DNA from: an uncultured bacterium | Lineage (GTDB): Bacteria; Omnitrophota; Omnitrophia; Omnitrophales; Abzuiibacteriaceae | Reading direction: 5' to 3' | Assembly: GCA_964387845.1 (NCBI GenBank) | Contig: CAYLXA010000002.1 | Span: 32,001-96,000 of the forward strand | DNA length: 64,000 nt | Shown: in pieces, positions 1 through 64,000 of the stretch | How the letters are laid out: every line of letters begins with the position of its first letter | Position numbering within the stretch: the first letter of the stretch is position 1 | The notes under the pieces: model-generated | Database searches by the model: none | Seen by the model: only the letters and a program-made list of their open reading frames with translations | What the model was told of the DNA's origin: nothing | Position numbers and translations under genes: made by a program

Positions 1-575
1 AGAAGCGCCATCGCGCCGCACCAAAACGTAATCCAAAAAGCCCTGCCGCCTAAATGACCTGCGTCAATTTGGATCAGCAGCCAAACAGCCATAACGCCGA
101 ACAGAAAAGCGGAGTGGTCATACCAAGGATGCGGAAACCACCAATAAAATCCCACAACGCTCAAAAGAGTGGCGATCAACGTGAGTATCAAAGGCATCCT
201 GCGCTGCGCTATGAAAAAAGTTGCCGCAGCTACGAGCGAGCTGACAGTGATTAAGTGAGTTAAAATCGCAGATTTTCCGAAACCAAGTAAAAAAAAGAAA
301 AAGGCATTCATGTAAAGATGAATTGGGCCCGTTGTGTAGATAAAATCAATATAAGGTTTTTGGCCCTTGTAGATTCTCCAGCTGGCGTCTAGAAATGCGC
401 CATGATCGACCAAATTAAAACCTCGAAATGCAAAATACGCCAGAACGAAAGCGTTGCCCAGAAGGATGAAAGCGAGAATTAGCTTGGCCCTGTTAAGCCG
501 CGTCGGGTCGTTTTTGGGGGAACCGGCAAGAAAATCAATCGTTTCTGTCAGTTTATTTGCTAAAATATTTATCAA
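1..575 (-). CDS. partial polytopic GT-C-type (ArnT/PMT-like) membrane glycosyltransferase; N-terminal ~190 aa in window, rest runs off the left edge
   Basis: Manual reverse-strand translation gives an uninterrupted frame from ~575 to position 1. The product is hydrophobic (…LILAFILLGNAFVLAYFAF…). A first loop (LVDHGAFLDASWRIYKGQKPYIDFIYTTGP) resembles the acidic first periplasmic loop of ArnT/PMT enzymes. The only in-frame start after an upstream TAA is TTG at ~573-575. It is not in the ORF track because it is incomplete. Confidence 0.45.
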   Translation of the reverse strand, partial: MINILANKLTETIDFLAGSPKNDPTRLNRAKLILAFILLGNAFVLAYFAFRGFNLVDHGAFLDASWRIYKGQKPYIDFIYTTGPIHLYMNAFFFFLLGFGKSAILTHLITVSSLVAAATFFIAQRRMPLILTLIATLLSVVGFYWWFPHPWYDHSAFLFGVMAVWLLIQIDAGHLGGRAFWITFWCGAMAL

Positions 576-690
576 TTTTGGCCGTTACTTTCTAAAGGTT
601 TTTAGTTTCAAATATCACAAATAGTGTATCGACATTTACAGCTAAAAGATTACCTGATTCTATGATAGTATTTTATACAATCGTCCATTT

Positions 691-1395
691 ATGAAAATCA
701 CCCTCCTGATTATGACCTGGAACGAAATCGATGGAATGCGTGTGATCATGCCTCAGATCAAGAAAGAGTGGTATGACCAGCTCATCGTGGTTGATGGCGG
801 GTCGACGGACGGAACAATTGAATACGCAAAAGAATGTGGTTACGAAGTATATGTACAGAAACAAAAAGGGTTTCGGCACGCGTATACGGAAGTGATGCCT
901 TATGTTAAAGGTGATGTCATTGTTACTTTTAGCCCGGACGGTAATTCAATTGCCGAGCTGATTCCGGAGCTTAATAAAAAAATGCGCGAAGGCTACGATA
1001 TGGTCATCGTTTCGCGGTATTTGGGGAAAGCAAAAAGCAAGGATGATGATTTGGTGACGGGATTTGGCAATCGGTTATTTACAGGAACCGTAAATTTGCT
1101 TCATGGCGGGCATTATACGGATGCCATGGTGATCTTTCGCGCTTACCGGAAACAGATCGTTTACGATTTAGATTTAGACAAAGAAGAAAGCTATTCGTTT
1201 CCGGAAAAATTATTCAACACCAAAATCAGCTGGGAGCCGCTTTTGTCTGTTCGCGCTGCGAAGCGTAAATTAAAGGTCTCAGAAATTCCGGGCGACGAGC
1301 CGCCGCGAATCGGCGGCGAGAGAAAACTACAAGTACTTAAGTGGGGCGCGGCCTACTATTACCAATTCATCAGCGAAGTGTTTTGTTGGCGTTAA
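691..1395 (+). CDS. family-2 glycosyltransferase (Dpm1-like, soluble)
   Basis: 234-aa ORF. N-terminal GT2 signature (LLIMTWNE…LIVVDGGSTDGT). The size and motif fit a polyprenyl-phosphate sugar synthase-type GT2. Confidence 0.75.
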   Translation: MKITLLIMTWNEIDGMRVIMPQIKKEWYDQLIVVDGGSTDGTIEYAKECGYEVYVQKQKGFRHAYTEVMPYVKGDVIVTFSPDGNSIAELIPELNKKMREGYDMVIVSRYLGKAKSKDDDLVTGFGNRLFTGTVNLLHGGHYTDAMVIFRAYRKQIVYDLDLDKEESYSFPEKLFNTKISWEPLLSVRAAKRKLKVSEIPGDEPPRIGGERKLQVLKWGAAYYYQFISEVFCWR

Positions 1396-1419
1396 ATTAA
1401 CATTGAAGAAAGGAAAAGA

Positions 1420-2355
1420 ATGGCAAAAATCTTGGTAACCGGAGGAGCAGGGTATATCGGATCTGTTTTAGTGCCTACGCTTCTCAAAGAAAAGCATGAA
1501 GTAACCGTGCTTGATAATCTCATGTACCAGCAATCCTCGCTGTTGGATGTTTGTTACGATTCTAATCTCACGGTAGTGCGCGGAGATGCCCGCGATGAAA
1601 AACTGATCGCAGGTCTGGTCAAAACCGTCGATTATATTTTCCCGCTCGCATGTTTGACGGGAGCGCCCCTTTGCGACAAAGATCCTTTCGCGGCCAAAGA
1701 AGTGAACTTAGATGCTATTTTGTTAATTTTAAAACACCGCAGTAAGAATCAGCGCGTAATCTATCCGACGACCAACAGCGGCTACGGAATCGGCCAAAAA
1801 GGAATCCATTGCGATGAAAAAACGCCGCTCAATCCGATTTCGCTCTATGGCAAATTAAAAGTTGAGGCTGAAAAGGCGATTTTGGATTCCGGAAATGCGG
1901 TTACCTTTCGTCTCGCAACGGCGTTCGGCATCAGTCCGCGGATGCGGCTTGATTTGTTGGTGAACGATTTTGTCTACCGAGCGATTAATGACCGTGCTGT
2001 GATTCTTTTTGAAAGTCATTTCAAGCGTAACTATGTCCACGTTCGCGATATTTCGCGAGCATTTGTGCATGCGGTGAATCATTTCGATAAAATGAAAAAC
2101 GAACCGTACAATGTCGGTTTAAGCGACTGCAATTTAAGCAAAAAAGAATTGTGCGATGAAATCAAAAAGCAGGTTCCCAAATTTTATTATGTTGAGTCGG
2201 CAATTGGCGAAGACCCGGATAAACGCGATTACATCGTGAGCAACGAAAAAATCGAGAAAACAGGGTTCAAAACCGAGCATCCGTTGACGGTTGGGATACG
2301 AGAGCTGATCAAGGGGTATCAAGTTATCAAACGGAGTCAATACGGAAACGTTTAA
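1420..2355 (+). CDS. NAD-dependent sugar epimerase/dehydratase (extended SDR)
   Basis: TGGAGYIGS Rossmann motif at the N-terminus. YGKLK matches the YxxxK catalytic motif. Confidence 0.8.
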   Translation: MAKILVTGGAGYIGSVLVPTLLKEKHEVTVLDNLMYQQSSLLDVCYDSNLTVVRGDARDEKLIAGLVKTVDYIFPLACLTGAPLCDKDPFAAKEVNLDAILLILKHRSKNQRVIYPTTNSGYGIGQKGIHCDEKTPLNPISLYGKLKVEAEKAILDSGNAVTFRLATAFGISPRMRLDLLVNDFVYRAINDRAVILFESHFKRNYVHVRDISRAFVHAVNHFDKMKNEPYNVGLSDCNLSKKELCDEIKKQVPKFYYVESAIGEDPDKRDYIVSNEKIEKTGFKTEHPLTVGIRELIKGYQVIKRSQYGNV

Positions 2356-3348
2356 ATGGCGAAATCAACTTCACCAAAAAATAAAGAAATTCTAATCTCG
2401 CTTTATAAAGCGATGCTGAAAATCCGCCGTGCGGAGGAAAAAGTGGCGGAACTTTATCCGTCCGACAAAATCCAAAGCCCGATTCATCTATGCATCGGAC
2501 AGGAGGCTATTTCAGCGGGCGTTTGCCTTGCCATGAAACAGTCAGATCATCTTTATGGAACTTATCGCGGCCACGGTGTTTATTTGGCAAAGGGCGGCAG
2601 CATGAAACAAATGTTTGCCGAGTTGTATGCGAAAGACACGGGTTGTGCGGGCGGTCGCGGCGGCTCCATGCATTTGATTGCGCCCGAAGTTGGCTTGATG
2701 GGATGTTCAGCGATTGTGGCCAGTACGATTCCGCTGGCGGTGGGCGATGCGCTTGCCACAAAGATGCGGAAGAAAAATGATGTAACCGTGACTTTTTTTG
2801 GCGACGGTGCTATCGGCGAAGGCGTTTTCTTTGAAAGTTTGAATTTCGCGGCGTTGAAAAAGCTGCCCGTGGTCTTTGTCTGTGAAAATAACAATTACGC
2901 GGTTCATTCGCGCGTCTCAGACCGCCATAAACAAACCGATCTTTATAAGTACGCGCAGCCTTTCGGAGTTCCGTCTAAACGTTTAGATGGCAATGATGCC
3001 TTGTTAGTTTATGAATCAATGTCGGATGCGATTGCAAAAGCACGGAAGGGCAGCGGTCCTATCTTTATTGAATATATGACCTACCGCATTTATGAACATG
3101 TGGGCCCGTCCAAGGATCATAAAGAGGTGTACCGCGAGACAAAAAAGTTAAAAAATGCCGAAAAAAACGATCCTGTCATTCGATTGGGAAAAGAGCTGCG
3201 TCAAAAATACAAGATTCCTGAATCTGTATTTGCTGAATGGGAATCTGAATTACAGAAAGAGGTCGAGAGCGCGGTCCAGTTCGCAGAAAAAAGTCCGGAG
3301 CCCCCAGCTAGCCGTTTGTACGAGCACATCTATTTGGAGAGATCATGA
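2356..3348 (+). CDS. thiamine-diphosphate-dependent dehydrogenase E1 component, alpha subunit (PDH/acetoin-DH E1alpha-like)
   Basis: YRGHG…GGRGGSMH…FFGDGA…ENNNYA motifs typical of E1 alpha subunits. Start abuts the previous stop. Confidence 0.8.
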   Translation: MAKSTSPKNKEILISLYKAMLKIRRAEEKVAELYPSDKIQSPIHLCIGQEAISAGVCLAMKQSDHLYGTYRGHGVYLAKGGSMKQMFAELYAKDTGCAGGRGGSMHLIAPEVGLMGCSAIVASTIPLAVGDALATKMRKKNDVTVTFFGDGAIGEGVFFESLNFAALKKLPVVFVCENNNYAVHSRVSDRHKQTDLYKYAQPFGVPSKRLDGNDALLVYESMSDAIAKARKGSGPIFIEYMTYRIYEHVGPSKDHKEVYRETKKLKNAEKNDPVIRLGKELRQKYKIPESVFAEWESELQKEVESAVQFAEKSPEPPASRLYEHIYLERS

Positions 3349-4376
3349 GCATTATCAGCTACGGCGAAGCCAATAAACAGGCGCTGACACTGGCGATGGA
3401 ACGCGACCCGAGCGTTTTCTTGATGGGAATCGGTGTAGATGACCACAAGGCCATTTTCGGTAGCGTGCGCGGCATGGTCGAACAGTTCGGCAAAGAGCGT
3501 ATTTTTGATACGCCGATTGCGGAGAGCGGGATGACGGGAATCGCGATTGGCGCCGCGCTAAACGGTATGCGGCCTGTCCATATTCATATCCGCGCCGACT
3601 TTTTATATTTGGCGATGGACCAGCTTTTTAATATTGCAGCGAAGTGGCATGCGATGTTTGGCGGAAAAATGAGCGTTCCGATTGTGATTCGCGCCGTGAT
3701 CGGCCGCAGCTGGGGGCAGGGTGCGCAGCATTCCCAAAGCCCTCAGGCCATGATTGCCCACGTTCCGGGTATTAAATTAGTAATGCCGACCACAGCGTAT
3801 GACGTGAAGGGCTTGCTGCTCAAAGCAATTACCGATCCAAATCCGGTGGTGATGATTGAACATCGCCTGCTTTACGACATTAAAGGAGAGGTGCCGGATG
3901 GTTATTATGAAATTCCATTCGGAAAGGGTGTTGTAAGACGAACCGGAAAGGATGTTACGATTGTCGCAACTTCCTATATGGTTGTTGAGGCATTGAAAGC
4001 TGCCGAATTTTTAACGAATCAGGGAATTGAGGTCGAGATCATTGACCCGCTTACACTGGTTCCGCTGGATGAAGAATTGATTCTGCGATCAGTTCAAAAA
4101 ACCGGCAGAATGCTGGTTGCGGATACCGGCTGGACCAATTGTGGCGTGAGCGCTGAAATTTCCGCGCGTGTTGCAGATCTCGGTTTTTCGTCACTCAAAG
4201 GCCCGATTCGCCGGCTCGGCATGGCGCCCACTGCTTGTCCGGTCAGCAAAGCCCTTGAAAACGCCTTTTATCCAAACGCTAAAACGATTGTCCAGCAAGT
4301 TTGCGAAATGTTGGGCGAGGCGGTTCCAAATGTAGAAGTCCCGCTTTTGGAAAGCAAATTCAAAGGGCCGTTTTAA
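3345..4376 (+). CDS. E1 component beta subunit (transketolase-like)
   Basis: 343-aa ORF. Overlaps the alpha gene by 4 nt, suggesting translational coupling. Transketolase-like Pyr and C-terminal domains characteristic of E1 beta. Confidence 0.8.
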   Translation: MSIISYGEANKQALTLAMERDPSVFLMGIGVDDHKAIFGSVRGMVEQFGKERIFDTPIAESGMTGIAIGAALNGMRPVHIHIRADFLYLAMDQLFNIAAKWHAMFGGKMSVPIVIRAVIGRSWGQGAQHSQSPQAMIAHVPGIKLVMPTTAYDVKGLLLKAITDPNPVVMIEHRLLYDIKGEVPDGYYEIPFGKGVVRRTGKDVTIVATSYMVVEALKAAEFLTNQGIEVEIIDPLTLVPLDEELILRSVQKTGRMLVADTGWTNCGVSAEISARVADLGFSSLKGPIRRLGMAPTACPVSKALENAFYPNAKTIVQQVCEMLGEAVPNVEVPLLESKFKGPF

Positions 4377-5560
4377 TGATTAAATATCATTTAGCTAAAG
4401 ACACAATTGATGAAAAAGATATTCAGGCACTGATTGAGTGGCTTAAATCCTACCCACGGCTCACGAAAGCAAATCTCACGCTTCAATTTGAAGAGCGGTG
4501 GAGCAAATGGCTTGGAAAGAAATATTCAACCTTCTGCAATTCCGGCTCATCCGCAAATTTGTTGATGTATTACGCGCTGCTAAGTTCCAAAAAGCTTAAA
4601 AATAAAAAAGTCGTCGTACCGACTGTTGGATGGGTGACCACCATTGCGCCTGCCATTCAATTCGGCTTTGAGCCGATCATGTGTGAAGCTGATCCCGACA
4701 CTTTTGGCCTTGATTTGGGTCATCTGGAAAAACTTCTCAAGAAGCACAATCCCGGCACGGTAGTGTTGGTACAGGTGCTCGGCGTTCCTCATAAAATGGA
4801 CGAAATTTTGGCGCTTAAGAAAAAATACGACTTCTATTTGTTGGAAGATGCCTGCGCTTCAATCGGTTCCACATATCACGGTAAAAAAATTGGGCAGTTC
4901 GGTGATATGGCAAGCTTTTCGTTCTATTTTGGACATCAAATGTCAACCATCGAAGGCGGTATGGTATCGACGGACAATAAAGAGTTTCAGGATTTATTAT
5001 TGATGCTTCGAAGCCATGGCTGGAGCAAGGATTTAGACGCAAAGACTCATGATGCGCTCGTTGAGCAATATAAAATTGATGACTTTCATACGCCCTTTGT
5101 TTTTTATGAGCCGGGGTTCAATTTGCGCTCAACCGACCTCAACGCATTTCTGGGGCTTCGGCAATTGGACAAGCTCGATTGGATGATTTCGCGGCGTGAT
5201 GAAAATCATAAGCTCTATTATAAACTCTTGGCAAATCAGTTTTACGCTCAGAAATATGCGGATCCAAAAGCAAATGTTTCAAGTATCTCATTTGGTGCTT
5301 TGGCCGCTGATCCGGAAGAGCGGCGCAAGGTCGTGAAGGCTTTGGTGCAGAACGGGATTGAAACCCGGATTTTTTCGGCAGGAAATCTAGGTTTGCATCC
5401 GTTTTGGTATAACCGATACGGAAAAGCGAGCTTTCCGGTTGCCGATAAAGTACACCATTGCGGATTTTTCCTTCCAAATCATCCGTCGCTTGCGACGAAA
5501 GATGTTGAATTTGTGGCGCAGGTAACCTTGGATGCGGTATGCACGGGAAAATCCTCGTAA
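4376..5560 (+). CDS. DegT/ColD/E1-family PMP-dependent sugar 3-dehydratase, with His replacing the catalytic Lys
   Basis: DegT-fold ORF. The ATG at 4376 overlaps the upstream TAA (TAATG); the track's longer start at 4301 is unlikely. The conserved SFYFGHQMSTIEGG segment has His where aminotransferases carry the Schiff-base Lys. The 394-aa size matches ColD-type dehydratases. Confidence 0.65.
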   Translation: MIKYHLAKDTIDEKDIQALIEWLKSYPRLTKANLTLQFEERWSKWLGKKYSTFCNSGSSANLLMYYALLSSKKLKNKKVVVPTVGWVTTIAPAIQFGFEPIMCEADPDTFGLDLGHLEKLLKKHNPGTVVLVQVLGVPHKMDEILALKKKYDFYLLEDACASIGSTYHGKKIGQFGDMASFSFYFGHQMSTIEGGMVSTDNKEFQDLLLMLRSHGWSKDLDAKTHDALVEQYKIDDFHTPFVFYEPGFNLRSTDLNAFLGLRQLDKLDWMISRRDENHKLYYKLLANQFYAQKYADPKANVSSISFGALAADPEERRKVVKALVQNGIETRIFSAGNLGLHPFWYNRYGKASFPVADKVHHCGFFLPNHPSLATKDVEFVAQVTLDAVCTGKSS

Positions 5561-6468
5561 CCGGCGGCACAGGTCTTTTGGGATCAGCGCTTCAAAAGCA
5601 GTGTCCGGATGCGGTTTATGTTGGAAGTAAAGATTATGACTTGAGACGGTTTGATGAGGCTGAGAGGATGTTTGGCGAAATAAAACCAACCCGCGTGATT
5701 CATCTTGCGGCCAATGTGGGTGGGGTGAAGAAAAACGCGGAGCAAAATGCCACACTTTTCTCGGACAATGTTTTAATCAACACCAATGTGATTGAGGCTG
5801 CAATTCAAGGCGGTGTTAAGCGGTTGATTTCAATTTTATCCAGCTGTTGTTTTAAAATTTATCCGGACAAGCCGTCAACAGAGAGCGATTTGCATGAAGG
5901 TGCGCCGTTTGCCGGCAATTTGGGCTATGGTTATGCAAAGCGAATGCTGGACATCCATAGCCGCTTAGCGTGGGAGCAGCATCGGCTGCAGTTTTCATCG
6001 ATCACTCCAGCGACAATGTATGGGCTTAACGATAACTGGGATCTAGAAAGCGGACATGTGGTGGCTGCGTTAATCCGCCGGACGTTTATAGCGAAAGAAA
6101 GGGGCGAGCCGTTGACTGTTTGGGGAAGTGGAAATGCTGTCCGCCAATTTGTCTTAGCAGATGATGTCGCGAGGCTGCTTTTAGAGGAGATTGATACGTT
6201 TGATGGCCCCGACAATATGATCGTAGCACCGGATTCGGGTGTCTCGATACGCGATTTAACAAGCATGATCGCGGAGCTGATGAATTTTAAAGGAGAAATT
6301 ATTTTTGACCAGTCGAAACCGGAGGGACAATTAAAGAGAGTGTTGATCAGTGAGAAATTTAAAAAGCGGTATCCCGAATTTAGCTTTACACCGCTTCGCA
6401 GCGGCTTAAAAATGACCATTGATTGGTTTCTCAAAAACTATAAAACAGCAAGGGTTTTGAAGGTGTGA
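5539..6468 (+). CDS. GDP-L-fucose synthase-like 3,5-epimerase/4-reductase (SDR)
   Basis: LVTGGTGLLGSAL Rossmann motif. SSCCFKIYP and GYGYAK motifs parallel Fcl SSCIYP / YAIAK. Confidence 0.7.
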   Translation: MHGKILVTGGTGLLGSALQKQCPDAVYVGSKDYDLRRFDEAERMFGEIKPTRVIHLAANVGGVKKNAEQNATLFSDNVLINTNVIEAAIQGGVKRLISILSSCCFKIYPDKPSTESDLHEGAPFAGNLGYGYAKRMLDIHSRLAWEQHRLQFSSITPATMYGLNDNWDLESGHVVAALIRRTFIAKERGEPLTVWGSGNAVRQFVLADDVARLLLEEIDTFDGPDNMIVAPDSGVSIRDLTSMIAELMNFKGEIIFDQSKPEGQLKRVLISEKFKKRYPEFSFTPLRSGLKMTIDWFLKNYKTARVLKV

Positions 6469-6469
6469 C

Positions 6470-7516
6470 ATGATTATTAGCCGAACCCCTTTTCGTGTTT
6501 CTTTTTTAGGCGGCGGAACCGATTACCCCGGTTGGTACCGTGAGCATGGCGGAGCCGTGTTGGCGACAACCATTGATAAGTACTGCTATATTACTTGCCG
6601 CTATCTACCCCCATTTTTTGAGCATAAAAGCCGCATCATGTATTCCAAAATCGAGTGCGTTCAGTCCAATAAAGACATCGAACATCCCTCTGTGCGGGAA
6701 ACTTTGAAATATATGAATATCCAAGAGGGGATTGAGATTCATCACGACGGCGATTTGCCTGCCCGCGCCGGTTTGGGATCAAGCTCTGCTTTTACAGTGG
6801 GATTATTGAACGCGCTTTATGGCCTTAAGCGTAAAATGTCGTCTAAAGAAGATTTGGCAAAGGAAGCGATTCATGTGGAAAGAGATCTCCTGAGCGAGAA
6901 TGTGGGATCTCAAGATCAGGTACAGTCGTCGTTTGGCGGTTTGAATCACATTGAATTCCTCAAAAACGGACAATTTAACGTTTTTCCGATTGTTTTGAAG
7001 CATGAGCGCCTTCAAAGTTTTCAAGATCATCTTTTGCTGTATTTTACGGGTTTCTCGCGTTTTGCTTCAGACATTGCAAAAGAGCAAATTGATTCGATTG
7101 CGAAAAAACAAAATGAGCTTAAAGCGATGGGGCAAATGGTTGGTGAAGGCCTCAAGATTCTTACGGGTGACGCAAGCTTGTTGGAATTTGGAAAATTGCT
7201 GCATGAAAGCTGGACATTGAAGCGGAATTTGACTAACCGGATTTCAACACCTGCCATTGATCAAATTTATGAAGAAGCGCGGAGGGCAGGCGCCGTGGGC
7301 GGAAAGCTGCTCGGGGCCGGCGGGGGCGGTTTCGTTCTTTTGCTGGTTGAGCCCGGTAAACAGCAAAAAGTAAAGGATGTGCTGCAAAAATTATTGCTGG
7401 TCCCGTTTCAATTCGAAAACACGGGAACGCAGGTTGTTTTTTACCGCCCTCCCAAGGAAAGTACCGAAATGAGTTGGTTTAAGTTCCAAAAGGAGCGGGA
7501 AGCTTCGCAAAAGTGA
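6470..7516 (+). CDS. GHMP-family sugar kinase, D-glycero-D-manno-heptose 7-phosphate kinase (HddA)-like
   Basis: N-terminus PFRVSFLGGGTDYP plus GHMP ATP-binding motif GLGSSSA. The C-terminal GGKLLGAGGGGF segment is HddA/fucokinase-like. Confidence 0.7.
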   Translation: MIISRTPFRVSFLGGGTDYPGWYREHGGAVLATTIDKYCYITCRYLPPFFEHKSRIMYSKIECVQSNKDIEHPSVRETLKYMNIQEGIEIHHDGDLPARAGLGSSSAFTVGLLNALYGLKRKMSSKEDLAKEAIHVERDLLSENVGSQDQVQSSFGGLNHIEFLKNGQFNVFPIVLKHERLQSFQDHLLLYFTGFSRFASDIAKEQIDSIAKKQNELKAMGQMVGEGLKILTGDASLLEFGKLLHESWTLKRNLTNRISTPAIDQIYEEARRAGAVGGKLLGAGGGGFVLLLVEPGKQQKVKDVLQKLLLVPFQFENTGTQVVFYRPPKESTEMSWFKFQKEREASQK

Positions 7517-8238
7517 ACAAACGCCTGACCGATCCAGCACACATTGACGTGTTAATTATTTGCGGAGGGCTGGGGACGCGCCTCCGTTCTGTCGAGCCCG
7601 ATGCGCCCAAAGGCATGGTTGTTATTGAAGGAAAACCGTTTCTTGAAATTCTGATTGATCATTTGCGTCATTCCGGTTTTCGGCGTTTTATTCTCTGCAC
7701 CGGTTACGGCGCCAAACGTTTTCGGCAGCATTTTGAAGCGGCCAAACAGTCAGAAATTATATTTTCCGAAGAAGTAAAGCCGCTGGGCACGGCCGGAGCT
7801 GTCAAGCAAGCCGAAAAACTCATAAGCAGCGATCAGCAGTTGGTGTTAAATGGCGATTCTTTGTGCTTGGCGGATTGGCAGGAGCTATTACGCTTTCATG
7901 CATCGCATCAGGGGTTGGCAACGCTTTTGGTAACTCAGGACCGAGAGCGAACGGATGTGGGCGGAATCAAGTTTGATCACAACTTCGGCGTAACGCAATT
8001 TAAAGAAAAGGAAAAAGAATCGACCCCATATATTAATGCGGGTATTTATATTTTTGAGCGCCGGTTATTGGAATTGATTCCGAAAAATCAAAAAATTTCT
8101 TTGGAGGAACAAATTTTTCCAAAGCTGAACGAAACCCAACTGTTTGCTTGCGTATCATTAGCAACTGTGTATGATATTGGAACGCCCGAACGTTTAGAGA
8201 AATTTAAACAACTTTATTCTGCAGGAAAATTCAATTAA
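7513..8238 (+). CDS. sugar-phosphate nucleotidyltransferase, heptose-1-P guanylyltransferase (HddC)-like
   Basis: GTG start. LIICGGLGTRLRS…PK motif of NDP-sugar pyrophosphorylases. Overlaps the kinase by 4 nt. Confidence 0.7.
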   Translation: MNKRLTDPAHIDVLIICGGLGTRLRSVEPDAPKGMVVIEGKPFLEILIDHLRHSGFRRFILCTGYGAKRFRQHFEAAKQSEIIFSEEVKPLGTAGAVKQAEKLISSDQQLVLNGDSLCLADWQELLRFHASHQGLATLLVTQDRERTDVGGIKFDHNFGVTQFKEKEKESTPYINAGIYIFERRLLELIPKNQKISLEEQIFPKLNETQLFACVSLATVYDIGTPERLEKFKQLYSAGKFN

Positions 8239-8243
8239 ACGAT

Positions 8244-9794
8244 ATGGTTAATACAAAAAATAAACTTGATGTCTTGCTCATTAATCCTGGCAATTTGATC
8301 CAGGTTTACCAAACGCTGGGACTCAATATTTCTGCTATCGAGCCGCCGGTTTGGTCCGGGTTGATGGCCACTTTCGTTCGGCGCAAAGGCTGTTCCGTTC
8401 AAATTCTGGATGCTAACGCCGAGAATCTGACCCCTGCTCAAACTGCGCAAAAAGCGCTTGAGTTGAAGCCGCTTCTGATCGCTGTTGTTGTTTACGGACA
8501 TCAACCGTCGGCTTCGACGCAAATTATGCCGGCGGCAAGTTCAATTTGCTCCGCGATTAAGGCGCAAGACCCAAGCCAAAAGGTGTTTTTGGTTGGCGGG
8601 CATGTCTCGGCGCTGCCTGATCGGACGCTGAGCGAGGAAAGTGCAGATTTTGTGTCGAGCGGCGAGGGGCCGCACACGCTTTTAGAGTTAATTGAGGCGC
8701 TGAAAGCCGGCGGCTCCGAAAATTTAAAGAAGGTTCGCGGATTACTTTATAAAGAAAACGGGAAAATTCAGTTCAACGCACCGGCACCACTCGTCAAAAA
8801 CTTGGATGAAGAAATGCCTGAAATGGCCTGGGATCTTTTGCCTATGGAAAAATACCGGGCGCACAACTGGCATTGTTTCGGTCATTTAGATAAACGCGCG
8901 CCTTATGCTTCGTTTTATACCACGCTCGGGTGTCCGTATCACTGCACTTTTTGTTGTATTCAGTCGCCTTACAAAACCGGAGAAAAAGAGTCTGGTTTGA
9001 AGGAGGAGATTAACAGCTATCGCTTCTGGAATCCCAAAACGGTTGTCGATCAAATCGGAAAATTAGTCAACGAATACGGAGTCCGCAATATTAAGATCGC
9101 AGACGAGATGTTTGTTCTCAATGCGCGTCATGTATTTGGTATTTGCGATTTGATCATTGAGCGCGGTTATGATTTGAATATTTGGGCGTATGCACGCATT
9201 GACACAATTAAGGACAATATGCTGGACAAATTAAAGCGTGCGGGTGTGAACTGGCTCGCGTTTGGCATCGAGTCGGGTAGCGAGCGTGTCCGAGATAATG
9301 TGGACAAAGCGTTTGACCAAGAGGACATTCGCAAAGTAATTCAAAAAGTGAAAGATGCTGGTATTAACATCATCGGAAATTATATCTTCGGGCTACCGGA
9401 AGATGATATGAATTCAATGAAAGCCACTCTGGATTTAGCGCTCGAACTTAATTGCGAATTTACCAACTTTTATTGCGCGATGGCGTATCCCGGGTCTCCT
9501 TTGTATCAGCAGGCTATCCGTGAAAAATGGGCATTACCAAAAGCCTGGAGCGGTTATTCTCAGCATTCGGTCGATATGCTTCCGCTTGCCACAAAACACC
9601 TCCCGGCTTCTGACGTTATTCGGTTTAGAGACCAGGCATTTGAGGTTTATTTTAAATCACCTAAATATTTAGAGATGGTGCGCCAAAAATTCGGCGAAGA
9701 AACTTTAAAACATATCCAGGCAATGCTTTCACATCAGCTTAAACGACAATTCGTTTCTTCAAGCACGTCAAAAACCTCATCGCAAAAGAGTTGA
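8244..9794 (+). CDS. B12-binding (class B) radical SAM enzyme
   Basis: N-terminal cobalamin-binding Rossmann-like domain. CPYHCTFC gives a CX3CX2C radical SAM motif. 516 aa. Confidence 0.75.
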   Translation: MVNTKNKLDVLLINPGNLIQVYQTLGLNISAIEPPVWSGLMATFVRRKGCSVQILDANAENLTPAQTAQKALELKPLLIAVVVYGHQPSASTQIMPAASSICSAIKAQDPSQKVFLVGGHVSALPDRTLSEESADFVSSGEGPHTLLELIEALKAGGSENLKKVRGLLYKENGKIQFNAPAPLVKNLDEEMPEMAWDLLPMEKYRAHNWHCFGHLDKRAPYASFYTTLGCPYHCTFCCIQSPYKTGEKESGLKEEINSYRFWNPKTVVDQIGKLVNEYGVRNIKIADEMFVLNARHVFGICDLIIERGYDLNIWAYARIDTIKDNMLDKLKRAGVNWLAFGIESGSERVRDNVDKAFDQEDIRKVIQKVKDAGINIIGNYIFGLPEDDMNSMKATLDLALELNCEFTNFYCAMAYPGSPLYQQAIREKWALPKAWSGYSQHSVDMLPLATKHLPASDVIRFRDQAFEVYFKSPKYLEMVRQKFGEETLKHIQAMLSHQLKRQFVSSSTSKTSSQKS

Positions 9795-10978
9795 CTCAGT
9801 CGCGATCAACGCAGAAGCAATGGATAGTTATCGGCGGCGGCATTATTGGCACCGCGGTTGCCCTGGCTCTTGCTAAGCGCAAAGCTGGCTCAATCTTAAT
9901 TCTAGAGAAAGAATCTTCGCTCGGGCTTCATCAAAGCGGTCGCAACAGCGGTGTCATTCATTCCGGGATTAATCAAAAACCCGGAAGTTTGAAAGCAAAA
10001 ATGTGCGTTGAGGGCAGCCGGCGCTTGCGAGAATATTGCAGACAGCGGCGGATTGTGATGAATGAATGTGGGACTTTAGTGATTGCGCGTCATGCCGAAG
10101 AGCTGGCAACCCTAGACCGTCTTTTAAAAATGGGTGTCGAGTGCGGCGTTGAGGGGTTGATGTTAATCGGCCGCGATGAATTGATTGAGCGGGAACCGAT
10201 TGCCAAAGGCGATAGTGCTCTTCTGTCTCCCTCAGGCGCAACCGTTGATTCTGAAATGCTCCTCAAATCTCTTGCGCAAGATGCGCGCGAGGTCGGTGTT
10301 GAGTATAAAATGGTCCATCGCGTTTTAAAAATCGAAGGAAATACGGTCTATACCAACCAAGGGAGTTTCAACGCCGAATACATCATTAATTGTGCGGGGC
10401 TTTATGCAGATGAAATTGCGCATATGATGAACGCAGGGAGAGGTTATCGGATTATTCCATTTCGCGGCGAGTATATGGAAGTCAAAAATTGCGATGTGAA
10501 ATCAATGGTTTATCAGGCTCCTGATCTCCGGTTTCCGTTTTTGAGCATTCATTTAACCCGGGAAACGGACGGAAGAGTGCTTGCCGGGCCTAGCGCAGTT
10601 TTGGCGTTTGGCAGGGAAGCATATGAGAAGGAATGGGATTGGCGTGAAATGGGCCGCATGTTTACTAGTATGCAATTTTTACGGATGGTTATCAGACCAG
10701 AGTTTGTGCAGCTAGCTTCCGAGAATTTGAAAACATCGCTATCAGCAAATAGTTTTTTGGAGCAGATTCAGTCTCTGGTTGCAGGTGTAACGCAAGAACA
10801 GATTGTGCCGCATCGGGCCGGAATCCGAGCTCAGATGGTGGATCAAAGCGGTAAATTGGTTGATGATATTTTGGTGGAACATCAACCGTCGGCAACGCAT
10901 GTGCTGAATGCAGTATCTCCCGGAATGACGTGCAGTCTGGCATTTGCAGACTATTTAGCGGGGCAAATTTTAAATTAG
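9791..10978 (+). CDS. FAD-dependent oxidoreductase (L-2-hydroxyglutarate oxidase LhgO-like)
   Basis: TTG start overlapping the previous stop. The WIVIGGGIIGTAVA dinucleotide-binding motif immediately follows. LhgO/DAO-family architecture. Confidence 0.7.
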   Translation: MTQSRSTQKQWIVIGGGIIGTAVALALAKRKAGSILILEKESSLGLHQSGRNSGVIHSGINQKPGSLKAKMCVEGSRRLREYCRQRRIVMNECGTLVIARHAEELATLDRLLKMGVECGVEGLMLIGRDELIEREPIAKGDSALLSPSGATVDSEMLLKSLAQDAREVGVEYKMVHRVLKIEGNTVYTNQGSFNAEYIINCAGLYADEIAHMMNAGRGYRIIPFRGEYMEVKNCDVKSMVYQAPDLRFPFLSIHLTRETDGRVLAGPSAVLAFGREAYEKEWDWREMGRMFTSMQFLRMVIRPEFVQLASENLKTSLSANSFLEQIQSLVAGVTQEQIVPHRAGIRAQMVDQSGKLVDDILVEHQPSATHVLNAVSPGMTCSLAFADYLAGQILN

Positions 10979-11002
10979 TGAGATAGTTAACGAGTGGCTT
11001 GT

Positions 11003-11968
11003 ATGAAAAAAATTTTAATCTGCGGCGGAACTGGTTTTATCGGCAGGAATTTGGTTGAGTATTTTGTCAAAAAACCAGATTTTGAAGTTTACGCAACTTG
11101 TTACAAGCGTCGTTCTCCCTTAATTCCAAAGGCTAAATTTAAGCGTATTGATTTAACAAATGTTGTGCAAGTTCAAGAAATTGTGAAGGGGATGGATGTT
11201 GTGGTTCAAGCCGCTGCCACAACCTCCGGCGTAAAGGATACGATTGAGGCGCCTTATGTGCACGTTACAGATAACGCCGTAATGAACTCCTTGATTTTTC
11301 GAGCGTGTTTCGAGCAAAAGGTGAAACACGTGATCTTTTTAAGCTGTACCGTGATGTATCCGAATCAGGAGGCGCCAGTTTCGGAAGAAGATATGAATTA
11401 TCAAATTACGGATAATTATTTTGGTGTCGGTTGGACAAAAGTTTACCTCGAGAAAATGAGCCAATTTTATTCGCGAATCGGAAGTGCTAAATATACCGCG
11501 ATTCGGCATTCCAATATTTACGGCCCTTATGATAAGTATGATCTTGAAAAATCACACGTTTTTGGCGCAACGGTTGCGAAAGTTGAAACTGCCAAGGACG
11601 GCAAAGTTGTGGTCTGGGGCACGGGCGCCCAAGAGCGCGATCTTTTATATGTGGATGACCTGTCCCGGTTTATTGATTTGGCAATTGAAAAGCAAACTGA
11701 AAAGTTTGAGCTGGTTAATGTTGGTTACGGAAAAAGCATTTCAATTGCTAATCTGGTCCAGTTGATTATTGACCGCTCCAAAAAGAATTTAAAGATTGAG
11801 TATGATCATTTAAAGCCTTCGGTTAACTTCAAGTTGGTTCTGAATATCGACCGCGCAAAGCGCATTTTTGGCTGGGAGCCGCAGGTGCCGCTTGAAGAAG
11901 GAATTGAAAGGAGTCTTGCGTGGTATCGAAAACATATTCAACCAATGTCTGCCGAAAAGATTAAATGA
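11003..11968 (+). CDS. NAD-dependent epimerase/reductase (second Fcl-like SDR)
   Basis: ICGGTGFIGRNL motif. An LSCTVMYP segment lies where Fcl has SSCIYP. The alternative start is 10994. Confidence 0.7.
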   Translation: MKKILICGGTGFIGRNLVEYFVKKPDFEVYATCYKRRSPLIPKAKFKRIDLTNVVQVQEIVKGMDVVVQAAATTSGVKDTIEAPYVHVTDNAVMNSLIFRACFEQKVKHVIFLSCTVMYPNQEAPVSEEDMNYQITDNYFGVGWTKVYLEKMSQFYSRIGSAKYTAIRHSNIYGPYDKYDLEKSHVFGATVAKVETAKDGKVVVWGTGAQERDLLYVDDLSRFIDLAIEKQTEKFELVNVGYGKSISIANLVQLIIDRSKKNLKIEYDHLKPSVNFKLVLNIDRAKRIFGWEPQVPLEEGIERSLAWYRKHIQPMSAEKIK

Positions 11969-14019
11969 AAAGCAAATTAATTTGCGCTGCCGTATTAGTG
12001 GCGCTGATTGTGATTTCATTTTACACCTACCGCTCCGGTGTCATTTCCGTGCCTCGCTCCGATCACTATGGGTTTATGGCGGAGAGGGAATACGCAGTTT
12101 CGGATACCGAGTTTTTGTTGAAGCAGTTGGTCTATAACCGGACCCGCGTCATCGCAAAGGGTGATTCTTTTTTGTTCAGGCCCGGAATGACCGGCACGCT
12201 CGCGCTTTTGGATATTTTTTTTCGGCATAATTTGTATGCGCTTGGCGCTTTCAGTATCCTCGCGCATGCTTTGACGGCTTTTTCATTGTTCTTATTGCTG
12301 AGTTTGTTTTTAAGGCGCTCTTTTGCGTTTATCCTATCCGTTGTATTTGCCACGCATCTGGCAGGTTTTGAAATGGTTTTTTGGCGCCATATCAGTCCTT
12401 ACATGTTTTGCCTGGTTTTTGTAGGATTGGCATTGTACGCGCTTGGCCGCTGGCTTCAGCCGCCCGAAAATCGAAATTGGCTTTTATTATTTTCATTCTG
12501 CCTTTTTTTATCTTCACTATTTCACGAAGTTGTTTTGCCGGCGATGGTTATCTTCTGTCTTTTATTTTTAGTTCTGCATTTTCAAAATCAATCAACGAAT
12601 CCATCTTATTTTAAATCATTGTCAATCGCGTGCCTGGTCCCGCTGGCTGCTAATTTGCTGCTCAACGTCGCTGGCCGGATCGCTTTTAGCAGCCAGGCCA
12701 ACCTGTTATTGAGTGATGCGGCGCAACCGGCAAGCGTTGCTTACGCCTCAAAATTTTTAAGCCACGCGGTTTACGTCGGGGGCCTGATTATCACTGCCTT
12801 TTTGGCGCCGAGCATCATTCGTTTCTCATTTATTAATTTGGATTTTCGGGCGGAGTGGGACTTTCTCAAAATTCCAGCGCCTGTTTTTTACACCGCCGGT
12901 TTTATTTTTCTTACATTGATCGCAGGGGCGTTAATTTATCTATATATTTTCAGAAAAAAGCTCGGTCAGCGACAGCTTTTTCCGATTTTTGCATTCGCGG
13001 GAATATTTTTGATTGTCACTTTTTTGGGACTAACGGTCGGGAGGGCCATTCCGCGCTCAATCGGTTATTTGAAAAACTCCACCTATTATTTCTATCTAAC
13101 CAATTACGCCCTTACAATCATCGTTGCTATGGGCTTGAGAAAAATCAGCAGCTTACCGTATAAAAATTTAAAAATCGGATTAGTGTTTTTCCTGCTCTGT
13201 GTTGCCGGTTATCAGATTAAAAGCGGTATTGCGGGAATCGAAAAGGCAATCAATGCTCGAGGTGATTACGATAAACAAATCGCTTCCAAAACACTCCGGG
13301 TTTGGTCAGAATTAAGCAAGCATCCGGAATATTGCTATGGTGGGACCGGGGCCGAAAGAGTTTCAAGCTTTGTGCCCAATGTTCTGCTGTACCGAAGGTC
13401 ATGCAATGCTTTCCCGGACAAAATCCCGCTCTATTTGCTCGAAAACGAAAAACGCGAACTTTGGTTTATGCAGTTGATTCCTGAGCAGATTGATCAGCAG
13501 GCCTATCGTTATGGGCAGATCAATAATGAGGGGCAAGCCGAGTTTTCCGCTCAATCAACCGATAACCAGCTCAGTTTTAGCGGTTTTTCTCTTAGCAATG
13601 CCGTCCATCATCCTATTTATTACGGCGCCCGGCTTCATGGGGGATTTGTCGGAGGTTTGGTATTTAACTATCACGACCCCGCCAATTTTTCAATCTTAGT
13701 GGCAAATGAACGTTACACTTATGTGCAATTTAACGAGAATGGAAACCCCTCGGAACCGTCGTATGTGGCGCAGCAGATTTTAGATCCGATCGCTTTTGAT
13801 TTGTCGATTCGGAGAATCGGCGGCAGGTATGTTGTATTCTATAACCGGACTTTGCTTGCAGTGATCAATGATGCTGTTTCCGAGGGACGAGTGGGGCTTT
13901 ATCGGAAGCCCCGTCATTCAGCAGGCGAGTATTTTACCGACGTGGTCTTGATTGATGCTTCAGAGGCCAAACAATCGCAGATGGGTGCTTTTGAACCTGT
14001 TTTTCAATTTCAATTTTAG
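11965..14019 (+). CDS. large polytopic membrane protein with a ~250-aa C-terminal soluble beta-rich domain (GT-C-like?)
   Basis: 684 aa. About 10 predicted TM segments in the first ~430 aa, then a hydrophilic C-terminal domain. 4-nt overlap with the upstream gene. Confidence 0.6.
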   Translation: MKSKLICAAVLVALIVISFYTYRSGVISVPRSDHYGFMAEREYAVSDTEFLLKQLVYNRTRVIAKGDSFLFRPGMTGTLALLDIFFRHNLYALGAFSILAHALTAFSLFLLLSLFLRRSFAFILSVVFATHLAGFEMVFWRHISPYMFCLVFVGLALYALGRWLQPPENRNWLLLFSFCLFLSSLFHEVVLPAMVIFCLLFLVLHFQNQSTNPSYFKSLSIACLVPLAANLLLNVAGRIAFSSQANLLLSDAAQPASVAYASKFLSHAVYVGGLIITAFLAPSIIRFSFINLDFRAEWDFLKIPAPVFYTAGFIFLTLIAGALIYLYIFRKKLGQRQLFPIFAFAGIFLIVTFLGLTVGRAIPRSIGYLKNSTYYFYLTNYALTIIVAMGLRKISSLPYKNLKIGLVFFLLCVAGYQIKSGIAGIEKAINARGDYDKQIASKTLRVWSELSKHPEYCYGGTGAERVSSFVPNVLLYRRSCNAFPDKIPLYLLENEKRELWFMQLIPEQIDQQAYRYGQINNEGQAEFSAQSTDNQLSFSGFSLSNAVHHPIYYGARLHGGFVGGLVFNYHDPANFSILVANERYTYVQFNENGNPSEPSYVAQQILDPIAFDLSIRRIGGRYVVFYNRTLLAVINDAVSEGRVGLYRKPRHSAGEYFTDVVLIDASEAKQSQMGAFEPVFQFQF

Positions 14020-14043
14020 TTATGCGGTAGTGAGGTGTGTGTG

Positions 14044-15963
14044 ATGATTTTGTTTCCGGTTTTATTATTTGCGGCTTTGGTTCTGATTTTAAACGGCCAT
14101 CCGCAATTTCGAGTCAATGAACGCGATGATTGGCGTTATCAAACGGGTCTTGCATTTGTTGTGACGGGCGTCATCGCGGTTGCTGCGATTGAAGTGTTGA
14201 GCGTTTTTTCTGCGCTTACACAAAAAACCGTTGGCGTGACATGGGGAGCGCTGCTGTGCGTTGCTCTGTCTGTTTGGTTTTTTGGTTATCGAAAAACTCA
14301 GATCCTGCCTTCGATTTCCGGTTTTTCAGGTTTATTCTTAGGGCTTTTGTCCGGGATTTTTTTCCTCGTAATTATTACGAGCGTTGTTGCTCTTTTGGCT
14401 CCGCCCAATACATGGGATTCGCTGACGTATCACATGAGCCGGGTCGCGCATTGGGTCCAAAATAGAAGTGTCGGACACTATCCAACCAACATTTTAAGGC
14501 AATTGTATCATGCGCCAGGAGCCGAATTTATGATCTTGCAAGCCCAGCTCTTGAGCGGAGGCGACCGCTTTGCCAATATGATTCAATGGAGTTTTTATAT
14601 CGGCTGTGTTCTCACCAGTTCTTTGCTGACAAAGCAATTTGGATTTGACCGGTGGGCACAGCTGCTGACCGCGGTTTTTGCGTCAACGCTCCCGATGGCG
14701 ATTTTACAGGCTTCAAGCACGCAAAACGATCTGGCAGCCTCGTTCTGGCTTCTTGCAGCAGTTGTGTTTCTTCTGAGGCTGCAGAATCAATTTAATTGGA
14801 CAGATGCGTGCGGTGCCGGTGCCGGTATTGGGCTTGCGTTTCTGACAAAATCACTATCCTATGTTTACATTATTCCGTTCATAGCGTGGTTTGCTTGGGC
14901 TTGCGTCAGAAACAGGCAGTGGGGAAAGTTGTCAAAAACTGCGGCGTTAATTGCTGCGCTGGTTATCGTGATTAATCTGGGCCACTGGTCGCGCAATTTC
15001 GTACTTTTCCATCATCCGCTAGGGCCAATAAAAACAATAGATTTAACCAACGAGAAATTCGGCGTCCGGCCCGTGTTGTCTAACATAATTCGGGGCGCTG
15101 CCTCGCACGCGAGCTTTCCGATCATTGGTATTAACCACGAGCTGACCAAATGGATTTATGCGTTCCACCGTTCGCTTGGCATGGATGCCAATGATCCGAA
15201 GACAACCTATGATCCTAATTTTGGAAAATTTCAAATCCGTCCGCTTCACGCCCATGAAGATTCAGCGAGCAACCCCATTCATTTTTGGCTGATTGTGATT
15301 TGCGGGATTATTGCGCTGCGCAGGCGCGAGACTCGAAAAGAGCCAAAATTTATATTTTATCTTGCATCGGTCATTGCTGCCTTCCTGCTAATTTGCATTA
15401 TTTTCAAGTGGCAAGTGTGGATCAGCCGTTTGCAGCTGCCTCTTTTCTTTTTTTGGGCACCTGTGGCGGGTTCAGTGCTGTCTTTGATGAAAGCAAAAAG
15501 CGTATCTGGCGCAGTTGCCGTTTTTTTGCTGGTCAGCTCACTTTATTCAGCTTTCTTTAATTTTTCTCGGAGTTTTTTTAAGTGGCCTTTTGTTGACAAT
15601 ATGCCGCCCACTGTTTTTGAAGCAGGACGTGACATGCTGTATATGAATAACGGGGCTAACATTGTGAAGCTTTCATATTTACTTGCAACAAAACATATTG
15701 AATCGAAGCGCTATAAGAATGTCGGACTTATTGTTCATGAGGATGACTGGGAATATCCGTACTGGGCGATACTGCAAGCCAATCGGAATGCGATCCGGAT
15801 TGAACATATAGAAGTGGCGAATATATCGAGTAAAATAAAAAGAAAGCCTTTTCGGCCGGATGTTGTTATTGCATCAAAGCCAACGGATGGGCAAATCCGA
15901 CGCTATGAAGCCGAGTATGGTTCCGGCGAACAGATGGGAATTTTGTGGGTTTTTGGCCGGTAG
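14044..15963 (+). CDS. polytopic GT-C-type membrane glycosyltransferase (ArnT/PMT-like)
   Basis: ATG at 14044 preceded by GAGGTG. Many TM helices. Early loop PPNTWDSLTYHMSRVAHW resembles the GT-C acidic loop. Soluble C-terminal ~150 aa. Confidence 0.6.
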   Translation: MILFPVLLFAALVLILNGHPQFRVNERDDWRYQTGLAFVVTGVIAVAAIEVLSVFSALTQKTVGVTWGALLCVALSVWFFGYRKTQILPSISGFSGLFLGLLSGIFFLVIITSVVALLAPPNTWDSLTYHMSRVAHWVQNRSVGHYPTNILRQLYHAPGAEFMILQAQLLSGGDRFANMIQWSFYIGCVLTSSLLTKQFGFDRWAQLLTAVFASTLPMAILQASSTQNDLAASFWLLAAVVFLLRLQNQFNWTDACGAGAGIGLAFLTKSLSYVYIIPFIAWFAWACVRNRQWGKLSKTAALIAALVIVINLGHWSRNFVLFHHPLGPIKTIDLTNEKFGVRPVLSNIIRGAASHASFPIIGINHELTKWIYAFHRSLGMDANDPKTTYDPNFGKFQIRPLHAHEDSASNPIHFWLIVICGIIALRRRETRKEPKFIFYLASVIAAFLLICIIFKWQVWISRLQLPLFFFWAPVAGSVLSLMKAKSVSGAVAVFLLVSSLYSAFFNFSRSFFKWPFVDNMPPTVFEAGRDMLYMNNGANIVKLSYLLATKHIESKRYKNVGLIVHEDDWEYPYWAILQANRNAIRIEHIEVANISSKIKRKPFRPDVVIASKPTDGQIRRYEAEYGSGEQMGILWVFGR

Positions 15964-16031
15964 GTAGCTTTTTGCCTTTACCGGAGCAGTGAAATTGCCG
16001 ATAAAAATAGCTAAATTTAAGGAGTTTTTTC

Positions 16032-17042
16032 ATGATTCAAATCGGTGTAATCGGATGCGGGCAATGGGGGCCTAACCATATCCGCAATTTTACCAACTTA
16101 GAAGATAGCCGCGTGGCTGCCTGTTCCGATTTAGACTCAGTACGTTTAACCGCCATGTCAAAGCTTGTGAAGGGTATTGAAACCACGCGGAATTACCGAG
16201 ACATTCTCCACAACCCGCGCATTGACGCAGTGGTGATCTCCACTCCGGCTGCGCTTCATTACAAGATTGCGAAAGAAAGCCTATTAGCGGGCAAGGACGT
16301 GCTCTGCGAAAAACCGCTTTGCACCAAAGTTAGCGATGCGATCAAGCTGACGGAGCTTGCAAAAAAGCTCAAAAGAGTGTTGATGGTCGGGCATGTTTTT
16401 GTATTCAATCCGGGTATCCGAAAGTTAAAAGAACTGATTCAGAAGAAAAAATGCGGGCGCGTATATTATTTACATTCTGAACGGACCAACCTTGGGCCGT
16501 TCCGGCGCGATGTGAATGCAGTGTGGGATTTGGCCTGCCACGACGTTTATATTTTTAATTACTTACTGAATAGTTTTCCGATCGAGGTTACCGCGCGCGG
16601 AGGAAAGTATCTTCAGAGCAAAATCGAAGACGTTGCCTTTATATCGATGACTTATCCGAGCGGTGTTTTGGTGAACATCCATGTCAGCTGGCTGGATCCC
16701 AAAAAAATCAGGCAAATTACCGTCGTTGGAAATAAATCCATGATTACCTGGGATGATTTGGACAATGTCGGCCCGATTAAAATTTACGATAGCCAGGTTG
16801 TGCACAAGTATTACTACGAAACTTTCGGTGAATTTGCGCTGTTGGCGAGGGAAGGTGATATCACGATTCCTAAAATCGCGCTGCAGGAACCTTTAAAGAT
16901 CCAAGATTCCCATTTTTTGGAATGCGTTCAGAAAAGAAAGCAGCCCGCGGCGGATGGTGTTGCCGGTATCCAAACGGTAAAGGTGCTTACGGCCATTCAG
17001 AAATCTCTGGCAAAGCGGGGCAATCCGGTACGCGTCGGATGA
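16032..17042 (+). CDS. Gfo/Idh/MocA-family NAD(P)-dependent sugar oxidoreductase
   Basis: IGVIGCGQWGPNH Rossmann N-terminus. EKP motif (CEKPL). 336 aa. Confidence 0.8.
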   Translation: MIQIGVIGCGQWGPNHIRNFTNLEDSRVAACSDLDSVRLTAMSKLVKGIETTRNYRDILHNPRIDAVVISTPAALHYKIAKESLLAGKDVLCEKPLCTKVSDAIKLTELAKKLKRVLMVGHVFVFNPGIRKLKELIQKKKCGRVYYLHSERTNLGPFRRDVNAVWDLACHDVYIFNYLLNSFPIEVTARGGKYLQSKIEDVAFISMTYPSGVLVNIHVSWLDPKKIRQITVVGNKSMITWDDLDNVGPIKIYDSQVVHKYYYETFGEFALLAREGDITIPKIALQEPLKIQDSHFLECVQKRKQPAADGVAGIQTVKVLTAIQKSLAKRGNPVRVG

Positions 17043-17776
17043 AAGCGCTCATCATTGCGTGTGCCTATAATGAAGGTGTCAAATTTGAAGCCACGTGCGA
17101 TCGAATCGCGGCTTTTCTGAAAAAACGTGATAAAAGCCGTGTCGTAATTGACGTTCTTGTTATCGATGATGCTTCGAGCGATTCCGCGCCTAAGCAATCG
17201 GCATCCAAGCACGGATTCCCGTATTTACGAAATGAAAAGAGAAGCGGTATCGGTTTCTCAATTCGGCGCGGCTATGAATTTGGTATTCAAAAACAGTACG
17301 ATATCTTGATCACAATCGCGGGAAACAACAAGGACAATCCCGATGAATTGGATCAATTGATTGAACCCATTGTCAGCGGGAAAGCGGATTTTGTCCAAGG
17401 ATCCCGGTATTTGGCGGGCGGAAATTATGGTAACATGCCGTTTTATCGGCTTATTACGACACGCTATGTCCATCCTTGGCTATTTTCTTTGGTGGCGGGC
17501 AGGCGGATTACGGATACAACTAACGGTTTCCGGGCCGTGAAAAACTCAGTTTTGAAAGATGTTCGGATTGATTTGCGGCAAGACTGGTTGGATCATTACG
17601 AACTGGAACCCTATTTATTCTGCCGTGCAATACGGTTGGGTTTTCGTATTGCAGAGGTTCCGGTGACCAAGATTTATCCTGACAGAAAGTTAGGTTATTC
17701 TAAAATGGCTCCCATCACGGGTTGGTGGAGTATTTTGAGGCCTCTGGTGTATCTATTTTTTAATTTAAAAAAATAA
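17039..17776 (+). CDS. family-2 glycosyltransferase (Dpm1-like)
   Basis: ATG at 17039 overlaps the previous TGA (ATGA). IIACAYNEG…VIDDASSD is a GT2 DxD region. The longer track ORF from 16922 lies inside the upstream gene. Confidence 0.7.
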   Translation: MKALIIACAYNEGVKFEATCDRIAAFLKKRDKSRVVIDVLVIDDASSDSAPKQSASKHGFPYLRNEKRSGIGFSIRRGYEFGIQKQYDILITIAGNNKDNPDELDQLIEPIVSGKADFVQGSRYLAGGNYGNMPFYRLITTRYVHPWLFSLVAGRRITDTTNGFRAVKNSVLKDVRIDLRQDWLDHYELEPYLFCRAIRLGFRIAEVPVTKIYPDRKLGYSKMAPITGWWSILRPLVYLFFNLKK

Positions 17777-20700
17777 ATGATTTCCGAAACTACTTCGCCT
17801 TTACCTAATATTAAAACATCGATGAGACCTCGCACGCTGAGCTTGCTCGTCCTATCATTTTTCTTTGTGTCCGGCGCCTGCGGCTTAATGTATCAAGTCG
17901 TGTGGCTTCGGGTGATGGGCCTCGTTTTTGGAAACACGACCTATGCCACCAGTGCGGTACTGTCGGGTTACATGGCGGGATTGGGGCTGGGAGCGCTGTG
18001 CTTCGGCAAGTGGATTGACAAGCCGTCAGCAGGAGATCCGGTTAAGCTTTATGGAATTATGGAGGGCGGAGTCGGAGCTTACGCGCTTTTGACGCCGTTT
18101 ATTTGGTATTTCATCGATTGGATCAACATCGTTTTTTACCGCGCCTTTAATCCCGAATTTCTTCAATTCAGTCTATTCAAATTTGCAGTGTCATTTGTGT
18201 TTTTGTTCATTCCGACATTTTTGATGGGCGGCACGCTGCCGGTGTTAAGCAAATTTTATATAGAGCATCGCGATCAGATTGCGCACAAGGTGGGGATTTT
18301 ATATGCGCTCAATACGGCAGGCGCCGTGCTAGGCGTGATTTTCAGCGGTTTTTTTTGTTTGTATTATTTTGGCGTATGGCAAACCACGGTTTTGACAGCC
18401 GTTCTTAACCTTTTGATTTTTGCCGCATGCTGGTTCTGGATTAAGGGGAATGCTGCGGGCGCTAGCGCTTTGCCGCCCGAAATCGCCGTTCAAGAACTGC
18501 CGGCTCCATCAAAATCGCAGCCAAATGCGTACTATACGACGCTGCTTGTTTTATTTGGGATTTCCGGCGGCGTTTCCATGATGTATGAAATCGGATGGAC
18601 GCGCATACTCGCCATTGTCGTCGGAAGCTCTATCTACGCATTTTCGGTAATGCTGTCGACGTTTCTATTGGGCATCGCCCTCGGCAGCTTTTTGTTCAGC
18701 TGGCTCTCCAAGCGGATCAAAATCGACCTATCCATTTTTGCCACCTTGCAAGCCGCCACTGCATTATTTGCTTTTTTGGGCATGAATCAATTTGAAGAAA
18801 TGCCATACCGCTTTTTAAAGCTCTATCACTGGTCTAAGCACACACCGTTTTTAATCGAGCTTGGAAGATTCGCGCTTTGTACAATCGTTATGCTGGGCCC
18901 GACCATTTGCATCGGCGCCATGTTTGCTTGCTTTATTCATTTGTATCATCAGCAAGAGCGTTTGGGGGGCGATATTGGCACGGCTTATTTTGCGAATACT
19001 GTGGGGACTATTTTTGGTTCGGCGCTGACCGGCTTTTTGATTATCCCAATCCTGGGAATTTACAAAACACTCATGGCCGCCGCCGGATTAAATGCCGCGA
19101 TCGGCGCGATTGCGTTTATGATGAGTTTGCCTAACCGGCAACTCAGGCGGACAATTGCTTTTTCCGTCGTGTTTGTTTTTACTTGGGTTGGTGCTAGCCT
19201 AGCGCGCCCGTGGAATAAATCAGTAATCACAAGCGGGGCGGTGGTTCGTCCGAACATGCATAACGCCAATTCGCAAGAAGAGTTTATCCGGTCTATGGAA
19301 AACCGGCTTAATCTGTTCTATAAGGAAGGGACGAGCGCAACGGTCAGCGTTAACCGAGTGCGCGATGTTATTTCACTCGCAGTGAATGGAAAAACAGATG
19401 CCTCTAACGGAACCGACGCGTTCAATCAATTTTTGCTTGGCCACTTGCCGATGCTGTTAAATCCGGATGCGCAAAAGGTACTTACCATCGGCCTGGGAAG
19501 CGGTTCGACGGTTGCCGCAGTCGCGTCTTACGCGGTCAAACAGATTGATTGCGTCGAACTGGAAGCTGCCGTGGTTGAGGGCGCCAGATTTTTTTCGGAA
19601 CTGAATCGAAATGTGCTAAACGACCCCAGGCTTCGCATGATTGTGAATGACGGCCGCAATTACTTAAAAATCAATCCTACGCTGTATGATGTCATCATTT
19701 CCGAACCTTCAAATCCATGGATGGCCGGTGTCGCTAATTTGTTTTCGCGCGAGCATTACGAAACAATGAAAGCGCGTCTCGCGCCGCAGGGGATCGTGTG
19801 CCAATGGCTTCACGCTTACAGCATGTCCGATCAGGATATGCGTATGATTATTCGAACATTCACGCTGGTATTTCCAAATACAAGTCTATGGACATCGAAT
19901 TATCCTGACCTGCTTCTGCTCGGGTCGAATGAACCGATTGAAATAGATTATCTCGAATTAAAAAAATCCTTTAACCGTCCGGAGGTTTTACAGGATTTTG
20001 AACCCTACGGAATTAAAACAGCGGATGGTTTTCTAGGCGCTTTTTGGCTGGATGACGAAGCGTTGCGTAGTTTTTCCGAAGGAGCCCGAATCAACAGCGA
20101 TAATTACCCCTACCTAGAATTTTCGGCACCGCGCCATTTGTATGACGATACGGTGAGCAGTAATTATCATTTAATCAACGCTTTTGCGTCGAAGCAGTAT
20201 CCAAAAATTAAAAACCTGAATCCTCCGATTGATCAAAATATTGAGTTTCATGTCAATATTGCCAGAAGCAACTTTTACCGGAAAATATACGGGAGGGTCC
20301 AAAGCGAACTTGACTTCATCAAAGAGCTGGATCCTAAAAACCCGGACTTGATCGAAATTTTGGGAATGGTTCAGTATGAGATGGGGAACTTTACAGACGC
20401 AGAGCGGCTGTTATCTGAATCTTTGATTCAAAATCCTGATTCACCCGAAACCCACTTCTACTTTGGATTGATCCAGCAAAGGAAGAAGCGCCACGAAAAT
20501 GCGATATTTTCTTTTGGTGAAGCGATACAGCTCGATTCGCGTGCCGCTAAGTATTACATAGCGCTGGGTGATTCATTGATGGAAATGAATGCGTTTGTCT
20601 CTGCGGTTGATGCTTTTGATCAGGCTTTGATTTATTCGCCTGCCAAGTTTGACTTATTGATTCGGAAGGCTTCCGCTCTCAGCCGTATTGTGCCGATCAA

Positions 20701-21001
20701 CGAGCAAATCAGATTTACGGAAGAGTTGCTTGAAATGTACCCGAAACATGTGGCGCTTTATGAAATGTTGGGAAATCTTTATCAAAATAACCATCAGCGC
20801 GATGACGCGGAAAAAATTTATTTAAGGATGATTCAAGAGTTTCCCCTGGAGCCCAACAGTTATTTGCAGCTCGGCATTTTATACGGCAAGACGGGCTCAA
20901 TGATGAAAGCAAAAGAGCAGCTCAAGAAGGCTGTACGCTATGATCCGGAACTGTTAAAAAACCCTGAAATTCAAAAAGTACTTCAGTATAAAGGTGCCTA
21001 A
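17777..21001 (+). CDS. fused polytopic membrane domain / spermidine-synthase-like aminopropyltransferase domain / C-terminal TPR repeats
   Basis: 1074 aa. About 12 TM helices (aa 1-480). The central segment VLTIGLGSGSTV…DVIISEPSNPW…GIVCQWL matches the SpeE fold motifs GGGDG…D(S/P)xDP. The last ~300 aa are TPR-like repeats. Confidence 0.7.
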   Translation: MISETTSPLPNIKTSMRPRTLSLLVLSFFFVSGACGLMYQVVWLRVMGLVFGNTTYATSAVLSGYMAGLGLGALCFGKWIDKPSAGDPVKLYGIMEGGVGAYALLTPFIWYFIDWINIVFYRAFNPEFLQFSLFKFAVSFVFLFIPTFLMGGTLPVLSKFYIEHRDQIAHKVGILYALNTAGAVLGVIFSGFFCLYYFGVWQTTVLTAVLNLLIFAACWFWIKGNAAGASALPPEIAVQELPAPSKSQPNAYYTTLLVLFGISGGVSMMYEIGWTRILAIVVGSSIYAFSVMLSTFLLGIALGSFLFSWLSKRIKIDLSIFATLQAATALFAFLGMNQFEEMPYRFLKLYHWSKHTPFLIELGRFALCTIVMLGPTICIGAMFACFIHLYHQQERLGGDIGTAYFANTVGTIFGSALTGFLIIPILGIYKTLMAAAGLNAAIGAIAFMMSLPNRQLRRTIAFSVVFVFTWVGASLARPWNKSVITSGAVVRPNMHNANSQEEFIRSMENRLNLFYKEGTSATVSVNRVRDVISLAVNGKTDASNGTDAFNQFLLGHLPMLLNPDAQKVLTIGLGSGSTVAAVASYAVKQIDCVELEAAVVEGARFFSELNRNVLNDPRLRMIVNDGRNYLKINPTLYDVIISEPSNPWMAGVANLFSREHYETMKARLAPQGIVCQWLHAYSMSDQDMRMIIRTFTLVFPNTSLWTSNYPDLLLLGSNEPIEIDYLELKKSFNRPEVLQDFEPYGIKTADGFLGAFWLDDEALRSFSEGARINSDNYPYLEFSAPRHLYDDTVSSNYHLINAFASKQYPKIKNLNPPIDQNIEFHVNIARSNFYRKIYGRVQSELDFIKELDPKNPDLIEILGMVQYEMGNFTDAERLLSESLIQNPDSPETHFYFGLIQQRKKRHENAIFSFGEAIQLDSRAAKYYIALGDSLMEMNAFVSAVDAFDQALIYSPAKFDLLIRKASALSRIVPINEQIRFTEELLEMYPKHVALYEMLGNLYQNNHQRDDAEKIYLRMIQEFPLEPNSYLQLGILYGKTGSMMKAKEQLKKAVRYDPELLKNPEIQKVLQYKGA

Positions 21002-21954
21002 TGGAAAAGTTTAACTATGCGCTGAGTGTTATCGTCCCATTTTTCAATGAAGAACAATCATTGCCGGGAATTATAAAAGGTGCGCAAGCAGTTTTGAGCC
21101 ATTTTTCACAGCAAAGCGAAATCATTTTTGTAGATGACGGCAGTGCGGATGCGGGTATTCAGATTGTCAAAAATGAGGCCAAATCAGATAAGCGTATTAA
21201 ATTGGTAGCGTTCAAAAAAAATTTCGGGCAGACCGCTGCCTGGGCTGCCGGTATTGATCATGCCAAGGGTGACGTTATTGCATTTTTGGATGCGGATTTA
21301 CAAAATGACCCGGCAGACATTCTGATGCTTGCAAAAAAACTTGGCGAAGGTTTTGATGTTATCAGTGGCTGGCGGAAGGACAGAAAGGATAGTCTCTTAA
21401 CGAGGCGCATTCCGTCACAGATCGCAAACTGGCTGATTTCAACCGTTACGGGTGTGCATTTGCATGACTACGGATGCTCTTTGAAGCTCTATCGCGCCGA
21501 AATTTTACGCGGCGTAAAGCTTTATGGAGAAATGCACCGCTTTCTGCCTGCTTACGCGGCTTGGGAAGGTGCGCGGATCACTGAAGTAATCGTCAATCAC
21601 CAAGAGCGGCGGCACGGTGTAAGTAAATACGGATTAGGAAGAATTTCAAAAGTAATCCTGGATCTCACGACCGTTTCTTTTCTGGGCGGTTTTGCGACAA
21701 AGCCTATTTATTTCTTCGGGCGGCTCGGTTTTGTGCTATTCCTTCTTGGTTTGGCGACCTTAGGCCTAGTGGCTTATCGTGTTTTGATTTTACAAAATAA
21801 AGAAGCAACGCCTGCGGTCTTTATGATGGTCGTATTTTTCATCTCTTCAATTCAGCTGATTTTAATGGGGTTGCTTGCTGAAATGGTGATGCGGGTTTAT
21901 CACCAAGGCCAGGAGAGGCCGGTTTATCGGATTTCAGAAAAAATCAATTTTTAA
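21001..21954 (+). CDS. family-2 glycosyltransferase, ArnC/GtrB-like polyprenyl-phosphate sugar synthase with C-terminal TM helices
   Basis: SVIVPFFNEE…FVDDGSAD…DADLQ motifs. Two C-terminal hydrophobic helices as in ArnC/GtrB. Confidence 0.75.
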   Translation: MEKFNYALSVIVPFFNEEQSLPGIIKGAQAVLSHFSQQSEIIFVDDGSADAGIQIVKNEAKSDKRIKLVAFKKNFGQTAAWAAGIDHAKGDVIAFLDADLQNDPADILMLAKKLGEGFDVISGWRKDRKDSLLTRRIPSQIANWLISTVTGVHLHDYGCSLKLYRAEILRGVKLYGEMHRFLPAYAAWEGARITEVIVNHQERRHGVSKYGLGRISKVILDLTTVSFLGGFATKPIYFFGRLGFVLFLLGLATLGLVAYRVLILQNKEATPAVFMMVVFFISSIQLILMGLLAEMVMRVYHQGQERPVYRISEKINF

Positions 21955-21973
21955 TTATCGCTAGGGCTTCACC

Positions 21974-23875
21974 GTGTGCGGAATCTACGGTTTTATCCAC
22001 CTGTCACAAAATTCCAAAATAGACGCAGGAATCTTAAATCAAATGAGCGGCTCGCTCAGGCATCGCGGGCCAGACGGGGAAGGCGCCTGGGTTGATGGTG
22101 CTGTCGCGTTTGGTCACCGGCGTCTGAAAATCATCGATTTAAGCGATAATGCCCGTCAGCCCATGTCTAACCGGGACGGCAGTATATGGATAACGTTTAA
22201 CGGAGAGATTTATAATTATCAAGATCATATTTCAGCGTTAAAGCAGAAGGGGTATCAATTTAAATCTACCTCAGACACTGAGATTATTTTGCACCTCTAC
22301 GAAGAGCATGGAATTGATTGCTTGAAGCACCTAAACGGGATGTTTGCGTTCGCGATTTGGGACAAGCGCAAAAACGAAGGGTATTTGGTCCGGGACCGTT
22401 TGGGTATTAAACCCCTCCATTATATCGAAGTGAACCGTAAGCTCATTTTTGCATCCGAAATCAAAGCAATTCTGAAGCATCCGGATGTAAGCCGTGAAGT
22501 TGATTTTCAATCGCTCGGTCAATATCTCAGTTTTGACTATGTTCCCGCGCCGAATACGATTTTGAGAAACGTTAAAAAGTTGGAGCCGGGACACTGCCTT
22601 AAGATCAAGCAAGGTTCCGTAGAGAGCATTCAATATTGGTCAGTTTCATATTCCGATCCAATAGAAAAAAAATCCGCAGCTGAATACGCGGAAGCCTTGC
22701 TGGATGTATTAAAAAGATCGGTGCGCCGTCATTTGATCTCCGATGTGCCGCTGGGGGCTTTTTTGAGCGGCGGAATTGACTCAAGTTCAATTTGTGTGCT
22801 GATGCGCGAACTTGGTGTTTCGAAAATCAAAACTTTTCATATCGGATTTGAAGAAGAATCCTTTGACGAAACGAAGTATGCGCGGCAAGTAGCGGCATAC
22901 CTGGGCACGGAGCATCATTCTGAAATTTTATCGGTCACAAAAGCGCGGGATTTGATTCCCGATATGATGGACTTTTTGGATGAGCCTTTTGGGGACGCTT
23001 CGTTTCTTCCAACCCTGCTACTATCCCAATTTACAAAAAAGCATGTGACAGTTTCGCTTAGCGGTGATGGTGGCGATGAAATTTTTGCCGGGTACCCAAC
23101 TTACCAAGCGCATTCGGTTGCTCGTAGTCTTGGCTGGATCCCGAAGTCCGTCTGGCAGCTGATGCGCGGCCTGACATCGCAGCTGCCTGTTTCAGACGAG
23201 AATTTAAGCACCGATTATAAGCTAAAAAAGTTTATCGATGGGATGGAGGAAGAGAATATGATTGCACGGCATTATCGGTGGTTGGGATCTTTTGATCCGA
23301 AAAGCCAGGCCGACTTGCTGTCAGCAGATGTTTGCGCTGCTTTGGGCGCTTTTGATCCGTATCAAATTGCAAAGGAATACGGTAGTGTAACTCGTCCGGA
23401 AGATTGGCTGGGCCGCCTTTTACATTGTGATCAAAGGTTTTATTTACAGGACAATATGCTGGTCAAGATTGACCGCGCAACGATGGCTGCGTCTCTGGAG
23501 GGAAGGGTCCCGTTTTTGGATCATGAAGTGGTTGAATTTGCAACCAAACTGCCGTCAAATTTGAAGTTGAACGGCCTGATAACCAAATACATTCTGAAGA
23601 AAACCATGAAACATCATCTTCCGGATGCCATCATCAACCGGAAGAAAAAGGGTTTTGGAATTCCTGTCGCCAAGTGGTTCAAAGCCGAGTTGAAGCCATT
23701 TTTGAAAGCAATATTTGAGCCGGCCAAAATTAAGCGTGAGGGATTCTTAAATCCGGCAGCCGTATCAAAATTATTAAGCGAGCATTTTGAAGGGAAGTTC
23801 GATCATAGAAAACAAATCTATACACTGCTTAATTTTGAACTTTGGCTTGAGCGGTATATTAGAAAATCGGACTAA
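21974..23875 (+). CDS. asparagine synthase (glutamine-hydrolysing), AsnB-family amidotransferase
   Basis: GTG start directly before Cys (MCGIYG). Ntn glutamine amidotransferase domain plus SGGIDSS PP-loop. 633 aa. Confidence 0.85.
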   Translation: MCGIYGFIHLSQNSKIDAGILNQMSGSLRHRGPDGEGAWVDGAVAFGHRRLKIIDLSDNARQPMSNRDGSIWITFNGEIYNYQDHISALKQKGYQFKSTSDTEIILHLYEEHGIDCLKHLNGMFAFAIWDKRKNEGYLVRDRLGIKPLHYIEVNRKLIFASEIKAILKHPDVSREVDFQSLGQYLSFDYVPAPNTILRNVKKLEPGHCLKIKQGSVESIQYWSVSYSDPIEKKSAAEYAEALLDVLKRSVRRHLISDVPLGAFLSGGIDSSSICVLMRELGVSKIKTFHIGFEEESFDETKYARQVAAYLGTEHHSEILSVTKARDLIPDMMDFLDEPFGDASFLPTLLLSQFTKKHVTVSLSGDGGDEIFAGYPTYQAHSVARSLGWIPKSVWQLMRGLTSQLPVSDENLSTDYKLKKFIDGMEEENMIARHYRWLGSFDPKSQADLLSADVCAALGAFDPYQIAKEYGSVTRPEDWLGRLLHCDQRFYLQDNMLVKIDRATMAASLEGRVPFLDHEVVEFATKLPSNLKLNGLITKYILKKTMKHHLPDAIINRKKKGFGIPVAKWFKAELKPFLKAIFEPAKIKREGFLNPAAVSKLLSEHFEGKFDHRKQIYTLLNFELWLERYIRKSD

Positions 23876-25812
23876 GTTTTCCGAAACGAAGCTGTTGTAA
23901 CGGAATCGTAAAACACCATCAAGATCTCATCAATCGGGATATCGGCCGTCAACTTAGGGTTCAAAATTTCAAATCGACCGTCCGTAACATTAACGAAACC
24001 AAAAGGCGCGATTTCACGGCTTGGCGCGGCAACCTGAACATAAACTTCGTAAATTCCGTCCGGAAATCCATCCCCTTGAATCAAATACCCCTCCTGCGTT
24101 AAACCGCTTTTTGCCGCTGCCTTTGGAAGCGATTCAGAGAAAAATTCATAACCAGTTTCATCTGCTATTCGGGGTTTTGCTGATAGCCGATAGGTATTAA
24201 CCTGCTCAATCAAAAGAGGTGCCTGTGTTTTGGGAATAGATTCCGTGATATAGAGCGTCGGATCACGATTAATAATAATCACATCGCCTTTTTTAATGAA
24301 TTGGTAAGAGCCGGGCCCTAAAACCAGTGGCTCGCTGGGGTTGTTGGCACGTTGCGGTAAATACGTCGTGATGGGCAGGTGATAGACTGGTTTTCCGGTA
24401 TAAAATTCGATCGCGTTACCGTAGAAGTGGTAGATGTATGTGACTTTATCGTTGATGTCAAAAACATAATCTTTGGGATGAATGGTATAGTAAGGCCCGA
24501 CCCAAAAAATACTAGAATTTTGAGACAAGCTTTTTGCGGCCTTGCTGATCTTGCCTGAAAAATCGTTCGAATAAACGGGATCGGCGAATTTTATGCACTC
24601 TGAAAATCCTTTCTGAAGAGGCGAGAAGGCAAACACAAAGCACAGCATGCCCGCAAAAGCATTCTTGATTTGATCCGATTTGATTCTGAGAGCTATAAAT
24701 TGAATAATTGCCAATGCGCCTTTCAGCGTGAAATAAAACACGGGCGGAAAGAGCGGAAACAAATAACGAGCTTCTCTGACGGCAATTACATAAGTTTGAA
24801 ATAGAAAAAAGGCAAAAAACCAAATGATGAAAAATAGTGACAATGGCCGCCTGTCCTTCGCTGACAGAAAAATCCCACCAACAAAAAGGAGATGGAGCGG
24901 AAAAGGAATCGATTTTAATAAAAATACATAGTTCCAGTTCGGGTTTTCCCAGCCTGTATTTTTTTGATACTGCGCAATCAGGTCTTGGACGAATTTCAGA
25001 ATTGACGAGTGCCATGGTGCTAAATCCAAAAGCGTATAGAGCAGGCCGGCCAGTAAGAAATAAACCGTAACCGGCACGATGAATAAAGCGATTAATTTCA
25101 CAAGCAAACCTACTTGTCGAGGCTTGCCCGTGCTCTTGATTTGAAAAACACGGTTAATGATTTCGTAGATAAGAAAAACGCCGAATAGAAACGGAATTAA
25201 GTTGTAGCGGATCCCGATTGCAAACATAGTCAAAATTCCAGCACTCCACAAAAAACCGGCATTTCCGGAGTTTTGACTCTTCCAATATAAATAAAATGCA
25301 GCCGAAGTGAATAAGGTGGCCGCAATGTCTTCTTTGGCAAACGGAGCATAGTGAATTAAGAGCGTATTGCCGGCCAGAAATAGAGTTCCGAGCAGCGCTT
25401 CGGTTTTACCAAATTCAAACCGCAAGAACTTGAAAAACACGAAAAGCAAAAGCAAGAACAAAGCAACGCAGGTCAGATGGACGGTTATCAGCGAGAAGTC
25501 GGGGCTTTGTGCCCATTGCTCTAAAATAAAGATCGGAGAAAGAAGGATCGGAAAAATAAAAGGTCTTTTCCAATAATAAGTCAGCGATTCATCCAATGTC
25601 GCAATTTTTCGGGCGTTGACCAGGGTTTCATAGGCGTCAAAAAAGTCAATTCTAAGGTGAAGCGCAACCCAAAATAGGTATAAGCCGAGAGCGACCAATA
25701 AGGAAACGATAATGAAGTTGATTTTGCTTCGAATGCGGTCTGTAAACGGGAGTGTTGCTTCAGGCAAGTTCAATCGGTGTACCTTTGCTGTTTTCGAAGC
25801 GCTAATCGACAA
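23872..25812 (-). CDS. polytopic GT-C-type membrane glycosyltransferase (ArnT/PMT-like)
   Basis: 646 aa, highly hydrophobic. Early loop DFFDAYETLVNARKIATLDESLTYYWKRPF is GT-C-like. Convergent with asnB, with stop codons overlapping. Confidence 0.6.
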   Translation of the reverse strand: MSISASKTAKVHRLNLPEATLPFTDRIRSKINFIIVSLLVALGLYLFWVALHLRIDFFDAYETLVNARKIATLDESLTYYWKRPFIFPILLSPIFILEQWAQSPDFSLITVHLTCVALFLLLLFVFFKFLRFEFGKTEALLGTLFLAGNTLLIHYAPFAKEDIAATLFTSAAFYLYWKSQNSGNAGFLWSAGILTMFAIGIRYNLIPFLFGVFLIYEIINRVFQIKSTGKPRQVGLLVKLIALFIVPVTVYFLLAGLLYTLLDLAPWHSSILKFVQDLIAQYQKNTGWENPNWNYVFLLKSIPFPLHLLFVGGIFLSAKDRRPLSLFFIIWFFAFFLFQTYVIAVREARYLFPLFPPVFYFTLKGALAIIQFIALRIKSDQIKNAFAGMLCFVFAFSPLQKGFSECIKFADPVYSNDFSGKISKAAKSLSQNSSIFWVGPYYTIHPKDYVFDINDKVTYIYHFYGNAIEFYTGKPVYHLPITTYLPQRANNPSEPLVLGPGSYQFIKKGDVIIINRDPTLYITESIPKTQAPLLIEQVNTYRLSAKPRIADETGYEFFSESLPKAAAKSGLTQEGYLIQGDGFPDGIYEVYVQVAAPSREIAPFGFVNVTDGRFEILNPKLTADIPIDEILMVFYDSVTTASFRKT

Positions 25813-26956
25813 CGACGACTTTTGCCGGAGGGAACCCGTTAAATGCGGCTACGGCACTGGCAGCCGAATAAGCTCCGATATTCTTGACGTAAATCACATT
25901 ACCGACGTCAAGCTCCGGAAGTTCCTCGCTGGCTGAAATCGTATCAAATGAATCGCAAGTCGGGCCGGCAAGCGTGCTTAAAAACCTTTGACCGCGGCGG
26001 AGAGTTTTGAATTCGTACTTGCAGTGATCAAAAACAATGCCCGAGAAATCCTGATAAATCCCATCATTCAAATAATAGTAATTTTTGTTATTCCGGAATG
26101 TGCGCCCCACGACTTCAGTCACTAAAATTCCTGCGGGGCCCACCAAAAAACGGCCCGGCTCAGCCATGAATTTCACGTCTTTATCAAACAAACGCTTCAT
26201 TTCGGTTTTGATGGCGCGCGCCATATTTTCGAATGTTGCGTGCTGGTCGTTGTCAAAGTGGCGGATCGGAAAACCGCCGCCGATATCAACCGTATTAAGA
26301 TAGATTCCTTCACGTTTTAATTCCTTGAAAATCGCCGACGTGACTTCGAGGGCTTGGACGTAGTTGCCGGTATTGGTGCACTGAGAGCCGACGTGAAAAC
26401 AGATGCCGGCTGGTGTTAAGCCGAGCTGTTTCGCTTTTTTCAGCAGGAAAGTGGCCTGATCGGGATCGGCGCCGAATTTGAGCGATAATTCGACTATGCT
26501 GCCCAAATTCGCGACCTTGATTCTTAGTAATACTTTGGCTCGCGGGCAATATTTGGCAATTTTGTATAGCTCGGGCTCATTGTCGAAAACGGTAAATTTT
26601 ACGCGGCAGGCACGCGCAAGCTTTAAATCCTCGGCAGATTTAATCGGATTGGCGAAGATGACTTGATCGGGCGAAGCGCCGAGGTCAATCACAGTCTTCA
26701 TTTCGGCTGCGCTCGCAACGTCAAATTTGGTGTTCAGCCGCAAAAATGTTTTGATGATTTCGGGGTTTGGATTGGCTTTGATCGCGTAATAAATCTGGAC
26801 CTGCGGCAGGTGTTTCTTGAAAAGCTGGTATTGCCTAATCAAAATACTGCGCTTGATCAGCATAAAAGGTGTCGAATGCTTCTTCAGAGATTTTCGGATC
26901 AGCGTTTCGACACCGTTCCCGGAAATTTGAGCTGTCTTGGTTAGGGTAGCGGGCAT
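25802..26956 (-). CDS. PLP-dependent fold-III decarboxylase, eukaryotic-type ornithine (or lysine/ornithine) decarboxylase-like
   Basis: Motifs YYAIKANPNP, FDVAS, VIFANPIK, KFGA, FHVGSQC and VDIGGGFP align with ODC family signatures. 384 aa. Confidence 0.7.
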   Translation of the reverse strand: MPATLTKTAQISGNGVETLIRKSLKKHSTPFMLIKRSILIRQYQLFKKHLPQVQIYYAIKANPNPEIIKTFLRLNTKFDVASAAEMKTVIDLGASPDQVIFANPIKSAEDLKLARACRVKFTVFDNEPELYKIAKYCPRAKVLLRIKVANLGSIVELSLKFGADPDQATFLLKKAKQLGLTPAGICFHVGSQCTNTGNYVQALEVTSAIFKELKREGIYLNTVDIGGGFPIRHFDNDQHATFENMARAIKTEMKRLFDKDVKFMAEPGRFLVGPAGILVTEVVGRTFRNNKNYYYLNDGIYQDFSGIVFDHCKYEFKTLRRGQRFLSTLAGPTCDSFDTISASEELPELDVGNVIYVKNIGAYSAASAVAAFNGFPPAKVVVVD

Positions 26957-26963
26957 CTAGGGA

Positions 26964-28415
26964 TCAACGGACCAAAAAGGTGTTGAACTGCCATGTCTCA
27001 TGCTCGGTCGGAATGTGGCCGTTTGTGTTTCGGAAAAGGCGAAATAAATTTTTCACAGGTGTCCAATCAACCGGCTGAGAAATAAAAGGCCCCAAGTAAG
27101 GCCTTGCGACTTTCATGATTTCATCATGGGGCAGGTCATCCGGAACGCAAACGCCTTCAGACGGATTCGCCATCATCCACATCACCGCCGCAAGCACCGA
27201 GCAAGCGACTTGAAGGGTGGTTGCATTTTGATGGGGTGCCAAGCGGCGAGCCTCTTCGATATCCAGCAAGCTTCCGGTCCACCAGGATTTGAAATCATGG
27301 CCCATGAGCAATACACCGAGTTCGTCGCGCCCGCTCACGATGTCGTCATTCAGGATGCGCTGCTTGCTTTGCAGGTCGAACTGGCGCATTTCAAGCTCAA
27401 TCAATGAATTCATCGCTGCATCGCAAGGACAGTAGGCATAGTGGACGGTAGGGCGGTAAACCGGCTTATCATCCTCCCAAACGGTTAAATAATCGGAAAT
27501 GGTGAATGCTTCACCGTGACGCACAACCATTCCCACAATCTCACCGCTCGGAACCCAGGAGCGAACCCACGTTTTAATACCGGGGCGGGCAAGGCAAATT
27601 TGATTACCGGGGCCTGATAAATGATAGTGCGCATCGGGCGGGAGGTTCATTTCGTGGGTTCCCCAGCCCATTTCGGCGGGTGCAATACCTTCTTCGCGAA
27701 AGCCTTCGACGCTCCAGGTGTTTACAAATTCATTCACTTCTTTTGGTTTGCGCGTAATCTGCGAATCGCGTTCACTGATATGAATGGTTTTCACGCCGCA
27801 AAGCTGCGCTAGCTTGGCGTATTGTTTATGGCGAAGGGCTTTTTGAATGTCCTTCAGCCGTGTTCGGGATTCCTTGGCTTTTGTTTTAAGGATTTTTTCA
27901 GCAATATCCTGAAGCGCTATTTTCGTGAAATGGGAAACGAGTCCGGGATTGGCGCCGTGATCCACAACCGCGCTCGGGCCCTTGTTGTTTTCCCAGCTAT
28001 TGATCAGCTTTCGGATCGCCATTTGGCGGACATAAAGGGTAAGCTCGGTCGGGTGCTGTTCTGTGCCTCCAAAATAAGGGTCCCAAAGCTCAACGGAAGT
28101 GTTGATGTAATTGACGCCGTTTTGATGGCACCAATTGAGAATTTCGACCGTGTCGATGTTGTAGGCCAAATCAACGATCATATCGCCCTGGCCGACAAAT
28201 TGTTTCAGGATCTTGGCGTAATTATCTTTTGTAATTTCTTTTTGTGTGTACTTAACGCCTTTGGCGAGAACGTCTTTTACGTGGCGCCGATTGTCGATCA
28301 TGTCCATGATCGTGATTTTTTCGGTCGGCATTTCGATGTGTTTCAAAAACAAAGGCAGTGTGCATTGCGAAACAGAGCCGCAGCCAATCACTAATAATTT
28401 TCCGTTAAATTTCAT
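26964..28415 (-). CDS. hss: homospermidine synthase (saccharopine-dehydrogenase family)
   Basis: 483 aa. N-terminal LLVIGCGSVSQCTLPL NAD fold. Conserved HSS blocks VNTWSVEGF, AEMGWGTHE, VHYAYCPCD, DELGVLLMGH, APHQNATTLQVA and the WQF…LVR C-terminus match the bacterial HSS I recall. Confidence 0.75.
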   Translation of the reverse strand: MKFNGKLLVIGCGSVSQCTLPLFLKHIEMPTEKITIMDMIDNRRHVKDVLAKGVKYTQKEITKDNYAKILKQFVGQGDMIVDLAYNIDTVEILNWCHQNGVNYINTSVELWDPYFGGTEQHPTELTLYVRQMAIRKLINSWENNKGPSAVVDHGANPGLVSHFTKIALQDIAEKILKTKAKESRTRLKDIQKALRHKQYAKLAQLCGVKTIHISERDSQITRKPKEVNEFVNTWSVEGFREEGIAPAEMGWGTHEMNLPPDAHYHLSGPGNQICLARPGIKTWVRSWVPSGEIVGMVVRHGEAFTISDYLTVWEDDKPVYRPTVHYAYCPCDAAMNSLIELEMRQFDLQSKQRILNDDIVSGRDELGVLLMGHDFKSWWTGSLLDIEEARRLAPHQNATTLQVACSVLAAVMWMMANPSEGVCVPDDLPHDEIMKVARPYLGPFISQPVDWTPVKNLFRLFRNTNGHIPTEHETWQFNTFLVR

Positions 28416-28564
28416 TATGTTCTCCGGTTTTGCTTACAGAAATGTATTCTATACAAGTTGCTGTGCACTGCAAGAAAAAAATGAGGTTTTTACGCATATT
28501 TTGCTTTTTGGGAAATCTAGATGTTTGATTGAACAGGGAATCAAATTTTGATAAGATTTTGGTC

Positions 28565-30232
28565 ATGAAAATAAATCAAAATATCCGAATCGGTATCGGA
28601 CAGATCAATCCGACAGTAGGCGACTTTGACGGCAACCGCGAAAAAATTATCGCGCAGATCAAAAAAGCAAATGCCGAAGGCGTTGACCTGCTTGTTTTTC
28701 CCGAATTGTCGGTCTGCGGTTATCCGGTTTGGGATTTGGCAAACAAAAAACAATTTATTGATGCCGGCAAAGACTCTCTGAAAAAAATTACGCAAGCAAC
28801 GAAGGGAATGCGTTTGCATGCGGTGGTTGGCTTTATTGATGACGGGAGCGCCAAAAGCGGAAAATCGCGCAACGCGCTTGCCGTGATTTCAAACGGTAAA
28901 ATCATTCAGACGCATGACAAAGTTTTGCTTCCGACCTATGACGTTTTTTTGGAGCAGATTTATTTCGAATCCGGCGAATCCTACCATCTTTTTAAGTTGA
29001 AAAATATGAAGGCCGGAACGAGTATTTGCGAAGATCTCTGGGACGATTTGTATCCTTTAAAACCCACTCGACAAATTAAGAGAAAAGGCGCAGACCTTCT
29101 TATTAATATATCTGCGTCGCCTTTTCACCGGAATGTGGCACGGATTCGTCATGATTTAATCGCCCGCAAAGCAAAAAAGAATAAGCTCTGGATTATCTAT
29201 GCAAATCAAGTTGGGAGCCAGGATGACCTGGTTTTTGATGGCCGGAGTTTAATCGCAAATCCAAAAGGCGAAATTGTATTTCAGGCACCAGCATTCCAGG
29301 AGGGCCTTTTTATCGCTGAAATAGGCCCAGAATCGAAAAAGCAGGCCAAATCTGACCCGAACCAGGTTGATGACATGTATCGGGCGCTAGTGCTCGGAAT
29401 TCGCGATTATATGCGGAAGAACCGGTTTGCGAAGGCAGTGATCGGTATGAGCGGAGGCATTGATTCAGCGCTCGTAGCAACGCTCGCGTGCGATGCAATC
29501 GGAGCGTCAAACGTTTTAGGCGTCACCATGCCGGGCGAATATTCCAGCACCGGAAGCTACGAAGATTCCGAGAAATTGGCAAAGAACCTCGGATTTGAAA
29601 TCCGGAAGCAGCCGATCACGCCGATGTACAAAAATTTTATCGAAACAGCGATCGAGCAAAAAAATAAGCGCGGCATCTCGGCGGTCGAAAAAGACAAAAT
29701 TACATTGGCCATGGAAAATTTGCAGGCGCGCCTCCGGGCGCTGCAGCTCATGTACATTTCAAATGATGAGAACCGGCTTTTACTTTCGACCGGCAACAAG
29801 TCTGAGCTTGCGATGGGTTATTGCACGCTCTATGGTGACATGTGCGGCGGTTTGTGTGTTTTGGGCGATGTTTACAAAACCGATGTGTACAAAATTGCGC
29901 GCTACCGGAATTCGGTATCTCGCGTGATTCCGGACGCTATTTTGGATAAGGCGCCGTCGGCTGAATTGCGTCCAAACCAAAAAGATCAGGATTCTTTGCC
30001 GCCCTACGAGGCATTAGACAAAATTCTGGAGTTTTATATTGAAAAAAATTTAAGCAAGACGCAAATTGCGCAAAAGTTGAAAGCCGAAAAGGTTTCTCTT
30101 GAATTTATTGCCGACATTTTACAAAAAGTGAACCGTAATGAATATAAACGCCGGCAAACGCCGCCGCTGATCCGCGTAACCGAAAAAGCGTGGTTTGGGA
30201 GGCGAATGCCGATTACCAACCAATTTGGGTGA
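28565..30232 (+). CDS. nadE: glutamine-dependent NAD+ synthetase (nitrilase domain + NadE domain)
   Basis: N-terminal CN-hydrolase domain. SGGIDS PP-loop ATP pyrophosphatase motif. ATG at 28565 is preferred over the track start at 28529. Confidence 0.85.
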   Translation: MKINQNIRIGIGQINPTVGDFDGNREKIIAQIKKANAEGVDLLVFPELSVCGYPVWDLANKKQFIDAGKDSLKKITQATKGMRLHAVVGFIDDGSAKSGKSRNALAVISNGKIIQTHDKVLLPTYDVFLEQIYFESGESYHLFKLKNMKAGTSICEDLWDDLYPLKPTRQIKRKGADLLINISASPFHRNVARIRHDLIARKAKKNKLWIIYANQVGSQDDLVFDGRSLIANPKGEIVFQAPAFQEGLFIAEIGPESKKQAKSDPNQVDDMYRALVLGIRDYMRKNRFAKAVIGMSGGIDSALVATLACDAIGASNVLGVTMPGEYSSTGSYEDSEKLAKNLGFEIRKQPITPMYKNFIETAIEQKNKRGISAVEKDKITLAMENLQARLRALQLMYISNDENRLLLSTGNKSELAMGYCTLYGDMCGGLCVLGDVYKTDVYKIARYRNSVSRVIPDAILDKAPSAELRPNQKDQDSLPPYEALDKILEFYIEKNLSKTQIAQKLKAEKVSLEFIADILQKVNRNEYKRRQTPPLIRVTEKAWFGRRMPITNQFG

Positions 30233-30235
30233 CCC

Positions 30236-30724
30236 ATGAGCGAAAACTTTGTCTACTTTGCCGATACGAGAGCCGGAACATTCAAACTGGTTGCTACAAA
30301 CCGAGGATTGCTGTCGATTGATTTTCCAAAAAAAGGCACGGAACGCCGCACTCGAAAACTTCCGGTTGCAGTGAAGAAAAATTGCAAAATAGCCGAAAAG
30401 TGGCTCATACAGTACTTTCGGTCAAGCGCGCGCGCAGCTAGGTTGCCCAAGATCGATGACGAACGTTGGTCGACGGCACGTAAGCGTATGACAAAAGAAC
30501 TTTTCAAAATTAAAAGCGGCAAAACGCATTCATATCAGGAGCTCGCAAAATCTTGCGGGATTCCCAAAGGCCCGCGCGCTATCGGGCAGCTTTTAGGTTC
30601 AAATCCGCTACCGGTTCTCGTTCCGTGCCACAGAATATTAAGATCGGACGGGCAGTTGGGCGGATTCAGCGGCGGACTTGAGTGGAAAAAGAAGTTGCTG
30701 CGGCACGAGCGTGTATTAAAATAA
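30236..30724 (+). CDS. ogt: methylated-DNA--protein-cysteine methyltransferase
   Basis: PCHRILRSDGQLGGFSGG active-site motif. Confidence 0.8.
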   Translation: MSENFVYFADTRAGTFKLVATNRGLLSIDFPKKGTERRTRKLPVAVKKNCKIAEKWLIQYFRSSARAARLPKIDDERWSTARKRMTKELFKIKSGKTHSYQELAKSCGIPKGPRAIGQLLGSNPLPVLVPCHRILRSDGQLGGFSGGLEWKKKLLRHERVLK

Positions 30725-30762
30725 GCTTTCATAGTTAACCCTAAACTTACGCGAGGAAGTTT

Positions 30763-31134
30763 TTGAGACCCCAGCAGTTGGTTTTGGCAGCCGAGCAGGC
30801 CGCTGACGATAAAAAGGCCGAAAATCCGGTTGTCTTAGACCTTCGGAAATCAACGGCCGCTGCCTCCTATTTTTTGATCGTCAATGGTACCTCCGATCGT
30901 CATGCGCGTACGATTGCCGAAAATGTGATCGACGAGCTCGGCAAGAAGGGCGTCAAAGCCTGGCATACAGAAGGTATGCGGGAAGGCCGTTGGATTTTGA
31001 TCGATTTCGTGGATTTGGTGGTGCATGTGTTTCATCACGAAACAAGACGGTTTTATGACCTCGAACGGCTTTGGGGAAAACCTGTAAAACCTGCGGCCCC
31101 GAAAAGGAAAAAGAGAAGTGCGAGAAAGCGTTAA
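30763..31134 (+). CDS. rsfS: ribosomal silencing factor RsfS (Iojap family)
   Basis: TTG start. Colinear with E. coli RsfS (…LDL…SDRH…IVHVF…LERLW). Confidence 0.75.
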   Translation: MRPQQLVLAAEQAADDKKAENPVVLDLRKSTAAASYFLIVNGTSDRHARTIAENVIDELGKKGVKAWHTEGMREGRWILIDFVDLVVHVFHHETRRFYDLERLWGKPVKPAAPKRKKRSARKR

Positions 31135-32734
31135 ATCCCTCGTTGATTCGATTTTACCGGCCCTAGCTCAGAAAATCGATTACGCCATTCCGCCCGGCTT
31201 CGCTTACGATATCGAAGTTCCCAAAAACAAAGCGTTCGGCGATTTTTCCGTTAATTCTGCAATGAAGCTAGCAAAACTTGCCGGCAAAAATCCGCGCCAA
31301 ATCGCAACAGCCACAAAAGAGATTATCGATGCGCAGGCATCTTCGTTTCCTTTCCTGAAAAAAGTGCAAGTGGATGGGCCCGGCTTTATTAATTTTTTCC
31401 TCACCGAAGTTTCCCGTGCAGACATTCTGACGCAGATCCAAAAACTGAATGAACATTTCGGCGAATCTGATTTCGGAAAAGGCGAGAAAGTCATTATCGA
31501 ATTCGTGAGCGCCAATCCCACGGGGCCTCTCACGATTGCTCACGGCCGGCAAGCCGCGGTTGGCGATACGCTTGCCAATATCATGAAAGCTGCCGGGTTT
31601 AAAGTCCATAAAGAGTTTTATTTAAACGACGCCGGCCGGCAGGTTGATCTTTTGGGACAAAGCGTGATCGCGCGCTTGGCACAAAAGGACGTACCGGAGG
31701 ACGGTTATCACGGCCATTACGTCATCGATTTAGCCAAGGAAGCGGCGGCGGCCGTCAAAAATCAAGAGCCTGCAAAAATCAAGGATTTCGCGGTTGAGCG
31801 GATGCTTACGCAAATTAAAAATGATCTGAAGGCGCTTGGGGTTCAATTTGACGAATATTTCAGGGAATCTTCGCTTTATCAAAAATCAATCGACGCAGCG
31901 CTTGCCAAATTAAAGAAGGCGAATCATTTATTTGATGCAGAGGGCGCCACGTGGTTTCGTTCGACCGATTTTGGCGATGATAAAGACCGGGTTTTGAAGC
32001 GCTCAAACGGCGAATATACGTACTTTACGCCGGATATTGCGTATCACGAAACCAAATTCGTGCGCGGCTTTCATTCATTGATTAATTTATGGGGCCCCGA
32101 TCATCACGGCTACATTCCGCGCGTCAAAGCCGCTTGCCAAGCGCTGGGCCATGACCCGGAGAAGTTGATCGTGTTGATTGTGCAGCTCGTGACGCTTTAC
32201 AGGCGCGGCGAGCAAGTCCGGATGTCGAAGCGGGCGGGGGAATACGTAACGCTTCGGGAATTAATGGATGAAGTCGGTGCTGATGCGACCCGGTTTTTCT
32301 TCTTGATGCGCCGCGTCGAAAGCCCGCTTGATTTTGACTTAGAGCTTGCGAAAGAAAAATCGCAGGATAATCCCGTTTATTATTTGCAATACGCACATGC
32401 CCGGATTTGTAGTTTGATTGCACTTTCCAAACAAAAACCGGATCCGCAAGCGGACGCCAGCATCCTGACTACGAAAGAAGAGACCGCCGTGCTGCAGCTT
32501 TTGGGAGAATGTCCGGAAGCGATCAAGCAAGCCGCGCGGCTAAGGGAGCCTTACCGGCTGGTCGAATATCTGCGGGAGCTAGCAGCTGCTTTCCATAGTT
32601 TTTATGGCGCTTGCCGCGTGATCAGCGAAGACCAGAGAATGACGGAAGCGAGACTTCTTCTCACCGATTGCGTTCGAATCGCGATGCGCAACGGACTCAG
32701 AATTCTAGGCATTTCCCAGCCCGAATCGATGTAA
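31118..32734 (+). CDS. argS: arginine--tRNA ligase
   Basis: Class-I HIGH-type region PTGPLTIAHGR. 538 aa. DALR anticodon-binding C-terminus. Confidence 0.9.
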   Translation: MRESVKSLVDSILPALAQKIDYAIPPGFAYDIEVPKNKAFGDFSVNSAMKLAKLAGKNPRQIATATKEIIDAQASSFPFLKKVQVDGPGFINFFLTEVSRADILTQIQKLNEHFGESDFGKGEKVIIEFVSANPTGPLTIAHGRQAAVGDTLANIMKAAGFKVHKEFYLNDAGRQVDLLGQSVIARLAQKDVPEDGYHGHYVIDLAKEAAAAVKNQEPAKIKDFAVERMLTQIKNDLKALGVQFDEYFRESSLYQKSIDAALAKLKKANHLFDAEGATWFRSTDFGDDKDRVLKRSNGEYTYFTPDIAYHETKFVRGFHSLINLWGPDHHGYIPRVKAACQALGHDPEKLIVLIVQLVTLYRRGEQVRMSKRAGEYVTLRELMDEVGADATRFFFLMRRVESPLDFDLELAKEKSQDNPVYYLQYAHARICSLIALSKQKPDPQADASILTTKEETAVLQLLGECPEAIKQAARLREPYRLVEYLRELAAAFHSFYGACRVISEDQRMTEARLLLTDCVRIAMRNGLRILGISQPESM

Positions 32735-32737
32735 TCC

Positions 32738-33661
32738 ATGAGAAAGCCGAAGCTTTTATTTTTAATCGGCCCCACCGGATCCGGAAAATCAGAGCTTGCG
32801 GTTGAGATCGCAAAATCTCTTAAAGGCGAAATCATTTCTTGTGATTCCATGCTGGTTTACAAAGGGATGAATATCGGAACGGCAAAGCCGACGAAGCTTG
32901 AGCAAAAGGGCATTCGGCATCACTGTATGAACTTAATCACGCCGAGGCAAAAAATCTCAGTTTATCAATACCGAAAATCTGCTCTCAAAGCTATTGAGCA
33001 GATCATCGCTCGAAAGCGCTTGCCGATCATCGTTGGCGGTTCCGGGCTTTATGTGAAAGCGATTACGGATGGCATTGCATCGCAATCTGGAAAAACGGCG
33101 CAACACCGGCGAAAATTAGAAAAACTCGAAGCCAAATACGGTTGGGCTTATTTGTATAAACGGCTTCAAAAAATTGATCCAAAGCGGGCATCTGAGATAT
33201 TGCCAAATGACAAACGGCGCACGATCCGTGCACTCGAAATATATGAAACCTTTGGTAAAAAGCCAAGCGAATGGCGTGAGGAAACAGAAACTTTGGAGGA
33301 TTTGGGTTATTCATATCAAATATTCGGCCTTGCGCGGGACAGAGCGAAATTGTACGAACGGATCAATGCGCGCGTGCTTCGGATGATCGAAAACGGCTTG
33401 ATTGAGGAAGTCAAACGCCTGCGAAAAACCGGCTTTTCGATGACGTCAAAACAGGCGATCGGTTACTGTGAAATTTTGGCGTATTTGAATCAACAATTGA
33501 CGTTGGAGCAAGCGGTGGAGTTAATTCAAAAACGTTCGCGTCATCTGGCAAAAAAACAACTTACGTGGTTCCGCCGGAATGATAGAATCGAGTGGATCGA
33601 AGTTTTGGATAATAAAAACGCACTTCAAAAAGCGAAACAATCGATTTTGAGCAAATTATGA
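32738..33661 (+). CDS. miaA: tRNA dimethylallyltransferase
   Basis: P-loop LIGPTGSGKSELA. 307 aa. Confidence 0.9.
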   Translation: MRKPKLLFLIGPTGSGKSELAVEIAKSLKGEIISCDSMLVYKGMNIGTAKPTKLEQKGIRHHCMNLITPRQKISVYQYRKSALKAIEQIIARKRLPIIVGGSGLYVKAITDGIASQSGKTAQHRRKLEKLEAKYGWAYLYKRLQKIDPKRASEILPNDKRRTIRALEIYETFGKKPSEWREETETLEDLGYSYQIFGLARDRAKLYERINARVLRMIENGLIEEVKRLRKTGFSMTSKQAIGYCEILAYLNQQLTLEQAVELIQKRSRHLAKKQLTWFRRNDRIEWIEVLDNKNALQKAKQSILSKL

Positions 33662-34779
33662 GCGAAAGAATTTTATTGGTGCAGGTGGATTGGCGGCGGG
33701 CCAATCGGTTTCATCAGGAAGATGAAAGGGAAATGACAGAACTCGTCCGTTCAGCCGGCGGTTCGCTCCTTTCCGTGATTCGGGCATCGATCGATAAGCC
33801 GGCACCGTCTCACTTCATTCGATCTGGAAAAGTCGAGGAACTGAAGCAAAAACGAATTGCGAGCAGCGCGACGCTTGCTATTTTCAATATTGATCTGACG
33901 CCGGTTCAGGCGCGCAATATTGAACAGGATTGCGGGCTGAGAGTTGTCGACCGGACCGGTTTGATTTTGGATATTTTTGCGCTTCGTGCACAATCCCGCG
34001 AAGGAAGATTGCAGGTCGAGCTTGCTCAGCTTAATTATTTATTGCCGCGCCTCGTCGGAAAAGGTGTTTTGATGTCGCGTTTGGGCGGCGGTATCGGCAC
34101 CCGCGGACCCGGTGAACAAAAACTGGAAATCGACCGCCGTAAAATCAGAGCTCGGATTTCTCGGATCAAAAATGATTTGAAGAAAGTCGCCAAACACAGA
34201 GAGCTTCTCCGAAAATCCCGAAAGCGCAAAGCATTCGCGCTCGTGTCTGTCGTGGGTTATACGAATGCAGGAAAAAGCACGCTTTTGAATGCGCTCACCG
34301 GATCACACGTTTTAGCTGAGAATAAATTATTCGCAACGCTCGATCCCACGACGCGGATTTATGAAACAAAAAACGGTGCAAAGTTTTTGCTGACGGATAC
34401 GGTCGGATTTATTCAAAATCTGCCGCATAACCTGGTGGAAGCATTTAAAGCCACACTGGAAGAAGTGACGGAGGCCGATATTTTGATTCATGTATTGGAT
34501 GTTTCGAATCCGTTTGTCGAGCATCAGTACGACACGGTAAACAAAGTTCTCGAAGATTTAAAAGCGCAGGAGAAGCCCGTGGTGCTGGCGCTTAATAAAA
34601 TTGACCAGCTGCTCGCGCCCGAAATCGACCGGTTTGTTTCAAAATTTCAGGGCTCGATCCCCGTTTCGGCAAAAAACAAAAGCAATCTTGATGAGCTCAT
34701 CAGCCGGCTTGAAGAAATGATGGCTGGACAAAACATTCTCCACAATACCGAAAAGTTTGATCAGGGGCTCGTGACGTGA
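33658..34779 (+). CDS. hflX: GTPase HflX
   Basis: HflX N-domain followed by G1 GYTNAGKST and G3 DTVGF motifs. 4-nt overlap with miaA. Confidence 0.85.
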   Translation: MSERILLVQVDWRRANRFHQEDEREMTELVRSAGGSLLSVIRASIDKPAPSHFIRSGKVEELKQKRIASSATLAIFNIDLTPVQARNIEQDCGLRVVDRTGLILDIFALRAQSREGRLQVELAQLNYLLPRLVGKGVLMSRLGGGIGTRGPGEQKLEIDRRKIRARISRIKNDLKKVAKHRELLRKSRKRKAFALVSVVGYTNAGKSTLLNALTGSHVLAENKLFATLDPTTRIYETKNGAKFLLTDTVGFIQNLPHNLVEAFKATLEEVTEADILIHVLDVSNPFVEHQYDTVNKVLEDLKAQEKPVVLALNKIDQLLAPEIDRFVSKFQGSIPVSAKNKSNLDELISRLEEMMAGQNILHNTEKFDQGLVT

Positions 34780-35324
34780 AGAAAACACTGCCCACCGTCG
34801 GTCAAAAATTGATTTATCAAGGGTGTGTTGTGCGCCTAGAGGAATTAAAACTTAAAGCGCCGGACGGAACGCACATTAAACGCGAACTGATCCGACATTA
34901 CGGCTCGGCCGTGATTGTGCCACTTTTAGATCGCGACCACTTTGTGCTGGTCTATCAATACCGCGTGGCCTCCAACAGCTACATGCTCGAGTTTCCCGCT
35001 GGGACCAAAGAGCGCAATGAATCGCCTCTCGCCTGTGCAAAGCGCGAAATTGTTGAGGAAATTAATTATTCAGCCGGGAAGTGGGTAAAGCTCGGCAAAT
35101 TTTATCCGGCACCGGGTGTTTCTACGGAACTCATGCATATGTATTTGGCCATGAATTTAAAGCCGCAAGTCGGCAAAATGGACGATGATGAATGGCTGGA
35201 GACACGCGTGCTCACGCGGCGTGAGCTGAGGCGCCAAATTGACCAAGGCAAAATCGTCGACGCCAAAACCGTCATCGGGTTCTTCTTGCTATTGGAATAT
35301 GAGAAGGGCCTTGGGCGGCGGTAG
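34776..35324 (+). CDS. NUDIX hydrolase (ADP-ribose pyrophosphatase-like)
   Basis: Nudix box GTKERNESPLACAKREIVEE. Confidence 0.8.
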   Translation: MKKTLPTVGQKLIYQGCVVRLEELKLKAPDGTHIKRELIRHYGSAVIVPLLDRDHFVLVYQYRVASNSYMLEFPAGTKERNESPLACAKREIVEEINYSAGKWVKLGKFYPAPGVSTELMHMYLAMNLKPQVGKMDDDEWLETRVLTRRELRRQIDQGKIVDAKTVIGFFLLLEYEKGLGRR

Positions 35325-35410
35325 TCTTTGCTTGCTTTTGAAGCCGAATCCCGCTAAAATTACTCACTTTTACCTGAAACTCCGGTTAAATCCCATAAAA
35401 TACCAAGGTT

Positions 35411-36532
35411 ATGAGCGAACCTTTACAGCTTAAATTAAGCGACAAAGAATTAATTCAGAGAAAGGCCGAAGTATTGGCAAAGCCCATTGCTTCGATTGAT
35501 TTAGAGAAAATCACCAGCCTGTCGGACTTGGTCGATTCCTTCAAAAATACATCCATTCAAGCCCGGAATGTCGGAGCCTGTGCGGATATTTTTGGCCGGA
35601 TGCTGCAGGACTCAGAACGCCCGACGATTTTGCTCGGATTGGCGGGGCCTTTGATTGCGGCAGGCCTCCGCAAAGTGATCCGGGACATGATCGAATACAA
35701 CATGGTGGACGTGGTTGTTTCAACTGGTGCTATTTTGTATCAAGATTATTATCAGGCGCGCGGCGGCAGGCATTTCCGAGGAACGCCGGATGCGGACGAT
35801 TCGGAGCTTCGTGATCTTTACATCGACCGGATTTACGATACCTACGTAGATGAAGAAAAATTTTGGAGCTTTGACATTGAAATCGGCCGCTTCGCTGATC
35901 AGCTGCATCCGGGGGAATATTCCACGCGCGAATTTTTGCATTTGCTCGGAAGCACGATTACGGACAATGACTCCATTCTGGGAACGGCGAGCAAGCACGG
36001 TATTCCGGTGTTTTGCCCCGCGATCAATGATTCCAGTATCGGAATCGGACTAACCGAACATTATCACCGCGCAAAGAAACAAAATAAAAAGGGAATTACG
36101 ATCAGTTCAATCCGCGATAATTATGAGCTGACCCAAATTGTTGTTAATTCCAAACGCACCGCAGCTTTTTATGTGGCGGGCGGTGTTCCAAAAAATTACA
36201 TTAATGACTCGGTCGTGATGAGCTACATCTTCGGAAAAGATACGGGCGGCCACAAATACGCAATTCAACTCACGACCGATTCGCCGCACTGGGGCGGATT
36301 AAGCGGCAGTACGTTATCTGAGGCAAAATCGTGGGGCAAAGTGAACACCGAAGCCAACACCAGCATGGCGTTTGTGGAGCCATCGGTATCGCTTCCGCTG
36401 GTGGTGGGCTCAGCGCTCCATAAAAAGTTGTATCAAGGCCGCAAACGGCTCCAATTTCAATGGGATCATGACGAATTAACGCAAATCTCGTCGGAATTGA
36501 ATACTCAAAAGAAGGCGGCAGCACTCAAATGA
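35411..36532 (+). CDS. deoxyhypusine synthase-like protein (bacterial DHS-like homospermidine synthase family)
   Basis: 373 aa. Conserved DHS blocks LAGPLIAAGLR…MVDVVVSTGA and C-terminal GGLSGST…AKSWGK. Confidence 0.7.
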   Translation: MSEPLQLKLSDKELIQRKAEVLAKPIASIDLEKITSLSDLVDSFKNTSIQARNVGACADIFGRMLQDSERPTILLGLAGPLIAAGLRKVIRDMIEYNMVDVVVSTGAILYQDYYQARGGRHFRGTPDADDSELRDLYIDRIYDTYVDEEKFWSFDIEIGRFADQLHPGEYSTREFLHLLGSTITDNDSILGTASKHGIPVFCPAINDSSIGIGLTEHYHRAKKQNKKGITISSIRDNYELTQIVVNSKRTAAFYVAGGVPKNYINDSVVMSYIFGKDTGGHKYAIQLTTDSPHWGGLSGSTLSEAKSWGKVNTEANTSMAFVEPSVSLPLVVGSALHKKLYQGRKRLQFQWDHDELTQISSELNTQKKAAALK

Positions 36533-37488
36533 AAGCACTGGTAACGGGCGGCGCGGGTTTTATCGGATCCAACTTGGCAATCACTTTAGAATCGCAAGGG
36601 ATCGATGTGACGGTTCTGGATAATTTCAAGTCCGGCGATTTCCGGAATCTGAGTGATTTCAAAGGCGATGTCACTGCGCAGGATGCAGCAGAAACGGATT
36701 GGAATGTGCTTCCGAAGTTTGACGTCATTTTCCATCAACAGGCCATCACCGACACGACAGTGCTTGATCAAAAATGGATGCTCGCGCAAAATGTGGAAGC
36801 TTTTCGCGGTTTGGTTGACTATTGTACCGGTAAGAAAATTCCTCTGATTTATGCTTCATCTGCAGGGGTTTACGGTAACGAGCCGCCGCCGCAGTGTGAA
36901 AATGGGCCGTTAAAACCGCTCAATATCTATGGCTTTTCGAAATTGTTAATGGATCGTCTGACGTTCAAGACAATCAAAACTGCCAAAAGCCCAATCGTGG
37001 GCTTGCGTTATTTCAACGTGTTCGGGCCGCGCGAGCAGTACAAAGGAAAAGCGGCGAGCATGATCTATCAACTGTCGGAGCAGATCCGCGCTGGAAAAAA
37101 GCCCCGGATTTTTGAATTTGGCGAGCAGGAACGCGATCATATTTATGTCAAAGATGTTGTGAGCGCTAATTTGTGCGCCTGGAAATCCGGGAAAAGTGGT
37201 GTTGTGAATGTGGGAACCGGCAAGCCGACTTCCTTCAACCGGCTGCTCGAAATTATTAAAGAATTTTTTGGAACAAACGTTGAAACCGAATATTTCAAAA
37301 ATCCGTATGATTTTTATCAAAATCATACATGCGCGGATGCTTCAAGTGCGCAAAAGTTGATCGGCTTTAAAGCCGAATGGAGTATCGAAAAGGGAATTAA
37401 GGATTATTTGGGTATATTGTATTCAGAAAAGAAATCAAGCTCTCTCAATCAATCTGCTAAGAAAACTCGCCAAAAAGTCACGTCTTAA
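36529..37488 (+). CDS. hldD: ADP-L-glycero-D-manno-heptose-6-epimerase-like SDR
   Basis: [13 protein letters not shown]…VLDN N-terminus. YGFSK catalytic motif. RYFNVFGP block typical of HldD/UDP-sugar epimerases. Confidence 0.6.
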   Translation: MKALVTGGAGFIGSNLAITLESQGIDVTVLDNFKSGDFRNLSDFKGDVTAQDAAETDWNVLPKFDVIFHQQAITDTTVLDQKWMLAQNVEAFRGLVDYCTGKKIPLIYASSAGVYGNEPPPQCENGPLKPLNIYGFSKLLMDRLTFKTIKTAKSPIVGLRYFNVFGPREQYKGKAASMIYQLSEQIRAGKKPRIFEFGEQERDHIYVKDVVSANLCAWKSGKSGVVNVGTGKPTSFNRLLEIIKEFFGTNVETEYFKNPYDFYQNHTCADASSAQKLIGFKAEWSIEKGIKDYLGILYSEKKSSSLNQSAKKTRQKVTS

Positions 37489-37561
37489 GCCCATGTAGCT
37501 CAGCTGGTAGAGCGGCGCTTTCGTAAAGCGTAGGTCGTCAGTTCAATCCTGACCGTGGGCT
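37489..37561 (+). tRNA. tRNA-Thr (anticodon CGU)
   Basis: 73-nt cloverleaf by eye: 7-bp acceptor stem GCCCATG/CGTGGGC, D-arm GCTC/GAGC, anticodon stem GCGCT/AGCGT with loop TTCGTAA, T-arm GTCAG-TTCAATC-CTGAC. Starts 1 nt after the hldD stop. Confidence 0.85.
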
Positions 37562-37564
37562 GTT

Positions 37565-39013
37565 TTATTTTGATTTACGAAGATGAGAGGGAAGGATCCG
37601 CAGAATATCGCGGTATTTGGCGATGGTGCGCCGCGCGACTTGAACACCGTCCGCTTTCAACAAACTCACAATTTTTGCATCACTAAAAGGTTTCTTCGGG
37701 TCTTCTGAATCAACCAGGTTTTTGATTTTTTCCATCACGCTTTTTTGCGATTCCATCTCACCATTATCGGCTGCCAATGCATTCGAGAAAAAGCTCTTCA
37801 AAGGAATCGTGCCTTGCGGCGAGCGGACGTATTTCCCCTGAATCGCACGGCTGATGGTGGATTCGTGAATTCCGACTTTATCGGCAATGTCGCGCAGGCG
37901 GAGCGGCTTAAGCTGCGCAAACCCATTATCTAAAAAATCTTTCTGTGCCTTCACGATTTCTTCGGCAATCCGCCGCAAAGTAGATTTTCGCTCGCTTAAG
38001 GCGCGGATGTACATCAAAGCCGCCTGCATTTTTTCGCGTAAAAAGGCTTTCGTTTTCGGATCGACATCTTTTTGTTTGATCATTTTCCGGTACATCGGGT
38101 TGATGCGAAGTTCCGGAATTGTTTCGTTGTGGATTTCGATATCGTATTCGTTTTCGTTGTCATCCGACGGCATGATCGTAATGTCGGGAATTACGGAGAT
38201 AGCCTCATCTTGATAAAAAATCCGCCCCGGTTTCGGCTCAAGTGATGCGATTAATTTGCAGGCTTGTGAAATATGATCCGGCGAAGCGGCGAGAGCTTTT
38301 GCAATCTGATCGATCTGCCTTCGCTCAAGCAATTGAAAGTGTGACTCCACAATCTTAATCGGCAGCGCGCCGCTTTTGCGCCGTTTCAACTGCAGGATTA
38401 AAACCTCTTGAATGTTGCGTCCGCCCACGCCCGGCGGATCGAGCGTTTGAATCGCTTCTAAAATTTTCTCAACCGTATCTTTTTCCGTTTGTGCGGCGGC
38501 GGCAATTTCGTCAACGGAGCCCGCGAAATAGCCGTCTTCATTGATGCTGCCGATAATTTCCTGGGCAATTTTCTCTTTCTCCTCATCAAGACCCAAAAGG
38601 CCCAGCTGCCATTCAAGATAATCGGTTAGGGTGGGCGCTTTTGAGAGAATCGACTCCTGGTAGTCCTTCTTCTTTTGGAGATCGGAAGCAAGCCCTTCGG
38701 TAAGGTCGGTTTGCCTGAATAGATTTTCGCGCATGTCATCATCTAGCGCGCTCATTTGGTCTAACTTTTCGTCGAATTCCAGTTCGGATTCCGACGTTCC
38801 GGAATCATTTAAATCATCCGTTATTTCGCCGTCTTCAGATTCATCTTTGACTTCTTCCAGTACCGGATTTTGCGCGAGTTCCTGCTCGACCGACAATTGC
38901 AAATCGGTGATGGGAAGCTGCAGCAATTTTAAAAATTGACGAAGCTGCGGCGACAGGATGAGCTGCTGTGATTGTGACTGCGAAAGTTGAGGTTGCAGGT
39001 TCGGGGAAGACAT
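37565..39013 (-). CDS. rpoN: RNA polymerase sigma-54 factor
   Basis: Glutamine-rich N-terminus, acidic region, HTH and C-terminal RpoN box ARRTIAKYR. Confidence 0.9.
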   Translation of the reverse strand: MSSPNLQPQLSQSQSQQLILSPQLRQFLKLLQLPITDLQLSVEQELAQNPVLEEVKDESEDGEITDDLNDSGTSESELEFDEKLDQMSALDDDMRENLFRQTDLTEGLASDLQKKKDYQESILSKAPTLTDYLEWQLGLLGLDEEKEKIAQEIIGSINEDGYFAGSVDEIAAAAQTEKDTVEKILEAIQTLDPPGVGGRNIQEVLILQLKRRKSGALPIKIVESHFQLLERRQIDQIAKALAASPDHISQACKLIASLEPKPGRIFYQDEAISVIPDITIMPSDDNENEYDIEIHNETIPELRINPMYRKMIKQKDVDPKTKAFLREKMQAALMYIRALSERKSTLRRIAEEIVKAQKDFLDNGFAQLKPLRLRDIADKVGIHESTISRAIQGKYVRSPQGTIPLKSFFSNALAADNGEMESQKSVMEKIKNLVDSEDPKKPFSDAKIVSLLKADGVQVARRTIAKYRDILRILPSHLRKSK

Positions 39014-39130
39014 TTTTTATCTATTTTGAATGCCAACGAAAGCCTATCACCTTTTAGGGGTCGTGTCAAAGCGCATTCCGGCTGTAAAAACGTTTATAAA
39101 CCGCGTTTTCACAATTACTTATGGAATGAA

Positions 39131-39158
39131 TTGACACCCCTCTTTTGTCTGCTATAAT
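39131..39158 (+). promoter_or_regulatory. consensus sigma-70 promoter (TTGACA-N16-TATAAT) for accD
   Basis: Exact TTGACA at ~39131-39136 and TATAAT at ~39153-39158 in the rpoN/accD divergent spacer. GAGGA RBS follows at ~39172. Confidence 0.6.
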
Positions 39159-39180
39159 TTTCACTTTACATGAGGATATT

Positions 39181-40092
39181 GTGACAGCAGCCAATAACGC
39201 TCCGCCAACCGAAAATTCGCCCAAGAAGCCTGTTACGGGCCCAATCCGGAAAAAAAATGTTCCGGAAGGTTTATGGGTTAAATGCCCGAGCTGCAATCAC
39301 ACCCTTTACAGTAAGGCCCTGCAGGAAAACGAGTCCGTTTGTACCAAGTGCGATTACCATTTCATCATTGGAGCAAAAGAGCGCATTGCGCAGTTGATTG
39401 ACGAAGGTACTTTCCGCGAGCTAGATGCCAATCTCAGGGCGGCTGATCCGCTGGGCTTTACCGGAAGTAAATCATACTTAGATAAAGTTAAACAGGATCA
39501 AAAGAAAACAGGCCTGGCCGAAGCCGTGATTGTCGGGCATGGAAAATTGGAAGGATCGGACGTTGCGCTCGCAGCAACCGATTCCCGTTTTATCATGGGT
39601 TCGATGGGTTCTGTGGTGGGCGAGAAAATCACGCGGCTGATCGAATCTGCGATGCAGAAAAAGGTTCCGCTTATTATTGTGTCCGGCTCAGGCGGCGGCG
39701 CGCGGATGTATGAGGGTGCTTTGAGTCTCATGCAAATGGCAAAAACCTCGGCTGCACTTGCGCAATTTTCCAAAACCAAAATGCCTTATATTTCGGTTTT
39801 GACGAATCCGACCATGGGCGGCGTAATGGCAAGTTTTGCGTCGTTGGGCGACATTATCGTTGCCGAGCCCAAGGCGCTGATCGGTTTTGCCGGCCCGCGC
39901 GTAATCGAACAAACAATTCGCCAAAAATTGCCGCCGGATTTTCAAACTTCGGAATTTTTGCTCAAGCATGGCATGATCGACTTGGTTGTGGAACGGAAAG
40001 AATTAAAACAAACTTTACATCGCTTGGTTCAACTGTGTGCCGGAGGAGAAAATGGCTCGCGTCTCGCTAAAAGACGTCACGAAACTGTATAA
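39181..40092 (+). CDS. accD: acetyl-CoA carboxylase carboxyltransferase beta subunit
   Basis: CPSCNHTLY…CTKCDYH zinc ribbon followed by a crotonase-like CT domain. The promoter -10 lies downstream of the track start 39145, so the start is revised to the in-frame GTG 39181, which has an RBS. Confidence 0.85.
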   Translation: MTAANNAPPTENSPKKPVTGPIRKKNVPEGLWVKCPSCNHTLYSKALQENESVCTKCDYHFIIGAKERIAQLIDEGTFRELDANLRAADPLGFTGSKSYLDKVKQDQKKTGLAEAVIVGHGKLEGSDVALAATDSRFIMGSMGSVVGEKITRLIESAMQKKVPLIIVSGSGGGARMYEGALSLMQMAKTSAALAQFSKTKMPYISVLTNPTMGGVMASFASLGDIIVAEPKALIGFAGPRVIEQTIRQKLPPDFQTSEFLLKHGMIDLVVERKELKQTLHRLVQLCAGGENGSRLAKRRHETV

Positions 40093-41155
40093 CAACTCGG
40101 TTGTGGCAGTCGATAAAGTATCGCTCGACATTGAGGACAAAGAGTTTGTTGTGTTAGTCGGTCCGTCGGGTTGCGGAAAGTCTACCACACTACGGATGGT
40201 CGCAGGACTCGAAGAAATTTCATCCGGCGAAATTTTTATCGATAACCAAGTCGTCAACGACATTCCCGCAAAAAACCGCGATATTGCCATGGTTTTTCAA
40301 AATTATGCGCTATACCCTCACATGACTGTTTACGAGAACATGGCATTTGGCCTTAAACTCAGACATTATCCAAAGAAGGAAATTGACAGGCGGGTTCATG
40401 AGGCAGCCGAAATTTTAGGGTTGGCTGATCGTATCAAGCGGAAACCAAAAGAACTCTCTGGAGGCGAGCGGCAGCGTGTAGCGCTGGGCCGTGCGATCGT
40501 GCGGAAACCAAAAGTGTTTCTGTTCGATGAGCCTCTGAGTAACCTTGATGCTAAATTGCGCGTTCAAATGCGTTCAGAAATCAAAAAACTACACAATCGT
40601 CTTCAGTCGACCATGATCTATGTGACCCATGACCAAGTTGAAGCGCTCACGCTCGGTGATCGTATTGTTGTCATGAAGGACGGGTTGGTCCAGCAAGTTG
40701 ATAAACCGATCAATTTATACGAAAACCCCAACAACCGGTTTATCGCAGGCTTTATTGGTTCGCCGCCCATGAATTTTCTGAAAGGAAATATCGTGCCGCA
40801 TAACGGCGGGTTGGCTTTTGCGGATAAGGCTATCCGGCTTAAAATCCTTAAGCAGCACGAAAAACATCTTTCAGAATACGTAAACCGGGAGGTTTATTTT
40901 GGGATCCGGCCCGAAGACATTTATGACAAATTGTTTGCCCAGGATGCTTCAGAAGAATTTACGATTACCGCAACGGTTGATATTGTTGAACCGATGGGTG
41001 CCGAAATTTTTATTTATTTCACAGTCGGACGAAACAGCTTTATCGCCCGCGTCGACAATCAGGACACCGCGTCTGCCCGGCAAGATCTCCAAGTTGTTTT
41101 TGATATGTCGAAAGCGCATTTTTTTGACATCGAATCCGAGAAAGCAATCGTATAA
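40052..41155 (+). CDS. ABC transporter ATP-binding protein, MalK/UgpC-like with C-terminal TOBE domain
   Basis: Walker A GPSGCGKST, signature LSGGERQRV, Walker B LFDEPLSNLD. 41-nt overlap with accD. No permease or binding-protein gene adjacent. Confidence 0.85.
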   Translation: MARVSLKDVTKLYNNSVVAVDKVSLDIEDKEFVVLVGPSGCGKSTTLRMVAGLEEISSGEIFIDNQVVNDIPAKNRDIAMVFQNYALYPHMTVYENMAFGLKLRHYPKKEIDRRVHEAAEILGLADRIKRKPKELSGGERQRVALGRAIVRKPKVFLFDEPLSNLDAKLRVQMRSEIKKLHNRLQSTMIYVTHDQVEALTLGDRIVVMKDGLVQQVDKPINLYENPNNRFIAGFIGSPPMNFLKGNIVPHNGGLAFADKAIRLKILKQHEKHLSEYVNREVYFGIRPEDIYDKLFAQDASEEFTITATVDIVEPMGAEIFIYFTVGRNSFIARVDNQDTASARQDLQVVFDMSKAHFFDIESEKAIV

Positions 41156-41207
41156 CGTTGTTCGGTAAAACGGATTTGCCAGCCGTACGTCGTTTTGAAC
41201 ATTTGAG

Positions 41208-42665
41208 GTGGCGGAAAATATGCCAAGCATAGCGGCACGACTTGATCGGGTCGAATTGCGAATCCTGGCTTTTTTATCCGCACAACTCCTGCTTGCCTTC
41301 TGCATTTACCAATCGATCCTCAAGCTCCGGGAAGCCTACTACCGACTCCTTGCATTACATCACATTTCCTTTTATTGCTCTGTCGCGCTGATTGCAATTC
41401 TTTTGGGGTGGTTTGGGTTGAAAAAAATCGGTGCATTTATTACCGGAATGATTGCATCCTGCGCCGCCATTTTGTGCGCCATCGTAATGAGTGAAAGCTG
41501 GCTTATTATTTTTCCTCTCAGTTATTTGTTTCTCTTTTTATTAATCCAAATTGTTGAGAAACGGTATTCGGATGAGTGCGTGGTCCGCGAGGTTGAAATC
41601 GATAAATATTTGGCAGGAAAAAATGATCTAGAGCTTGCCTTCATTGAAAAAGGGCGGGGTATCAGCGTTTGCTTTGAAAAGTATTCAACTTACTATAACT
41701 TGCGCCGCTTGGCAGATGAATTTTCAACCACCTTCCAGCTTTCGGAGCTTGGAACAATCGTGGTGAATCGCACAATCGAATTTATTCAGCGCGGCAGTTC
41801 GTGCTTGTTATTTTTAGCGTCGCATGAGCACGATCAAATTTCTTTAATTGCATCAAAATACAGCACGCCGAACCAAAAGAGGCCGCTTCGAAAGCTGGGA
41901 GATATTCTAGATTTTTGGGTACTGCGCAACCGCCAGCATCTGCTCGTGAATGATTTACAAAATGATTTTCGTTTTGACCTTAGAAAAGCCACAGCGCTTG
42001 AAAATTTGGCGAGTGCTATTTTGGCGCCGATCACGCACGAGGGAAAGGTGGTGGGTACGCTGCGAATTAATTCAGAGAAGCCGGACTCATTCACAACCGA
42101 CCACTTGCGGCTTCTGGATGCGATCGCCACTCTGGCATCGTCGGCTTTGTCGAATGCGCTTTTGTATCAAAAAACAGAAGAGCTTGCAATTCGCGACTCA
42201 CTGACCGGCCTGTATGTGCACCGCTATTTTCTGGATCGCTTGAAGGATGAGCATCAACGAGCATTGTTAAATCATGAAAATTTGTCTCTTCTGATGTGCG
42301 ACTTGGATCATTTTAAAAATATCAATGACCACTACGGGCATGCGATCGGTGATTTGGCTTTGCAGCGCTTGGCGCGAGTGCTTCGAACGCACTGCGAGCA
42401 TGCGATTGTTGCCCGGTACGGCGGTGAGGAGTTTGCCGTTTTACTTCCGCAGATTACAAAAGTCGAAGCCAAAAAATTAGCCGAGAAGATTCGTCAGCAG
42501 GTAGAAACGGAACGCATTGAGATCAGGCGCGATGTTTTGCCGGTCACAGTATCAATCGGTGTTGCCAACATCCCCGACGATACGCTCGATTCGGAGGAGC
42601 TCATCCGGCTTGCCGATACGCGCCTTTATCAGGCCAAGCATGAAGGACGAAACCGCGTATGTTGA
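41208..42665 (+). CDS. membrane-anchored GAF-GGDEF diguanylate cyclase
   Basis: N-terminal TM helices, a GAF-like middle domain, RYGGEEF active site and RxxD I-site. Confidence 0.8.
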   Translation: MAENMPSIAARLDRVELRILAFLSAQLLLAFCIYQSILKLREAYYRLLALHHISFYCSVALIAILLGWFGLKKIGAFITGMIASCAAILCAIVMSESWLIIFPLSYLFLFLLIQIVEKRYSDECVVREVEIDKYLAGKNDLELAFIEKGRGISVCFEKYSTYYNLRRLADEFSTTFQLSELGTIVVNRTIEFIQRGSSCLLFLASHEHDQISLIASKYSTPNQKRPLRKLGDILDFWVLRNRQHLLVNDLQNDFRFDLRKATALENLASAILAPITHEGKVVGTLRINSEKPDSFTTDHLRLLDAIATLASSALSNALLYQKTEELAIRDSLTGLYVHRYFLDRLKDEHQRALLNHENLSLLMCDLDHFKNINDHYGHAIGDLALQRLARVLRTHCEHAIVARYGGEEFAVLLPQITKVEAKKLAEKIRQQVETERIEIRRDVLPVTVSIGVANIPDDTLDSEELIRLADTRLYQAKHEGRNRVC

Positions 42666-44095
42666 AAACATTCAGCGCATTTTTAACAGCAATCGTTTTT
42701 TTGATAGCGGCATTCCTTCAGTCAAATAACCAAATTGATCACCTTGCTGCGTATACCACCGTTTCATTGGTGGCCACTTTGTACTTGCTGAGCCTGGAAA
42801 AGCGCTGGATGGCAAAAATAATCGGAGGATGGTTTTTGATCGGGCTTGTTATTAAATCAAAAGTGATCGGACCTGTTTATTCGGCCATGCTTTCATTTAG
42901 TTTTGCTTCAATTGTACTTCTTTGGCTGTATTTTCTGACGACTTGGAAAGAAAAATTAGCATTTGTTGATCTTCAACGGAAGCGAGTAGATGACGATACG
43001 CGCATTCTAAAGGATAAATATGATGCGCGCGACGAAAGCCTGTCGCATTTGGAGCGGCAAGTTACCGGCCTGCAAAACTTGTTTGAGGTTGCTCGCGACT
43101 TCAATGAATGCCTTACGTATGACGAATTGATCTTAACGTTAAGCCAGAAAGTGCGCTCAGAGATTCCTTATCGAAAATTGGCGTTGTCCGTGTTGGATTC
43201 TAAAGGGGCAAACAGCAGGGAGATTGTTAAAGTTTTTGCGGTTAGTGATGTCAAAGAGAATATCGGCGATTCACAGCCTCCAACCGACTTTGATAAATTT
43301 TGTTTTAGCCAGGTCCAGGATGGTAAGAAAGTGGTGCAAATCTCTGCTGCGCAGGCTAAGTCGTTTGACTATCTCCGGGAGGTTTCGGTTGATTTTCCGC
43401 TCTGGATTTTCTCGATTTACTCAAAGGAAAAAATGATCGCAACCCTCTCGGTTCAGGGGGCTATGGATGACGATTTCCCAAAGTATGAGTTGTTGGTTTC
43501 GCAATTGGCTCTCCAAGTCAAAAAAATCGAACTTTACGAAACAGTGAAGGAATTGTCGATTGTGGATGGGTTGACAAAGGTTTTTGTCAGGCGCCACTTT
43601 TTGGAGCGCTTTGAGGAAGAATTAAAGCGTGCCATCAAACGTCGTAACCCATTGACTGTTTTATTATTAGACATCGATAACTTCAAAAGTTATAATGACA
43701 CCTTCGGACATCTGGTGGGGGATGGTACGTTACGTGAAGTGGCGGCAGTTATTCGCGAGCACGTAAGAAAAGTGGATTTGGTGGCGCGTTACGGAGGGGA
43801 AGAATTTGTGATTGTCATGCCTGAAATTACCAATCCCTTCAATATCGAATCTGCGGAAAGAATCCGGTCTGCAGTTGCTCAGAGAAAATTCCGGATTTAT
43901 GATGAGGAAACGCGCGTAACCGTCAGCATTGGTTTAGCATCGTTTCCGTCAGATTTGGATGAACCGCGAGTTTCCGAGTTTCAAGAACCGCTAATGCTGG
44001 AATTGATTCAAAAGGCCGACAAAGCTCTTTATCGCGCAAAGGAAGACGGTCGTAATCGAGTGGTCAGTTATCATTCAATTCAAAATAAGGGGTAA
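42659..44095 (+). CDS. membrane-anchored GAF-GGDEF diguanylate cyclase (paralog)
   Basis: Same architecture as the upstream DGC. RYGGEEF motif. The start overlaps the upstream stop (ATGTTGA). Confidence 0.8.
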   Translation: MLKTFSAFLTAIVFLIAAFLQSNNQIDHLAAYTTVSLVATLYLLSLEKRWMAKIIGGWFLIGLVIKSKVIGPVYSAMLSFSFASIVLLWLYFLTTWKEKLAFVDLQRKRVDDDTRILKDKYDARDESLSHLERQVTGLQNLFEVARDFNECLTYDELILTLSQKVRSEIPYRKLALSVLDSKGANSREIVKVFAVSDVKENIGDSQPPTDFDKFCFSQVQDGKKVVQISAAQAKSFDYLREVSVDFPLWIFSIYSKEKMIATLSVQGAMDDDFPKYELLVSQLALQVKKIELYETVKELSIVDGLTKVFVRRHFLERFEEELKRAIKRRNPLTVLLLDIDNFKSYNDTFGHLVGDGTLREVAAVIREHVRKVDLVARYGGEEFVIVMPEITNPFNIESAERIRSAVAQRKFRIYDEETRVTVSIGLASFPSDLDEPRVSEFQEPLMLELIQKADKALYRAKEDGRNRVVSYHSIQNKG

Positions 44096-44098
44096 GAC

Positions 44099-44758
44099 AT
44101 GAAATTTTTTGTGGACTCTGCAAATGTTGCTGAAATACGCGAAGCGGCAAGCTGGGGTGTTTTGGATGGCGTTACAACCAATCCATCGCTTGTCAGCAAG
44201 GAAAAGAAAGATTTTCATAAGCTAGTCCATGAGATTTGTGAAATTGCAAACGGACCGGTAAGTGCTGAAGTGGTGTCGACCAAATGTGCAGATATGGTCA
44301 TTGAAGGCAAGGCGCTTGCTAAGATACATCCCCACGTTGTTGTTAAAATCCCTCTCATCGTTGAAGGCTTAAAAGCCGTTAAAATATTAAGCAGCGAAGG
44401 CATCAAAACCAACGTAACGCTTTGTTTCTCGGCGACCCAAGCGCTTTTGGCGGCCAAAGCCGGCGCAACGTATATTAGCCCGTTTGTCGGGAGGCTCGAT
44501 GACATCGCTCATGACGGGATGCAGCTCATACGGGATATTCGCGTGATCTACGACAATTACAGCTTTAAAACTCAAATTTTAACCGCCAGCACGCGCGGGC
44601 CTTTACACATCCTGGAAGCTGCGCGAGTTGGTTCTGACGTGGTCACGATGCCGTTTAAAGTACTTGAACAAATCGTGAAACATCCATTGACCGACATCGG
44701 TTTAGAAAAATTTCTGGCCGACTGGGCTTCGGTAGCATCCGTTAAACAAACTAAATAA
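44099..44758 (+). CDS. transaldolase / fructose-6-phosphate aldolase family (short Tal/FSA)
   Basis: 219 aa. N-terminal [13 protein letters not shown]…GVTTNPSL. Schiff-base lysine context VVVKIP. Confidence 0.8.
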
Positions 44759-44774
44759 ATCTCAATTCCGGCGC

Positions 44775-47114
44775 ATGGGTTTCTTACACAATCGTTTCAT
44801 GAAACAAGCTGCCTGTATATTATGGGTGTGTTTCCTTGTCTTTTTATTTCAGCCGCATCTCAAAGCCGAAGAAAGCAACGCGGCATCACAAGAACGTTCA
44901 ATAGTTGAGCCGGATGATTCCGGAGATATTCCCGTCGAAGTAGTCGCCGATGATGTCGACTATTTTAAAGACGAACAAAAAACGATTGGGCGCGGCAATG
45001 TGGTGGTGACTCGGGATGATGTCAAGCTGCTTGCGGATTATGTGGAAGTTTACACGGATACCAAAAAGGCATTTGCAGAAGGGCATGTAACGGTTATTCG
45101 CGCCGGTAAAACTCAAATTTCTGGCGATAAGGGCTTTTACGATTTCAAAAACCACCAGGGGTCTTTCCCGAATTCCCAAATGATCTCGTCGCCGTGGTAT
45201 ATCACCGGCGAGCAAGCCGAACAGGTCGCAAAAGATCAAATCAATTTATACCAGGCCATCGTCACAACTTGTCCCTATCAAGATTCGCATTGGGATATTA
45301 AAGCAAAGCAAGTAGTTGTGTATCCGGGCGACAAAATGATTGCCTGGAATATTAAGCTCCGCATTTTAAAAGTTCCTGTTTTCTGGTGGCCGTACATGAT
45401 TATCCCGCTTGATCAGGATACCGGCCCATTTGAATTGCATCTGGGTCAATCCAAGTCTCATGGCAACTACGCTTTGATTGGCAAAACTTATTCGATCATT
45501 CCTCAGTCAGAAGGCCGAGAGCTTAAGACAAAAGTTCATGTCGATTTGCGCAAAAAACGCGGAACAGCCGTTGGCAATCAACTGTGGTATCACTTTGATA
45601 AAATCGGAGACGGGCATGCAAAATTATATTGGATAAAAGATGCCCGAGCGCCGGATCCCGCCTATTATTCTCCCGGCGATGGGTTTCGTAAAAAGCAGCG
45701 TTATCGTGTTACCTGGAAGCACAGAACTGATTTTGGTCCGTTTACTAATTTAATAGCGCAGTGGAACAAGTTTAGCGACCGCGAAATCTTGCACGATTTC
45801 TTTGAGCGAGAGTTTGATGAAGAGCCAATTCCTCAATCGTTTGCCACATTTACACATAACAGTGACAGATATGGCTTCTTGATTGATATTCAACGACAGG
45901 CGAATTCATTTGATAATGTGCTTCAAAGGCTTCCCGAAATACGCTTTAACTGGCGGGATCAGGAAATTAAGCAAACAGGCGTCTACTATAATTCACAGAC
46001 TCAATACGTGAATTATCATTACATCACACACGCAAACCGGACTGACCCTTCAGACGAATCTGGCCGCAAACGCTTGGTAACTGACGTGGAGTCTGACATT
46101 TCCAGGGCTGACACCTTTCATGAGATTTCTTATCCGAAACGATATTTAAGATATTATGATTTTACGCCGCGAGCAAATATGAGGGTCACTCATTTTAGTG
46201 AGAATTTGGCTAATGAGAAACGTGATTTTAGAAGAGTTTTTGGGCTTGGCGGAGAAGCTAGTACGCGTTTTTATCGGTTCTTTGAAGTGCCGAAGGGCAA
46301 TTTTTTAGGTATCCAAGCGGACCGAATTCGGCATGTTCTTAAACCCACGGTTTCATATTTTGCCAACCGCCTTGTTTCAACGCGCCCATCTTTGCTGAAA
46401 CAATTTGACGGAATTGATGGCATTGCAGTTTCTGACACCATTCGTTTTGGGCTTGAGAATAGAATCCAAACCAAATCTAAAGGCAAACGAGTAGATATCG
46501 TAAGCTTAAATGCCTATGTGGATTACGTTTTTAATAACTCAGAGCGCGATACCCGGTTTCAAACGGGTGCGGCGGAAGTGATTCTCCGGCCTTATCCGTG
46601 GTTCCAACTACAAAGCAAGGCATTGTTCGACATGAAAGCCCATCGCAGAACCGAACAGGTAACGGACGCCGTTGTGAGAACCAAATATATTGATTTCTCG
46701 GTTTACCATCGCTATGTGATGACGACCTCAGAAGCGCTTGCCGCTGACAATAATTTTAGCAAGGAAACCAACGTGGTTGCCTTTAAAGGCGAAACAAGAA
46801 TGAATGAAAGATGGAAAATCGCCGGTTATTTCAGATTTGATGCACGGCGGCATTCTTGGAGAGAGTATGAGTGGGAAATTATCCGTGATTTGCATGACTG
46901 GACAGTATCTTTTGGACAAAATATTCGTCATTCCGAAATTAATTATTTGGATCATGAGCTTTTCTTCGAGCTTCAGCTAAAAGCACTTCCGGGTGTTAAG
47001 TTTTCAACCGGCCAGCGTGCAAATTTCTCGGATGCTCGAATTGGCGAAACAGTATCGGGCGCCAATCAGTCGCCGGCCCCCAATTCACTTTTGCCATCGC
47101 CTAGCACGGGTTAA
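44775..47114 (+). CDS. lptD: LPS-assembly outer-membrane protein LptD (OstA family)
   Basis: Signal peptide. N-terminal OstA/LptA-like beta-jellyroll (VVADDVDYFKDEQ…GNVVVT). Large C-terminal beta-barrel with Y/F-rich alternating strands. 779 aa. Confidence 0.8.
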   Translation: MGFLHNRFMKQAACILWVCFLVFLFQPHLKAEESNAASQERSIVEPDDSGDIPVEVVADDVDYFKDEQKTIGRGNVVVTRDDVKLLADYVEVYTDTKKAFAEGHVTVIRAGKTQISGDKGFYDFKNHQGSFPNSQMISSPWYITGEQAEQVAKDQINLYQAIVTTCPYQDSHWDIKAKQVVVYPGDKMIAWNIKLRILKVPVFWWPYMIIPLDQDTGPFELHLGQSKSHGNYALIGKTYSIIPQSEGRELKTKVHVDLRKKRGTAVGNQLWYHFDKIGDGHAKLYWIKDARAPDPAYYSPGDGFRKKQRYRVTWKHRTDFGPFTNLIAQWNKFSDREILHDFFEREFDEEPIPQSFATFTHNSDRYGFLIDIQRQANSFDNVLQRLPEIRFNWRDQEIKQTGVYYNSQTQYVNYHYITHANRTDPSDESGRKRLVTDVESDISRADTFHEISYPKRYLRYYDFTPRANMRVTHFSENLANEKRDFRRVFGLGGEASTRFYRFFEVPKGNFLGIQADRIRHVLKPTVSYFANRLVSTRPSLLKQFDGIDGIAVSDTIRFGLENRIQTKSKGKRVDIVSLNAYVDYVFNNSERDTRFQTGAAEVILRPYPWFQLQSKALFDMKAHRRTEQVTDAVVRTKYIDFSVYHRYVMTTSEALAADNNFSKETNVVAFKGETRMNERWKIAGYFRFDARRHSWREYEWEIIRDLHDWTVSFGQNIRHSEINYLDHELFFELQLKALPGVKFSTGQRANFSDARIGETVSGANQSPAPNSLLPSPSTG

Positions 47115-47202
47115 TCAAATTGTTAACGATGGCAGAATCCAAAATTCATTTTTCTTCTAATTACTACAGCGTCATTAACAATCAAACTTCGATAAGCCAA
47201 AA

Positions 47203-48495
47203 ATGAAACTATCAATCATAGGATCGGGGCATGTGGGGTTGGTTACCGGAGCTTGTTTTGCCGAGCTTGGGCACCGTGTTATTTGTGTGGATTCTGATCC
47301 AAAAAAGATCAAATTGCTGAAACAGGGCGGTTGCCCGATTTTTGAACCCGAACTTCATGAGTTGGTCAAACGCAATGTTGCACAGGGGCGCCTGTCATTT
47401 ACGGGTGAAATTCATACGGCTGTCAAAGAAACAGAAATTCTATTCATCTGCGTCGGAACGCCGCCGCTTGAAGATGGCGGTACGGATTTATCATCTGTAG
47501 TTGCAGTCGCAAAAGCGATTGCGAAAAGCATGAAATCCTACAGGCTGATTGTGGAAAAAAGCACAGTGCCCGTTGAAACCGGCGAAGAGGTGAAGCGCAC
47601 CATTCGGCAGTATAAGGCAAAGGGCGTATCCTTTGATGTCGCATCAAACCCCGAATTTTTAAGGGAAGGAACCGCGGTACGGGATTTTTTGGAACCGGAC
47701 AGGATTGTGGTGGGGGTTGAAAGTAAGCGTGCCGAAAAAATGTTGCGCGAACTTTACCGTCAATTTCAGGCGCCGCTTATTGTTACGGATATTAAAAGCG
47801 CCGAAATCATTAAACACGCATCAAACTCATTCTTATCGATGAAAATTTCCTTTATCAATTTAATTGCCCGGCTTTGCGATAAGGTGGGCGCTAATGTCGC
47901 GGAAGTTGCTGAAGGAATGGGCTCAGATCCACGGATACGAAGAAATTTCCTGAATGCCGGAATTGGATTTGGCGGTTTTTGTTTCCCGAAGGATTTATCG
48001 GCCTTTATTCATATTGCAGAAAAAAACGGTGTTGATTTTGGGTTGCTCCGTGAAGTTTTGGAGATTAACCAAACTCAGAAAGATTATTTTGTATCGCTGG
48101 TCAAAAAAGCACTTAAAAATTTGGCCAAAAAGCGGCTGGCGGTCTTGGGGCTCTCCTTCAAACCTGACACGGATGATATGCGGTTTGCGCCTTCCTTAGA
48201 TATTATTCCAGAGCTTCAGAAATTAGGTGCTTCTATTTGCGCATACGATCCGGTCGCCATGCCCGAATCGAAAGAGATTTTCAAAGGAATTTCATTTGCC
48301 AAAACTGCCTACGAAGCGTGTGATAAGGCGGATGCGGTTTTGATCTTGACCGAATGGCGGGAATTTCAAGAGATTGATTTAAATCAAATTAAAAAGCGCT
48401 TGCGGAGCGCTGTGATGATTGACGGGCGGAATATTTATGATCCGGCGGTTATGAAGAAGAACGGCTTTAAGTATTTCGGGATCGGAAGACGCTGA
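47203..48495 (+). CDS. ugd: UDP-glucose 6-dehydrogenase
   Basis: IIGSGHVGLVTGACFAELGH N-terminus. Catalytic Cys context GFGGFCFPKD. Confidence 0.85.
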   Translation: MKLSIIGSGHVGLVTGACFAELGHRVICVDSDPKKIKLLKQGGCPIFEPELHELVKRNVAQGRLSFTGEIHTAVKETEILFICVGTPPLEDGGTDLSSVVAVAKAIAKSMKSYRLIVEKSTVPVETGEEVKRTIRQYKAKGVSFDVASNPEFLREGTAVRDFLEPDRIVVGVESKRAEKMLRELYRQFQAPLIVTDIKSAEIIKHASNSFLSMKISFINLIARLCDKVGANVAEVAEGMGSDPRIRRNFLNAGIGFGGFCFPKDLSAFIHIAEKNGVDFGLLREVLEINQTQKDYFVSLVKKALKNLAKKRLAVLGLSFKPDTDDMRFAPSLDIIPELQKLGASICAYDPVAMPESKEIFKGISFAKTAYEACDKADAVLILTEWREFQEIDLNQIKKRLRSAVMIDGRNIYDPAVMKKNGFKYFGIGRR

Positions 48496-48515
48496 TTCGT
48501 GATGAGTTGTTATTT

Positions 48516-49496
48516 ATGAAAAGACTTTTGGTGACAGGCGGATGCGGATTCATCGGCTCGAATTTTATCCGTCACGTATTGGCAAATAGACCTGATTGCT
48601 TGATCACAAATCTTGATTTACTGACTTATGCTGGAAATCTTCAGAATTTAAGCGGAATTGATCAACACCCTAACTATAAATTTATTCAGGGTGATATTGC
48701 TGATGAAGCGCTTGCCGGCATGCTTATGAAAAGCGCGGATGCCGTTGTTCATTTTGCGGCCGAAAGCCACGTGGATCGTTCGATTGCTTCGTCACACGAT
48801 TTTATTCGAACCAACGTGATCGGGACCCAGGTCTTATTGGATGCCGCAAGGGAAGCGGGCCGAATTGAAAAGTTCATTCATTTTTCGACCGATGAGGTTT
48901 ACGGTTGCGCTGAACAAGGTGCTTTTCGAGAAGATGGCCTGGTCAATCCAACCAGCCCCTACGCGGCGTCCAAGGCAAGTTCAGACTTGCTTGCGATGTC
49001 GTACTACAAGACGCACAAGCTTCCGGTGATTGTCATGCGTGCATCGAACAATTACGGGCCTTATCAGTATCCGGAAAAAGTAATTCCGCTTTTTGTGACT
49101 AATTTAATCGAGAAAAAAAAGGTTCCGCTGTATTCTCGCGGGGAGAATGTCCGGGAATGGATGTATGTTGAGGATACTTGCCGGGCTGTTTCGTTTATTT
49201 TAGACAACGGACAGGCGGGTAATATTTATAATGTCGGGTCCGGCGTCGAGATCAGCAATATCACATTGGTGAACACGATTTTAAAAGCCTTTGGACTGGA
49301 TGAGGGCTGGATTTCATATGTAAAAGACAGGCCCGCACACGACATTCGCTATAGATTGAATTCAAGTAAAATCTCTATGCTTGGGTTCCAAATTTCAAGC
49401 AAATTTGATGAAAGATTGCAATATACAATAGATTGGTACCGCCAAAATGAGGCTTGGTGGAAACCGCTTAAAAACAATCAATATACGGTGAAGTGA
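48516..49496 (+). CDS. rfbB: dTDP-glucose 4,6-dehydratase
   Basis: LVTGGCGFIGSNF motif, STDEVYG, YAASKAS (YxxxK). 326 aa. ATG 48516 is preferred over the track start 48507. Confidence 0.85.
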   Translation: MKRLLVTGGCGFIGSNFIRHVLANRPDCLITNLDLLTYAGNLQNLSGIDQHPNYKFIQGDIADEALAGMLMKSADAVVHFAAESHVDRSIASSHDFIRTNVIGTQVLLDAAREAGRIEKFIHFSTDEVYGCAEQGAFREDGLVNPTSPYAASKASSDLLAMSYYKTHKLPVIVMRASNNYGPYQYPEKVIPLFVTNLIEKKKVPLYSRGENVREWMYVEDTCRAVSFILDNGQAGNIYNVGSGVEISNITLVNTILKAFGLDEGWISYVKDRPAHDIRYRLNSSKISMLGFQISSKFDERLQYTIDWYRQNEAWWKPLKNNQYTVK

Positions 49497-49497
49497 C

Positions 49498-50394
49498 ATG
49501 TCTTTCAAAATATTGGTAACAGGCGCACGCGGGATGCTTGGAAGCGATTTGGTGGCCCTGCTCAGCAAGCACTACTCGGTTTATGGCCTCACGCGAAAAC
49601 AAGATGATCGGCCCACGTTTGCGGTTTGTGATATTACCGACCGCGCGGATACGATTAAAGCAATCGAGCGAATCAATCCGAAAGTCGTTATTCATGCAGC
49701 GGCGTGGGCGGATGTAGACGCTTGTGAAATTAACCGCGCAAAAGCAATGAAGGTTAATTTTGAGGGAACCAAAAATGTTGTGGATGGCTGCCGGCATGTA
49801 AAGGGGCTGCTTATTTACATCAGCACCGACTTCGTGTTCAGCGGCAATCAGAAAGACGCTTACAAAGAAACCAACATGACGCATCCGGTCAATGTTTACG
49901 GAGAATCGAAATTGCTTGGAGAATTTTACACACGATCTCAAAGTCTTGATTATTGGATCGTGCGAACATCGTGGCTGTTTGGTAAGAATGGCAATAATTT
50001 CATGTCGAAGATATTGGAAAAGGCAAAATCCGGCGAACGGCTCAATGTTGTTCATGACCAAAAAGGTTGCCCGACTTACACCAAAGATCTTGCTAAAGCG
50101 ATTTTACGTATGATTGACCGCCGCTTTGAATCCGAAAAACAACCCATGCTGAATGGGATTTACCACGTCTGTAATCGGGAACCCGCAACACGGTATGAAG
50201 TAGCTTTAGAAATTGTGGGCCGCAAAGGGCTCAAAGACGTCAAAGTTGATCCTGTGGGATCAGATGAAGTTAAAACCCTGGCTGCTCGGCCGAAGAATTC
50301 AACGCTCGATATGAGTAAATTTGAGAAATCGTTTGATTTTGCCATGCGGTCATGGAAAGACGCGTTGGTTGATTATATAAAGGAATTGAATTGA
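49498..50394 (+). CDS. rfbD: dTDP-4-dehydrorhamnose reductase-like
   Basis: ILVTGARGMLGSDL, YGESKLLGE (YxxxK). 298 aa. Adjacent to rfbB. Confidence 0.75.
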   Translation: MSFKILVTGARGMLGSDLVALLSKHYSVYGLTRKQDDRPTFAVCDITDRADTIKAIERINPKVVIHAAAWADVDACEINRAKAMKVNFEGTKNVVDGCRHVKGLLIYISTDFVFSGNQKDAYKETNMTHPVNVYGESKLLGEFYTRSQSLDYWIVRTSWLFGKNGNNFMSKILEKAKSGERLNVVHDQKGCPTYTKDLAKAILRMIDRRFESEKQPMLNGIYHVCNREPATRYEVALEIVGRKGLKDVKVDPVGSDEVKTLAARPKNSTLDMSKFEKSFDFAMRSWKDALVDYIKELN

Positions 50395-50395
50395 G

Positions 50396-51727
50396 ATGTC
50401 ACCGAAGCGTAAATTGCCAAACCTAGTGAAGAACTTAACAAAACGTATTCAAACCCGGCAAATTAGTGTTGCCGTGATCGGTCTTGGGTATGTCGGGTTG
50501 CCGCTTGCGGTTCACTTTGCGGAACGCAAGGTCAAAGTATTTGGTATTGATTTAGATGCAAAAAAAATTGCCGCTCTGAATAAAGGCGGTTCATATATTC
50601 AAGATGTATCTGCGGCCAAAGTTCAGCGTGCGGTGCGTCAGAATCGCTTAAAAGCCACTAGCGATTATCAAGTTCTTAAAAAGGCGGACGCAGTTATTAT
50701 TTGTGTGCCGACCCCGCTCAATCGAGCCAAAGATCCCGATTTGTCGTTTATCATCAAAGCAACCGACGAAGTTGTTAAACACCTCCACAAGGGCCAAATC
50801 ATTATCCTGGAGAGCACCACTTATCCGGGCACAACCGATGAAGTGATCTTGCCAAAGCTGGAAGCGAGCGGTCTTAAAGCAGGAAAGGACTTTTTTCTTT
50901 GTTTTTCGCCGGAGCGAATTGATCCCGGCCGTAAAGATTTGCCGATATCCCTGATTCCAAAAGTGGTCGGCGGTATCAGTAAGAACTGCACAAAACTCGG
51001 AAGCTTGCTTTACGGCGTTGTGTTTGAGAAAGTGGTGCCGGTGTCATCCGCGCGGACAGCTGAAATGGCCAAGCTGCTTGAAAACACGTTCCGCATTGTT
51101 AATATCGGCATGATCAATGAACTGGCGACGATTGCGGGCGCGCTTGGTATCGATATTTGGGAAGTGATCGAAGCTGCCAAAACGAAACCCTTCGGTTTTA
51201 TGCCGTTTTATCCCGGCCCCGGCGTTGGCGGACACTGCATCGGGATCGATCCCATATATTTATCGTGGAAAGCGAAAACGCACGGGTTTAACATCAAATT
51301 TATCGATCTGGCACGTGACGTAAATGCGCACATGCCGCATTATGTGGTTGAAAAAACTCAAGAGCTTTTACTGCGTAATACAAAAAAATCAATCAATCAA
51401 ATGAGAATTTTAATCTCCGGAATTACTTACAAGCGCGATGTTGTGGATACCAGAGAATCGCCCGCGCTTGAGGTTATTGAGGAGCTTGCTCGTCTGGGCA
51501 TTAAGGTTTCTTACCATGATCCGTTTGTTCCAAAACTTAGATACGAAAGCATTTCTTTAAAATCAGTTTCGCTTACGCCAAAAATTTTGAAAAGACAGGA
51601 CTTGGTATTGATTCTAACCGATCATTCTAAAATTGATTACAAGCTCATCGCAAAAAATTCAAAATTGGTTTTTGATACGCGCAATGTATTCAAAAATATG
51701 AAAATGGAGCATATCGTTAAAATTTGA
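50396..51727 (+). CDS. UDP-N-acetyl-D-hexosamine 6-dehydrogenase (WbpA/WbpO/WecC family)
   Basis: IGLGYVGLPLA N-terminus, catalytic GGHCIGIDP. 443 aa. Confidence 0.8.
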   Translation: MSPKRKLPNLVKNLTKRIQTRQISVAVIGLGYVGLPLAVHFAERKVKVFGIDLDAKKIAALNKGGSYIQDVSAAKVQRAVRQNRLKATSDYQVLKKADAVIICVPTPLNRAKDPDLSFIIKATDEVVKHLHKGQIIILESTTYPGTTDEVILPKLEASGLKAGKDFFLCFSPERIDPGRKDLPISLIPKVVGGISKNCTKLGSLLYGVVFEKVVPVSSARTAEMAKLLENTFRIVNIGMINELATIAGALGIDIWEVIEAAKTKPFGFMPFYPGPGVGGHCIGIDPIYLSWKAKTHGFNIKFIDLARDVNAHMPHYVVEKTQELLLRNTKKSINQMRILISGITYKRDVVDTRESPALEVIEELARLGIKVSYHDPFVPKLRYESISLKSVSLTPKILKRQDLVLILTDHSKIDYKLIAKNSKLVFDTRNVFKNMKMEHIVKI

Positions 51728-51743
51728 AAATTGGGGGAAGTGT

Positions 51744-52703
51744 ATGAAACGTTGTTTGGTAACGGGCGGTGCAGGATTTATCGGATCAAATATCGTAGAA
51801 ACTCTTGTAAAAAAGGGTTTTCGGGTCCGCGTTCTGGATAATTTCTCGACTGGCTTCAAGCAAAATCTGAAATTTCTAGAATCAAAAATAGAAATTCACA
51901 CAGGCGATATCCGAAATTTGAGGCATGCGCAGCGCGCAGCCAAGGGAATGGATTACGTGATCCATACGGCAGCGAATCGTGCAGTTTTGAGATCGGTGGA
52001 TGACCCGCTAGAGACCAATGAAGCCAATGTCAACGGAACGCTTAATATCTTAATTGCAGCGCGTGACGCCAAGGTGAAAAGAGTCGTCTATTCTTCATCG
52101 TCATCGGTTTACGGTGAAACAAATCAATTTCCGCTCAATGAAACCGCCAAGCCGAACCCGCAATCGCCCTATGCTGCACAGAAACTGATGGGTGAATATT
52201 ATTGCCGGCTGTTTTATCAATTGTACGGGCTCGAGACCGTTTCGCTCCGCTATTTTAATGTATTCGGACCCAGGCAAAATCCGGAGTCAAAATATTCAGC
52301 CGTGATTCCGATTTTCATCGACCAGCTTTTAAAAGGCGAACGTCCGGTTTTGCATTGGGATGGAAAACAATCTCGTGATTTTTCTTATGTCGATAATGTC
52401 GTGTACGGCAATTTGTGCGCGATGCATGCAGGCAAACAAGCTGCCGGGCAAGTTTATAATATTGCCTGTCATGAAGAGTACAGCGTGCTGGATATTTTTA
52501 ATGAACTGAAAAGAATTCTTCGAAAACCTTCTGTTCAGCCCATTTTCAAACCGAAGCGGGCGGGGGATGTTAGGCGGACATTTGCCGATATTCGAAAAGC
52601 AAAGCGAGAGTTAGGCTTTCGAGTTCAGACGAGATTTCGCGCAGGCCTGCAAAAAACCGTCGATTGGTTTCTCGAGAGCAAAGTTCTAGAGCGCCGCTCA
52701 TGA
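51744..52703 (+). CDS. UDP-sugar 4-epimerase (WbpP/CapD-like SDR)
   Basis: [24 protein letters not shown]. The pairing with the upstream HexNAc dehydrogenase is typical of WbpO/WbpP. Confidence 0.75.
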
Positions 52704-53635
52704 AAACCGTGGTTGTCACCGGCGGGGCCGGCTTTATCGGCTCACACCTTTCTGAACATTTTCTTCAAAACGGTTTTAAGGTCATCTGCCTTGATAATTT
52801 ATTGACCGGATCAGCTCAAAATATCAAGACTTTTAAGAATCATCCTCATTATGAATTCGTCGAGCATAATATCTGCGATTACATCGATGTGCCCGGATCT
52901 GTCGACTATGTTCTCCATTTTGCATCACCGGCAAGTCCGATTGATTATTTAAAATTACCGATTCAAACTTTAAAAGTCGGATCGCTGGGCACGCACAACG
53001 CGCTCGGCTTTGCGAAAGCAAAAAAAGCGGTTTTTTTACTGGCGTCAACCTCTGAAGTATACGGAGACCCCTTGGTCCATCCGCAGCCGGAAGATTATTG
53101 GGGGAATGTGAATCCCATCGGTCCGCGCGGAGTTTACGATGAAGCAAAGCGTTTTGCGGAAGCCATTACGCTGGCATATCATCGGTCACACGAAATGGAT
53201 GTCAAGATCGTCCGTATTTTTAATACCTATGGGCCCCGGATGCGCAAAGAAGACGGGCGGGCGATTCCGGCATTCATCAGCCAGGCGTTAAATGGTGAAG
53301 CGGTGACCGTGTTCGGCGACGGGTCCCAAACCCGCAGTTTTTGTTACATCAGCGATCTTGTTGACGGAATTGTGAAGCTTTTGCTGTCGCCTCAGCACGG
53401 CCCTATCAATATCGGAAACCCGAATGAGATGTCGCTTTTGGATTTAGCAAAGGAAATCATCCGCCTTACCAAAAGCAAAAGCGAGATCAAATTCATGAAA
53501 CTTCCGCAGGATGATCCCAAGGTGCGCCAGCCGGATATTACAAAGGCAAAGACATTGTTGAAGTGGGGGCCAAAAGTACAGCTCGAGGACGGCCTTCGAA
53601 AAACAATTGAGTATTTTAAATTGGTAGGCAAATGA
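52700..53635 (+). CDS. UDP-glucuronate decarboxylase (UDP-xylose synthase/ArnA-C-terminal-like)
   Basis: [28 protein letters not shown], and FNTYGPRM typical of the UXS family. ATG 52700 overlaps the previous stop. Confidence 0.8.
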
Positions 53636-54570
53636 CGCGAATTTTGGTAACAGGCGCATCCGGTTTCGTGGGCGGCCACATGGTTGATTTCTTAAGCCAA
53701 AAGCGGGTCGAAGTTTTCGGCACATATTTCCAGCACAAACCCGATTCTCAACCGGGAGTGTCTTATTTGGCGTGCGATTTCATGAATCGCGAGGCCGTTG
53801 TTAAGCTTTTTCAGAAAACAAAACCCACGCACGTGATTCATTTGGTGGGCCAGAGTTCGCCGTCGCTGTCTTGGAAGATTCCGTACGAAACAGTTCAGGG
53901 AAATGTTTTTTCGGCAATCCATTTGGTGGATGCGTGCCGTAGGCTTAGCTTGCAGCCTAAAATTCTTTATATTTCTTCCGCGCATGTGTATGGACAGACT
54001 TTTTATGAAAAGAGAAATGTGTCAGAAACTGATTTGCCTAAACCGATGGACCCTTACGGCGCTTCCAAGATTCAGGGTGAATATTTTGTCATGCAGTATC
54101 ATTACCAATTTAAAATTCCTTACGTCATTATGCGCGCCTCGGCGCATATCGGCGTAAATCAGCCCCCGTTCTTTTCGATTTCGAATTTTGCAAAGCAGAT
54201 TGCTGAGATCGAGAAAAGGAAAAAGCCGCCTGTTATACTGGTCGGAAATTTGAATGTTGAGCGCGGTTTTGTTGCCGTCGAAGACATTGTGAAAGCATAT
54301 TGGCTGGCACTTACAAAGGCAAAAGCGGGCGAGATCTACAATATAGGCGCCAAAGGCGTCAAAAGCATGGGTAGTTGGCTTGATGATCTGCTGAATTTAA
54401 CCGACGTCAAAATCAAAATCCAGCAGGATCCCAACCGGAAAAGACTGAAAGAACCGGCCCGCATTTCCATCAATAGTAAGAAATTTCGACAAATGACCGG
54501 ATGGAAGGAAGCGAAGCCGATTTTGGAATCATTTGAAAACATCCTCAATTGGTGGCGCGCTCGTGTCTAG
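53632..54570 (+). CDS. NAD-dependent sugar epimerase/4-ketoreductase (Rmd/GDP-6-deoxy-hexose reductase-like SDR)
   Basis: [18 protein letters not shown]. Confidence 0.65.
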
Positions 54571-55609
54571 CGTTGATTTCATCGTTGTTTCGAAAAACCA
54601 ACTCCATTTTACCCGCCAGTGCATTGAAAGCCTCTTCAAAAATGTTTCAGTGCCGTCCCATTTGATTTGGGTGGATAACGCAAGTGATGATGGTACACGG
54701 GAATATCTTGAGAAAATCAAGACGAACAAGCCGTCTCATTTTGAAGTAACGGTAATTTTGAGCGCTGAGAATCTGGGTTATGGCTTGGGGTTGAACAAAG
54801 GCCTGACGGTTTCGAAATCGCCGTATGTGTTTTTCTGCAATAACGACATCAAATTTTATCCGGATTCCGTTGAGGAAGTAGTCCGCATTGCCAAAACCAA
54901 TCCAAAATTTGGTTTAGTGAACCCAAACTCGAACGAGTTTGATCAAATTAAATCTTATGACCCGGCGATACTAAAAGCGTTGCGCGGAAGCGTGATTGAA
55001 CGAACGCATACCTCCGGATTTTGTGTTTTAGTCAGGCGGGAAGTCATTGATAAAATCGGCGGCATTGACCCTGATTTCAACCCCGCCTATTTTGAAGACA
55101 TGGACTATGCTGAACGTGCCAAAAAAGCCGGATTTTTATGCGTGGTAGCCCGCGGCGCTTTTGTTGAACATTTTGGGACTAGGACTTTTCTTCCGAAGGA
55201 AAAACAGGATTTGTGGGACAAGCATAAGGAAAGGTTTGCCAAGCGGTGGGGTGGGACCAAATGGTTTGCTGTTTACGGTGATGATGATTTGGCAAATTCG
55301 GAAACCTTAGAGCGGTTCAAAAATGCCGCGCTCAGCCTTGCGCGAAAAGAGACCGCGATTGTTCATTTGTTTGTTCCGCCTGGAACTAAACAAGGCTTAA
55401 CCGGCCTTCATGAGAGTTTTCGCATTGCAGAATCACCAAAAGTCTTGCGGGGATTTTTGATTTTGATGAAAGCGTGGCGATCAGGCTCAAAACCGATTAG
55501 CAGGATTTATGTTCCAAATACCGGAACAAAAAAAATATTTGAATCTTTAAAAGCGTTTCACCGCGCCGAAGTTTGTAATTTGGAAAACTTGCTGCAAACA
55601 GCAGTATAG
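54563..55609 (+). CDS. family-2 glycosyltransferase
   Basis: GTG 54563 overlaps the previous stop. FIVVSKN…WVDNASDDGT with DxD-type GT2 architecture. Confidence 0.7.
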   Translation: MSSVDFIVVSKNQLHFTRQCIESLFKNVSVPSHLIWVDNASDDGTREYLEKIKTNKPSHFEVTVILSAENLGYGLGLNKGLTVSKSPYVFFCNNDIKFYPDSVEEVVRIAKTNPKFGLVNPNSNEFDQIKSYDPAILKALRGSVIERTHTSGFCVLVRREVIDKIGGIDPDFNPAYFEDMDYAERAKKAGFLCVVARGAFVEHFGTRTFLPKEKQDLWDKHKERFAKRWGGTKWFAVYGDDDLANSETLERFKNAALSLARKETAIVHLFVPPGTKQGLTGLHESFRIAESPKVLRGFLILMKAWRSGSKPISRIYVPNTGTKKIFESLKAFHRAEVCNLENLLQTAV

Positions 55610-56772
55610 AGTTGATTGACAAGCCGCATGTGCGGCTCTTCCGTAAACAATTCATCCGAACGTCGCTTTCCCTCGAGACCCATTGCTTCGGCGGTGTCGG
55701 GATGGGTGAGTAGATAATCCATTTTCTCGGATAACGAATCGACGTCTTGCGTTTTGGTCAAAAAGCCGGTTTTGTTATCCAAGAGCCATTCCGGAATTCC
55801 ACCAATCGAAAAACCGATCACAGGCCGTGCCCGCGCCATGGCCTCAAGCCCTACGGTTGGAAATGAGTCGGGATAAACGGACGGCACAACCAACATAGCG
55901 CACCGGTCCAGATATTCGTTCATTTTTTCATGCGGTTGATTACCGAGAAAACGGACACGCTCTTCGATTTTTAACTCACGAGCAAGTTTCTCTAAATTTT
56001 TGCGCTCCTCGCCGTCGCCCACAATCTCAAGCGCCGTTTTTTGTTTCATTTTTTGGAAAGCACGCAAAAGATAAGAAACGCCTTTGTAAGCACGCAAGCG
56101 GCCTAGAAATAGAATAGGAGGCGCATTTTTGGGGTATGGGGCAGGCGGTTGATTGGATTTAAATGCAAAGAGCGGGATGACCGAGATTTTATCGCTTGGA
56201 ACGCCTTCGTGGGTCAAAATTTCTTGCGACCTGTGGCTAGGCACAACGGCGCGCGAAATTGAACGGAGCGCTTCCAGCGATTGCTTTTTAATTGAAATAA
56301 TTTCAAGCGAACGTTTGGGGTGCCGGCTCATGCAATTTTGATAGTAAGCAATCGGTAGGCAGCCGAAGCCGAGGCGGAACCGGCATTCTTTGCCGGATGT
56401 GTAAAGGTATTTATCGGTGCCGCCGCAGTAGGCATCGGCATTGAGCGTTGTTTTGATGGTCGGATAATTTTCGCCGCAATAGCGAATGACATACGGATTA
56501 TTAAGATCATGAATATGGATCAGGTCAGGCTTAATTGCTTGAAGCGCTTCTGAAATTGCAGCGATCGATTCTTTAGCGGTTTTGTGCTCATAAGATGATA
56601 TTTGAGGAATTGTCGTAATGGGGCATTCTGTAAACTCTTTCGGTGCATGGGCTGTGAGTAAGTGAATCTGATAGCCGTGCCTGAGCGATATTTTAATCAG
56701 GTTTTGGATGTAGATTTCACATCCACCGACCGGATCGATGCTTCTGGTGATGTGTAAAACAAGAGGAGGCAT
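55558..56772 (-). CDS. GT4-family glycosyltransferase (GT-B, retaining)
   Basis: 404 aa. C-terminal EGFG-type motif region (FPTVGLEAMA…PV) typical of GT4. Confidence 0.75.
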   Translation of the reverse strand: MPPLVLHITRSIDPVGGCEIYIQNLIKISLRHGYQIHLLTAHAPKEFTECPITTIPQISSYEHKTAKESIAAISEALQAIKPDLIHIHDLNNPYVIRYCGENYPTIKTTLNADAYCGGTDKYLYTSGKECRFRLGFGCLPIAYYQNCMSRHPKRSLEIISIKKQSLEALRSISRAVVPSHRSQEILTHEGVPSDKISVIPLFAFKSNQPPAPYPKNAPPILFLGRLRAYKGVSYLLRAFQKMKQKTALEIVGDGEERKNLEKLARELKIEERVRFLGNQPHEKMNEYLDRCAMLVVPSVYPDSFPTVGLEAMARARPVIGFSIGGIPEWLLDNKTGFLTKTQDVDSLSEKMDYLLTHPDTAEAMGLEGKRRSDELFTEEPHMRLVNQLYTAVCSKFSKLQTSAR

Positions 56773-56820
56773 AGCGCATTATAGCTGCCATGCCTTAAAG
56801 TGCAATTCATAAGGCGTTGA

Positions 56821-56848
56821 TTGACAATTTGAGGAATTGCTTTAAAAT
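56821..56848 (+). promoter_or_regulatory. sigma-70-like promoter TTGACA-N16-TAAAAT in a divergent GT4/GT4 spacer
   Basis: TTGACA at ~56821 and TAAAAT at ~56843, about 50 nt upstream of the GT4 start at 56898. Confidence 0.45.
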
Positions 56849-56897
56849 GGATGTTTCCAATTTGTAAATATCATAACCTATTGTAATACAATAACTT

Positions 56898-58028
56898 ATG
56901 AAAATAGCAACCCCGCATTGCGGTTTTTCGCCCGAGACAAATTCCGGCGGCGAAACCTACGAACGTGAAATTCTGAAAAATTTGGCCAAATTGGGCGCGG
57001 AATTTGAAGTTATTCTGGCCAAAGGAAAACGATACCCGGAAGGCTTCCCGCAGTTTCACGTTCATCATTTGCCGGTTGAAAAGGGGCTGCGCTGGTATGT
57101 TTCGAATTGGATTTGGCCTCATTATTTAAAAAGGATCGAAAAATCCTGCGGATTTGACCTGCTCCGCATTCATTCCTTGCGCTTCACGGGCCCGGGCGTG
57201 CTGTGGTTTAACCGAATGTCACAGAAGAAGTATCCCGTTGTATGTCACCATCATCACATCGATCCGGATCCGTTGAATCCGTTCATTGAAAAAAAGGTGA
57301 TTGAAAAGTCAGACCTTTTGATCACGGGCAGTGAATTTTCAAAACGCCAACTGGTAGAAACTTTCAAAACCAATCCTACAAAAATCAAAGTAGTTCCGTA
57401 CGGTATCGATGAAACATTTGCACCGCAAGAGAAAGATGAAGCATACAAAAAAGAACTCGGGCTCAAAAATGAAAAAATCCTGCTGTTTCTTGCCGGACTT
57501 AAGAAAAGAAAAAAAGTTTTTTTTCTAATCGATACATTTCAAGAATTGTTAAGGCATTACCGGGACCCTGTTAAGTTGATAATCGCAGGCTCCGGGCCTC
57601 TCAAAAAGAAACTGCAGGAATATGCACTGTCAAAAAACCTAGGCGGTAAAATTTTATTTACAGGATTTGTACCCGAAGACCGAAAGCTTACGCTTTACAA
57701 TCTTTGCGATACTTTTGTATTTCCATCCGACATGGAAGGTTTTGGCTTCAGCCCTGCAGAAGCCATGGCTTGCGGCAAACCGGTTGTATGTTCTGATGCA
57801 GGATCACTGCCTGAAATTGTAGAAGACGGACAAAGCGGTTTTTGCGTACCCAACAAAGTGCCGGCATTTGTCGAAAAAATACTCACCTTGCTCAATGACG
57901 GTGAAATGAGACGGCGTTTTGGAAGTGCCGGTGAAATGCGGGCCCGAACCATTTTTCAGTGGCCTATTGTTGCGCAACGAACTTTAGAAGCTTATCAAGC
58001 ATTGCTAGACAACCGCCGCGAGTCTTGA
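56898..58028 (+). CDS. GT4-family glycosyltransferase
   Basis: 376 aa. EGFGFSPAEAMACGKPVV motif. Confidence 0.8.
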   Translation: MKIATPHCGFSPETNSGGETYEREILKNLAKLGAEFEVILAKGKRYPEGFPQFHVHHLPVEKGLRWYVSNWIWPHYLKRIEKSCGFDLLRIHSLRFTGPGVLWFNRMSQKKYPVVCHHHHIDPDPLNPFIEKKVIEKSDLLITGSEFSKRQLVETFKTNPTKIKVVPYGIDETFAPQEKDEAYKKELGLKNEKILLFLAGLKKRKKVFFLIDTFQELLRHYRDPVKLIIAGSGPLKKKLQEYALSKNLGGKILFTGFVPEDRKLTLYNLCDTFVFPSDMEGFGFSPAEAMACGKPVVCSDAGSLPEIVEDGQSGFCVPNKVPAFVEKILTLLNDGEMRRRFGSAGEMRARTIFQWPIVAQRTLEAYQALLDNRRES

Positions 58029-58031
58029 TCA

Positions 58032-58805
58032 ATGATGAATGCGTGGTTTCAGTTTGTTTGCTGGTTTAATCAGAAGGCGAAAAGTTTGGCTATCCGATTG
58101 GTGAAATGGACCGGAAAAAGCACGCAATACATTCACCCAAAACATCTGATCAAGGACGATCATCATCATTGGTTTGTCAAATTTTTGCGTGCAGGTGACC
58201 AGGTTTTGGATTTGGGCTGCGGCGGAGGCGCTCATAGTTTTGTGGCGGCAGAGCATGTAAAAGCGGTAAAGGGAATCGATCATTCCAGCCGGAACCTTGA
58301 AATCGCGAAGCGATTGGCGTCCGAAAAAAAACTAACAAATGTGCAATTCGCAGAAGGAGATTTGGAAAAGCCGCTGGATGAGAAAGATCAAACCTACGAT
58401 GTCGTGATCGCGCTGGACATTTTAGAGCACCTGCACAACCGGGAACAATTTTTAAATGAAGCAGCTCGTGTTTTGAAACCTGCCGGCCGGCTGGTTGTTG
58501 CAATCCCAAACCGTGACACGCAGTGGAAGAAAGCTTTAAAGCGCCACGGACTTTTCTATTATTCAGACTTGGACCATAAATACGAATATGAACAGAGCGA
58601 GCTTGATGCGGTATTCAAAAGGGGCCATTTTTCGATCCGGTCGATCGAACCGGCCGTCTACGATACGCCGTGGGTTGGGTTAATCGATTTAATCGGCGGT
58701 GTGTCGATTGGCTGGTACAGAAAGTTGGCCGACTGGAAGCGCAGTATGGCACTTAAATATCCTTCGGAATCAACCGGATTTCGAATCGAGGCGGTTAAAA
58801 ATTAA
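58032..58805 (+). CDS. class-I SAM-dependent methyltransferase
   Basis: VLDLGCGGGAH motif I. Acidic motif II VVIALDILEH. Confidence 0.8.
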   Translation: MMNAWFQFVCWFNQKAKSLAIRLVKWTGKSTQYIHPKHLIKDDHHHWFVKFLRAGDQVLDLGCGGGAHSFVAAEHVKAVKGIDHSSRNLEIAKRLASEKKLTNVQFAEGDLEKPLDEKDQTYDVVIALDILEHLHNREQFLNEAARVLKPAGRLVVAIPNRDTQWKKALKRHGLFYYSDLDHKYEYEQSELDAVFKRGHFSIRSIEPAVYDTPWVGLIDLIGGVSIGWYRKLADWKRSMALKYPSESTGFRIEAVKN

Positions 58806-60112
58806 TGAAAATTGGGCTCATCAACGAATTTTTCCCTCCATTTGCACCGGGCGGCGCCGAATGGAGCATGTCGGCGCTTGCCAATGCCATGGCGGCCAAG
58901 GGGCATCAGGTGGTTGTCATGACACCGAATTACGGCGCCCAGCCATTTGAGCAATCTGGGCGGGTACGGATCTACCGGTACCCGTTCGCCAAAAAAATGA
59001 AGCAGGGCAGCCGGCTGCCGGGTTTTTTGTGGCATGCAAACCCATTTTTTTATTTGCACAGCGCTTATCAAATTTGGAAAATTGCTCAAAAAGAAAAGCT
59101 GGATTTGTTACATGTCCAGAATAAATATTCGCTGATCGGCACAAGTTGGGCGGCTCGATTTTTGAACATCCCGGTCGTGGCAACGATTCGCGATACAAGT
59201 TATATCTGCCGGATCAGCGTTTGCTTGCAGCATCATGACACAGTTCCTAATGACTGCAGTCTTAAAAAACTTTTAGCGGAATGTTCGGAAGAATATTATG
59301 AGCATTATTACGAACAAAAAAACATTTGGGTTCACGCAAAGGATAAGCTGGCTCAAACGTATCATTGGTTTGACGTTCATTGGCGCCGTTGGCATTTGAA
59401 TCGGGCCGATGCGGTGATCGGTGTTAGCAACGGAATTTTAGAAACACACGGGCGCTCCGGAATTTTTAGAAATCAAAAGAGCATTCGAAGGGCGGTTTAC
59501 AATTTGCAGGATGAGATCAAGCCTCTCGCGAACGGTTTGGGCGATCAGCTGCGCCAGAAATATGGCTTGGGCCGCAATAGAATCGTGCTTTATGTCGGCA
59601 AATTTTCAAGAGGAAAAGGAACGAGGGATTTTGTAGAATCTTTTGAGATAGTGAGCAAGCAGTGTCCGAACACGGTTTATGTCATGGCGGGGTCCGGGAT
59701 GAAAATAGCCGGCTCTGATCAAATTAAAGTTCTGAACCAGCTTCCGCATGCCGAGGTGCTGGATCTTATGGCGATTGCCGACTTAATTGTGGTGCCGAGT
59801 GTATGGCCTGAACCTTTGAGCCGCGTTCTGTTGGAAGCGCTTTATTTATCAAAACCGATTGTCGGGACGCGTGTCGGCGGTACGCCTGAGGTTGTAGCGG
59901 ACGGTGAAAACGGCTTTTTGGTTCCGAGAAGCCAGCCCGAAAAGCTTGCGGAAGCGATTTCGAGAATTCTTTCGGATGATTCACTTGCAAAAAGAATGGG
60001 CAAGCGCTCGCGTGAAATTGCGCTGACAAAATTCGAAAAATCCGCCTTAGTGAGGCAATATGAAATTGTGTATCAAGACTGCATGAATCAAACCCAGGGT
60101 GGACGATTATGA
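58805..60112 (+). CDS. GT4-family glycosyltransferase
   Basis: 435 aa. WPEPLSRVLLEALYLSKPIVGT (E-x7-E GT4 motif). Confidence 0.8.
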   Translation: MKIGLINEFFPPFAPGGAEWSMSALANAMAAKGHQVVVMTPNYGAQPFEQSGRVRIYRYPFAKKMKQGSRLPGFLWHANPFFYLHSAYQIWKIAQKEKLDLLHVQNKYSLIGTSWAARFLNIPVVATIRDTSYICRISVCLQHHDTVPNDCSLKKLLAECSEEYYEHYYEQKNIWVHAKDKLAQTYHWFDVHWRRWHLNRADAVIGVSNGILETHGRSGIFRNQKSIRRAVYNLQDEIKPLANGLGDQLRQKYGLGRNRIVLYVGKFSRGKGTRDFVESFEIVSKQCPNTVYVMAGSGMKIAGSDQIKVLNQLPHAEVLDLMAIADLIVVPSVWPEPLSRVLLEALYLSKPIVGTRVGGTPEVVADGENGFLVPRSQPEKLAEAISRILSDDSLAKRMGKRSREIALTKFEKSALVRQYEIVYQDCMNQTQGGRL

Positions 60113-60849
60113 TTGAAGGGCTGAAAGTTGTGGTGGTGCTTCCTGCTTATAATGCAGAAAAGACGCTTGAAATGACAGTGAACGAAATTCCAAATTCAAT
60201 CGTTGATGAAATCATTCTGGTTGACGATTTTAGTACAGACCGAACCACCGAAGTCGCAAAAAAGATAGGGTTAAAGCACGTTATTCGGCATGAAAAAAAT
60301 CTGGGTTACGGTGGAAACCAGAAAACCTGCTATCGCAAAGCGCTGGAGTTGGGTGCCGATATTGTGTTGATGCTTCATCCGGATTATCAATACACACCAA
60401 AATTGATTTTGCCGATGGTGTCTCTGATCGCTTCGGGACAGTTTGATGTTGTGCTTGGTTCGCGTATTTTGGGAATCGGCGCCTTGAAGGGCGGGATGCC
60501 GTTTTATAAATATGTGGCAAACCGTTTTCTGACAGCATTTGAAAATATTCTGCTTTCGCACAAATTATCGGAATATCACACGGGCTACCGCGCATTTTCC
60601 AGAAAAGTACTGGAAACAGTAAAATTTGAAAAGAATTCGAATGATTTTGTGTTTGATAACCAAATGTTAGCCCAAGTGATTTATCACGGATTCCAAATCG
60701 GTGAAATCACATGCCCGACCAAGTATTTTCCCGAAGCTTCTTCAATCAACTTTTCTAGAAGTGTTGCGTATGGCTTAGGCGTGTTAAAAACCGCGCTTGC
60801 ATTTCGCCTGCACAAAGCCGGCATTCTCCGCAGCGCACTCTTTTCCTGA
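60109..60849 (+). CDS. family-2 glycosyltransferase (Dpm1-like polyprenyl-phosphate sugar synthase type)
   Basis: VVLPAYNAEK…ILVDDFSTD motif. 246 aa. 4-nt overlap with the upstream gene. Confidence 0.75.
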   Translation: MIEGLKVVVVLPAYNAEKTLEMTVNEIPNSIVDEIILVDDFSTDRTTEVAKKIGLKHVIRHEKNLGYGGNQKTCYRKALELGADIVLMLHPDYQYTPKLILPMVSLIASGQFDVVLGSRILGIGALKGGMPFYKYVANRFLTAFENILLSHKLSEYHTGYRAFSRKVLETVKFEKNSNDFVFDNQMLAQVIYHGFQIGEITCPTKYFPEASSINFSRSVAYGLGVLKTALAFRLHKAGILRSALFS

Positions 60850-60852
60850 TAT

Positions 60853-62499
60853 ATGAAGTCAAAAACAGACAATCAAGACAAATGGTTTGGATTGGCGATT
60901 CTTATTGCTTTAGCGGTCGCTTTTTTATATCAATCCACTTATTCTTCGGCACCGACCAGCGACGCTCCTTCATGGATACGCGCTGCTAAGAACATGGACT
61001 GGCGGTTGATTTTTGTTCCAACACACTTATTGCCTCTGGGGCTTATTATGCTGGTGCAAAATTTATTTGGAATTGCATCGGTTTTGCCTGTAATCAATTT
61101 CGCAAATACCGTTCTCTCATTTTTAATTATTTTAAATGTCTATCGCTTGACTAAATTTGCCAATCTAAATCCCTTTACAAGGCTGACGGCCGCCGGCTTA
61201 TTCGGCGTATCATACGGGCTGTGGTATTTTGCAAACGGGGAATTGCACCATTTTGGAATTCTCTTCGTCATTTTAATTTTTATTAAACTCATTCAGTATC
61301 GCGAACAGCCCTCTATCCGCGGCGTAATCTTTATCGCCGTTTTGCATGTGCTGGCTGTTTTATTGCATCAAGAGCATGCCTTCATGTTGTTTCCGATCGC
61401 CTGGATGATGCTGTATGGACGTTTCAACAAAAACTCAATAAAAAATTTTACCGCCTATTTTTTGAGCGCATTGCTTTTTGGAGGATTCTCGGTTTTTTTG
61501 ATAGGCGTATTTGTCAACCGCACCATGCATCCCGCCGAACTTTTTCGATGGTTTTTTTATATCTATGACACCGGGCTGTCGAAGGAAGGCTACATGTTAT
61601 TGCGCTGGCACGACTGGTTTCTTCTGCGTGTTGTAAAAGGGATGCTGATGGCAATCAGTTACGGATCGCAAATCGTGATTGATATCCTGAGATATCCGGA
61701 CATTCGCATGATTCCGAGCGTGGTTTTCTATACGCTTTTTTCGCTAGTCGCATTTGCTGGAATAGGGTTTGGCGTATTTCGGTTTTGCGCTCATTTCGTT
61801 TCGCTTAAATCATCCGAGTCTAAAGCCGTGTTAAGTGGTTTGATCGTTTGGTTTGCTTGTTACAAATTATTTTTTAACCTGACGTATATGCCAGAATCTC
61901 CCGAATACCACATCAGCGCCAATATTCCCTTGCTTATTTTTGTGTCAATCGGCTTAGCGTCAGTTTCATCGCGATTTGCTCGAATCGGGGCGTCGGTTAC
62001 TTTGATCGGTTTAATATTTTCAGTCAACCTATGGGCTTCGATTTTGCCGTGGAGATCGCATGGTATCGAGATGGCAAAGTTTGATCGGTACGTGACCGCC
62101 CATTTCAAAGACACTGATTTCTTTGTTTCCATGGAATCTTCTTTGGATCCGGTCATTAGCCGTTACTGGAAACCTTATTCGTTGAAAGCAATGTTTATGC
62201 TGAATCCTCCCGAAAAAGTTTTTGAGGTCGTGACCGGTGAAATTGACGGCCAGCTTTCACAGGGCAAACGCGTTTTTTTATACAACCCTATTCCGAGCAC
62301 TTATGCGCTTAAGTCGATCAATTTTTATAATCCGGGCAATCGTCTCACTGAAGATTTTTTTGAAGATTTTTTTGAACGTATTAAATTGCGATATGCACTG
62401 ATCCCCATTTTTGAATACAGCGAAACGGCAAACTCTCGAGATTATTTGCTTAACACAGTCAGTAAAAAAGATAACTTTTGGGAAGTAAAGCGAAAATGA
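60853..62499 (+). CDS. polytopic membrane protein (GT-C-like glycosyltransferase or O-antigen polymerase/ligase-like)
   Basis: 548 aa with >10 predicted TM helices. Located directly after a Dpm1-like GT2 gene. Confidence 0.55.
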   Translation: MKSKTDNQDKWFGLAILIALAVAFLYQSTYSSAPTSDAPSWIRAAKNMDWRLIFVPTHLLPLGLIMLVQNLFGIASVLPVINFANTVLSFLIILNVYRLTKFANLNPFTRLTAAGLFGVSYGLWYFANGELHHFGILFVILIFIKLIQYREQPSIRGVIFIAVLHVLAVLLHQEHAFMLFPIAWMMLYGRFNKNSIKNFTAYFLSALLFGGFSVFLIGVFVNRTMHPAELFRWFFYIYDTGLSKEGYMLLRWHDWFLLRVVKGMLMAISYGSQIVIDILRYPDIRMIPSVVFYTLFSLVAFAGIGFGVFRFCAHFVSLKSSESKAVLSGLIVWFACYKLFFNLTYMPESPEYHISANIPLLIFVSIGLASVSSRFARIGASVTLIGLIFSVNLWASILPWRSHGIEMAKFDRYVTAHFKDTDFFVSMESSLDPVISRYWKPYSLKAMFMLNPPEKVFEVVTGEIDGQLSQGKRVFLYNPIPSTYALKSINFYNPGNRLTEDFFEDFFERIKLRYALIPIFEYSETANSRDYLLNTVSKKDNFWEVKRK

Positions 62500-63626
62500 T
62501 CCTCGGCATTCTTCCGTCTTTAGGAGGCAGCATTGAATCGCAAAAAAAAGATCAACGGGAAGGGCTTTTTCTCGGGTACTACATACCAAAATACCTTGAG
62601 CAATTCAAAAAAGTTCATTATTTTTCGTACGCAGATACAGAAACCAAAGCCCTGCCGAATGTTGCCATCGTAGCGAATCAGCTGAGGTGGCATCGCTATT
62701 TGTACGCCTTTTTGATGCCGCTTCTTCATCGAGATGCGATATGCGCGTGCGGCATTCTGCGTGTTATGCATCTGAACGGAACAGTTCCTGCAATTATTGC
62801 GAAATGGTTTTATCGAATTCCTTTTGTCACAACTTATGGGTACGATTATGTAAAATTTGCCAAATTAGAAGGACACTGGCTAAAGGCAAAACTCCTCAAA
62901 CTATTTATTCCATTTGCGCTGAAGTGCGCAAATGGTGTTATCGTAACAACCCCCGCACTTCAACTCGAAGTTGAAAGCTATATAGGACGCTCTGACAAGA
63001 TCCAACTGATCCCAAATGCTGTTGATATCAACAGGTTTTCTCCTGCGCATACCGGCAACCCCTCCAATCGAGAGCCATTTCGCTTTCTATTCATCGGACG
63101 TTTTGAAAGACAGAAAAACATCGATTTTCTTTTCGATGTGATTGATGAATTAAAGGAGCAAAAACCAATCATTCTCAACATGATCGGAACCGGGTCGCTG
63201 TTGGAGCAATTTAAGCAAAAGGCAAAACAGAGAAAATTACCCATTCAATTTTCCGGCAGTGTGGCATATGAGTCAATTCCGCAGCGCCACCGCGATTCTG
63301 ATTGCTATATTTCAACCTCGCTTGCGGAAGGGCACCCCAAAGCCTTGATCGAAGCTATGAGTTCCGGCCTTTTCTGTGTGGTTTCCGATTGCCCGGGTCA
63401 CAAGGATTTGATTCAGGAAGGCCGGAATGGCTTATTGCTTGGAATGGATCACGTGTCGCATTGGGTTCGAGCGCTGGTTGATCTAATAGAGGATCCTCGG
63501 AGGCGCCAGGCCTTGTCTGAACAAGCGCGCCAGTCTGTTGTTGAGAAATTTTCGATTCACAATACCCTGACTCAAGAAACACTGTTTTTAACTCGAACGC
63601 AGGCCCTGCATGGAAAAACAAGTTAA
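62496..63626 (+). CDS. GT4-family glycosyltransferase
   Basis: ATG 62496 overlaps the previous TGA. EGHPKALIEAMSSGLFCV GT4 motif. Confidence 0.75.
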   Translation: MILGILPSLGGSIESQKKDQREGLFLGYYIPKYLEQFKKVHYFSYADTETKALPNVAIVANQLRWHRYLYAFLMPLLHRDAICACGILRVMHLNGTVPAIIAKWFYRIPFVTTYGYDYVKFAKLEGHWLKAKLLKLFIPFALKCANGVIVTTPALQLEVESYIGRSDKIQLIPNAVDINRFSPAHTGNPSNREPFRFLFIGRFERQKNIDFLFDVIDELKEQKPIILNMIGTGSLLEQFKQKAKQRKLPIQFSGSVAYESIPQRHRDSDCYISTSLAEGHPKALIEAMSSGLFCVVSDCPGHKDLIQEGRNGLLLGMDHVSHWVRALVDLIEDPRRRQALSEQARQSVVEKFSIHNTLTQETLFLTRTQALHGKTS

Positions 63627-64000
63627 TCATTTCTCAAATCGAGATGCGCTCATTATTAAAATTGCAACCATATTTGCGTTTGCCTGCATCATTGCGGGCT
63701 TTGTGCTGAACGAATGGGTTCTGGTAAGGCTGCTTAGTTCGGATGGAGCGCTGGAAGTTGGGACTAAATATCTGATTCGTGCATTTGATTTTTTTGCCAT
63801 CTGCCTTGGGATTTGGCTTTTGCGCAACAGGCACAATATGCAGCTCCATTTAAATTTGATTACATTTTTAGTCACTTTGTCTGTCATGATGCTGTTGGTT
63901 GAGGTTGGATTGCGAACAGAAAAGATCGTGAGAGCTCATAAGCAAGCAAACGAACTTCAAGCACATCCGGGGCCTTTTCAAGAAAATCCGAGCGGAGCTG
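63610..64000 (+). CDS. partial ORF (N-terminal 130 aa) of a membrane-anchored hypothetical protein, continuing past the right edge
   Basis: ATG at ~63610 overlaps the last 17 nt of the GT4 gene. Open frame to the window end (MEKQVNHFSNRDALIIKIATIFAFACIIAGFVLNEW…) with a TM-like N-terminus. It is absent from the track only because it has no stop in the window. Coordinates follow the ORF-track frame. Confidence 0.4.
   Translation, partial: MEKQVNHFSNRDALIIKIATIFAFACIIAGFVLNEWVLVRLLSSDGALEVGTKYLIRAFDFFAICLGIWLLRNRHNMQLHLNLITFLVTLSVMMLLVEVGLRTEKIVRAHKQANELQAHPGPFQENPSGA

Follow-up and report, generated by a model that had tools for sequence, protein, structure and literature searches.

A predicted envelope-facing alkyltransferase in the family of fused MFS/SpeE-like proteins

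Does a protein that joins a polytopic membrane domain to a SpeE-like domain and a TPR tail make spermidine, as its database name says, or does it perform other chemistry at another location? The question is raised by an open reading frame of 1074 aa (17777..21001, + strand, ATG start) in a window of 64,000 nucleotides, the whole stretch of DNA analysed here, from an uncultured bacterium of the Omnitrophota. The initial annotation had divided this protein into membrane, SpeE-like and TPR parts, and the open reading frame call together with domain annotation confirmed all three, the domains found being an MFS fold with a thirteenth transmembrane helix (TM13), PF01564 (Spermine_synth; residues 553-712, 81.4 bits, Pfam cutoff 22.9) and TPRs. 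The AF2 model of the 1074-aa protein has a pLDDT of 92.5 and a pTM of 0.90.

An NCBIfam profile search matched residues 266-709 to NF037959, 'fused MFS/spermidine synthase' (119.5 bits against a cutoff of 40), and an MFS-type membrane domain indeed lies N-terminal to a SpeE-like domain on one polypeptide. We found 2683 homologues at E<=1e-10, the best of which share the full architecture, so the arrangement is not due to chance. A search with the SEPSNPW motif placed relatives in at least 584 species, and the family of fused MFS/SpeE-like proteins exceeds 5,000 clusters at 50% identity. NCBI records of proteins about 50% identical to the target bear the name 'fused MFS/spermidine synthase', and distant cultured NF037959 members carry ITLEPPPPS in place of SEPSNPW. 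The fusion was intact in every case checked, two apparent short forms being a contig gap and a contig end, and it appears obligate in the family. The protein is thus a member of a very large, widespread bacterial family, and its architecture is not new but already annotated as NF037959, which we take to correspond to COG4262, 'predicted spermidine synthase with an N-terminal membrane domain'. A literature search found no experimental work on the NF037959 family, whose name is a database label only. What is new in this analysis is the MFS fold with its thirteenth helix, the topology, the cofactor site, the substrate site and the gene context.

The N-terminal domain had been described as about 480 aa with 12 TM helices; its polytopic, MFS-fold nature holds, whereas the helix number is 13, a 12-TM MFS fold plus one. 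Model helices, conservation and Foldseek MFS matches define an N-half (TM1-6, residues 18-229; 17828..18463, + strand) with a Y39-x3-W43-x-R45 motif, and a C-half (TM7-12, residues 250-449; 18524..19123, + strand) that is an internal repeat of the first (26% identical, E 6e-19) and carries Y270-E271-x2-W274-x-R276. The TM2-3 loop of the N-half reads G72-A-L-C-F-G77-K-W-I-D81-K, with D81 present in 107 of 119 relatives, and resembles motif A (G-x3-D-R/K-x-G-R-R/K type), which MFS proteins have in the cytoplasmic TM2-TM3 loop. Foldseek returned 224 PDB MFS matches at E<=0.001 for the membrane part, led by SfMCT, NorA, VMAT2 and G6PT (TMt 0.6-0.71). By the model, residues 18-449 are a bona fide MFS fold, with 12 helices as two homologous six-helix halves. 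The intrahelical charged and polar residues R45, E96, E271, R276, N179/T180 and N407/T408 are conserved, as would be expected from the sequence of a working transporter.

The thirteenth helix, LRRTIAFSVVFVFTWVGASLA (19142..19204, + strand), is preceded by R454, R457 and R458, is hydrophobic in 84 of 86 relatives, and is predicted to take the chain to the outer face; only a few residues separate it from the start of the SpeE-fold domain. Loops assigned to the inside contain a mean of 20.0 K+R, compared with 4.2 in those assigned to the outside, and the inside count is the larger in all 86 sequences. Since the MFS termini would be cytoplasmic and the loops rich in K/R alternate with the others in the way this requires, the SpeE-like and TPR domains are predicted to lie in the periplasm. 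Such a topology would also favour, on separate grounds, the idea of a membrane or periplasmic acceptor that was put forward at the outset from the layout.

The SpeE-fold domain (residues 477-812; 19205..20212, + strand), delimited by PF01564, alignments with SpeE structures in the PDB, Foldseek and conservation, consists of an N-terminal beta domain and a Rossmann core, followed by a C-terminal subdomain in which N-S/T-D-N-x-P-x-L-E-F-x-A-P is conserved. In the model, strands at 511-543 are followed by the Rossmann core, giving the two-domain SpeE fold, and the top Foldseek matches are SpeE structures (TMt 0.62-0.75). The motifs quoted in the initial annotation are all present: motif I, GLGSGST (19490..19510, + strand; GGGDGG in SpeE), motif IV, SEPSNPW (19700..19720, + strand; (V)D-S-S-D-P-I in SpeE), and IVCQWL. 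Motif I places Ser575 at the Asp for the dcSAM amine and Thr578 at the position of the Val to Thr change in plant PMT, while motif IV places Glu643 at the catalytic Asp and Asn646 at the Asp for the substrate amine. Alignment with AtSPDS1, for which the roles of Asp131, Asp201, Gln107, Asp204 and Glu236 have been defined (PMC6514230), revealed the changes Asp131 to Ser575, Asp201 to Glu643, Asp204 to Asn646, Glu236 to His679 and Tyr106 to Thr/Asn550. The residues at these sites are conserved in the family (S575 118/119, T578 116/119, E643 116/119, N646 113/119, W648 118/119, H679 92/119), and the SEPSNPW loop does not vary between phyla. Gln551, one of three ligands of the dcSAM amine, is kept (117/119), as is His556. 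The adenosine-binding residues are also kept, namely G572/G574, the ribose Glu594 and the adenine Asp625 (both 119/119), and the stacking residues L/I595 and L655.

The active site therefore differs, as read from the alignment, from that of an ordinary spermidine synthase, with five dcSAM/putrescine ligand positions changed and Gln551 retained. Scores fell far below the SpeE equivalog cutoffs (TIGR00417, 85.5 vs 249.55; NF002010, 96.4 vs 260) and below that of the membrane form NF002956 (PRK03612; 151.8 vs 472). These results bear out the earlier view that the protein is not an ordinary synthase of free spermidine; full conservation of the dcSAM and putrescine residues, which had been named as the finding that would overturn that view, does not hold, because those residues are not conserved. 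In spermidine synthases, the Asp of GGGDG binds the aminopropyl amine of dcSAM and excludes SAM (PMC6514230, PMC3725402), and the D103I substitution abolished SPDS activity and created methyltransferase activity, which V106T raises (PMC3725402). By analogy, an adenosyl-sulfonium donor is probably still bound, and SAM is more probable than dcSAM because Ser575 and Thr578 are as in the SPDS-to-PMT switch; the retained Gln551 leaves dcSAM a lesser chance.

The TPR region (residues 822-1070; 20240..20986, + strand), of the tandem 34-residue helix-turn-helix type, forms 14 paired helices (822-1055), or seven hairpins, plus a capping helix in the model. The TPR repeats reported initially are real, and their length is about 250 aa instead of about 300. 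Many Pfam TPR families matched over 850-1058 (TPR_2, 63.5 bits; TPR_1, 54.9 bits), and the PDB matches were consensus-TPR (E 3e-35) and the TPRs of OGT.

The gene neighbourhood was compared with those of relatives. Upstream lies a GT2 resembling polyprenyl-phosphate hexose transferases (17039..17776, + strand), whose stop abuts the target ATG and whose start is most likely 17039 (245 aa, overlapping the gene before it at ATGA) rather than 16922. Downstream lies a GT2 that is most ArnC-like (21001..21954, + strand; NF007986 at 205.7 bits, below cutoff) with two C-terminal TM helices; the last A of the target's TAA stop is the A of its ATG (TAATG). The local GT-C (PMT_2) and ArnC-like partners act at the periplasmic face. 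The reported convergent operon was confirmed: a homospermidine synthase (HSS; 26964-28415, - strand), which matches solved homospermidine synthases (E 3e-102), a Lys/Orn decarboxylase (25802-26956, - strand; E 2e-82) and a PMT-type GT-C form one convergent operon.

The GT2 flanks and translational coupling had been offered as clues to function. The overlap is real, and both features, like the GT-C context, are kept only in relatives of 70-72% identity, whereas 75 other family loci, some of them from Omnitrophota relatives at 50% identity, lack the GT2, GT-C, AsnB and HSS neighbours; the GT2 sandwich with its coupling is lineage-specific, and these neighbours are therefore unable to define the family's function. 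Comparison of the family loci revealed no conserved gene neighbour that points to the acceptor. Among 57 polytopic neighbours in other loci, 9 were PMT_2 and about 12 had TPRs; PMT_2+TPR-type proteins recur near family members, and PMT_2 genes flank the target. A tblastn search with three AdoMetDC forms found no AdoMetDC gene, either in the window or among about 87 loci of the family, whereas two ordinary speE genes, which carry GGGDG and D-S-x-D-P, directly adjoin speD. This linkage is typical of speE without strictly defining it.

Our best reading, to which we give a probability of roughly 40%, is a predicted envelope-facing alkyltransferase that would use SAM more likely than dcSAM, with the MFS half supplying the donor. 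The SpeE-fold domain would bind an adenosyl-sulfonium donor in the periplasm and transfer an alkyl group (methyl, possibly aminocarboxypropyl or aminopropyl) to a nitrogen nucleophile, with Glu643 as the putative base and Asn646-Pro-Trp648 gripping the acceptor. Because the periplasm is without SAM, the fused MFS half would most plausibly carry the donor across the membrane and pass it to the enzyme, while the TPR tail may pick a macromolecular envelope acceptor, either protein or glycan. In the lineage of the target, the gene may have joined an operon whose polyprenyl-phosphate sugar transferases and GT-C enzymes likewise work at the periplasmic face. We know of no SAM-dependent enzyme in the bacterial periplasm and of no MFS exporter of SAM or dcSAM, and a literature search found no paper on either. 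Extending the scheme to the whole family, as a putative self-contained extracytoplasmic adenosyl-sulfonium machine in which the MFS domain exports SAM or dcSAM straight to the periplasmic SpeE-fold domain for N-alkylation of a protein or glycan of the envelope that the TPRs select, is a tentative proposal that we consider rather unlikely.

Other explanations have to be weighed against the alkyltransferase. The pocket could have been conserved for binding and not for catalysis, and a periplasmic SpeE fold that only binds a ligand (MTA, SAM or polyamine) and feeds or gates the MFS domain, like a fused substrate-binding protein or sensor, would remove the problem of a SAM-free periplasm. Such a pseudoenzyme or receptor is consistent with invariant adenosine-binding residues alongside the loss of the canonical catalytic Asp residues, with an MFS core whose conserved charged residues are typical of an active transporter, and with the lack of a conserved partner enzyme nearby. 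However, the strictly conserved Glu at the catalytic position and the invariant SEPSNPW loop look more catalytic-like than binding-like, a tail of about 250 aa of TPRs suggests a macromolecular partner, and substrate-binding domains fused to MFS transporters are, to our knowledge, no established class; we regard this explanation as unlikely. Less likely again is the dcSAM-dependent aminopropyl (polyamine) transferase of the initial annotation, which would decorate a glycan, lipid or protein of the flanking GT2/GT-C enzymes with the help of the nearby ODC/HSS. In its favour, the genes of the operon are closely spaced, with a stop/start overlap at either side of the target and synteny kept at 70-72% identity, HSS, decarboxylase and GT-C share their convergent operon, Gln551 and the acidic Glu643 are left at two of the three dcSAM-amine positions, and the predicted periplasmic location suits a surface acceptor. 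Against these points, the family no longer has the Asp that would bind the amine of dcSAM and repel the carboxylate of SAM; the residue is Ser in 118 of 119 sequences, and the equivalent mutation abolishes SPDS activity (PMC3725402). The position of the Val to Thr change, which favours SAM in PMT, is Thr578. Both sites make an aminopropyl donor less likely. No AdoMetDC gene accompanies the family in the loci searched, and the supposed partner genes are missing from the 75 other loci. HSS, moreover, relies on NAD to form homospermidine and has no requirement for dcSAM.

The MFS half might instead handle the acceptor, which could be a lipid or a molecule linked to polyprenyl phosphate, and flip it or present it to the domain on the outer face in the manner of MFS lipid flippases. 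The gene does sit between two polyprenyl-phosphate glycosyltransferase-like GT2s with no separate small flippase gene evident in the window, the conserved Arg residues of TM1 and TM7 could bind phosphate, and the lipid-transporting SPNS2 and MHAS2168 are among the Foldseek matches; but fold matches do not separate MFS subfamilies, the source of the adenosyl donor is left unexplained, and the GT2 context is not family-wide, which together make this version improbable. We give least weight to the literal database name, under which the protein would be an ordinary spermidine/polyamine synthase, anchored in the membrane with its catalytic domain in the cytoplasm and linked to the export of polyamines; this is very improbable. 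Its appeal lies in the SpeE fold and PF01564 match, in the label 'spermidine synthase' that JGI attaches to many relatives, and in a fused MFS domain that could be a polyamine exporter; it conflicts with scores below all SpeE equivalog cutoffs, with the five changed ligand positions, with TM13 and the positive-inside rule, which put the domain outside, and with the lack of the speD linkage seen in true speE genes.

The names 'spermidine synthase' and 'fused MFS/spermidine synthase' have been propagated in databases to thousands of proteins in most diderm phyla. Because the dcSAM/diamine-specific residues are gone, SAM-type residues are present and the domain is predicted to face the periplasm, the sequence and model indicate that the name misleads on chemistry and location alike; if so, reconstructions of polyamine pathways err where they treat such genes as speE. 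A further question raised by the family is that of how a Rossmann-fold, adenosyl-binding enzyme outside the cell is supplied with its cofactor, to which the transporter fusion suggests an answer. Were export of SAM or dcSAM and periplasmic N-alkylation true, neither a SAM-dependent enzyme nor a SAM exporter would have been shown at work in the bacterial periplasm before. Cultured carriers, including Cupriavidus metallidurans CH34, Ensifer adhaerens, Aliivibrio wodanis (WP_192957862.1) and Anaeromyxobacter terrae, bring experiments within reach.

Compared with NF037959, the target passes the family cutoff with the same domain order, MFS-type membrane domain and then SpeE-like domain, and differs in having the full duplicated 12-TM form plus a 250-aa TPR tail. 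With SpeE (T. maritima 1INL/1JQ3; A. thaliana SPDS1, 6O65) it shares the two-domain fold at about 20-25% identity, the adenosine-binding Glu and Asp, Gln551 and His556; it differs in GLGSG for GGGDG, E-P-S-N-P for D-S-S-D-P, His for Glu236 and Thr/Asn for Tyr106, and in a domain that follows 13 TM helices, is predicted to be extracytoplasmic and lacks an adjacent speD. Plant PMT, a SAM-using enzyme derived from SPDS, agrees with the target at both cofactor-switch positions, which are SAM-type (a non-acidic residue at the GGGDG Asp and Thr at +3); in PMT, Asp204 and Glu236 are still there to bind putrescine and Gln79 has become Thr, whereas in the target family the Gln stays and the substrate residues have changed. 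PMT is soluble and comes from plants, and the two resemble each other in logic without sharing that ancestry. With MFS transporters of the drug/amine:H+ antiporter type (NorA, VMAT2) the target has in common the 12-TM fold with its 6+6 repeat and conserved acidic and basic intrahelical residues, and its TM2-TM3 loop is a putative counterpart of their motif A, but the target is only 12-19% identical to them and adds TM13 and a 600-aa fused outer domain. The eukaryotic TMTC O-mannosyltransferases and bacterial PMT_2+TPR proteins show the same layout of a polytopic membrane domain followed by a non-cytoplasmic TPR region; their membrane domain is a GT-C glycosyltransferase using a lipid-linked sugar, while the target, in which the Pfam PMT/PMT_2 profiles found no match and which falls outside the GT-C fold, has an MFS fold and carries its catalytic module as a Rossmann SpeE fold.

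The open reading frame at 17777-21001 (+) begins with ATG and encodes a 1074-aa protein containing the motifs GLGSGST (19490-19510, +), SEPSNPW (19700-19720, +) and IVCQWL. In Pfam, Spermine_synth matches residues 553-712 with 81.4 bits, and residues 850-1058 are covered by a dozen TPR families. The gene is tightly packed in an operon: the stop of the upstream GT2 gene (17776) abuts its ATG, its TAA and the ATG of the downstream ArnC-like GT2 have one base in common (21001), and an AsnB-type amidotransferase gene lies 19 nt 3' of the latter. For the upstream GT2, the longest-ORF start (16922) gives a 121-nt overlap with the preceding oxidoreductase gene; read from the ATG at 17039, it overlaps this GFO/IDH/MocA gene by a stop/start ATGA alone and encodes 245 aa, which agrees with the gene calls in relatives, and this ATG is probably the true start. 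The reading frame, motifs and tight GT2 flanks are all as the initial annotation described, three small corrections aside.

The protein passes the NCBIfam model NF037959, 'fused MFS/spermidine synthase' (119.5 bits vs. a cutoff of 40); its scores on TIGR00417 (85.5 bits vs. 249.55), NF002010 (96.4 bits vs. 260) and the membrane-form model NF002956 (151.8 bits vs. 472) are far under these SpeE equivalog cutoffs. A word-indexed search returned 2683 homologues at E ≤ 1e-10; the best 120 of these were mostly 1000-1100 aa long with the same Pfam content, came from Omnitrophota, Verrucomicrobiota, Methylomirabilota and Deltaproteobacteria, and in several cases carry the NCBI name 'fused MFS/spermidine synthase'. 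Scanning one genome per species for SEPSNPW-type patterns revealed relatives in at least 584 species and added Planctomycetota, Acidobacteriota, Nitrospinota, Myxococcota, Bacteroidota and Ignavibacteriota, and an exhaustive HMMER search with the spermidine synthase (SpeE)-like domain alone as query gave 5625 clusters (50% identity) at E ≤ 1e-30. Literature searches on the fused MFS/SpeE family, on membrane, periplasmic or TPR spermidine synthases, and on periplasmic methyltransferase found no characterisation. The protein adds a new member to a family that has an annotation but is uncharacterised; its architecture is not new. More distant members occur in the cultured bacteria Aliivibrio wodanis, Cupriavidus metallidurans CH34 (4831-7503 of locus L087, from chromid NC_007974.2) and Ensifer adhaerens (4218-6818 of locus L088). 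The latter two have 866-890 aa, with GLGTGIT replacing GLGSGST and ITLEPPPPS replacing SEPSNPW, and are without a listed feature in the plasmid collection's gene table, which is incomplete; belonging to well-studied cultured bacteria, they are candidates for genetics.

We then modelled the full-length protein with AlphaFold2 from an 86-sequence alignment (pLDDT 92.5, pTM 0.90). The membrane part, SpeE-like domain and TPR region recognised in the initial annotation are all present, with 13 predicted membrane helices in place of its 12. A separate model of residues 1-484 gave 224 PDB matches at E ≤ 0.001 (TMt 0.6-0.7), to the MFS transporters SfMCT, NorA, VMAT2, G6PT and others; a GT-C-like fold was rejected on this search. 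The two six-helix halves share 26% identity (E 6e-19), the classic MFS duplication, and repeat the motifs Y-E/Q-x2-W-x-R (TM1/TM7), P-T-x3-G (TM4/TM10) and N-T-x-G (TM5/TM11). R45, E96, E271 and R276 are buried and nearly invariant among relatives.

Both ends of an MFS protein lie in the cytoplasm. Here a strongly hydrophobic TM13 (residues 456-476; hydrophobic in 84/86 relatives) follows, with R454, R457 and R458 just before it, and the SpeE-like domain starts about five residues or fewer past its end. Among the 86 relatives, loops assigned to the cytoplasm hold a mean of 20.0 Lys + Arg vs. 4.2 in outer loops, the inside count being the higher in every one. Taken together, the cytoplasmic MFS termini, TM13 and K/R-rich inside loops predict that the SpeE-like and TPR domains face the periplasm, which supports the earlier proposal of action on something outside the cytoplasm. 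Outer loop 337-356, whose conformation differs between the full-length and N-terminal-only models, is the sole structural hint of a possible docking face. MFS-less forms with a signal peptide were sought among the homologues as independent proof of periplasmic location, and none held up: two apparent short forms (P0163 and P0237) proved to be cut short by a gap in the scaffold and by the end of a contig, with in-frame MFS sequence upstream. Since both are assembly artefacts, the MFS/SpeE fusion looks obligate.

We surveyed the gene neighbourhood by running all 24 window genes in BLAST against the ORFs found in 75 family loci, by all-vs-all clustering, and by Pfam annotation of 81 same-strand flanking genes. 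None of the window's own neighbours recurred in the 75 other family loci, including Omnitrophota relatives at ~50% identity, and no partner gene was common to more than about 10 of the 75. The GT2 context was therefore dropped as a guide to family function, and the suggested functional link to the flanking GT2 genes is not well supported. The operon context is lineage-specific, with the window neighbours kept only in close relatives at 70-72% identity (L081/L082), where the order is likewise PMT_2, GFO, GT2, fusion gene, GT2, AsnB, with HSS, ODC and PMT genes convergent. Between the ArnC-like GT2 and AsnB-like genes, these relatives hold one more gene, for a class I SAM methyltransferase of 268 aa (14181-14987); it is absent from the window, since only 19 nt (21955-21973) separate its two neighbours there. 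Across the family, the 81 immediately flanking genes are heterogeneous (TPR proteins 8; FGE-sulfatase, ABC, pilin-like and VWA 4 each). Scanned with Pfam, 57 polytopic neighbours included 9 PMT_2 and ~12 TPR-bearing proteins, and at one further locus PMT_2+TPR, TMTC-like and YfhO genes surround the family member, a weak hint that the family shares business with periplasm-facing GT-C enzymes.

The convergent polyamine genes named in the initial annotation were confirmed: the products match solved homospermidine synthases (HSS; 26964-28415, -; E 3e-102) and a Selenomonas Lys/Orn decarboxylase (25802-26956, -; E 2e-82), and carboxyspermidine dehydrogenase plus decarboxylase were rejected as their identity. 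With a 646-aa PMT/PMT_2 GT-C membrane enzyme (23872-25812, -), they form a single close-packed minus-strand operon (23872-28415) in which the decarboxylase ORF runs 11 nt into the GT-C ORF; the trio is also present in L081, at 70% identity. Polyamine synthesis genes in one operon with a periplasm-facing glycosyltransferase are unusual. A deoxyhypusine-synthase-family gene (35411-36532, +; PF01916, 294 bits) is flanked by NUDIX hydrolase and epimerase genes; with HSS, the window carries two different enzyme types known to make homospermidine-type products elsewhere.

On TIGR03108, a model for XrtA/PEP-CTERM amidotransferases, the AsnB-like gene (21974-23875, +) reached 606.9 bits, under the cutoff of 816.9; its 3' end shares 4 nt with that of the convergent GT-C gene. 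Two polytopic ORFs, one of 684 aa and ~10 TM helices (11965-14019, +; no Pfam or NCBIfam match) directly upstream of the PMT_2 GT-C gene of the fusion operon, the other of 548 aa and ~9 TM helices (60853-62499, +; no match in a Pfam scan alone), could be divergent enzymes of GT-C or polymerase type. Further upstream, a sugar-modification cluster (2356-10978, +) has an unusual enzyme set of TPP-dependent E1 alpha and beta subunits, DegT aminotransferase, GHMP kinase, nucleotidyltransferase, B12-binding radical SAM enzyme and L-2-hydroxyglutarate-oxidase-like flavoprotein, which suggests a non-standard nucleotide sugar.

We aligned the protein to AtSPDS1, whose residue roles are taken from PMC6514230, and to T. 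maritima SpeE, and scored conservation over 119 sequences. The adenosine-holding residues are invariant in the family: G572, G574, Glu594 (ribose, 119/119), Asp625 (adenine, 119/119) and the stacking L/I595 and L655. Among the residues that mark an aminopropyltransferase, Gln107, which binds the dcSAM amine, is kept as Gln551 (117/119). The others are replaced: Asp131 of GGGDG, also a ligand of the dcSAM amine, is Ser575 (118/119); catalytic Asp201 is Glu643 (116/119); Asp204 and Glu236, which hold the putrescine distal amine, are Asn646 (113/119) and His679 (92/119), and Tyr106 of the polyamine groove is Thr/Asn550 (119/119). The dcSAM and putrescine residues are not fully conserved, in line with the earlier view that this is no normal spermidine synthase, and the acceptor looks unlike a simple diamine. 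Exchanging the Asp of GGGDG for Ile, with no other change, destroys SPDS activity and confers weak SAM-dependent methyltransferase activity, which Val-to-Thr three residues past that Asp strongly raises via a hydrogen bond to the SAM carboxylate (PMC3725402). The family has Thr578 at the latter position in 116/119 sequences. Its strictly conserved S-E-P-S-N-P-W loop sits at the place where amino-methyltransferases carry a (D/N/S)-P-P-(Y/F/W) motif. The site therefore has the look of a working active site that takes an adenosyl-sulfonium donor, with SAM a more likely donor than dcSAM.

True speE genes normally adjoin speD. Two comparator speE genes from the plasmid collection (Azospirillum and Leptospira) lie beside speD and have GGGDG and D-S-x-D-P; tblastn with three AdoMetDC forms found no AdoMetDC gene within the 64-kb window or in ~87 family-member loci.

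We favour a model, at a probability of about 40%, in which the SpeE-like and TPR domains lie outside the cytoplasm, a SAM-type donor would serve N-alkyl transfer with Glu643 as base, the fused MFS half would deliver that donor, and the TPR tail would pick a macromolecular acceptor. Delivery by the MFS half is proposed because the periplasm is without SAM. The chief weakness is precedent: we know of no periplasmic SAM chemistry and no MFS SAM exporter. An MFS half presenting a lipid-linked acceptor would leave the donor supply unexplained and seems quite improbable. Aminopropyl transfer from dcSAM onto a glycan, as first proposed, could draw on the retained Gln551; Ser575, the SAM-type Thr578 and the lack of AdoMetDC near the loci speak against this donor, and we hold the proposal to be improbable. 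The MFS fold would also suit an exporter joined to an ordinary cytoplasmic spermidine synthase, a reading made very improbable by the replaced residues and predicted topology.

Somewhat less remote, though still unlikely, is a non-catalytic SpeE-like domain that binds a ligand in the service of the transporter. The family merits experimental work, as it is probably misnamed and the location predicted for it poses a sharp question of cofactor supply.

Follow-up and report, generated by a model that had tools for sequence, protein, structure and literature searches.

A Putative Homospermidine Synthase–Ornithine Decarboxylase Gene Pair Adjoining a Glycan-Modification Island in an Uncultivated Bacterium

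Organization of the Locus

The window, that is, the whole 64-kb stretch of DNA analyzed here, carries on its minus strand two open reading frames arranged head to tail, hss (26964..28415; 483 aa) and odc (25802..26956; 384 aa), both starting with ATG and separated by a 7-nt spacer. The former would encode a bacterial, NAD-dependent homospermidine synthase (HSS) of the saccharopine dehydrogenase fold, and the latter a PLP-dependent ornithine decarboxylase (ODC) of the alanine racemase (AR) fold, possibly with activity on both lysine and ornithine. The sequence GGAGAA lies 5 nt upstream of the hss ATG. The 113 nt that separate hss from the divergent nadE gene (28416..28528) presumably hold the minus-strand promoter and ribosome-binding site of the hss transcript; a TTGCAG-16 nt-TAGAAT element can be recognized there by reading, with a score under the threshold of the promoter scan. 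Four relatives (L001, L003, L006, and L087) share this divergent nadE/hss junction, and hss–odc lies at the margin of a conserved block of housekeeping genes that includes nadE, rsfS, argS, miaA, hflX, and rpoN. On the opposite side, plus-strand glycan genes converge on the pair. A preliminary description had placed two open reading frames at 25802–28415, convergent on glycan-modification genes, and both the positions and the convergent orientation were confirmed.

The same description proposed a two-gene operon. A third gene, for a glycosyltransferase of the GT-C fold (PMT_2/ArnT-like), follows on the minus strand at 23872..25812, directly after odc, a point that the description had missed. 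Its product has 633–646 aa depending on the start codon, the TTG at 25773 being the likely one; the public gene call corresponds to the 633-aa form, starting 28 nt past the odc stop. A consensus scan found no terminator-like site between odc and this gene. Because the GT-C gene lies on the same strand, at most 28 nt after odc, and no such site intervenes, the local transcript probably comprises the three genes hss–odc–GT-C. At the GT-C stop codon the scan returned a terminator-like hairpin followed by a T-run (23867..23884, minus strand), a candidate 3′ end for this transcript, which constitutes weak evidence since promoter and terminator sites in the region are no richer than in shuffled sequence.

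Identity of the Two Enzymes

The 483-aa protein contains the Pfam domains Sacchrp_dh_NADP (PF03435) and Sacchrp_dh_C (PF16653). In a sequence search of the PDB its matches at E<=0.001 were homospermidine synthases only, with an alignment spanning residues 3–483: those of Legionella (2ph5, 3e-102), Blastochloris viridis (4plp, 2e-99), and Pseudomonas aeruginosa (6y87, 1e-93). For the B. viridis enzyme, eight catalytically relevant residues have been listed, D94 among them (PMC8489232). When the correspondence was mapped by hand from the PDB-search alignment, seven of the eight were found to be kept: E117, N162, E210, W229, E237, H296, and E298 correspond to E109, N156, E215, W234, E242, H300, and E302 of the window protein, and these seven are invariant across 27 homologues. 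The exception is the “ionic slide” residue D94, replaced by Asn (N86) in the window and by Gly in the Legionella enzyme. Compared with the characterized bacterial enzymes (EC 2.5.1.44; B. viridis 4plp/4tvb, Legionella pneumophila 2ph5, and P. aeruginosa 6y87), the window protein is of equal length, aligns end to end with about 50% identity by eye, and shares the two Pfam domains, the residues of the inner, centre, and outer amino sites, and the Glu-His-Glu triad. It differs in the Asn at the entrance-tunnel position D94 and in its host, since the characterized enzymes come from proteobacteria whereas the window, to judge by named homologues, probably belongs to an uncultivated Omnitrophota-like lineage. 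Judged by its sequence, the 483-aa protein is a bacterial homospermidine synthase.

The 384-aa protein matches Orn_Arg_deC_N (PF02784, 1.5e-62) and Orn_DAP_Arg_deC (PF00278). Its best PDB matches are the lysine/ornithine decarboxylases (L/ODC) of Selenomonas ruminantium (5gjm, 2e-82) and Vibrio vulnificus (2plj, 1e-70), followed by human ODC (5e-61); LysA chains appear at 1e-34 or weaker and SpeA at 1e-4. LysA trails ODC and L/ODC by some 50 orders of magnitude. No NCBIfam LysA or arginine decarboxylase model reached its cut-off, the lysA model giving 192 bits against 298. The grouping of the protein with ODC rather than with LysA, ADC, or CANSDC rests on this E-value ranking and on the NCBIfam cut-offs. 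All of the catalytic and PLP residues of human ODC that were compared are kept (K69, D88, E94, R154, H197, S200, GGG235-237, E274, R277, D332, C360, D361, Y389, and F397). Their window equivalents include K60, G226-228, E266/R269, C334/D335, and Y363, which are conserved in 43–45 of 45 HSS-linked homologues. The position of D332 is Asp in the window and in 40 of the 45, the few exceptions being planctomycete-type loci in which odc precedes hss. The fold and the catalytic Lys, Cys, and Asp are common to the Selenomonas and Vibrio enzymes, to eukaryotic ODC (1d7k), and to the window protein, which also carries the GPTCD and FNGF motifs. The 384-aa protein is therefore assigned as a probable AR-fold (“human-type”) ornithine decarboxylase. 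These results, with scores well outside the range of chance, bear out the two identities given in the preliminary description, a bacterial HSS and a decarboxylase with eukaryotic-type ODC signatures; the groupings with LysA or with carboxy(nor)spermidine dehydrogenase (CANSDH) that it had named as evidence to the contrary were both negative in the PDB ranking, with lysA under its cut-off.

Conservation of the Gene Pair and Proposed Pathway

The adjacency of hss and AR-fold odc has been described in diverse bacteria by Li, Baniasadi, Liang, Phillips and Michael (J Biol Chem, 2026; PMC13625781). In a set of 80 species-representative loci for HSS, which span many phyla, an ODC homologue was found immediately downstream of HSS on the same strand in 44, immediately upstream in 5, and within 2 kb in 4, while the remaining 27 lacked a nearby ODC homologue (10 of these being truncated contigs); hss and odc are hence directly adjacent in 49 of the 80. 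The identity of HSS to the window protein correlates with that of the adjacent ODC (r=0.93). As in the cluster of Li et al., the window has hss directly beside a gene for a human-type ODC, without an intervening agmatinase, and a putrescine-dependent route; it differs in the GT-C gene appended downstream on the same strand. Since the pair is common and already described, that of the window represents a further case of a known arrangement.

In the proposed pathway, the PLP-dependent ODC would decarboxylate L-ornithine to putrescine. The NAD-dependent HSS would then oxidize one putrescine to 4-aminobutanal, condense it with a second putrescine, and reduce the resulting Schiff base to sym-homospermidine, following the mechanism of the B. 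viridis enzyme (PMC8489232). This route, from ornithine through putrescine to sym-homospermidine, had been anticipated in the preliminary description and is consistent with the full-length homology, the retained residues, and the conserved pairing. Homology, catalytic residues, and synteny statistics form its observed basis, and from them we infer the substrates, the product, and co-transcription. Homospermidine would most likely be the bulk triamine of the cell, with an ordinary housekeeping function, and the two genes are inherited and transferred as a unit. We put at about 85% the probability that hss–odc is the known putrescine-dependent homospermidine module and that the adjoining glycan island has no biochemical connection to it.

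The Downstream Glycosyltransferase Gene

The product of the third gene scores slightly over the cut-offs of the Pfam families PMT_2 and PMT. Its AF2 model (pLDDT 79.9, pTM 0.81) retrieved PglB, STT3, and ArnT with Foldseek at about 1e-8 to 1e-7, and ALG9/12, Emb, and Pmt4 more weakly, down to about 1e-4. A conserved HLRxDYFDxYE motif fits the acidic motif of the first external loop of GT-C enzymes. On its modeled structure, a multi-helix membrane domain with the GT-C fold, the protein is a member of the GT-C superfamily. Its family is rare: a search of 5.8 billion protein clusters yielded only seven homologues, and a scan of metagenome contigs with the protein added no contig beyond one already known.

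The order hss–odc–GT-C occurs in three closely related genomes only, in which HSS identity is 100%, 93%, and 77% while that of the GT-C protein drops to 54% and 40%; one of them (L087) has a second, tandem GT-C paralogue. In a distant relative (L094) the gene lies with GT2 and AsnB, their order rearranged, and without hss–odc, and further family members (L088, L089, and L095) also lack the pair. The company of GT2 and AsnB in that distant relative, without hss–odc, indicates that the GT-C gene belongs to the glycan module. The persistence of the three-gene order despite 40% GT-C identity is compatible with simple descent, and with a functional link as well. In the reading that we favor, a variable glycan-modification island would abut hss–odc in this lineage, and its GT-C gene would have ended up directly behind odc, where read-through from the hss promoter probably transcribes it, the two functions being biochemically unconnected.

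Alternative Interpretations

The alternative that survives best, while still being unlikely, is that the decarboxylase is a dual lysine/ornithine enzyme that also produces cadaverine; HSS might then yield aminobutylcadaverine in addition to homospermidine. Dual enzymes head the PDB ranking of the decarboxylase, which makes a certain output of cadaverine possible, and Pro, the bacterial residue, occupies the P54 position of the window protein in place of the eukaryotic Asp. P54, A44, and other Selenomonas residues are positions that we take to govern the preference for Lys or Orn; a list of them was reportedly drawn up by Takatsuka and coworkers in 2000. In comparison with the Selenomonas and Vibrio enzymes these presumed tuning residues are mixed, since elsewhere the window protein is ODC-like, with Val at the A44 position, GPTCD instead of GPSCD, and Asp at D332 where Selenomonas has Glu. 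Moreover, the conserved partner HSS needs putrescine (PMC13625781). A dual specificity would add to the main explanation, not supplant it.

It is less probable that, in a small clade, hss–odc has been drawn into a common transcript with a GT-C gene of a rare family, so that the expression of envelope-glycan modification is coupled to polyamine synthesis; we consider this very improbable. In its strongest form, putrescine or homospermidine would be attached to, or would neutralize, an acidic glycan of the GT2/AsnB/GT-C module.

Very little likelihood is left to the idea, raised in the preliminary description for homospermidine or a derivative, that putrescine or homospermidine made by the locus is a substrate for envelope glycan modification, carried out by the GT-C enzyme together with AsnB, GT2, and a SpeE-like fusion protein. 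It draws on the position of the GT-C gene after odc, on the same strand and with no terminator-like site between, and on the conserved order in three genomes while the GT-C protein diverges to 54% and 40%. In addition, polyamines are covalently attached to envelope polymers elsewhere, such as cadaverine on the peptidoglycan of Selenomonas. The neighbors, although not hss–odc itself, also resemble the ArnC/ArnT- or Gtr-type polyprenyl-phosphate-sugar systems: the GT2 protein fits the ArnC model best (206 bits, below the cut-off), and the GT-C protein has an ArnT/PglB-like fold. Against the idea, the linkage is confined to a narrow clade, being absent in the relatives with 72% and 70% HSS identity and in all 80 genome representatives, and the GT-C family occurs without hss–odc in the four genomes mentioned above. 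The GT-C fold is confirmed, and to our knowledge such enzymes act on sugars carried by polyprenyl-phosphate donors and do not transfer amines. AsnB keeps the Cys2 glutaminase nucleophile, which points to glutamine as the nitrogen donor. The SpeE-like domain lacks the canonical acidic residues of aminopropyltransferases, with GLGSGS and SEPSNP in place of what we take to be the canonical motifs, GGGDGG and DSSDP.

Comparative evidence gave this idea no support. Glycan genes are absent beside hss–odc in two relatives (L003 and L006). When 85 HSS loci were searched by tblastn, and downstream neighbors by phmmer, for GT-C, AsnB, GT2, and the SpeE-like fusion, none appeared beyond the 93% relative (L001/L002), which has glycan-gene matches near HSS, and one locus (L027) in which a SpeE-like fusion of 34% identity lies 6 kb away from hss. 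Nor did any third gene recur among the same-strand neighbors downstream of odc in ten hss–odc pairs from other phyla; these were a LeuA-like protein, YceI (2), polyphosphate kinase, a tautomerase, an amino-acid kinase, a sulfatase, a large glycoside-hydrolase/lectin-type protein, and two ORFs without a Pfam match. A search of the literature on homospermidine with Omnitrophota or LPS found nothing linking homospermidine to envelope glycans.

Another reading that we hold to be highly doubtful is that the ODC homologue has become an arginine decarboxylase, putrescine being formed, as happens in Rhodophila globiformis, through an agmatinase whose gene lies elsewhere. Specificity is not given by sequence alone, and such a switch has been demonstrated in HSS-encoding alphaproteobacteria: some HSS-linked AR-fold ODC homologues are arginine decarboxylases, the switch being signaled by an adjacent agmatinase, while an AR-fold ODC of Brucella, taken from a species that has HSS, acts specifically on ornithine (PMC13625781). 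No agmatinase lies beside odc, nor beside the homologous pairs at L001, L003, L005, and L087, and no member of the agmatinase or arginine decarboxylase families was detected among the ORFs of at least 150 aa, plus rsfS, in the window. The Asp at the D332 position also argues against the switch; in the chlorovirus arginine decarboxylase, which derives from ODC, this position is Glu. Finally, a misassignment of the pair, as CANSDH with NspC or LysA, can practically be dismissed: the rival enzymes do fall in the same Pfam superfamilies, but the HSS-specific W229, E237, H296, and E298 are present, and no CANSDH/CASDH or carboxynorspermidine decarboxylase chain occurs among the PDB matches of either protein at E<=0.001. 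LysA, CANSDH, and NspC were accordingly ruled out as identities by these matches and by the lysA score.

A Deoxyhypusine-Synthase-Like Gene in the Window

A deoxyhypusine-synthase-like (DHS/SpeY-like) gene lies at 35411–36532, 7 kb from hss–odc. Its product scores 333 bits against a cut-off of 500 with NF002699, and 335 against 434 with the DHS model NF002006. Neither the window nor the neighborhoods of its homologues in L091–L093 showed an arginine decarboxylase or agmatinase partner for this gene. The HSS and SpeY routes have been treated as mutually exclusive (PMC13625781), and the window genome differs from that scheme in carrying both HSS and a DHS/SpeY-like gene. An HSS and a DHS-family enzyme might be active side by side in the same cell, which would conflict with the proposed exclusivity.

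Implications

The frequency of direct adjacency, 49 of 80 loci, puts a figure on the tendency of hss and odc to move together as a module, which is useful for annotation although expected. The pair adds an uncultivated, probably Omnitrophota-like lineage to those bacteria for which homospermidine synthesis by the ornithine/putrescine-dependent HSS route is predicted. Two further features could, if true, matter beyond annotation: the lineage-specific joining of hss–odc into a transcript with a glycosyltransferase gene, and the co-occurrence of hss–odc with a DHS/SpeY-like gene.

The hss–odc Pair and Its Predicted Products

The hss reading frame (26964..28415, reverse strand, 483 aa) lies head to tail with odc (25802..26956, reverse strand, 384 aa), which follows on its 3′ side after a spacer of 7 nt; a ribosome-binding site, GGAGAA, stands 5 nt before the ATG of hss. 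With both frames in place and very strong family matches for both proteins, the pair recognized in the preliminary description is real.

The 483-aa protein comprises the domains Sacchrp_dh_NADP and Sacchrp_dh_C. In a sequence search against all PDB chains, only homospermidine synthases (HSS) were matched, covering residues 3-483: those of Legionella (2ph5, 3e-102), B. viridis (4plp/4tvb, 2e-99), and P. aeruginosa (6y87, 1e-93). Carboxy(nor)spermidine dehydrogenase, the alternative previously named for this protein, was absent from these matches. The catalytically relevant residues of the B. viridis enzyme are D94, E117, N162, E210, W229, E237, H296, and E298, and the variants N162D, E237Q, H296S, E298Q, E210A/Q/K, and W229A are inactive (PMC8489232). 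These positions were mapped by hand on the PDB-search alignment (offset +3, native numbering vs. the 6s65 chain). The window protein keeps E109, N156, E215, W234, E242, H300, and E302, all invariant across 27 homologues; the sole change among the catalytically relevant residues is that of the entrance-tunnel D94, which is N86 here and Gly in the Legionella enzyme. With seven of the eight listed residues kept and HSS as the only PDB matches, the assignment to bacterial HSS holds.

According to its domain match, the 384-aa protein is an alanine-racemase-fold (AR-fold), PLP-dependent decarboxylase. Its PDB ranking is headed by the lysine/ornithine decarboxylases of Selenomonas (2e-82) and Vibrio (1e-70), followed by eukaryotic ornithine decarboxylases (ODC; ~1e-61), a chlorovirus arginine decarboxylase (ADC; 3e-56), LysA (1e-34 or weaker), and SpeA (1e-4), and contains no match to carboxynorspermidine decarboxylase. 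With the NCBIfam lysA model it reaches 192 bits, below the cut-off of 298. Neither LysA nor NspC, the two alternatives considered earlier, is upheld by the ranking or the lysA score. All the catalytic residues of human ODC are present, namely K60, D298, and C334/D335 (human K69, D332, and C360/D361) together with D79, E85, R145, H188, S191, G226-228, E266, R269, Y363, and F372, and the label "eukaryotic-type ODC" is therefore apt. The preference among ornithine, lysine, and arginine cannot be read with confidence from the sequence.

Conservation of the Pair across Bacteria

A profile-guided scan with one genome per species provided 80 HSS loci, distributed among Omnitrophota, Margulisiibacteriota, Planctomycetota, Verrucomicrobiota, Elusimicrobia, Lentisphaerae, Gemmatimonadota, Chlorobi, Chloroflexi, Actinobacteria, and others. 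ODC homologues, searched by tblastn with the window proteins, are found immediately downstream of HSS on the same strand at 44 loci, immediately upstream at 5, and within 2 kb in another orientation at 4; the other 27 lack one, 10 of them being cut by a contig end. Across the 44 loci, HSS identity and adjacent-ODC identity, both to the window proteins, correlate with r = 0.93, as expected for two genes that are inherited and transferred together. Of the 45 HSS-linked ODC homologues (window protein counted), 43-45 retain the catalytic residues.

In diverse bacteria, hss adjoins an AR-fold ODC gene, HSS-dependent synthesis is universally putrescine-dependent, and some HSS-linked ODC homologues have turned into ADCs where an agmatinase gene lies alongside (Li et al., J Biol Chem 2026, PMC13625781). 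Agmatinase and ADC families are absent from the window ORFs scanned (all of ≥150 aa plus rsfS), and none adjoins the pair in close relatives. The pair is an ordinary module, already described in the literature, and the core reading proposed for it, a predicted homospermidine route, is right. In other lineages, a further same-strand gene can come after the pair, such as that for a GNAT acetyltransferase in L005 (9331-9759) or an ArgB-like amino-acid kinase in L057 (12680-13561), possible lineage-specific additions for polyamine acetylation or ornithine supply.

Genomic Surroundings and Transcription Unit

Upstream of hss lies the divergent nadE, and beyond it a conserved housekeeping block (ogt-like, rsfS, argS, miaA, hflX, NUDIX, a deoxyhypusine synthase (DHS)-like gene, an ADP-heptose epimerase gene, tRNA-Thr, and rpoN). 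Synteny on this side is kept in relatives with HSS 93, 72, and 70% identical. Directly downstream of odc, a same-strand gene, here called GT-C (23872-25812), encodes a membrane protein (633-646 aa); as listed it overlaps odc by 11 nt, while the public gene call starts at TTG 25773, 28 nt after the odc stop. A consensus scan, whose terminator-like sites are no commoner than in shuffled sequence, found none between odc and GT-C and one hairpin exactly at the GT-C stop (23884-23867). From this weak evidence we infer that the local transcript is probably hss–odc–GT-C rather than the two-gene operon of the preliminary description. The convergent AsnB gene and GT-C share 4 nt where their 3′ ends meet (23872-23875), which leaves no room for separate terminators except the hairpin at 23867-23884.

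The GT-C protein matches Pfam PMT_2 and PMT just over their cut-offs. In an AlphaFold2 model computed with the seven homologues of the family (mean pLDDT 79.9, pTM 0.81), the large N-terminal domain is entirely helical, which fits a multi-pass membrane domain, and the C-terminal domain is a beta-sandwich without a clear match. In Foldseek the model retrieves PglB, STT3, and ArnT (E ~1e-8 to 1e-7) and, more weakly, ALG9/12, Emb, and Pmt4 (down to ~1e-4); on this structural prediction, the third gene is a GT-C glycosyltransferase. Comprising seven clusters among 5.8 billion, the family is extremely rare, and it diverges fast, with 54% identity between genomes whose HSS are 93% identical.

Elsewhere in the window, an unusual sugar-nucleotide set (1420-11968, forward strand) combines epimerases/dehydratases, alpha and beta subunits of a TPP-dependent E1, a DegT aminotransferase, a GHMP kinase, a nucleotidyltransferase, a B12-binding radical SAM enzyme (HpnJ-like), and an L-2-hydroxyglutarate-oxidase-like flavoenzyme, which suggests a heavily modified or branched sugar. 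Two large forward-strand ORFs within glycan clusters (11965-14019, 684 aa; 60853-62499, 548 aa) match nothing in Pfam or NCBIfam. A tandem pair of GGDEF diguanylate cyclase genes (41208-44095, forward strand), of which the first also encodes a GAF domain, precedes a transaldolase gene, a gene for an LptD-N-like 779-aa protein (44775-47114), and a second polysaccharide cluster (47203-63626).

Is Homospermidine an Envelope Substrate?

The proximity of the pair to glycan genes had led to the proposal that homospermidine, or a derivative, is a substrate for envelope modification. The order hss–odc–GT-C is indeed kept in three genomes, those of the window, the 93% relative, and a 77% relative (L087), in which GT-C is 40% identical to that of the window and followed by a second tandem paralogue. 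In a planctomycete MAG (L027), hss–odc lies 6 kb from a SpeE-like fusion that is 34% identical to that of the window. In the 72 and 70% relatives, the GT-C position is taken by type IV pilus/T2SS genes or holds nothing similar; odc downstream neighbors are heterogeneous in other phyla; and neither GT-C (0 of 80) nor homologues of the AsnB and GT2 genes occur at the 80 representative HSS loci. In a distant relative (L094), a 35%-identical GT-C member stands divergent beside a GT2 and an AsnB, its partners in the window too, in a rearranged locus devoid of hss–odc, as are the loci of the members in L088, L089, and L095. Since this linkage outlasts rearrangement, it suggests that GT2, AsnB, and GT-C form the functional module. 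Descent within a single narrow clade, where a conserved housekeeping block meets a variable glycan island, accounts best for the adjacency of hss–odc and GT-C. In keeping with such a border, identity to the 93% relative drops from 93% for HSS and 88% for ODC to 68-70% for AsnB, GT2, and the SpeE-like fusion, and to 54% for GT-C.

The other hints of an envelope link, AsnB and the SpeE-like fusion, are weak. The AsnB homologue starts with (M)CGIYGF and so has Cys2, the glutaminase nucleophile of class II amidotransferases in general; the ammonia it delivers should therefore come from glutamine. The 1074-aa fusion (17777-21001, forward strand) joins an MFS-like membrane domain, a spermidine-synthase-like domain, and TPR repeats, and belongs to an uncharacterised NCBIfam subfamily, "fused MFS/spermidine synthase". 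Its SpeE-like domain reads GLGSGS and SEPSNP at the places where canonical aminopropyltransferases have GGGDGG and DSSDP, so that it may not bind decarboxylated SAM or polyamine and may not be an aminopropyltransferase. Among the papers searched, none connects homospermidine with LPS or glycans. Given the partnership of GT-C with GT2/AsnB away from hss–odc, the absence of GT-C, AsnB, and GT2 from the representative HSS loci, Cys2 of AsnB, and the deviant SpeE-like motifs, the envelope proposal is not supported and appears very improbable.

A DHS-Like Gene Near hss

The DHS-family gene of the housekeeping block (35411-36532, forward strand, 373 aa; PF01916 at 1e-87) lies 7 kb from hss. The protein keeps the SWGK lysine motif and reaches neither NCBIfam cut-off, scoring 335 bits for DHS (cut-off 434) and 333 for SpeY/G44G-synthase (cut-off 500). 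Homologues of 65-72% identity occur in many Omnitrophica and Margulisbacteria MAGs and in one Nitrospinae MAG. Close homologues with a name, both for HSS and for the DHS-like protein, belong to Candidatus Omnitrophota/Omnitrophica, Margulisiibacteriota, and Saganbacteria, so that the window is likely of Omnitrophota-like origin. At least one named MAG, Omnitrophica RIFCSPHIGHO2_02_FULL_46_11, holds HSS and the DHS-like protein together. No agmatinase or ADC gene was found near the DHS-like gene of the window or adjoining it in three contexts examined. The HSS and SpeY routes have been argued to be mutually exclusive, and SpeY and AR-fold ODC to co-occur only in Alphaproteobacteria and Coxiella (Li et al., 2026, PMC13625781). 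In the light of this argument the co-occurrence is noteworthy: a DHS-like gene, HSS, and an AR-fold ODC in one genome would run against the picture of mutually exclusive HSS and SpeY routes.

Follow-up and report, generated by a model that had tools for sequence, protein, structure and literature searches.

Archaea need deoxyhypusine synthase (DHS) for aIF5A. In bacteria hypusine has never been found (PMC2821294), and according to a January 2026 review no experiment ties the bacterial DHS orthologues to EF-P (PMC12856214). CdmS of Thermus, a member of the same superfamily, joins two agmatines to form N1,N9-bis(guanidino)homospermidine (G44G) (PMC10981699). Eight SpeY homologues from diverse phyla all make G44G, which eukaryotic DHS and homospermidine synthase (HSS) do not, and dedicated ureohydrolases or iminohydrolases complete the SpeY pathway from this compound (PMC13625781). 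When the hydrolase is lacking, G44G (caldomycin) builds up as a stable compound (PMC13625781, PMC10981699). The SpeY and HSS routes were called mutually exclusive in the same September 2026 JBC paper (PMC13625781). Relative to human DHS, CdmS has two property-changing replacements, Asp243 to Phe (Phe204) and Asp316 to Leu (Leu286), and keeps both the catalytic Lys (K299) and Glu293, a proposed guanidinium binder; Ser67 is also proposed as a guanidinium ligand (PMC10981699).

The window (the whole 64-kb stretch of DNA analysed here) has a DS-family, SpeY-like gene and an HSS gene 7 kb apart on opposite strands, with housekeeping genes between them. It shares the enzyme superfamily with the SpeY/CdmS systems and differs from them in that it lacks an arginine decarboxylase (ADC) or hydrolase partner and has HSS and ODC genes.

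The DS gene and its locus

The ORF at 35411..36532 (+ strand, ATG start) encodes a 373-aa protein, here called the DS protein, that matches Pfam PF01916 (DS) with E = 1.2e-87 and 294.3 bits against a cutoff of 27, over profile positions 1-286 of 288. On this full-length domain match the product is assigned to the deoxyhypusine synthase superfamily and to its fold. The protein is below all equivalog cutoffs in an NCBIfam scan, including the DHS model PRK00805 (NF002006; 334.6 vs 434), TIGR00321 (253.3 vs 304.25), NF002630 (254.1 vs 364), NF002294 (168.1 vs 350), NF003052 (155 vs 380), the G44G synthase model NF002699 (333.2 vs 500) and NF001980, the model for a homospermidine biosynthesis protein (195.5 vs 450). 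Two other members of its clade that were scanned, P0064 and P0121, likewise fail NF002699 and NF001980.

The DS gene lies near the end of a same-strand string of housekeeping genes (nadE, ogt, argS, miaA, hflX, nudix, DS, hldD). Its upstream neighbour encodes a NudE-like Nudix hydrolase (34776..35324, +) that is kept in the Omnitrophota relatives only. An AAGG Shine-Dalgarno-like motif lies upstream of the DS ATG, and the TGA stop shares the ATGA at 36529-36532 with the ATG of the next gene, a 4 bp overlap. This gene (36529..37488, +) is hldD, encoding an ADP-glyceromanno-heptose 6-epimerase, and passes TIGR02197 (308.6 > 274.6), which bears out the original prediction that DS is co-directional and overlapping with hldD. 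Promoter and terminator scans around DS gave counts at chance level. RpoN, HldD and LptD in the gene context indicate a bacterial host.

Active-site residues

Residues were mapped by phmmer alignment to human DHS and by MAFFT columns, and the columns carry human DHS numbering. The S307-W308-G309-K310 motif (36329..36340, +) contains K310, which corresponds to the catalytic Lys329 of human DHS and is invariant in the clade. Also kept are Trp327 (W308), Glu323 (E304), Asp238 (D207), Lys287 (K261) and the glycine loop G257/G258, and the change of D342 to E323 is conservative. The G257-G-V-P-K261-N262 motif (36179..36196, +) has Asn262 where human DHS has the essential His288. Ile212 (36044..36046, +) occupies the column of the spermidine-binding Asp243, which is Phe204 in CdmS, and Leu297 (36299..36301, +) that of Asp316, which is Leu286 in CdmS. 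The remaining changes are Asp313 to W294, Glu137 to Q111 and Asn106 to P80.

The canonical DHS enzymes (human DHPS, Pyrococcus 7cmc and the Sulfolobus-type 8put) have the full-length Pfam domain, the SWGK motif and the NAD glycines in common with the DS protein, and the enzyme-imine mechanism through the Lys is predicted to be alike. Human DHS is 29% identical to the DS protein and differs at His288 (Asn), Asp243 (Ile), Asp316 (Leu) and Glu137 (Gln), and archaeal DHS, like the DS protein, has Leu at the Asp316 column. Canonical DHS acts on a/eIF5A, whereas the host of the DS protein is a bacterium by its gene context and would have no a/eIF5A; neither an aIF5A nor an efp gene is present among the window ORFs scanned. 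With SpeY/CdmS the DS protein has in common the fold, the catalytic Lys, the tunnel Trp and Glu, the hydrophobic residues at columns 243 and 316 (CdmS) and Asn288 (as in P0132, a Sphingomicrobium cluster that passes the G44G synthase model). It differs in having Pro and not Ser at column 106 and Asp309/Trp313 as opposed to Ala309/Asp313. Ser at column 106 is typical of the NF002699-type group, and Pro80 is found there across the whole clade; this column is the putative counterpart of Ser67 of CdmS.

Almost every one of the 95 full-length 50%-cluster representatives nearest to the DS protein has Asn at column 288, and His288 is confined to a few canonical DHS-type clusters. Among the bearers of Asn288 are P0132 and, with scores above archaeal DHS equivalog cutoffs, the clusters P0170 and P0200, so the His288 to Asn change was discarded as a marker of small-molecule as opposed to protein substrates.

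The original prediction called for a check of the catalytic Lys and of the NAD and spermidine-binding residues. K310, G257/G258 and D207 are in place; the spermidine-binding Asp243 and Asp316, and His288, are absent. Together with the CdmS-type residues at columns 243 and 316, this would make putrescine and spermidine, the substrates suggested at the time, the wrong ones for an assay. Among the NAD elements, as judged from sequence, G257/G258 and D207 are kept, Q111 and W294 differ, and D290 lies at column 309. Asp309/Trp313 in subclade I (see below), which includes the DS protein, and Ala309/Asp313 in subclade II form a paired swap, and the loss of Asp313 appears to be offset by Asp290 at column 309.

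The replacement of residues essential in human DHS (H288N, D243I, D313W, E137Q, N106P) and the failure at all curated equivalog cutoffs could suggest a redundant or decaying paralogue, a pseudoenzyme. This is extremely unlikely. The reading frame is unbroken, its translation is coupled to that of hldD, and synteny is fully conserved in the closest relative, which is 85% identical. The same replacements do not vary across at least ten phyla, a conservation that implies purifying selection, and H288N is common to P0132. The apparent offset of the Asp313 loss by Asp290, and the paired swap between the subclades, also argue against decay. The catalytic Lys, whose loss the original prediction had named as the sign of a pseudoenzyme, is present as K310.

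Relatives and phylogenetic distribution

Relatives were searched exhaustively among 1.84 billion 50%-identity cluster representatives, of which one full-length representative (P0121) and some partial sequences are at least 60% identical to the DS protein. The next full-length representatives are 42-47% identical, and P0132 is about 38-40% identical. One genome of each GTDB species was scanned, which gave 67 loci, 63 of them clade members and the other four outliers at 40-46%. Members of the subfamily share 52-85% identity with one another and no more than 47% with any other sequence. They form a separate, previously uncharacterised subfamily within the known SpeY/DHS-like kind. The whole active-site pattern of the DS protein is invariant within the clade, across at least ten phyla.

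The bacterial members come from Nitrospinota, including the abundant marine Nitrospina, from Omnitrophota, probably the phylum of the window to judge by its closest named relatives, from Margulisiibacteriota, 'Deltaproteobacteria' MAGs and Nitrospira, from many Planctomycetota and Phycisphaerae, and from Acidobacteriota, Hydrogenedentota, Anaerolineales and Spirochaetia. Had the abundant marine members been SAR11/Fonsibacter, as was considered, the clade would have been tied to a SpeY that has been tested; the members in question belong to Nitrospinota. The subfamily is large, spans the dominant marine nitrite oxidisers (Nitrospinota) and many Planctomycetota and passes no curated model, and thousands of genes could gain an annotation from the function of one enzyme.

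A rough neighbour-joining tree, built without support values, divides the clade into two sister subclades, I (with the DS protein) and II, which are the same at 15 of 17 active-site columns. The DS protein is 62-85% identical to subclade I (median 68%) and 52-63% identical to subclade II (median 58%). The clade appears to sit on a long branch between the archaeal DHS-like sequences and validated SpeY, and seems to be as near to the one as to the other. Beyond the clade the nearest relatives (40-47% identical) carry archaeal labels, the nearest named ones being MAG proteins of the archaeal Hydrothermarchaeaceae and Bathyarchaeia, and the clade itself has archaeal members in Hadarchaeota (61-64% identical to the DS protein). 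This position suits the question of whether the archaeal agmatine-type DHS is equivalent to a bacterial SpeY, with or without a protein acceptor.

Gene context of the subfamily

ORFs were called and clustered in 76 sequences, made up of 75 loci and 22 kb of the window itself, and seed proteins were used to search them. Across these 76 sequences no gene family is kept beside DS in all phyla. An HldD-like epimerase gene lies 3' of DS in Omnitrophota, Planctomycetota and Margulisiibacteriota, and 5' of it in one Acidobacteriota locus. The majority of subclade I DS genes stand alone among housekeeping genes, and none of about 35 subclade I loci has an adjacent ADC or agmatinase gene. Two subclade I loci (L019 and L020) have DS beside arginine-handling genes of the AstA-like and ArgE/DapE-like types and beside a gene for a DDAH/arginine-dihydrolase-like (pentein) enzyme that modifies guanidino groups.

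In four subclade II loci (L048, L049, L058 and L063) DS directly follows a gene for a pyruvoyl arginine decarboxylase and has a gene of the arginase family no more than about 1 kb away. The DS proteins of these loci are 57-61% identical to that of the window (tblastn). In L048 and L049 the arginase-family gene passes TIGR01230, the model for agmatinase, and the upstream decarboxylase of L049, the only decarboxylase scanned, passes TIGR00286; for L058 and L063 both genes, and for L048 the ADC, were assigned from their 55-71% tblastn identity to the L049 counterparts. The layout is the same as in the validated ADC-DS-agmatinase speY cluster of Caldilinea aerophila, and is not that of the window. 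A search from the L048 protein gave MAG proteins only, with no tested organism such as Caldilinea among them. A 642-aa gene adjoining the L048 agmatinase was considered as SpeA and is a pectate-lyase-like protein. The concern in the original prediction that orthologues might always be standalone does not hold: most are, yet these four loci have ADC and agmatinase genes and one further locus has an HSS gene.

The DS protein is probably an active, NAD-dependent enzyme of the SpeY type that joins two agmatines to G44G. By analogy with CdmS and SpeY, bound NAD+ would oxidise agmatine at its primary amine end, and Lys310 would take up the 4-guanidinobutyl unit as an imine while ammonia leaves. The imine would then be attacked by a second agmatine, and NADH would reduce the product to G44G; homospermidine would be freed from this by a guanidino-hydrolase whose gene lies elsewhere in the genome. 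We infer agmatine as the substrate, G44G as the product, and partner genes for an ADC and a hydrolase beyond the window from sequence and analogy. The earlier idea that a DHS-like enzyme offers an alternative route to homospermidine is right in that such a route exists; it would not lead directly from putrescine or spermidine, since agmatine is first converted to G44G (PMC13625781, PMC10981699).

The SpeY-type function is suggested by the CdmS-like residues at columns 243 and 316 (I212, L297) with E304 and K310 kept, by the same active-site signature in the subclade II genes within ADC-DS-agmatinase clusters, by hints from subclade I itself (the arginine- and guanidino-related neighbours in L019 and L020, and aguA/aguB as reported for Nitrospinota, PMC10753782), and by the G44G formed by all eight SpeY homologues tested. 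The invariance of the residues across at least ten phyla points to a functional enzyme. Several observations count against a SpeY-type function. NF002699 is failed (333 vs 500) and the identity to NF002699-type sequences is 38-42%; the nearest outside relatives are archaeal-labelled, and Pro80 is found at the putative column of CdmS Ser67. The 64-kb window also has no arginine decarboxylase, agmatinase or deiminase gene, so that the agmatine pathway is incomplete as seen there, and ADC and agmatinase genes are absent beside subclade I genes while ODC and HSS are already present. If the DS protein is merely another SpeY, this amounts to ordinary pathway bookkeeping.

The archaeal affinities raise the alternative that the DS protein is a counterpart of the archaeal agmatine-type DHS, one that attaches a (guanidino/amino)butyl group to a lysine in EF-P or in some other protein and takes that group from agmatine or from the homospermidine made by HSS. 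This would agree with the archaeal-labelled nearest relatives outside the clade and the Hadarchaeota members within it, with the presence of Asn288 in the archaeal-DHS-equivalog clusters P0170 and P0200, with a median identity of 68% across phyla, which fits the recognition of a conserved protein, with the Lys-type loop TPGKGR of Nitrospinota EF-P, and with the mostly standalone, housekeeping context of subclade I. We nevertheless consider it quite improbable, because efp is not a conserved neighbour (it is syntenic at about 9 kb inside Nitrospinota and otherwise seen in one Bacteroidales outlier), and because subclade II, with the same active-site signature, sits in ADC-DS-agmatinase clusters. 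The experimental literature likewise offers no link between DHS orthologues and EF-P (PMC12856214), and no hypusine in bacteria (PMC2821294), so the protein-lysine or EF-P acceptor of the original prediction finds no support. The conserved 133-140-aa ORF downstream of DS in Hadarchaeota was considered as aIF5A and is a NikR-like ribbon-helix-helix regulator, which also speaks against a protein substrate.

A protein-lysine modification outside the homospermidine pathway could explain the extreme conservation of subclade I (Omnitrophota, Nitrospinota, Margulisiibacteriota, Hadarchaeota and others), its standalone context and its coexistence with ODC-HSS, and there is only a small chance that the subclade has this role. 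If true, this modification would be the equivalent of hypusination that has long been sought in bacteria.

The HSS-ODC module and its co-occurrence with DS

The gene at 26964..28415 (-) encodes a putrescine-dependent bacterial HSS with Sacchrp_dh domains that matches the solved enzymes over its full length (E ~1e-100; 2ph5, E 4e-102, residues 2-462; 4plp, ~1e-99, residues 2-482; also 6s65). The original prediction had described the DHS-like gene as unrelated to the HSS gene 7 kb off, and the full-length PF01916 match of the one and the match of the other to 2ph5 and 4plp confirm that the two have non-homologous folds. The HSS enzymes of Blastochloris viridis (4plp) and Legionella (2ph5) have homospermidine as end product and NAD as prosthetic group, as is proposed for DS. 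They differ from the DS protein in their saccharopine-dehydrogenase-like fold, in having no imine on a catalytic Lys, and in using putrescine, not agmatine, to give homospermidine in one step.

The gene at 25802..26956 (-) encodes an alanine-racemase-fold decarboxylase of the Lys/Orn type (Pfam Orn_Arg_deC_N/C). Its nearest solved structures are bacterial Lys/Orn decarboxylases and eukaryotic ODCs, with 5gjm the closest (E 2e-82). Of 80 metagenomic HSS loci, nearly all have the decarboxylase gene directly beside HSS, and hss-odc is a conserved two-gene module. The route from ornithine via putrescine to homospermidine (ODC and HSS) thus looks complete in the window, and the proposed G44G route would run alongside it as a separate route in the same genome.

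The proximity of DS and HSS in the window looks like coincidental synteny and not like an operon, because the two genes are on opposite strands with housekeeping genes between them, a 68%-identical relative (L008) has no HSS at the corresponding position, and only one lineage among the 80 HSS loci has the two genes within 10 kb of each other. The presence of both genes in one genome is real and arose at least twice. The relatives of the window L001 and L002 also encode both, and a Planctomycetota MAG of subclade II (L034) has DS (9298-10413) and HSS (11127-12584) co-directional and about 0.7 kb apart, the latter with E 1e-100 to solved HSS. If DS is of the SpeY type, as its sequence suggests, this co-occurrence contradicts the claimed mutual exclusivity of SpeY and HSS. 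The window, L001/L002 and L034 would then be counter-examples to the September 2026 claim (PMC13625781), and the role of the second enzyme comes into question.

Coexistence with ODC and HSS would be accounted for if the DS protein made a guanidino-polyamine as end product, either G44G itself or the result of adding a guanidinobutyl unit to putrescine or to homospermidine made by HSS. No hydrolase gene is present in the window or beside most subclade I genes, the co-occurrence with HSS arose twice (window/L001 and L034), and G44G is stable when the hydrolase is absent (PMC13625781, PMC10981699), all of which fit such a product. It is nonetheless unlikely, since DS near HSS is as rare as one lineage in 80 HSS loci and the hydrolase genes may sit elsewhere in the genome; for cultured or enriched Nitrospinota, for example, a comparative study reports aguA/aguB and no speB (PMC10753782). 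For the DS protein we keep to the homocoupling of agmatine, with later release of homospermidine, as the preferred function.

The original prediction also named the polyamine handled by a SpeE-like fusion as a possible acceptor. This fusion (17777..21001; 1074 aa) is hydrophobic over its N-terminal half and has a Spermine_synth domain and TPR repeats. Beyond the window it co-occurs with DS in one close relative only, and its role as a partner finds no support. It does not adjoin the polyamine genes: the 1074-aa ORF lies inside a glycosyltransferase cluster, and the 646-aa ORF adjoining the decarboxylase encodes a PMT-type glycosyltransferase.

Co-occurrence of deoxyhypusine synthase-like and homospermidine synthase genes

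Locus L034, from a Planctomycetota MAG, carries a gene of the deoxyhypusine synthase-like (DS) clade and a genuine homospermidine synthase (HSS) gene as neighbours on the same strand (9298-12584), separated by a gap of about 0.7 kb. The SpeY and HSS routes have been claimed to be mutually exclusive (PMC13625781), and L034 contradicts this as a second, independent case. Three metagenomic loci (L123:4307-5272, minus strand; L121:1209-2171; L113:19871-20830) encode, 5-9 kb from the HSS-ODC pair, a more distant DS-superfamily protein of 321 aa that shares about 23% identity with the window DS. It has 'TWEK' where the window DS has the SWGK catalytic motif, and may belong to the GSU2086-type family.

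Conserved neighbours of DS genes

The window DS gene is directly adjoined, with a 4-bp overlap, by a gene for an HldD-like SDR epimerase (36529-37488). The same type of epimerase lies directly downstream of DS in L007, L008, L035, L036, L037, L039, L042 and L064, and upstream of it instead in L055. This adjacency is found in Omnitrophota, Planctomycetota, Margulisiibacteriota and Acidobacteriota, and covers both DS subclades. Identity to the window HldD is 85% in the close relatives L001 and L002, and 29-57% in the other DS-adjacent HldD-like epimerases. We know of nothing that would link heptose epimerisation functionally to polyamine chemistry.

A DDAH/arginine-dihydrolase-like pentein-fold enzyme is encoded beside the DS gene in L019 (1637-2629) and L020 (4209-5138), and about 2.4 kb from the HSS-ODC pair in L103 (11056-11976). 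None of these three proteins reached the cutoffs of curated models. The enzyme is a candidate hydrolase for turning the guanidino groups of agmatine or of N1,N9-bis(guanidino)homospermidine (G44G) into amines in a single step.

The otherwise bacterial DS clade also has members in archaeal MAGs, at 56-64% identity. Two are from Hadarchaeota (L028:9977-11095 and L030:9995-11104), where a NikR-like regulator is encoded after the DS-clade gene, and one is from a 'Methanobacteriota archaeon' (L074:7512-8561). Were such a gene the sole DHS gene of its archaeon, its product would also be the enzyme that modifies aIF5A. Among the loci, L070, from a Bacteroidales MAG, stands alone in having efp near a DS gene: there, an AR-fold decarboxylase gene is followed by a SpeY-type DS gene and, about 1 kb downstream, by efp (8440-12462). 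The DS of L070 is an outlier to the clade (41% identical), and the proximity of efp is probably coincidental.

Other gene content of the window

Large sugar-nucleotide/glycosyltransferase clusters lie on either side of the DS/HSS region (1-24000 and 47000-64000), encoding many SDR epimerases/dehydratases, UDP-glucose dehydrogenases, a DegT aminotransferase and a B12-radical SAM enzyme along with GT1, GT2, GT4 and PMT_2 glycosyltransferases; the family-library scans were of ORFs outside 44775-47114 and 58032-63626. GT2, PMT_2 and asparagine-synthase genes surround the gene for a 1074-aa SpeE-like fusion protein (17777-21001, plus strand). The N-terminal half of this protein is hydrophobic, a Spermine_synth domain spans residues 553-712, and TPR repeats lie at the C-terminus. 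This fusion is kept only in the close relative L076, at 70% identity.

Two GGDEF diguanylate cyclase genes stand in tandem at 41208-44095 (plus strand), and both are kept in the 85%-identity relative. In the relative L001, the first of the two resembles a GAF-type sensor.

Follow-up and report, generated by a model that had tools for sequence, protein, structure and literature searches.

Which sugar is made by a glycan gene cluster that contains rmlB and rmlD but neither rmlA nor rmlC, and how is the glycan assembled when no wzx, wzz or ABC exporter gene accompanies them? Such a cluster lies between positions 47,203 and 63,626 of the window, the 64,000-nucleotide stretch of DNA analysed here. 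The window cuts the locus off, as the open reading frame starting at 63,610 runs past its edge. Two Logan metagenome contigs, SRR15237813_90042 and SRR15237813_292880, are identical to the window over 13,148 nt and 5,030 nt, respectively, and their joining to it gave a continuous sequence of 98,858 bp (98.9 kb), with 27.5 kb added downstream and 7.3 kb upstream. On the identical downstream contig, the string of genes continues for at least 27.5 kb, all on the plus strand and separated by short gaps or overlapping. Its first member (63,610–64,000 in the window, plus strand) is the 5' part of a gene for a membrane-anchored SGNH/GDSL hydrolase, the full 459-residue product of which is encoded on the identical contig and matches PF13472. 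The locus, almost all genes of which are on one strand, is at least 44 kb in size, from 47.2 kb in the window to at least window-equivalent 91.5 kb. I estimate at roughly 70% the probability that the genes at 47,203–63,626 make up the 5' third of a single large locus for a surface glycan in an uncultured diderm bacterium. The finding is then largely ordinary, the missing functions sitting 12–27 kb further downstream. A shared gene direction is not proof of a single pathway, and promoter and terminator scans of the window gave results at chance level, which defined no boundaries.

From the sequence-only reading it was expected that the window would be devoid of Wzx, Wzz and ABC exporters and that the corresponding functions would be encoded outside it or be non-canonical. 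Profile searches of the open reading frames for the Wzx and Wzz families bear out the first point: none was found in the window, and the only ABC ATPase there (40,037–41,155) is a UgpC/MalK-type importer subunit. Likewise, the 98.9 kb yielded no Wzx, Wzz or Wzm/Wzt, and no Wza/Wzc (OPX/PCP) gene was seen there. The second point also proved correct, since an ABC half-transporter, a Wzy_C protein and the initiating phosphotransferase looked for in the flanks are encoded downstream on the same strand. The half-transporter (window-equivalent 75,748–77,547, plus strand) is of the MsbA/HepA/PglK type and aligns with MsbA over its full length (3e-75); its best NCBIfam matches are HepA, MsbA and PglK, under every equivalog cut-off. 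The Wzy_C protein (window-equivalent 88,396–89,616, plus strand; Pfam score 74 versus a threshold of 31.7) is a ligase or a polymerase, and the overlapping gene (window-equivalent 89,573–91,024, plus strand) encodes a WcaJ/WbaP-type phosphotransferase that passes both the WcaJ_sugtrans (443 versus 411) and EPS_sugtrans models. In the proposed scheme, this WcaJ-type undecaprenyl-phosphate hexose-1-phosphate transferase would start the chain, and the ABC half-transporter, conjecturally, would export or flip the lipid-linked glycan.

Block A (47.2–54.6 kb, plus strand) would supply the precursors. The enzymes predicted for UDP-GlcA, UDP-Xyl, a UDP-HexNAc uronate and a dTDP-6-deoxyhexose are all present, according to Pfam, NCBIfam and PDB matches. 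Ugd (47,203–48,495), a UDP-glucose 6-dehydrogenase that would provide UDP-GlcA, has all three UDPG_MGDP_dh domains and passes the NDP-sugar dehydrogenase subfamily model, its best NCBIfam match, TuaD (536 bits), being under the equivalog cut-off. UXS (52,664–53,635; public gene call from 52,700), a UDP-glucuronate decarboxylase that would then yield UDP-Xyl, aligns over its full length with human UXS1 (2b69/4gll, 4e-103). Between them lie a WecC/TviB/WbpO-like nucleotide-sugar 6-dehydrogenase (50,396–51,727), which passes TIGR03026 and scores 273 bits with the UDP-ManNAc dehydrogenase model and 238 bits with TviB, both under cut-off, and a TviC/WbpP-like UDP-HexNAc(A) 4-epimerase (51,744–52,703) with a Pfam Epimerase domain, for which the best NCBIfam match, TviC (238 bits), is under cut-off as well. 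Together, this pair would convert a UDP-HexNAc to a UDP-HexNAc uronic acid.

The transferase genes that follow (block B, 54.5–63.6 kb) comprise, as anticipated, four GT4, two GT2, one SAM methyltransferase and one polytopic protein (Pfam). A GT2 (54,533–55,609, gene call from 54,563, plus strand; PF00535, 2.4e-19) precedes the sole minus-strand gene, a GT4 (55,558–56,772; PF00534 and PF13439) with which the conserved part of the block begins. The remainder is on the plus strand: a GT4 (56,898–58,028; PF00534, 2.9e-45) closest in the PDB to BshA/MshA-type retaining GT4 enzymes (2e-20), a class I SAM methyltransferase (58,032–58,805, gene call from 58,086; Methyltransf_31/11/25), a GT4 (58,805–60,112; PF00534 and PF13439), a Dpm1/ArnC/PpgS-like GT2 (60,109–60,849; PF00535), the polytopic protein (60,853–62,499) and a last GT4 (62,478–63,626, gene call from 62,496; PF00534). 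The polytopic protein was considered as a flippase or polymerase candidate and rejected: by its fold it is a GT-C membrane glycosyltransferase, of a rare family that has no Pfam or NCBIfam model and is 8–12% identical to any solved GT-C. The Dpm1-like GT2 has AglJ, PpgS and dolichyl-phosphate hexose transferase as best NCBIfam matches, each under cut-off, and is closest in the PDB to the Dol-P-Man synthase of P. furiosus (5mlz, 8e-14), the match to ArnC being weak; it is a putative polyprenyl-phosphate-sugar synthase. The cytoplasmic GT4 and GT2 enzymes and the methyltransferase would build a carrier-lipid-linked glycan, the Dpm1-like GT2 would put a sugar on polyprenyl phosphate, and the adjoining GT-C, by analogy with ArnC/ArnT or GtrB/GtrC, might pass this sugar on at the periplasmic face.

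What, then, does the lack of rmlA and rmlC mean? It is real within the window, where no open reading frame matches PF00908 in profile searches and E. coli RfbA, RfbC and RfbX gave zero matches as tblastn queries. Nor do the two genes lie immediately downstream, no RmlA or RmlC orthologue being encoded anywhere in the 98.9 kb. This absence, together with the adjacency of rmlB and rmlD, had suggested that RmlC is truly dispensable and that RmlB and an RmlD-like reductase make a dTDP-6-deoxyhexose without 3,5-epimerisation, namely D-fucose, D-quinovose or 6-deoxytalose. However, both proteins are canonical as judged from their sequences. RmlB, the dTDP-glucose 4,6-dehydratase (48,507–49,496, plus strand), scores 410 bits with TIGR01181 (cut-off 365) and is closest in the PDB to DesIV (1r66, 5e-101). 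RmlD (49,498–50,394, plus strand) passes the dTDP-4-dehydrorhamnose reductase equivalog model TIGR01214 (273 bits, cut-off 224), its top PDB matches are exclusively enzymes of that activity (3sc6, 1e-46), and with 31% identity to E. coli RfbD it keeps the STD...YGESK catalytic motif (Thr/Tyr/Lys). The epimerase-free proposal is therefore unsupported. The substrate of RmlD is the product of RmlC, and synthesis of dTDP-6-deoxy-L-talose also requires RmlC. Moreover, RmlB needs dTDP-glucose in any case, yet rmlA is equally absent; by the same logic RmlB would be stranded without a substrate, so that absence from the cluster is uninformative about the pathway and the absent genes are most simply encoded elsewhere. 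The known dTDP-D-fucose reductases (Fcd/Fcf1) are not known to belong to the RmlD family, which further argues against the proposal, and I regard it as very improbable. The working assumption is that rmlA and rmlC are probably encoded elsewhere in the genome: RmlB and RmlD would catalyse the second and fourth steps towards dTDP-L-rhamnose, and RmlA and RmlC, encoded there, the first and third. A better candidate for an epimerase-independent 6-deoxy sugar, and the only real one, is an Rmd-like NDP-4-keto-6-deoxyhexose 4-reductase of the SDR family (53,632–54,570, plus strand), which has its best PDB matches, both over the full length, in GDP-6-deoxy-D-lyxo-4-hexulose reductase (2pk3, 1.5e-55) and Rmd (6x3b, 5e-37) and might produce a D-configured 6-deoxyhexose. 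This gene was not itemised in the sequence-only reading.

The conservation of block B raises a different possibility, that the block (55.5–63.6 kb) is an autonomous glycolipid pathway with a PIM/GPI-like logic. In the order GT4, GT4, methyltransferase, GT4, Dpm1-like GT2, GT-C, GT4, the GT4 enzymes would glycosylate a membrane lipid directly at the cytoplasmic face and the GT-C would finish the product outside from a polyprenyl-phosphate sugar, and the block itself would require neither an initiating transferase acting on undecaprenyl phosphate nor a Wzx or Wzy. Synteny extends to the entire block, including the GT2/GT-C/GT4 adjacency, in five to six independent contigs from metagenomes; L008, L009 and L010 share the block at 50–85% identity, L003 and L013 in part. 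Identities, in gene order, are 50–53% (syntenic) and 65–66% for the first two GT4 (L008 and L009), 55–58% for the methyltransferase and 52–55% for the third GT4 (both syntenic, L008–L010), and 75–85% for the Dpm1-like GT2 and 50–54% for the last GT4 (L003 and L008–L010). In L008, the gene next to the end of the block encodes a Na+/H+ exchanger and not a glycan function, and the block may hence be self-contained and unrelated to the distant phosphotransferase and Wzy_C genes; however, only one flank is seen in that contig. A polysaccharide-deacetylase-family gene, which in L008 and L009 follows the second GT4 and precedes the methyltransferase, recalls the order PIG-A/PIG-L/PIG-M, but is lacking in the window organism. 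The GT4 enzymes are nearest, weakly, to BshA/MshA-type and lipid-glycosylating enzymes, though all their matches are generic and far under equivalog cut-offs, and the block is flanked by nucleotide-sugar genes and more glycan genes on the same strand. A separate glycolipid pathway is thus unlikely.

Within the single large locus favoured here, the product is most likely an LPS O-antigen or outer core. An LPS context is suggested because ugd is preceded, at a distance of 88 nt, by an LptD-like gene, HldD is encoded nearby (36,529–37,488; 309 bits, cut-off 275) and a Wzy_C family protein is present. The last of these is ambiguous: the family spans WaaL, PglL-type O-oligosaccharyltransferases and some Wzy, which a family match cannot discriminate, and the locus could instead serve the O-glycosylation of proteins in general, or the synthesis of a polysaccharide that is secreted or forms a capsule, the Wzy_C protein being a PglL-type O-oligosaccharyltransferase or a Wzy polymerase. 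Acetamidino-bearing nonulosonic acids, for which candidate genes exist downstream, are common on glycoproteins, and HepA, the best match of the ABC protein, is an envelope-polysaccharide exporter. Yet the LptD-like and HldD genes favour LPS, OPX/PCP genes were not seen in the 98.9 kb, and a target glycoprotein is not evident, all of which makes a destination other than LPS doubtful.

The locus shares features with several known systems. As in enterobacterial rfb O-antigen clusters (rfbB-rfbD-rfbA-rfbC-wzx-glf-wzy-GTs in E. coli K-12), rmlD comes straight after rmlB, the genes for nucleotide sugars stand ahead of those for glycosyltransferases, and the gene string also includes a Wzy_C-family protein and a polyprenyl-phosphate sugar-phosphate transferase for initiation. 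Unlike these clusters, it lacks rmlA, rmlC, wzx and wzz over 98.9 kb, is several times larger (at least 44 kb) and has genes for GT-C enzymes, for a fused ABC half-transporter and for a nonulosonic-acid module. The O-antigen route of Helicobacter pylori, which employs WecA, cytoplasmic glycosyltransferases, the Wzk ABC flippase and WaaL, and Campylobacter PglK are proposed as the working analogy for export: here too an MsbA/PglK-type half-transporter and a Wzy_C (WaaL-family) protein occur without Wzx or Wzz, although the ABC protein is under the PglK, MsbA and HepA cut-offs and the initiating enzyme is of the WcaJ/WbaP type instead of WecA. As in ArnC/ArnT, GtrB/GtrC and mycobacterial PpgS/Rv3779, the Dpm1-like GT2 is immediately upstream of the GT-C, a pairing kept in the relatives; in contrast to these systems, the GT-C is remote from solved enzymes and family models, the GT2 has no evident membrane anchor and the window has no GtrA-like flippase next to the pair.

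Downstream of the window, the same strand also carries a CMP-legionaminic-acid-type module reminiscent of the Campylobacter/Legionella pathway combined with WbuX/WbuY/WbuZ-type acetamidino formation. LegB (522 versus 475), fused NeuC and NeuB, NeuD (a NeuD/PglD-type acetyltransferase) and WbuX exceed their NCBIfam cut-offs, homologues of an aminotransferase carry the name LegC, and HisH/HisF paralogues, a CMP-sugar synthetase-like gene and a CBS-nucleotidyltransferase are present; unlike in the known pathway, the cytidylyltransferase is under the PseF cut-off, and the module lies outside both the window and the 47,203–63,626 cluster. Other downstream genes encode SGNH hydrolases, a second GT-C, further methyltransferases and more glycosyltransferases.

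The six-frame ORF list, the Pfam models and the NCBIfam models agree that the gene content of 47203-63626 is that described by the sequence-only reading. The nucleotide-sugar genes start with Ugd (47203-48495), followed by the dTDP-glucose 4,6-dehydratase RmlB (48507-49496; TIGR01181, 410 bits against a cut-off of 365; PDB match to DesIV, 5e-101), the dTDP-4-dehydrorhamnose reductase RmlD (49498-50394; TIGR01214, 273 bits against a cut-off of 224), a nucleotide-sugar dehydrogenase (50396-51727), a TviC/WbpP-like 4-epimerase (51744-52703) and UXS (52664-53635), which matches human UXS1 over residues 14-319 (4e-103). An SDR at 53632-54570, absent from the earlier list, aligns full-length with 2pk3 (1.5e-55) and 6x3b (5e-37), so that its closest solved relatives are GDP-6-deoxy-D-lyxo-4-hexulose reductases (Rmd). 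The remainder consists of a GT2 (54533-55609), a GT4 on the minus strand (55558-56772), a second GT4 (56898-58028), a methyltransferase (58032-58805), a third GT4 (58805-60112), a small Dpm1-like GT2 of 246 aa (60109-60849), a polytopic protein of 548 aa (60853-62499) and a last GT4 (62478-63626).

The gene string does not stop there: the next ORF starts at 63610, in overlap with the last GT4's stop codon, and is truncated by the window edge. Both the 275,583-bp NCBI contig and Logan contig SRR15237813_90042 (72,872 bp) encode the 548-aa protein; the Logan contig is identical to the window across the shared 13,148 nt, and another Logan contig matches the start of the window without a difference over 5,030 nt. 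The merged sequence of 98,858 bp begins 7.3 kb before the window and ends at position 91557 in window-equivalent numbering, that is, window numbering carried past the edges on identical contigs. Up to that position, the genes past the window end are all on the plus strand and tightly packed. They encode, in order, two membrane-anchored SGNH/GDSL hydrolases, a PMT_2-type GT-C protein of 530 aa, a methyltransferase, a 650-aa protein with weak matches to capsule-synthesis and surface-carbohydrate models, a NeuA/PseF-like cytidylyltransferase, HisF- and HisH-like proteins, a TylF methyltransferase, a 2OG-Fe(II) oxygenase, a WbuX N-acetyl-sugar amidotransferase (347 bits against 203), an ABC half-transporter of 599 aa, a GT4, a methyltransferase, LegB (522 bits against 475), a LegC-family aminotransferase named from its homologues, a fused NeuC-NeuB of which each half passes its model, a NeuD/PglD acetyltransferase, a CBS-nucleotidyltransferase, a GT2, a double GT4, a Wzy_C protein (window-equivalent 88396-89616; PF04932, 74 bits against 31.7), an initiating phosphotransferase with CoA_binding_3 and Bac_transf domains (89573-91024; WcaJ model TIGR03023, 443 bits against 411) and a GT2 that continues past the available sequence. 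A seemingly incomplete cluster had merely been cut by the window edge, which is a caution for scans with windows of fixed size. Promoter and terminator scans performed at chance level, and operon boundaries were not drawn from them. The second SGNH/GDSL hydrolase seems to be split between two ORFs of the downstream Logan contig, 14058-15164 (346-368 aa) and 15184-15420 (75-78 aa; together window-equivalent ~64910-66272), the short one resembling the C-terminal end of the fold; the split may stem from a frameshift or an assembly error, or may mark a pseudogene.

The sequence-only reading had pointed out rmlB and rmlD without rmlA and rmlC. The absence of the latter two from the window was borne out by Pfam scans, which took every ORF of at least 150 aa in the remaining 47 kb of the window, and by tblastn with E. 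coli K-12 RfbA and RfbC. Nor do the two genes lie directly downstream, since neither was found anywhere in the 98,858 bp. No ORF scanned, including the flanking genes with their precomputed Pfam annotation, matched PF00908, and the best tblastn match of E. coli RfbC over the 98,858 bp had an E-value of 1.6. With RfbA, the sole match over the same sequence was the CBS-nucleotidyltransferase, at 24% identity; this protein (window-equivalent 84.7 kb) fails both RmlA models, with 48 bits against 361 and 86 against 320. The nucleotidyltransferase at 7513-8238 was likewise rejected as RmlA, being HddC/ManC-like by model scores.

From this absence it had been concluded that the dTDP sugar is made without a 3,5-epimerase. 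The conclusion is unsound, because RmlD is canonical by its equivalog model, by its PDB neighbours and by its catalytic motif. Its top PDB matches are all dTDP-4-dehydrorhamnose reductases (3sc6, 1e-46; 1vl0; 8g22; 4wpg), the catalytic T/Y/K are conserved in an STD...YGESK motif, and tblastn of E. coli RfbD against the window returns 49504-50388 (1e-36). The substrate of a canonical RmlD is the product of RmlC, and dTDP-6-deoxy-L-talose likewise needs RmlC. Since RmlB is also canonical and needs RmlA, at least one gene of the pathway would have to be encoded elsewhere, and the same probably holds for rmlC. Dispersal of rml genes is a familiar situation: Mycobacterium tuberculosis, for one, has rmlA, rmlB/rmlC and rmlD at separate loci. 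A partial set of rml genes is therefore no evidence for an unusual sugar. The alternative is that the genome truly lacks both rmlA and rmlC, and that RmlB and RmlD, perhaps together with the Rmd-like reductase, make a 6-deoxyhexose by a non-canonical route. One possibility, by analogy, would be that the RmlD-family protein acts as a bifunctional 3,5-epimerase/4-reductase on UDP- or dTDP-4-keto-6-deoxyglucose, an activity which is that of plant and viral NRS/ER-type enzymes, the nucleotide-glucose possibly coming from a promiscuous nucleotidyltransferase. I regard this alternative as highly improbable and prefer the reading in which the missing rml genes lie elsewhere in the genome. If a D-configured 6-deoxyhexose is made here without an epimerase, the Rmd-like reductase is the only real candidate enzyme, judging from its sequence relatives, and its substrate could be GDP- or dTDP-linked.

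The flippase, the chain-length regulator and the initiating transferase had been expected to lie outside the window. This was right for the initiating transferase, and an exporter-type ABC protein was also found downstream, but neither Wzx nor Wzz was found in the 98.9 kb. The ABC half-transporter (window-equivalent 75748-77547), the Wzy_C protein and the initiating transferase lie 11.7, 24.4 and 25.6 kb past the window edge, respectively. The PF04932 match of the Wzy_C protein fits a Wzy polymerase or a WaaL ligase alike. No called gene of the 98.9 kb has a Polysacc_synt/MOP Pfam match, and tblastn of E. coli Wzx over the 98,858 bp was negative, a weak test given that Wzx proteins diverge strongly. 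Pfam scans of the 98.9 kb gave no PF02706 match, hence no Wzz/PCP, and no Wzm/Wzt system, with a separate ABC-2 permease and Wzt ATPase, was found. The sole exporter-type ABC protein is the fused 599-aa half-transporter of MsbA/ABCB type (TMD-NBD), which aligns full-length with MsbA (3e-75) and scores 345 bits for HepA, 331 for MsbA and 244 for PglK (cut-off 1000), every score being below its cut-off. Its architecture and its setting in a glycan locus fit a flippase of the PglK/Wzk type, a putative role as far as the substrate is concerned. By analogy, the closest likeness would be to the Wzk/WaaL route of Helicobacter pylori, given that an MsbA/PglK-type half-transporter accompanies a Wzy_C protein here and that Wzx and Wzz were not found. 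The ABC ATPase within the window (40037-41155) was rejected as an exporter, as it scores 492 bits in the UgpC/MalK importer model (cut-off 432) and carries MalK OB/TOBE domains; it follows accD (39145-40092) and is an orphan, with no permease or binding-protein gene nearby.

Several features bear on the nature of the glycan. An LptD-like gene ends 88 nt 5' of ugd, HldD, the ADP-heptose 6-epimerase, is encoded at 36529-37488 (309 bits against 275), and a Wzy_C-family protein lies within the gene string; all three count toward LPS. No OPX/PCP capsule-export genes were seen in the 98.9 kb. The whole is a very large surface-glycan locus of an uncultured lineage, probably for LPS, and exemplifies an LPS-type locus of that size in which an MsbA/PglK-type ABC half-transporter and a Wzy_C protein seemingly stand in for Wzx/Wzz. 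Neither the 650-aa downstream protein nor RmlD, used as seeds in searches of GTDB species representatives, retrieved a close relative.

The single polytopic membrane protein listed by the sequence-only reading is indeed present; left unexplained there, it is a GT-C transferase by its predicted fold. The 548-aa protein has no sequence match in Pfam, NCBIfam or the PDB. A word-indexed protein search found three relatives, and 70 turned up at E ≤0.001 when 1.84 billion cluster representatives were searched exhaustively with HMMER. In the protein, ~10-12 hydrophobic segments precede a soluble domain of 150 aa at the C-terminus, and an alignment of 19 homologues displays a nearly invariant PTSD motif just past the first helix, a WYFANGE motif and further conserved acidic residues. 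D37 of the PTSD(G) motif, predicted to lie in the first extracytoplasmic loop after TM1, is conserved in at least 90% of the 19 homologues and is invariant in the closer six. The AlphaFold2 model built on the 19-homologue alignment is confident (pLDDT 88.9, pTM 0.88), and the modelled structure is that of a GT-C glycosyltransferase, with the GT-C membrane fold. This fold rules out a Wzx flippase or a Wzy polymerase. The best NCBIfam matches of the 246-aa GT2 encoded directly upstream are AglJ, PpgS and dolichyl-P hexose transferase; against the PDB, it matches the Dol-P-Man synthase of P. furiosus (8e-14) and, weakly, ArnC. From adjacency and family membership, the GT2/GT-C pair resembles ArnC/ArnT, GtrB/GtrC or PpgS/Rv3779. 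The adjacency of the Dpm1-like GT2, which is kept in relatives, suggests that the GT-C protein may take a polyprenyl-phosphate-linked sugar donor.

Relatives of the locus were sought by a metagenome scan with a 6-sequence alignment of the GT-C protein, which returned six further loci, and by tblastn with all the window proteins. A JGI contig carries the GT2, the GT-C and the following GT4 in the same order, with identities of 85%, 35% and 54%, respectively, to their window counterparts. The seven-gene block, GT4 (minus strand)/GT4-methyltransferase-GT4-Dpm1-like GT2-GT-C-GT4, is syntenic in three metagenome contigs (L008, L009 and L010) and partly so in two others (L003 and L013), the GT-C gene being at 5989-7644 in L008, 5956-7593 in L009, 2863-4482 in L010 and 623-2275 in L003. 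Identities within the block are 50-85% for all proteins (75-85% for the Dpm1-like GT2 and 50-66% for the GT4s) except the GT-C, which is only 27-35% identical. This divergence of the GT-C from its neighbours suggests either a conserved donor with a fast-changing acceptor, or diversifying selection; the GT-C is the fast-evolving part of an otherwise conserved, portable glycosylation block. A gene of the polysaccharide-deacetylase/DUF2334 family lies between the second GT4 and the methyltransferase in L008 (2361-3164) and L009 (2326-3138); the window organism lacks it, positions 58028 and 58032 bounding adjacent genes. In L009 and L010, an additional ~3 kb separates the GT-C from the last GT4; in L009 this insertion encodes methyltransferases and a methyltransferase-GT2 fusion, and in L008 a Na+/H+ exchanger directly follows the block. 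Window 55.5-63.6 kb is thus a portable, conserved module. It may constitute a self-contained glycolipid pathway, or it may work within the large locus in which it is embedded here, and I prefer the latter.

That the 548-aa protein founds a rare GT-C family without a Pfam or NCBIfam model is better supported than a route free of rmlA and rmlC, and less striking. This family and the conserved gene block are the sole modestly novel element of the locus. Neither the GT-C family nor a large locus that seemingly does without Wzx/Wzz would surprise a specialist of bacterial glycobiology; a rare family with a confident model, in a gene block conserved across several uncultured bacteria, has a modest but real value, as has the example of such a locus.

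Seven large polytopic proteins, in all of which an N-terminal TM bundle is combined with a soluble domain at the C-terminus, are encoded in ~99 kb: at 11965-14019, 14035-15963, 23872-25812 (minus strand) and 60853-62499 in the window, at 15440-17032 in the downstream Logan contig (L001), and at 41-1705 and 6266-7714 (both minus strand) in the upstream contig (L007). Three have weak PMT_2/PMT matches, one is GT-C by fold and three have no Pfam match. The density of putative GT-C glycosyltransferases in the ~99 kb is unusually high. In the same upstream contig, 1714-6269 (window-equivalent -5587 to -1032, minus strand) encodes a polysaccharide pyruvyl transferase, an FrhB/FdhB-like protein, a 2OG-Fe(II) oxygenase, a GT2 and a membrane protein of 133 aa for which two TM-like segments are predicted and Pfam gives no match; given these glycan genes, the glycan region extends past the window at both ends.

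The first glycan cluster of the window (691-11968) has an unusual enzyme set, namely TPP-dependent E1 alpha and beta subunits (2356-4376), a DegT aminotransferase, two GDP-L-fucose-synthase-like SDRs, an HddA-like GHMP kinase with an HddC/ManC-like guanylyltransferase, a B12-binding radical SAM enzyme (8244-9794) and an L-2-hydroxyglutarate-oxidase-like flavoprotein (9791-10978) that passes NF008726. Such a set points to a heptose or hexose that is heavily modified and may be C-methylated or branched. Among glycosyltransferase genes, 17777-21001 encodes a 1074-aa protein with a spermine/spermidine-synthase-like domain and C-terminal TPR repeats. Polyamine genes lie between both glycan clusters, at 25802-28415 (minus strand) and 35411-36532, and encode proteins of saccharopine-dehydrogenase type (carboxy(nor)spermidine dehydrogenase-like), of Orn/DAP/Arg decarboxylase fold and of deoxyhypusine-synthase-like type (PF01916, 1e-87). 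A tRNA-Thr(CGT) gene (37488-37562) abuts the end of the HldD ORF, the last base of the HldD stop codon being the first base of the tRNA as called, and lies just before the convergent rpoN (37565-39013, minus strand). At 41208-44095, upstream of the FSA/transaldolase-lptD-ugd string, are two consecutive genes for GGDEF diguanylate cyclases, one with a GAF domain, which could, speculatively, tie c-di-GMP signalling to surface glycan production.
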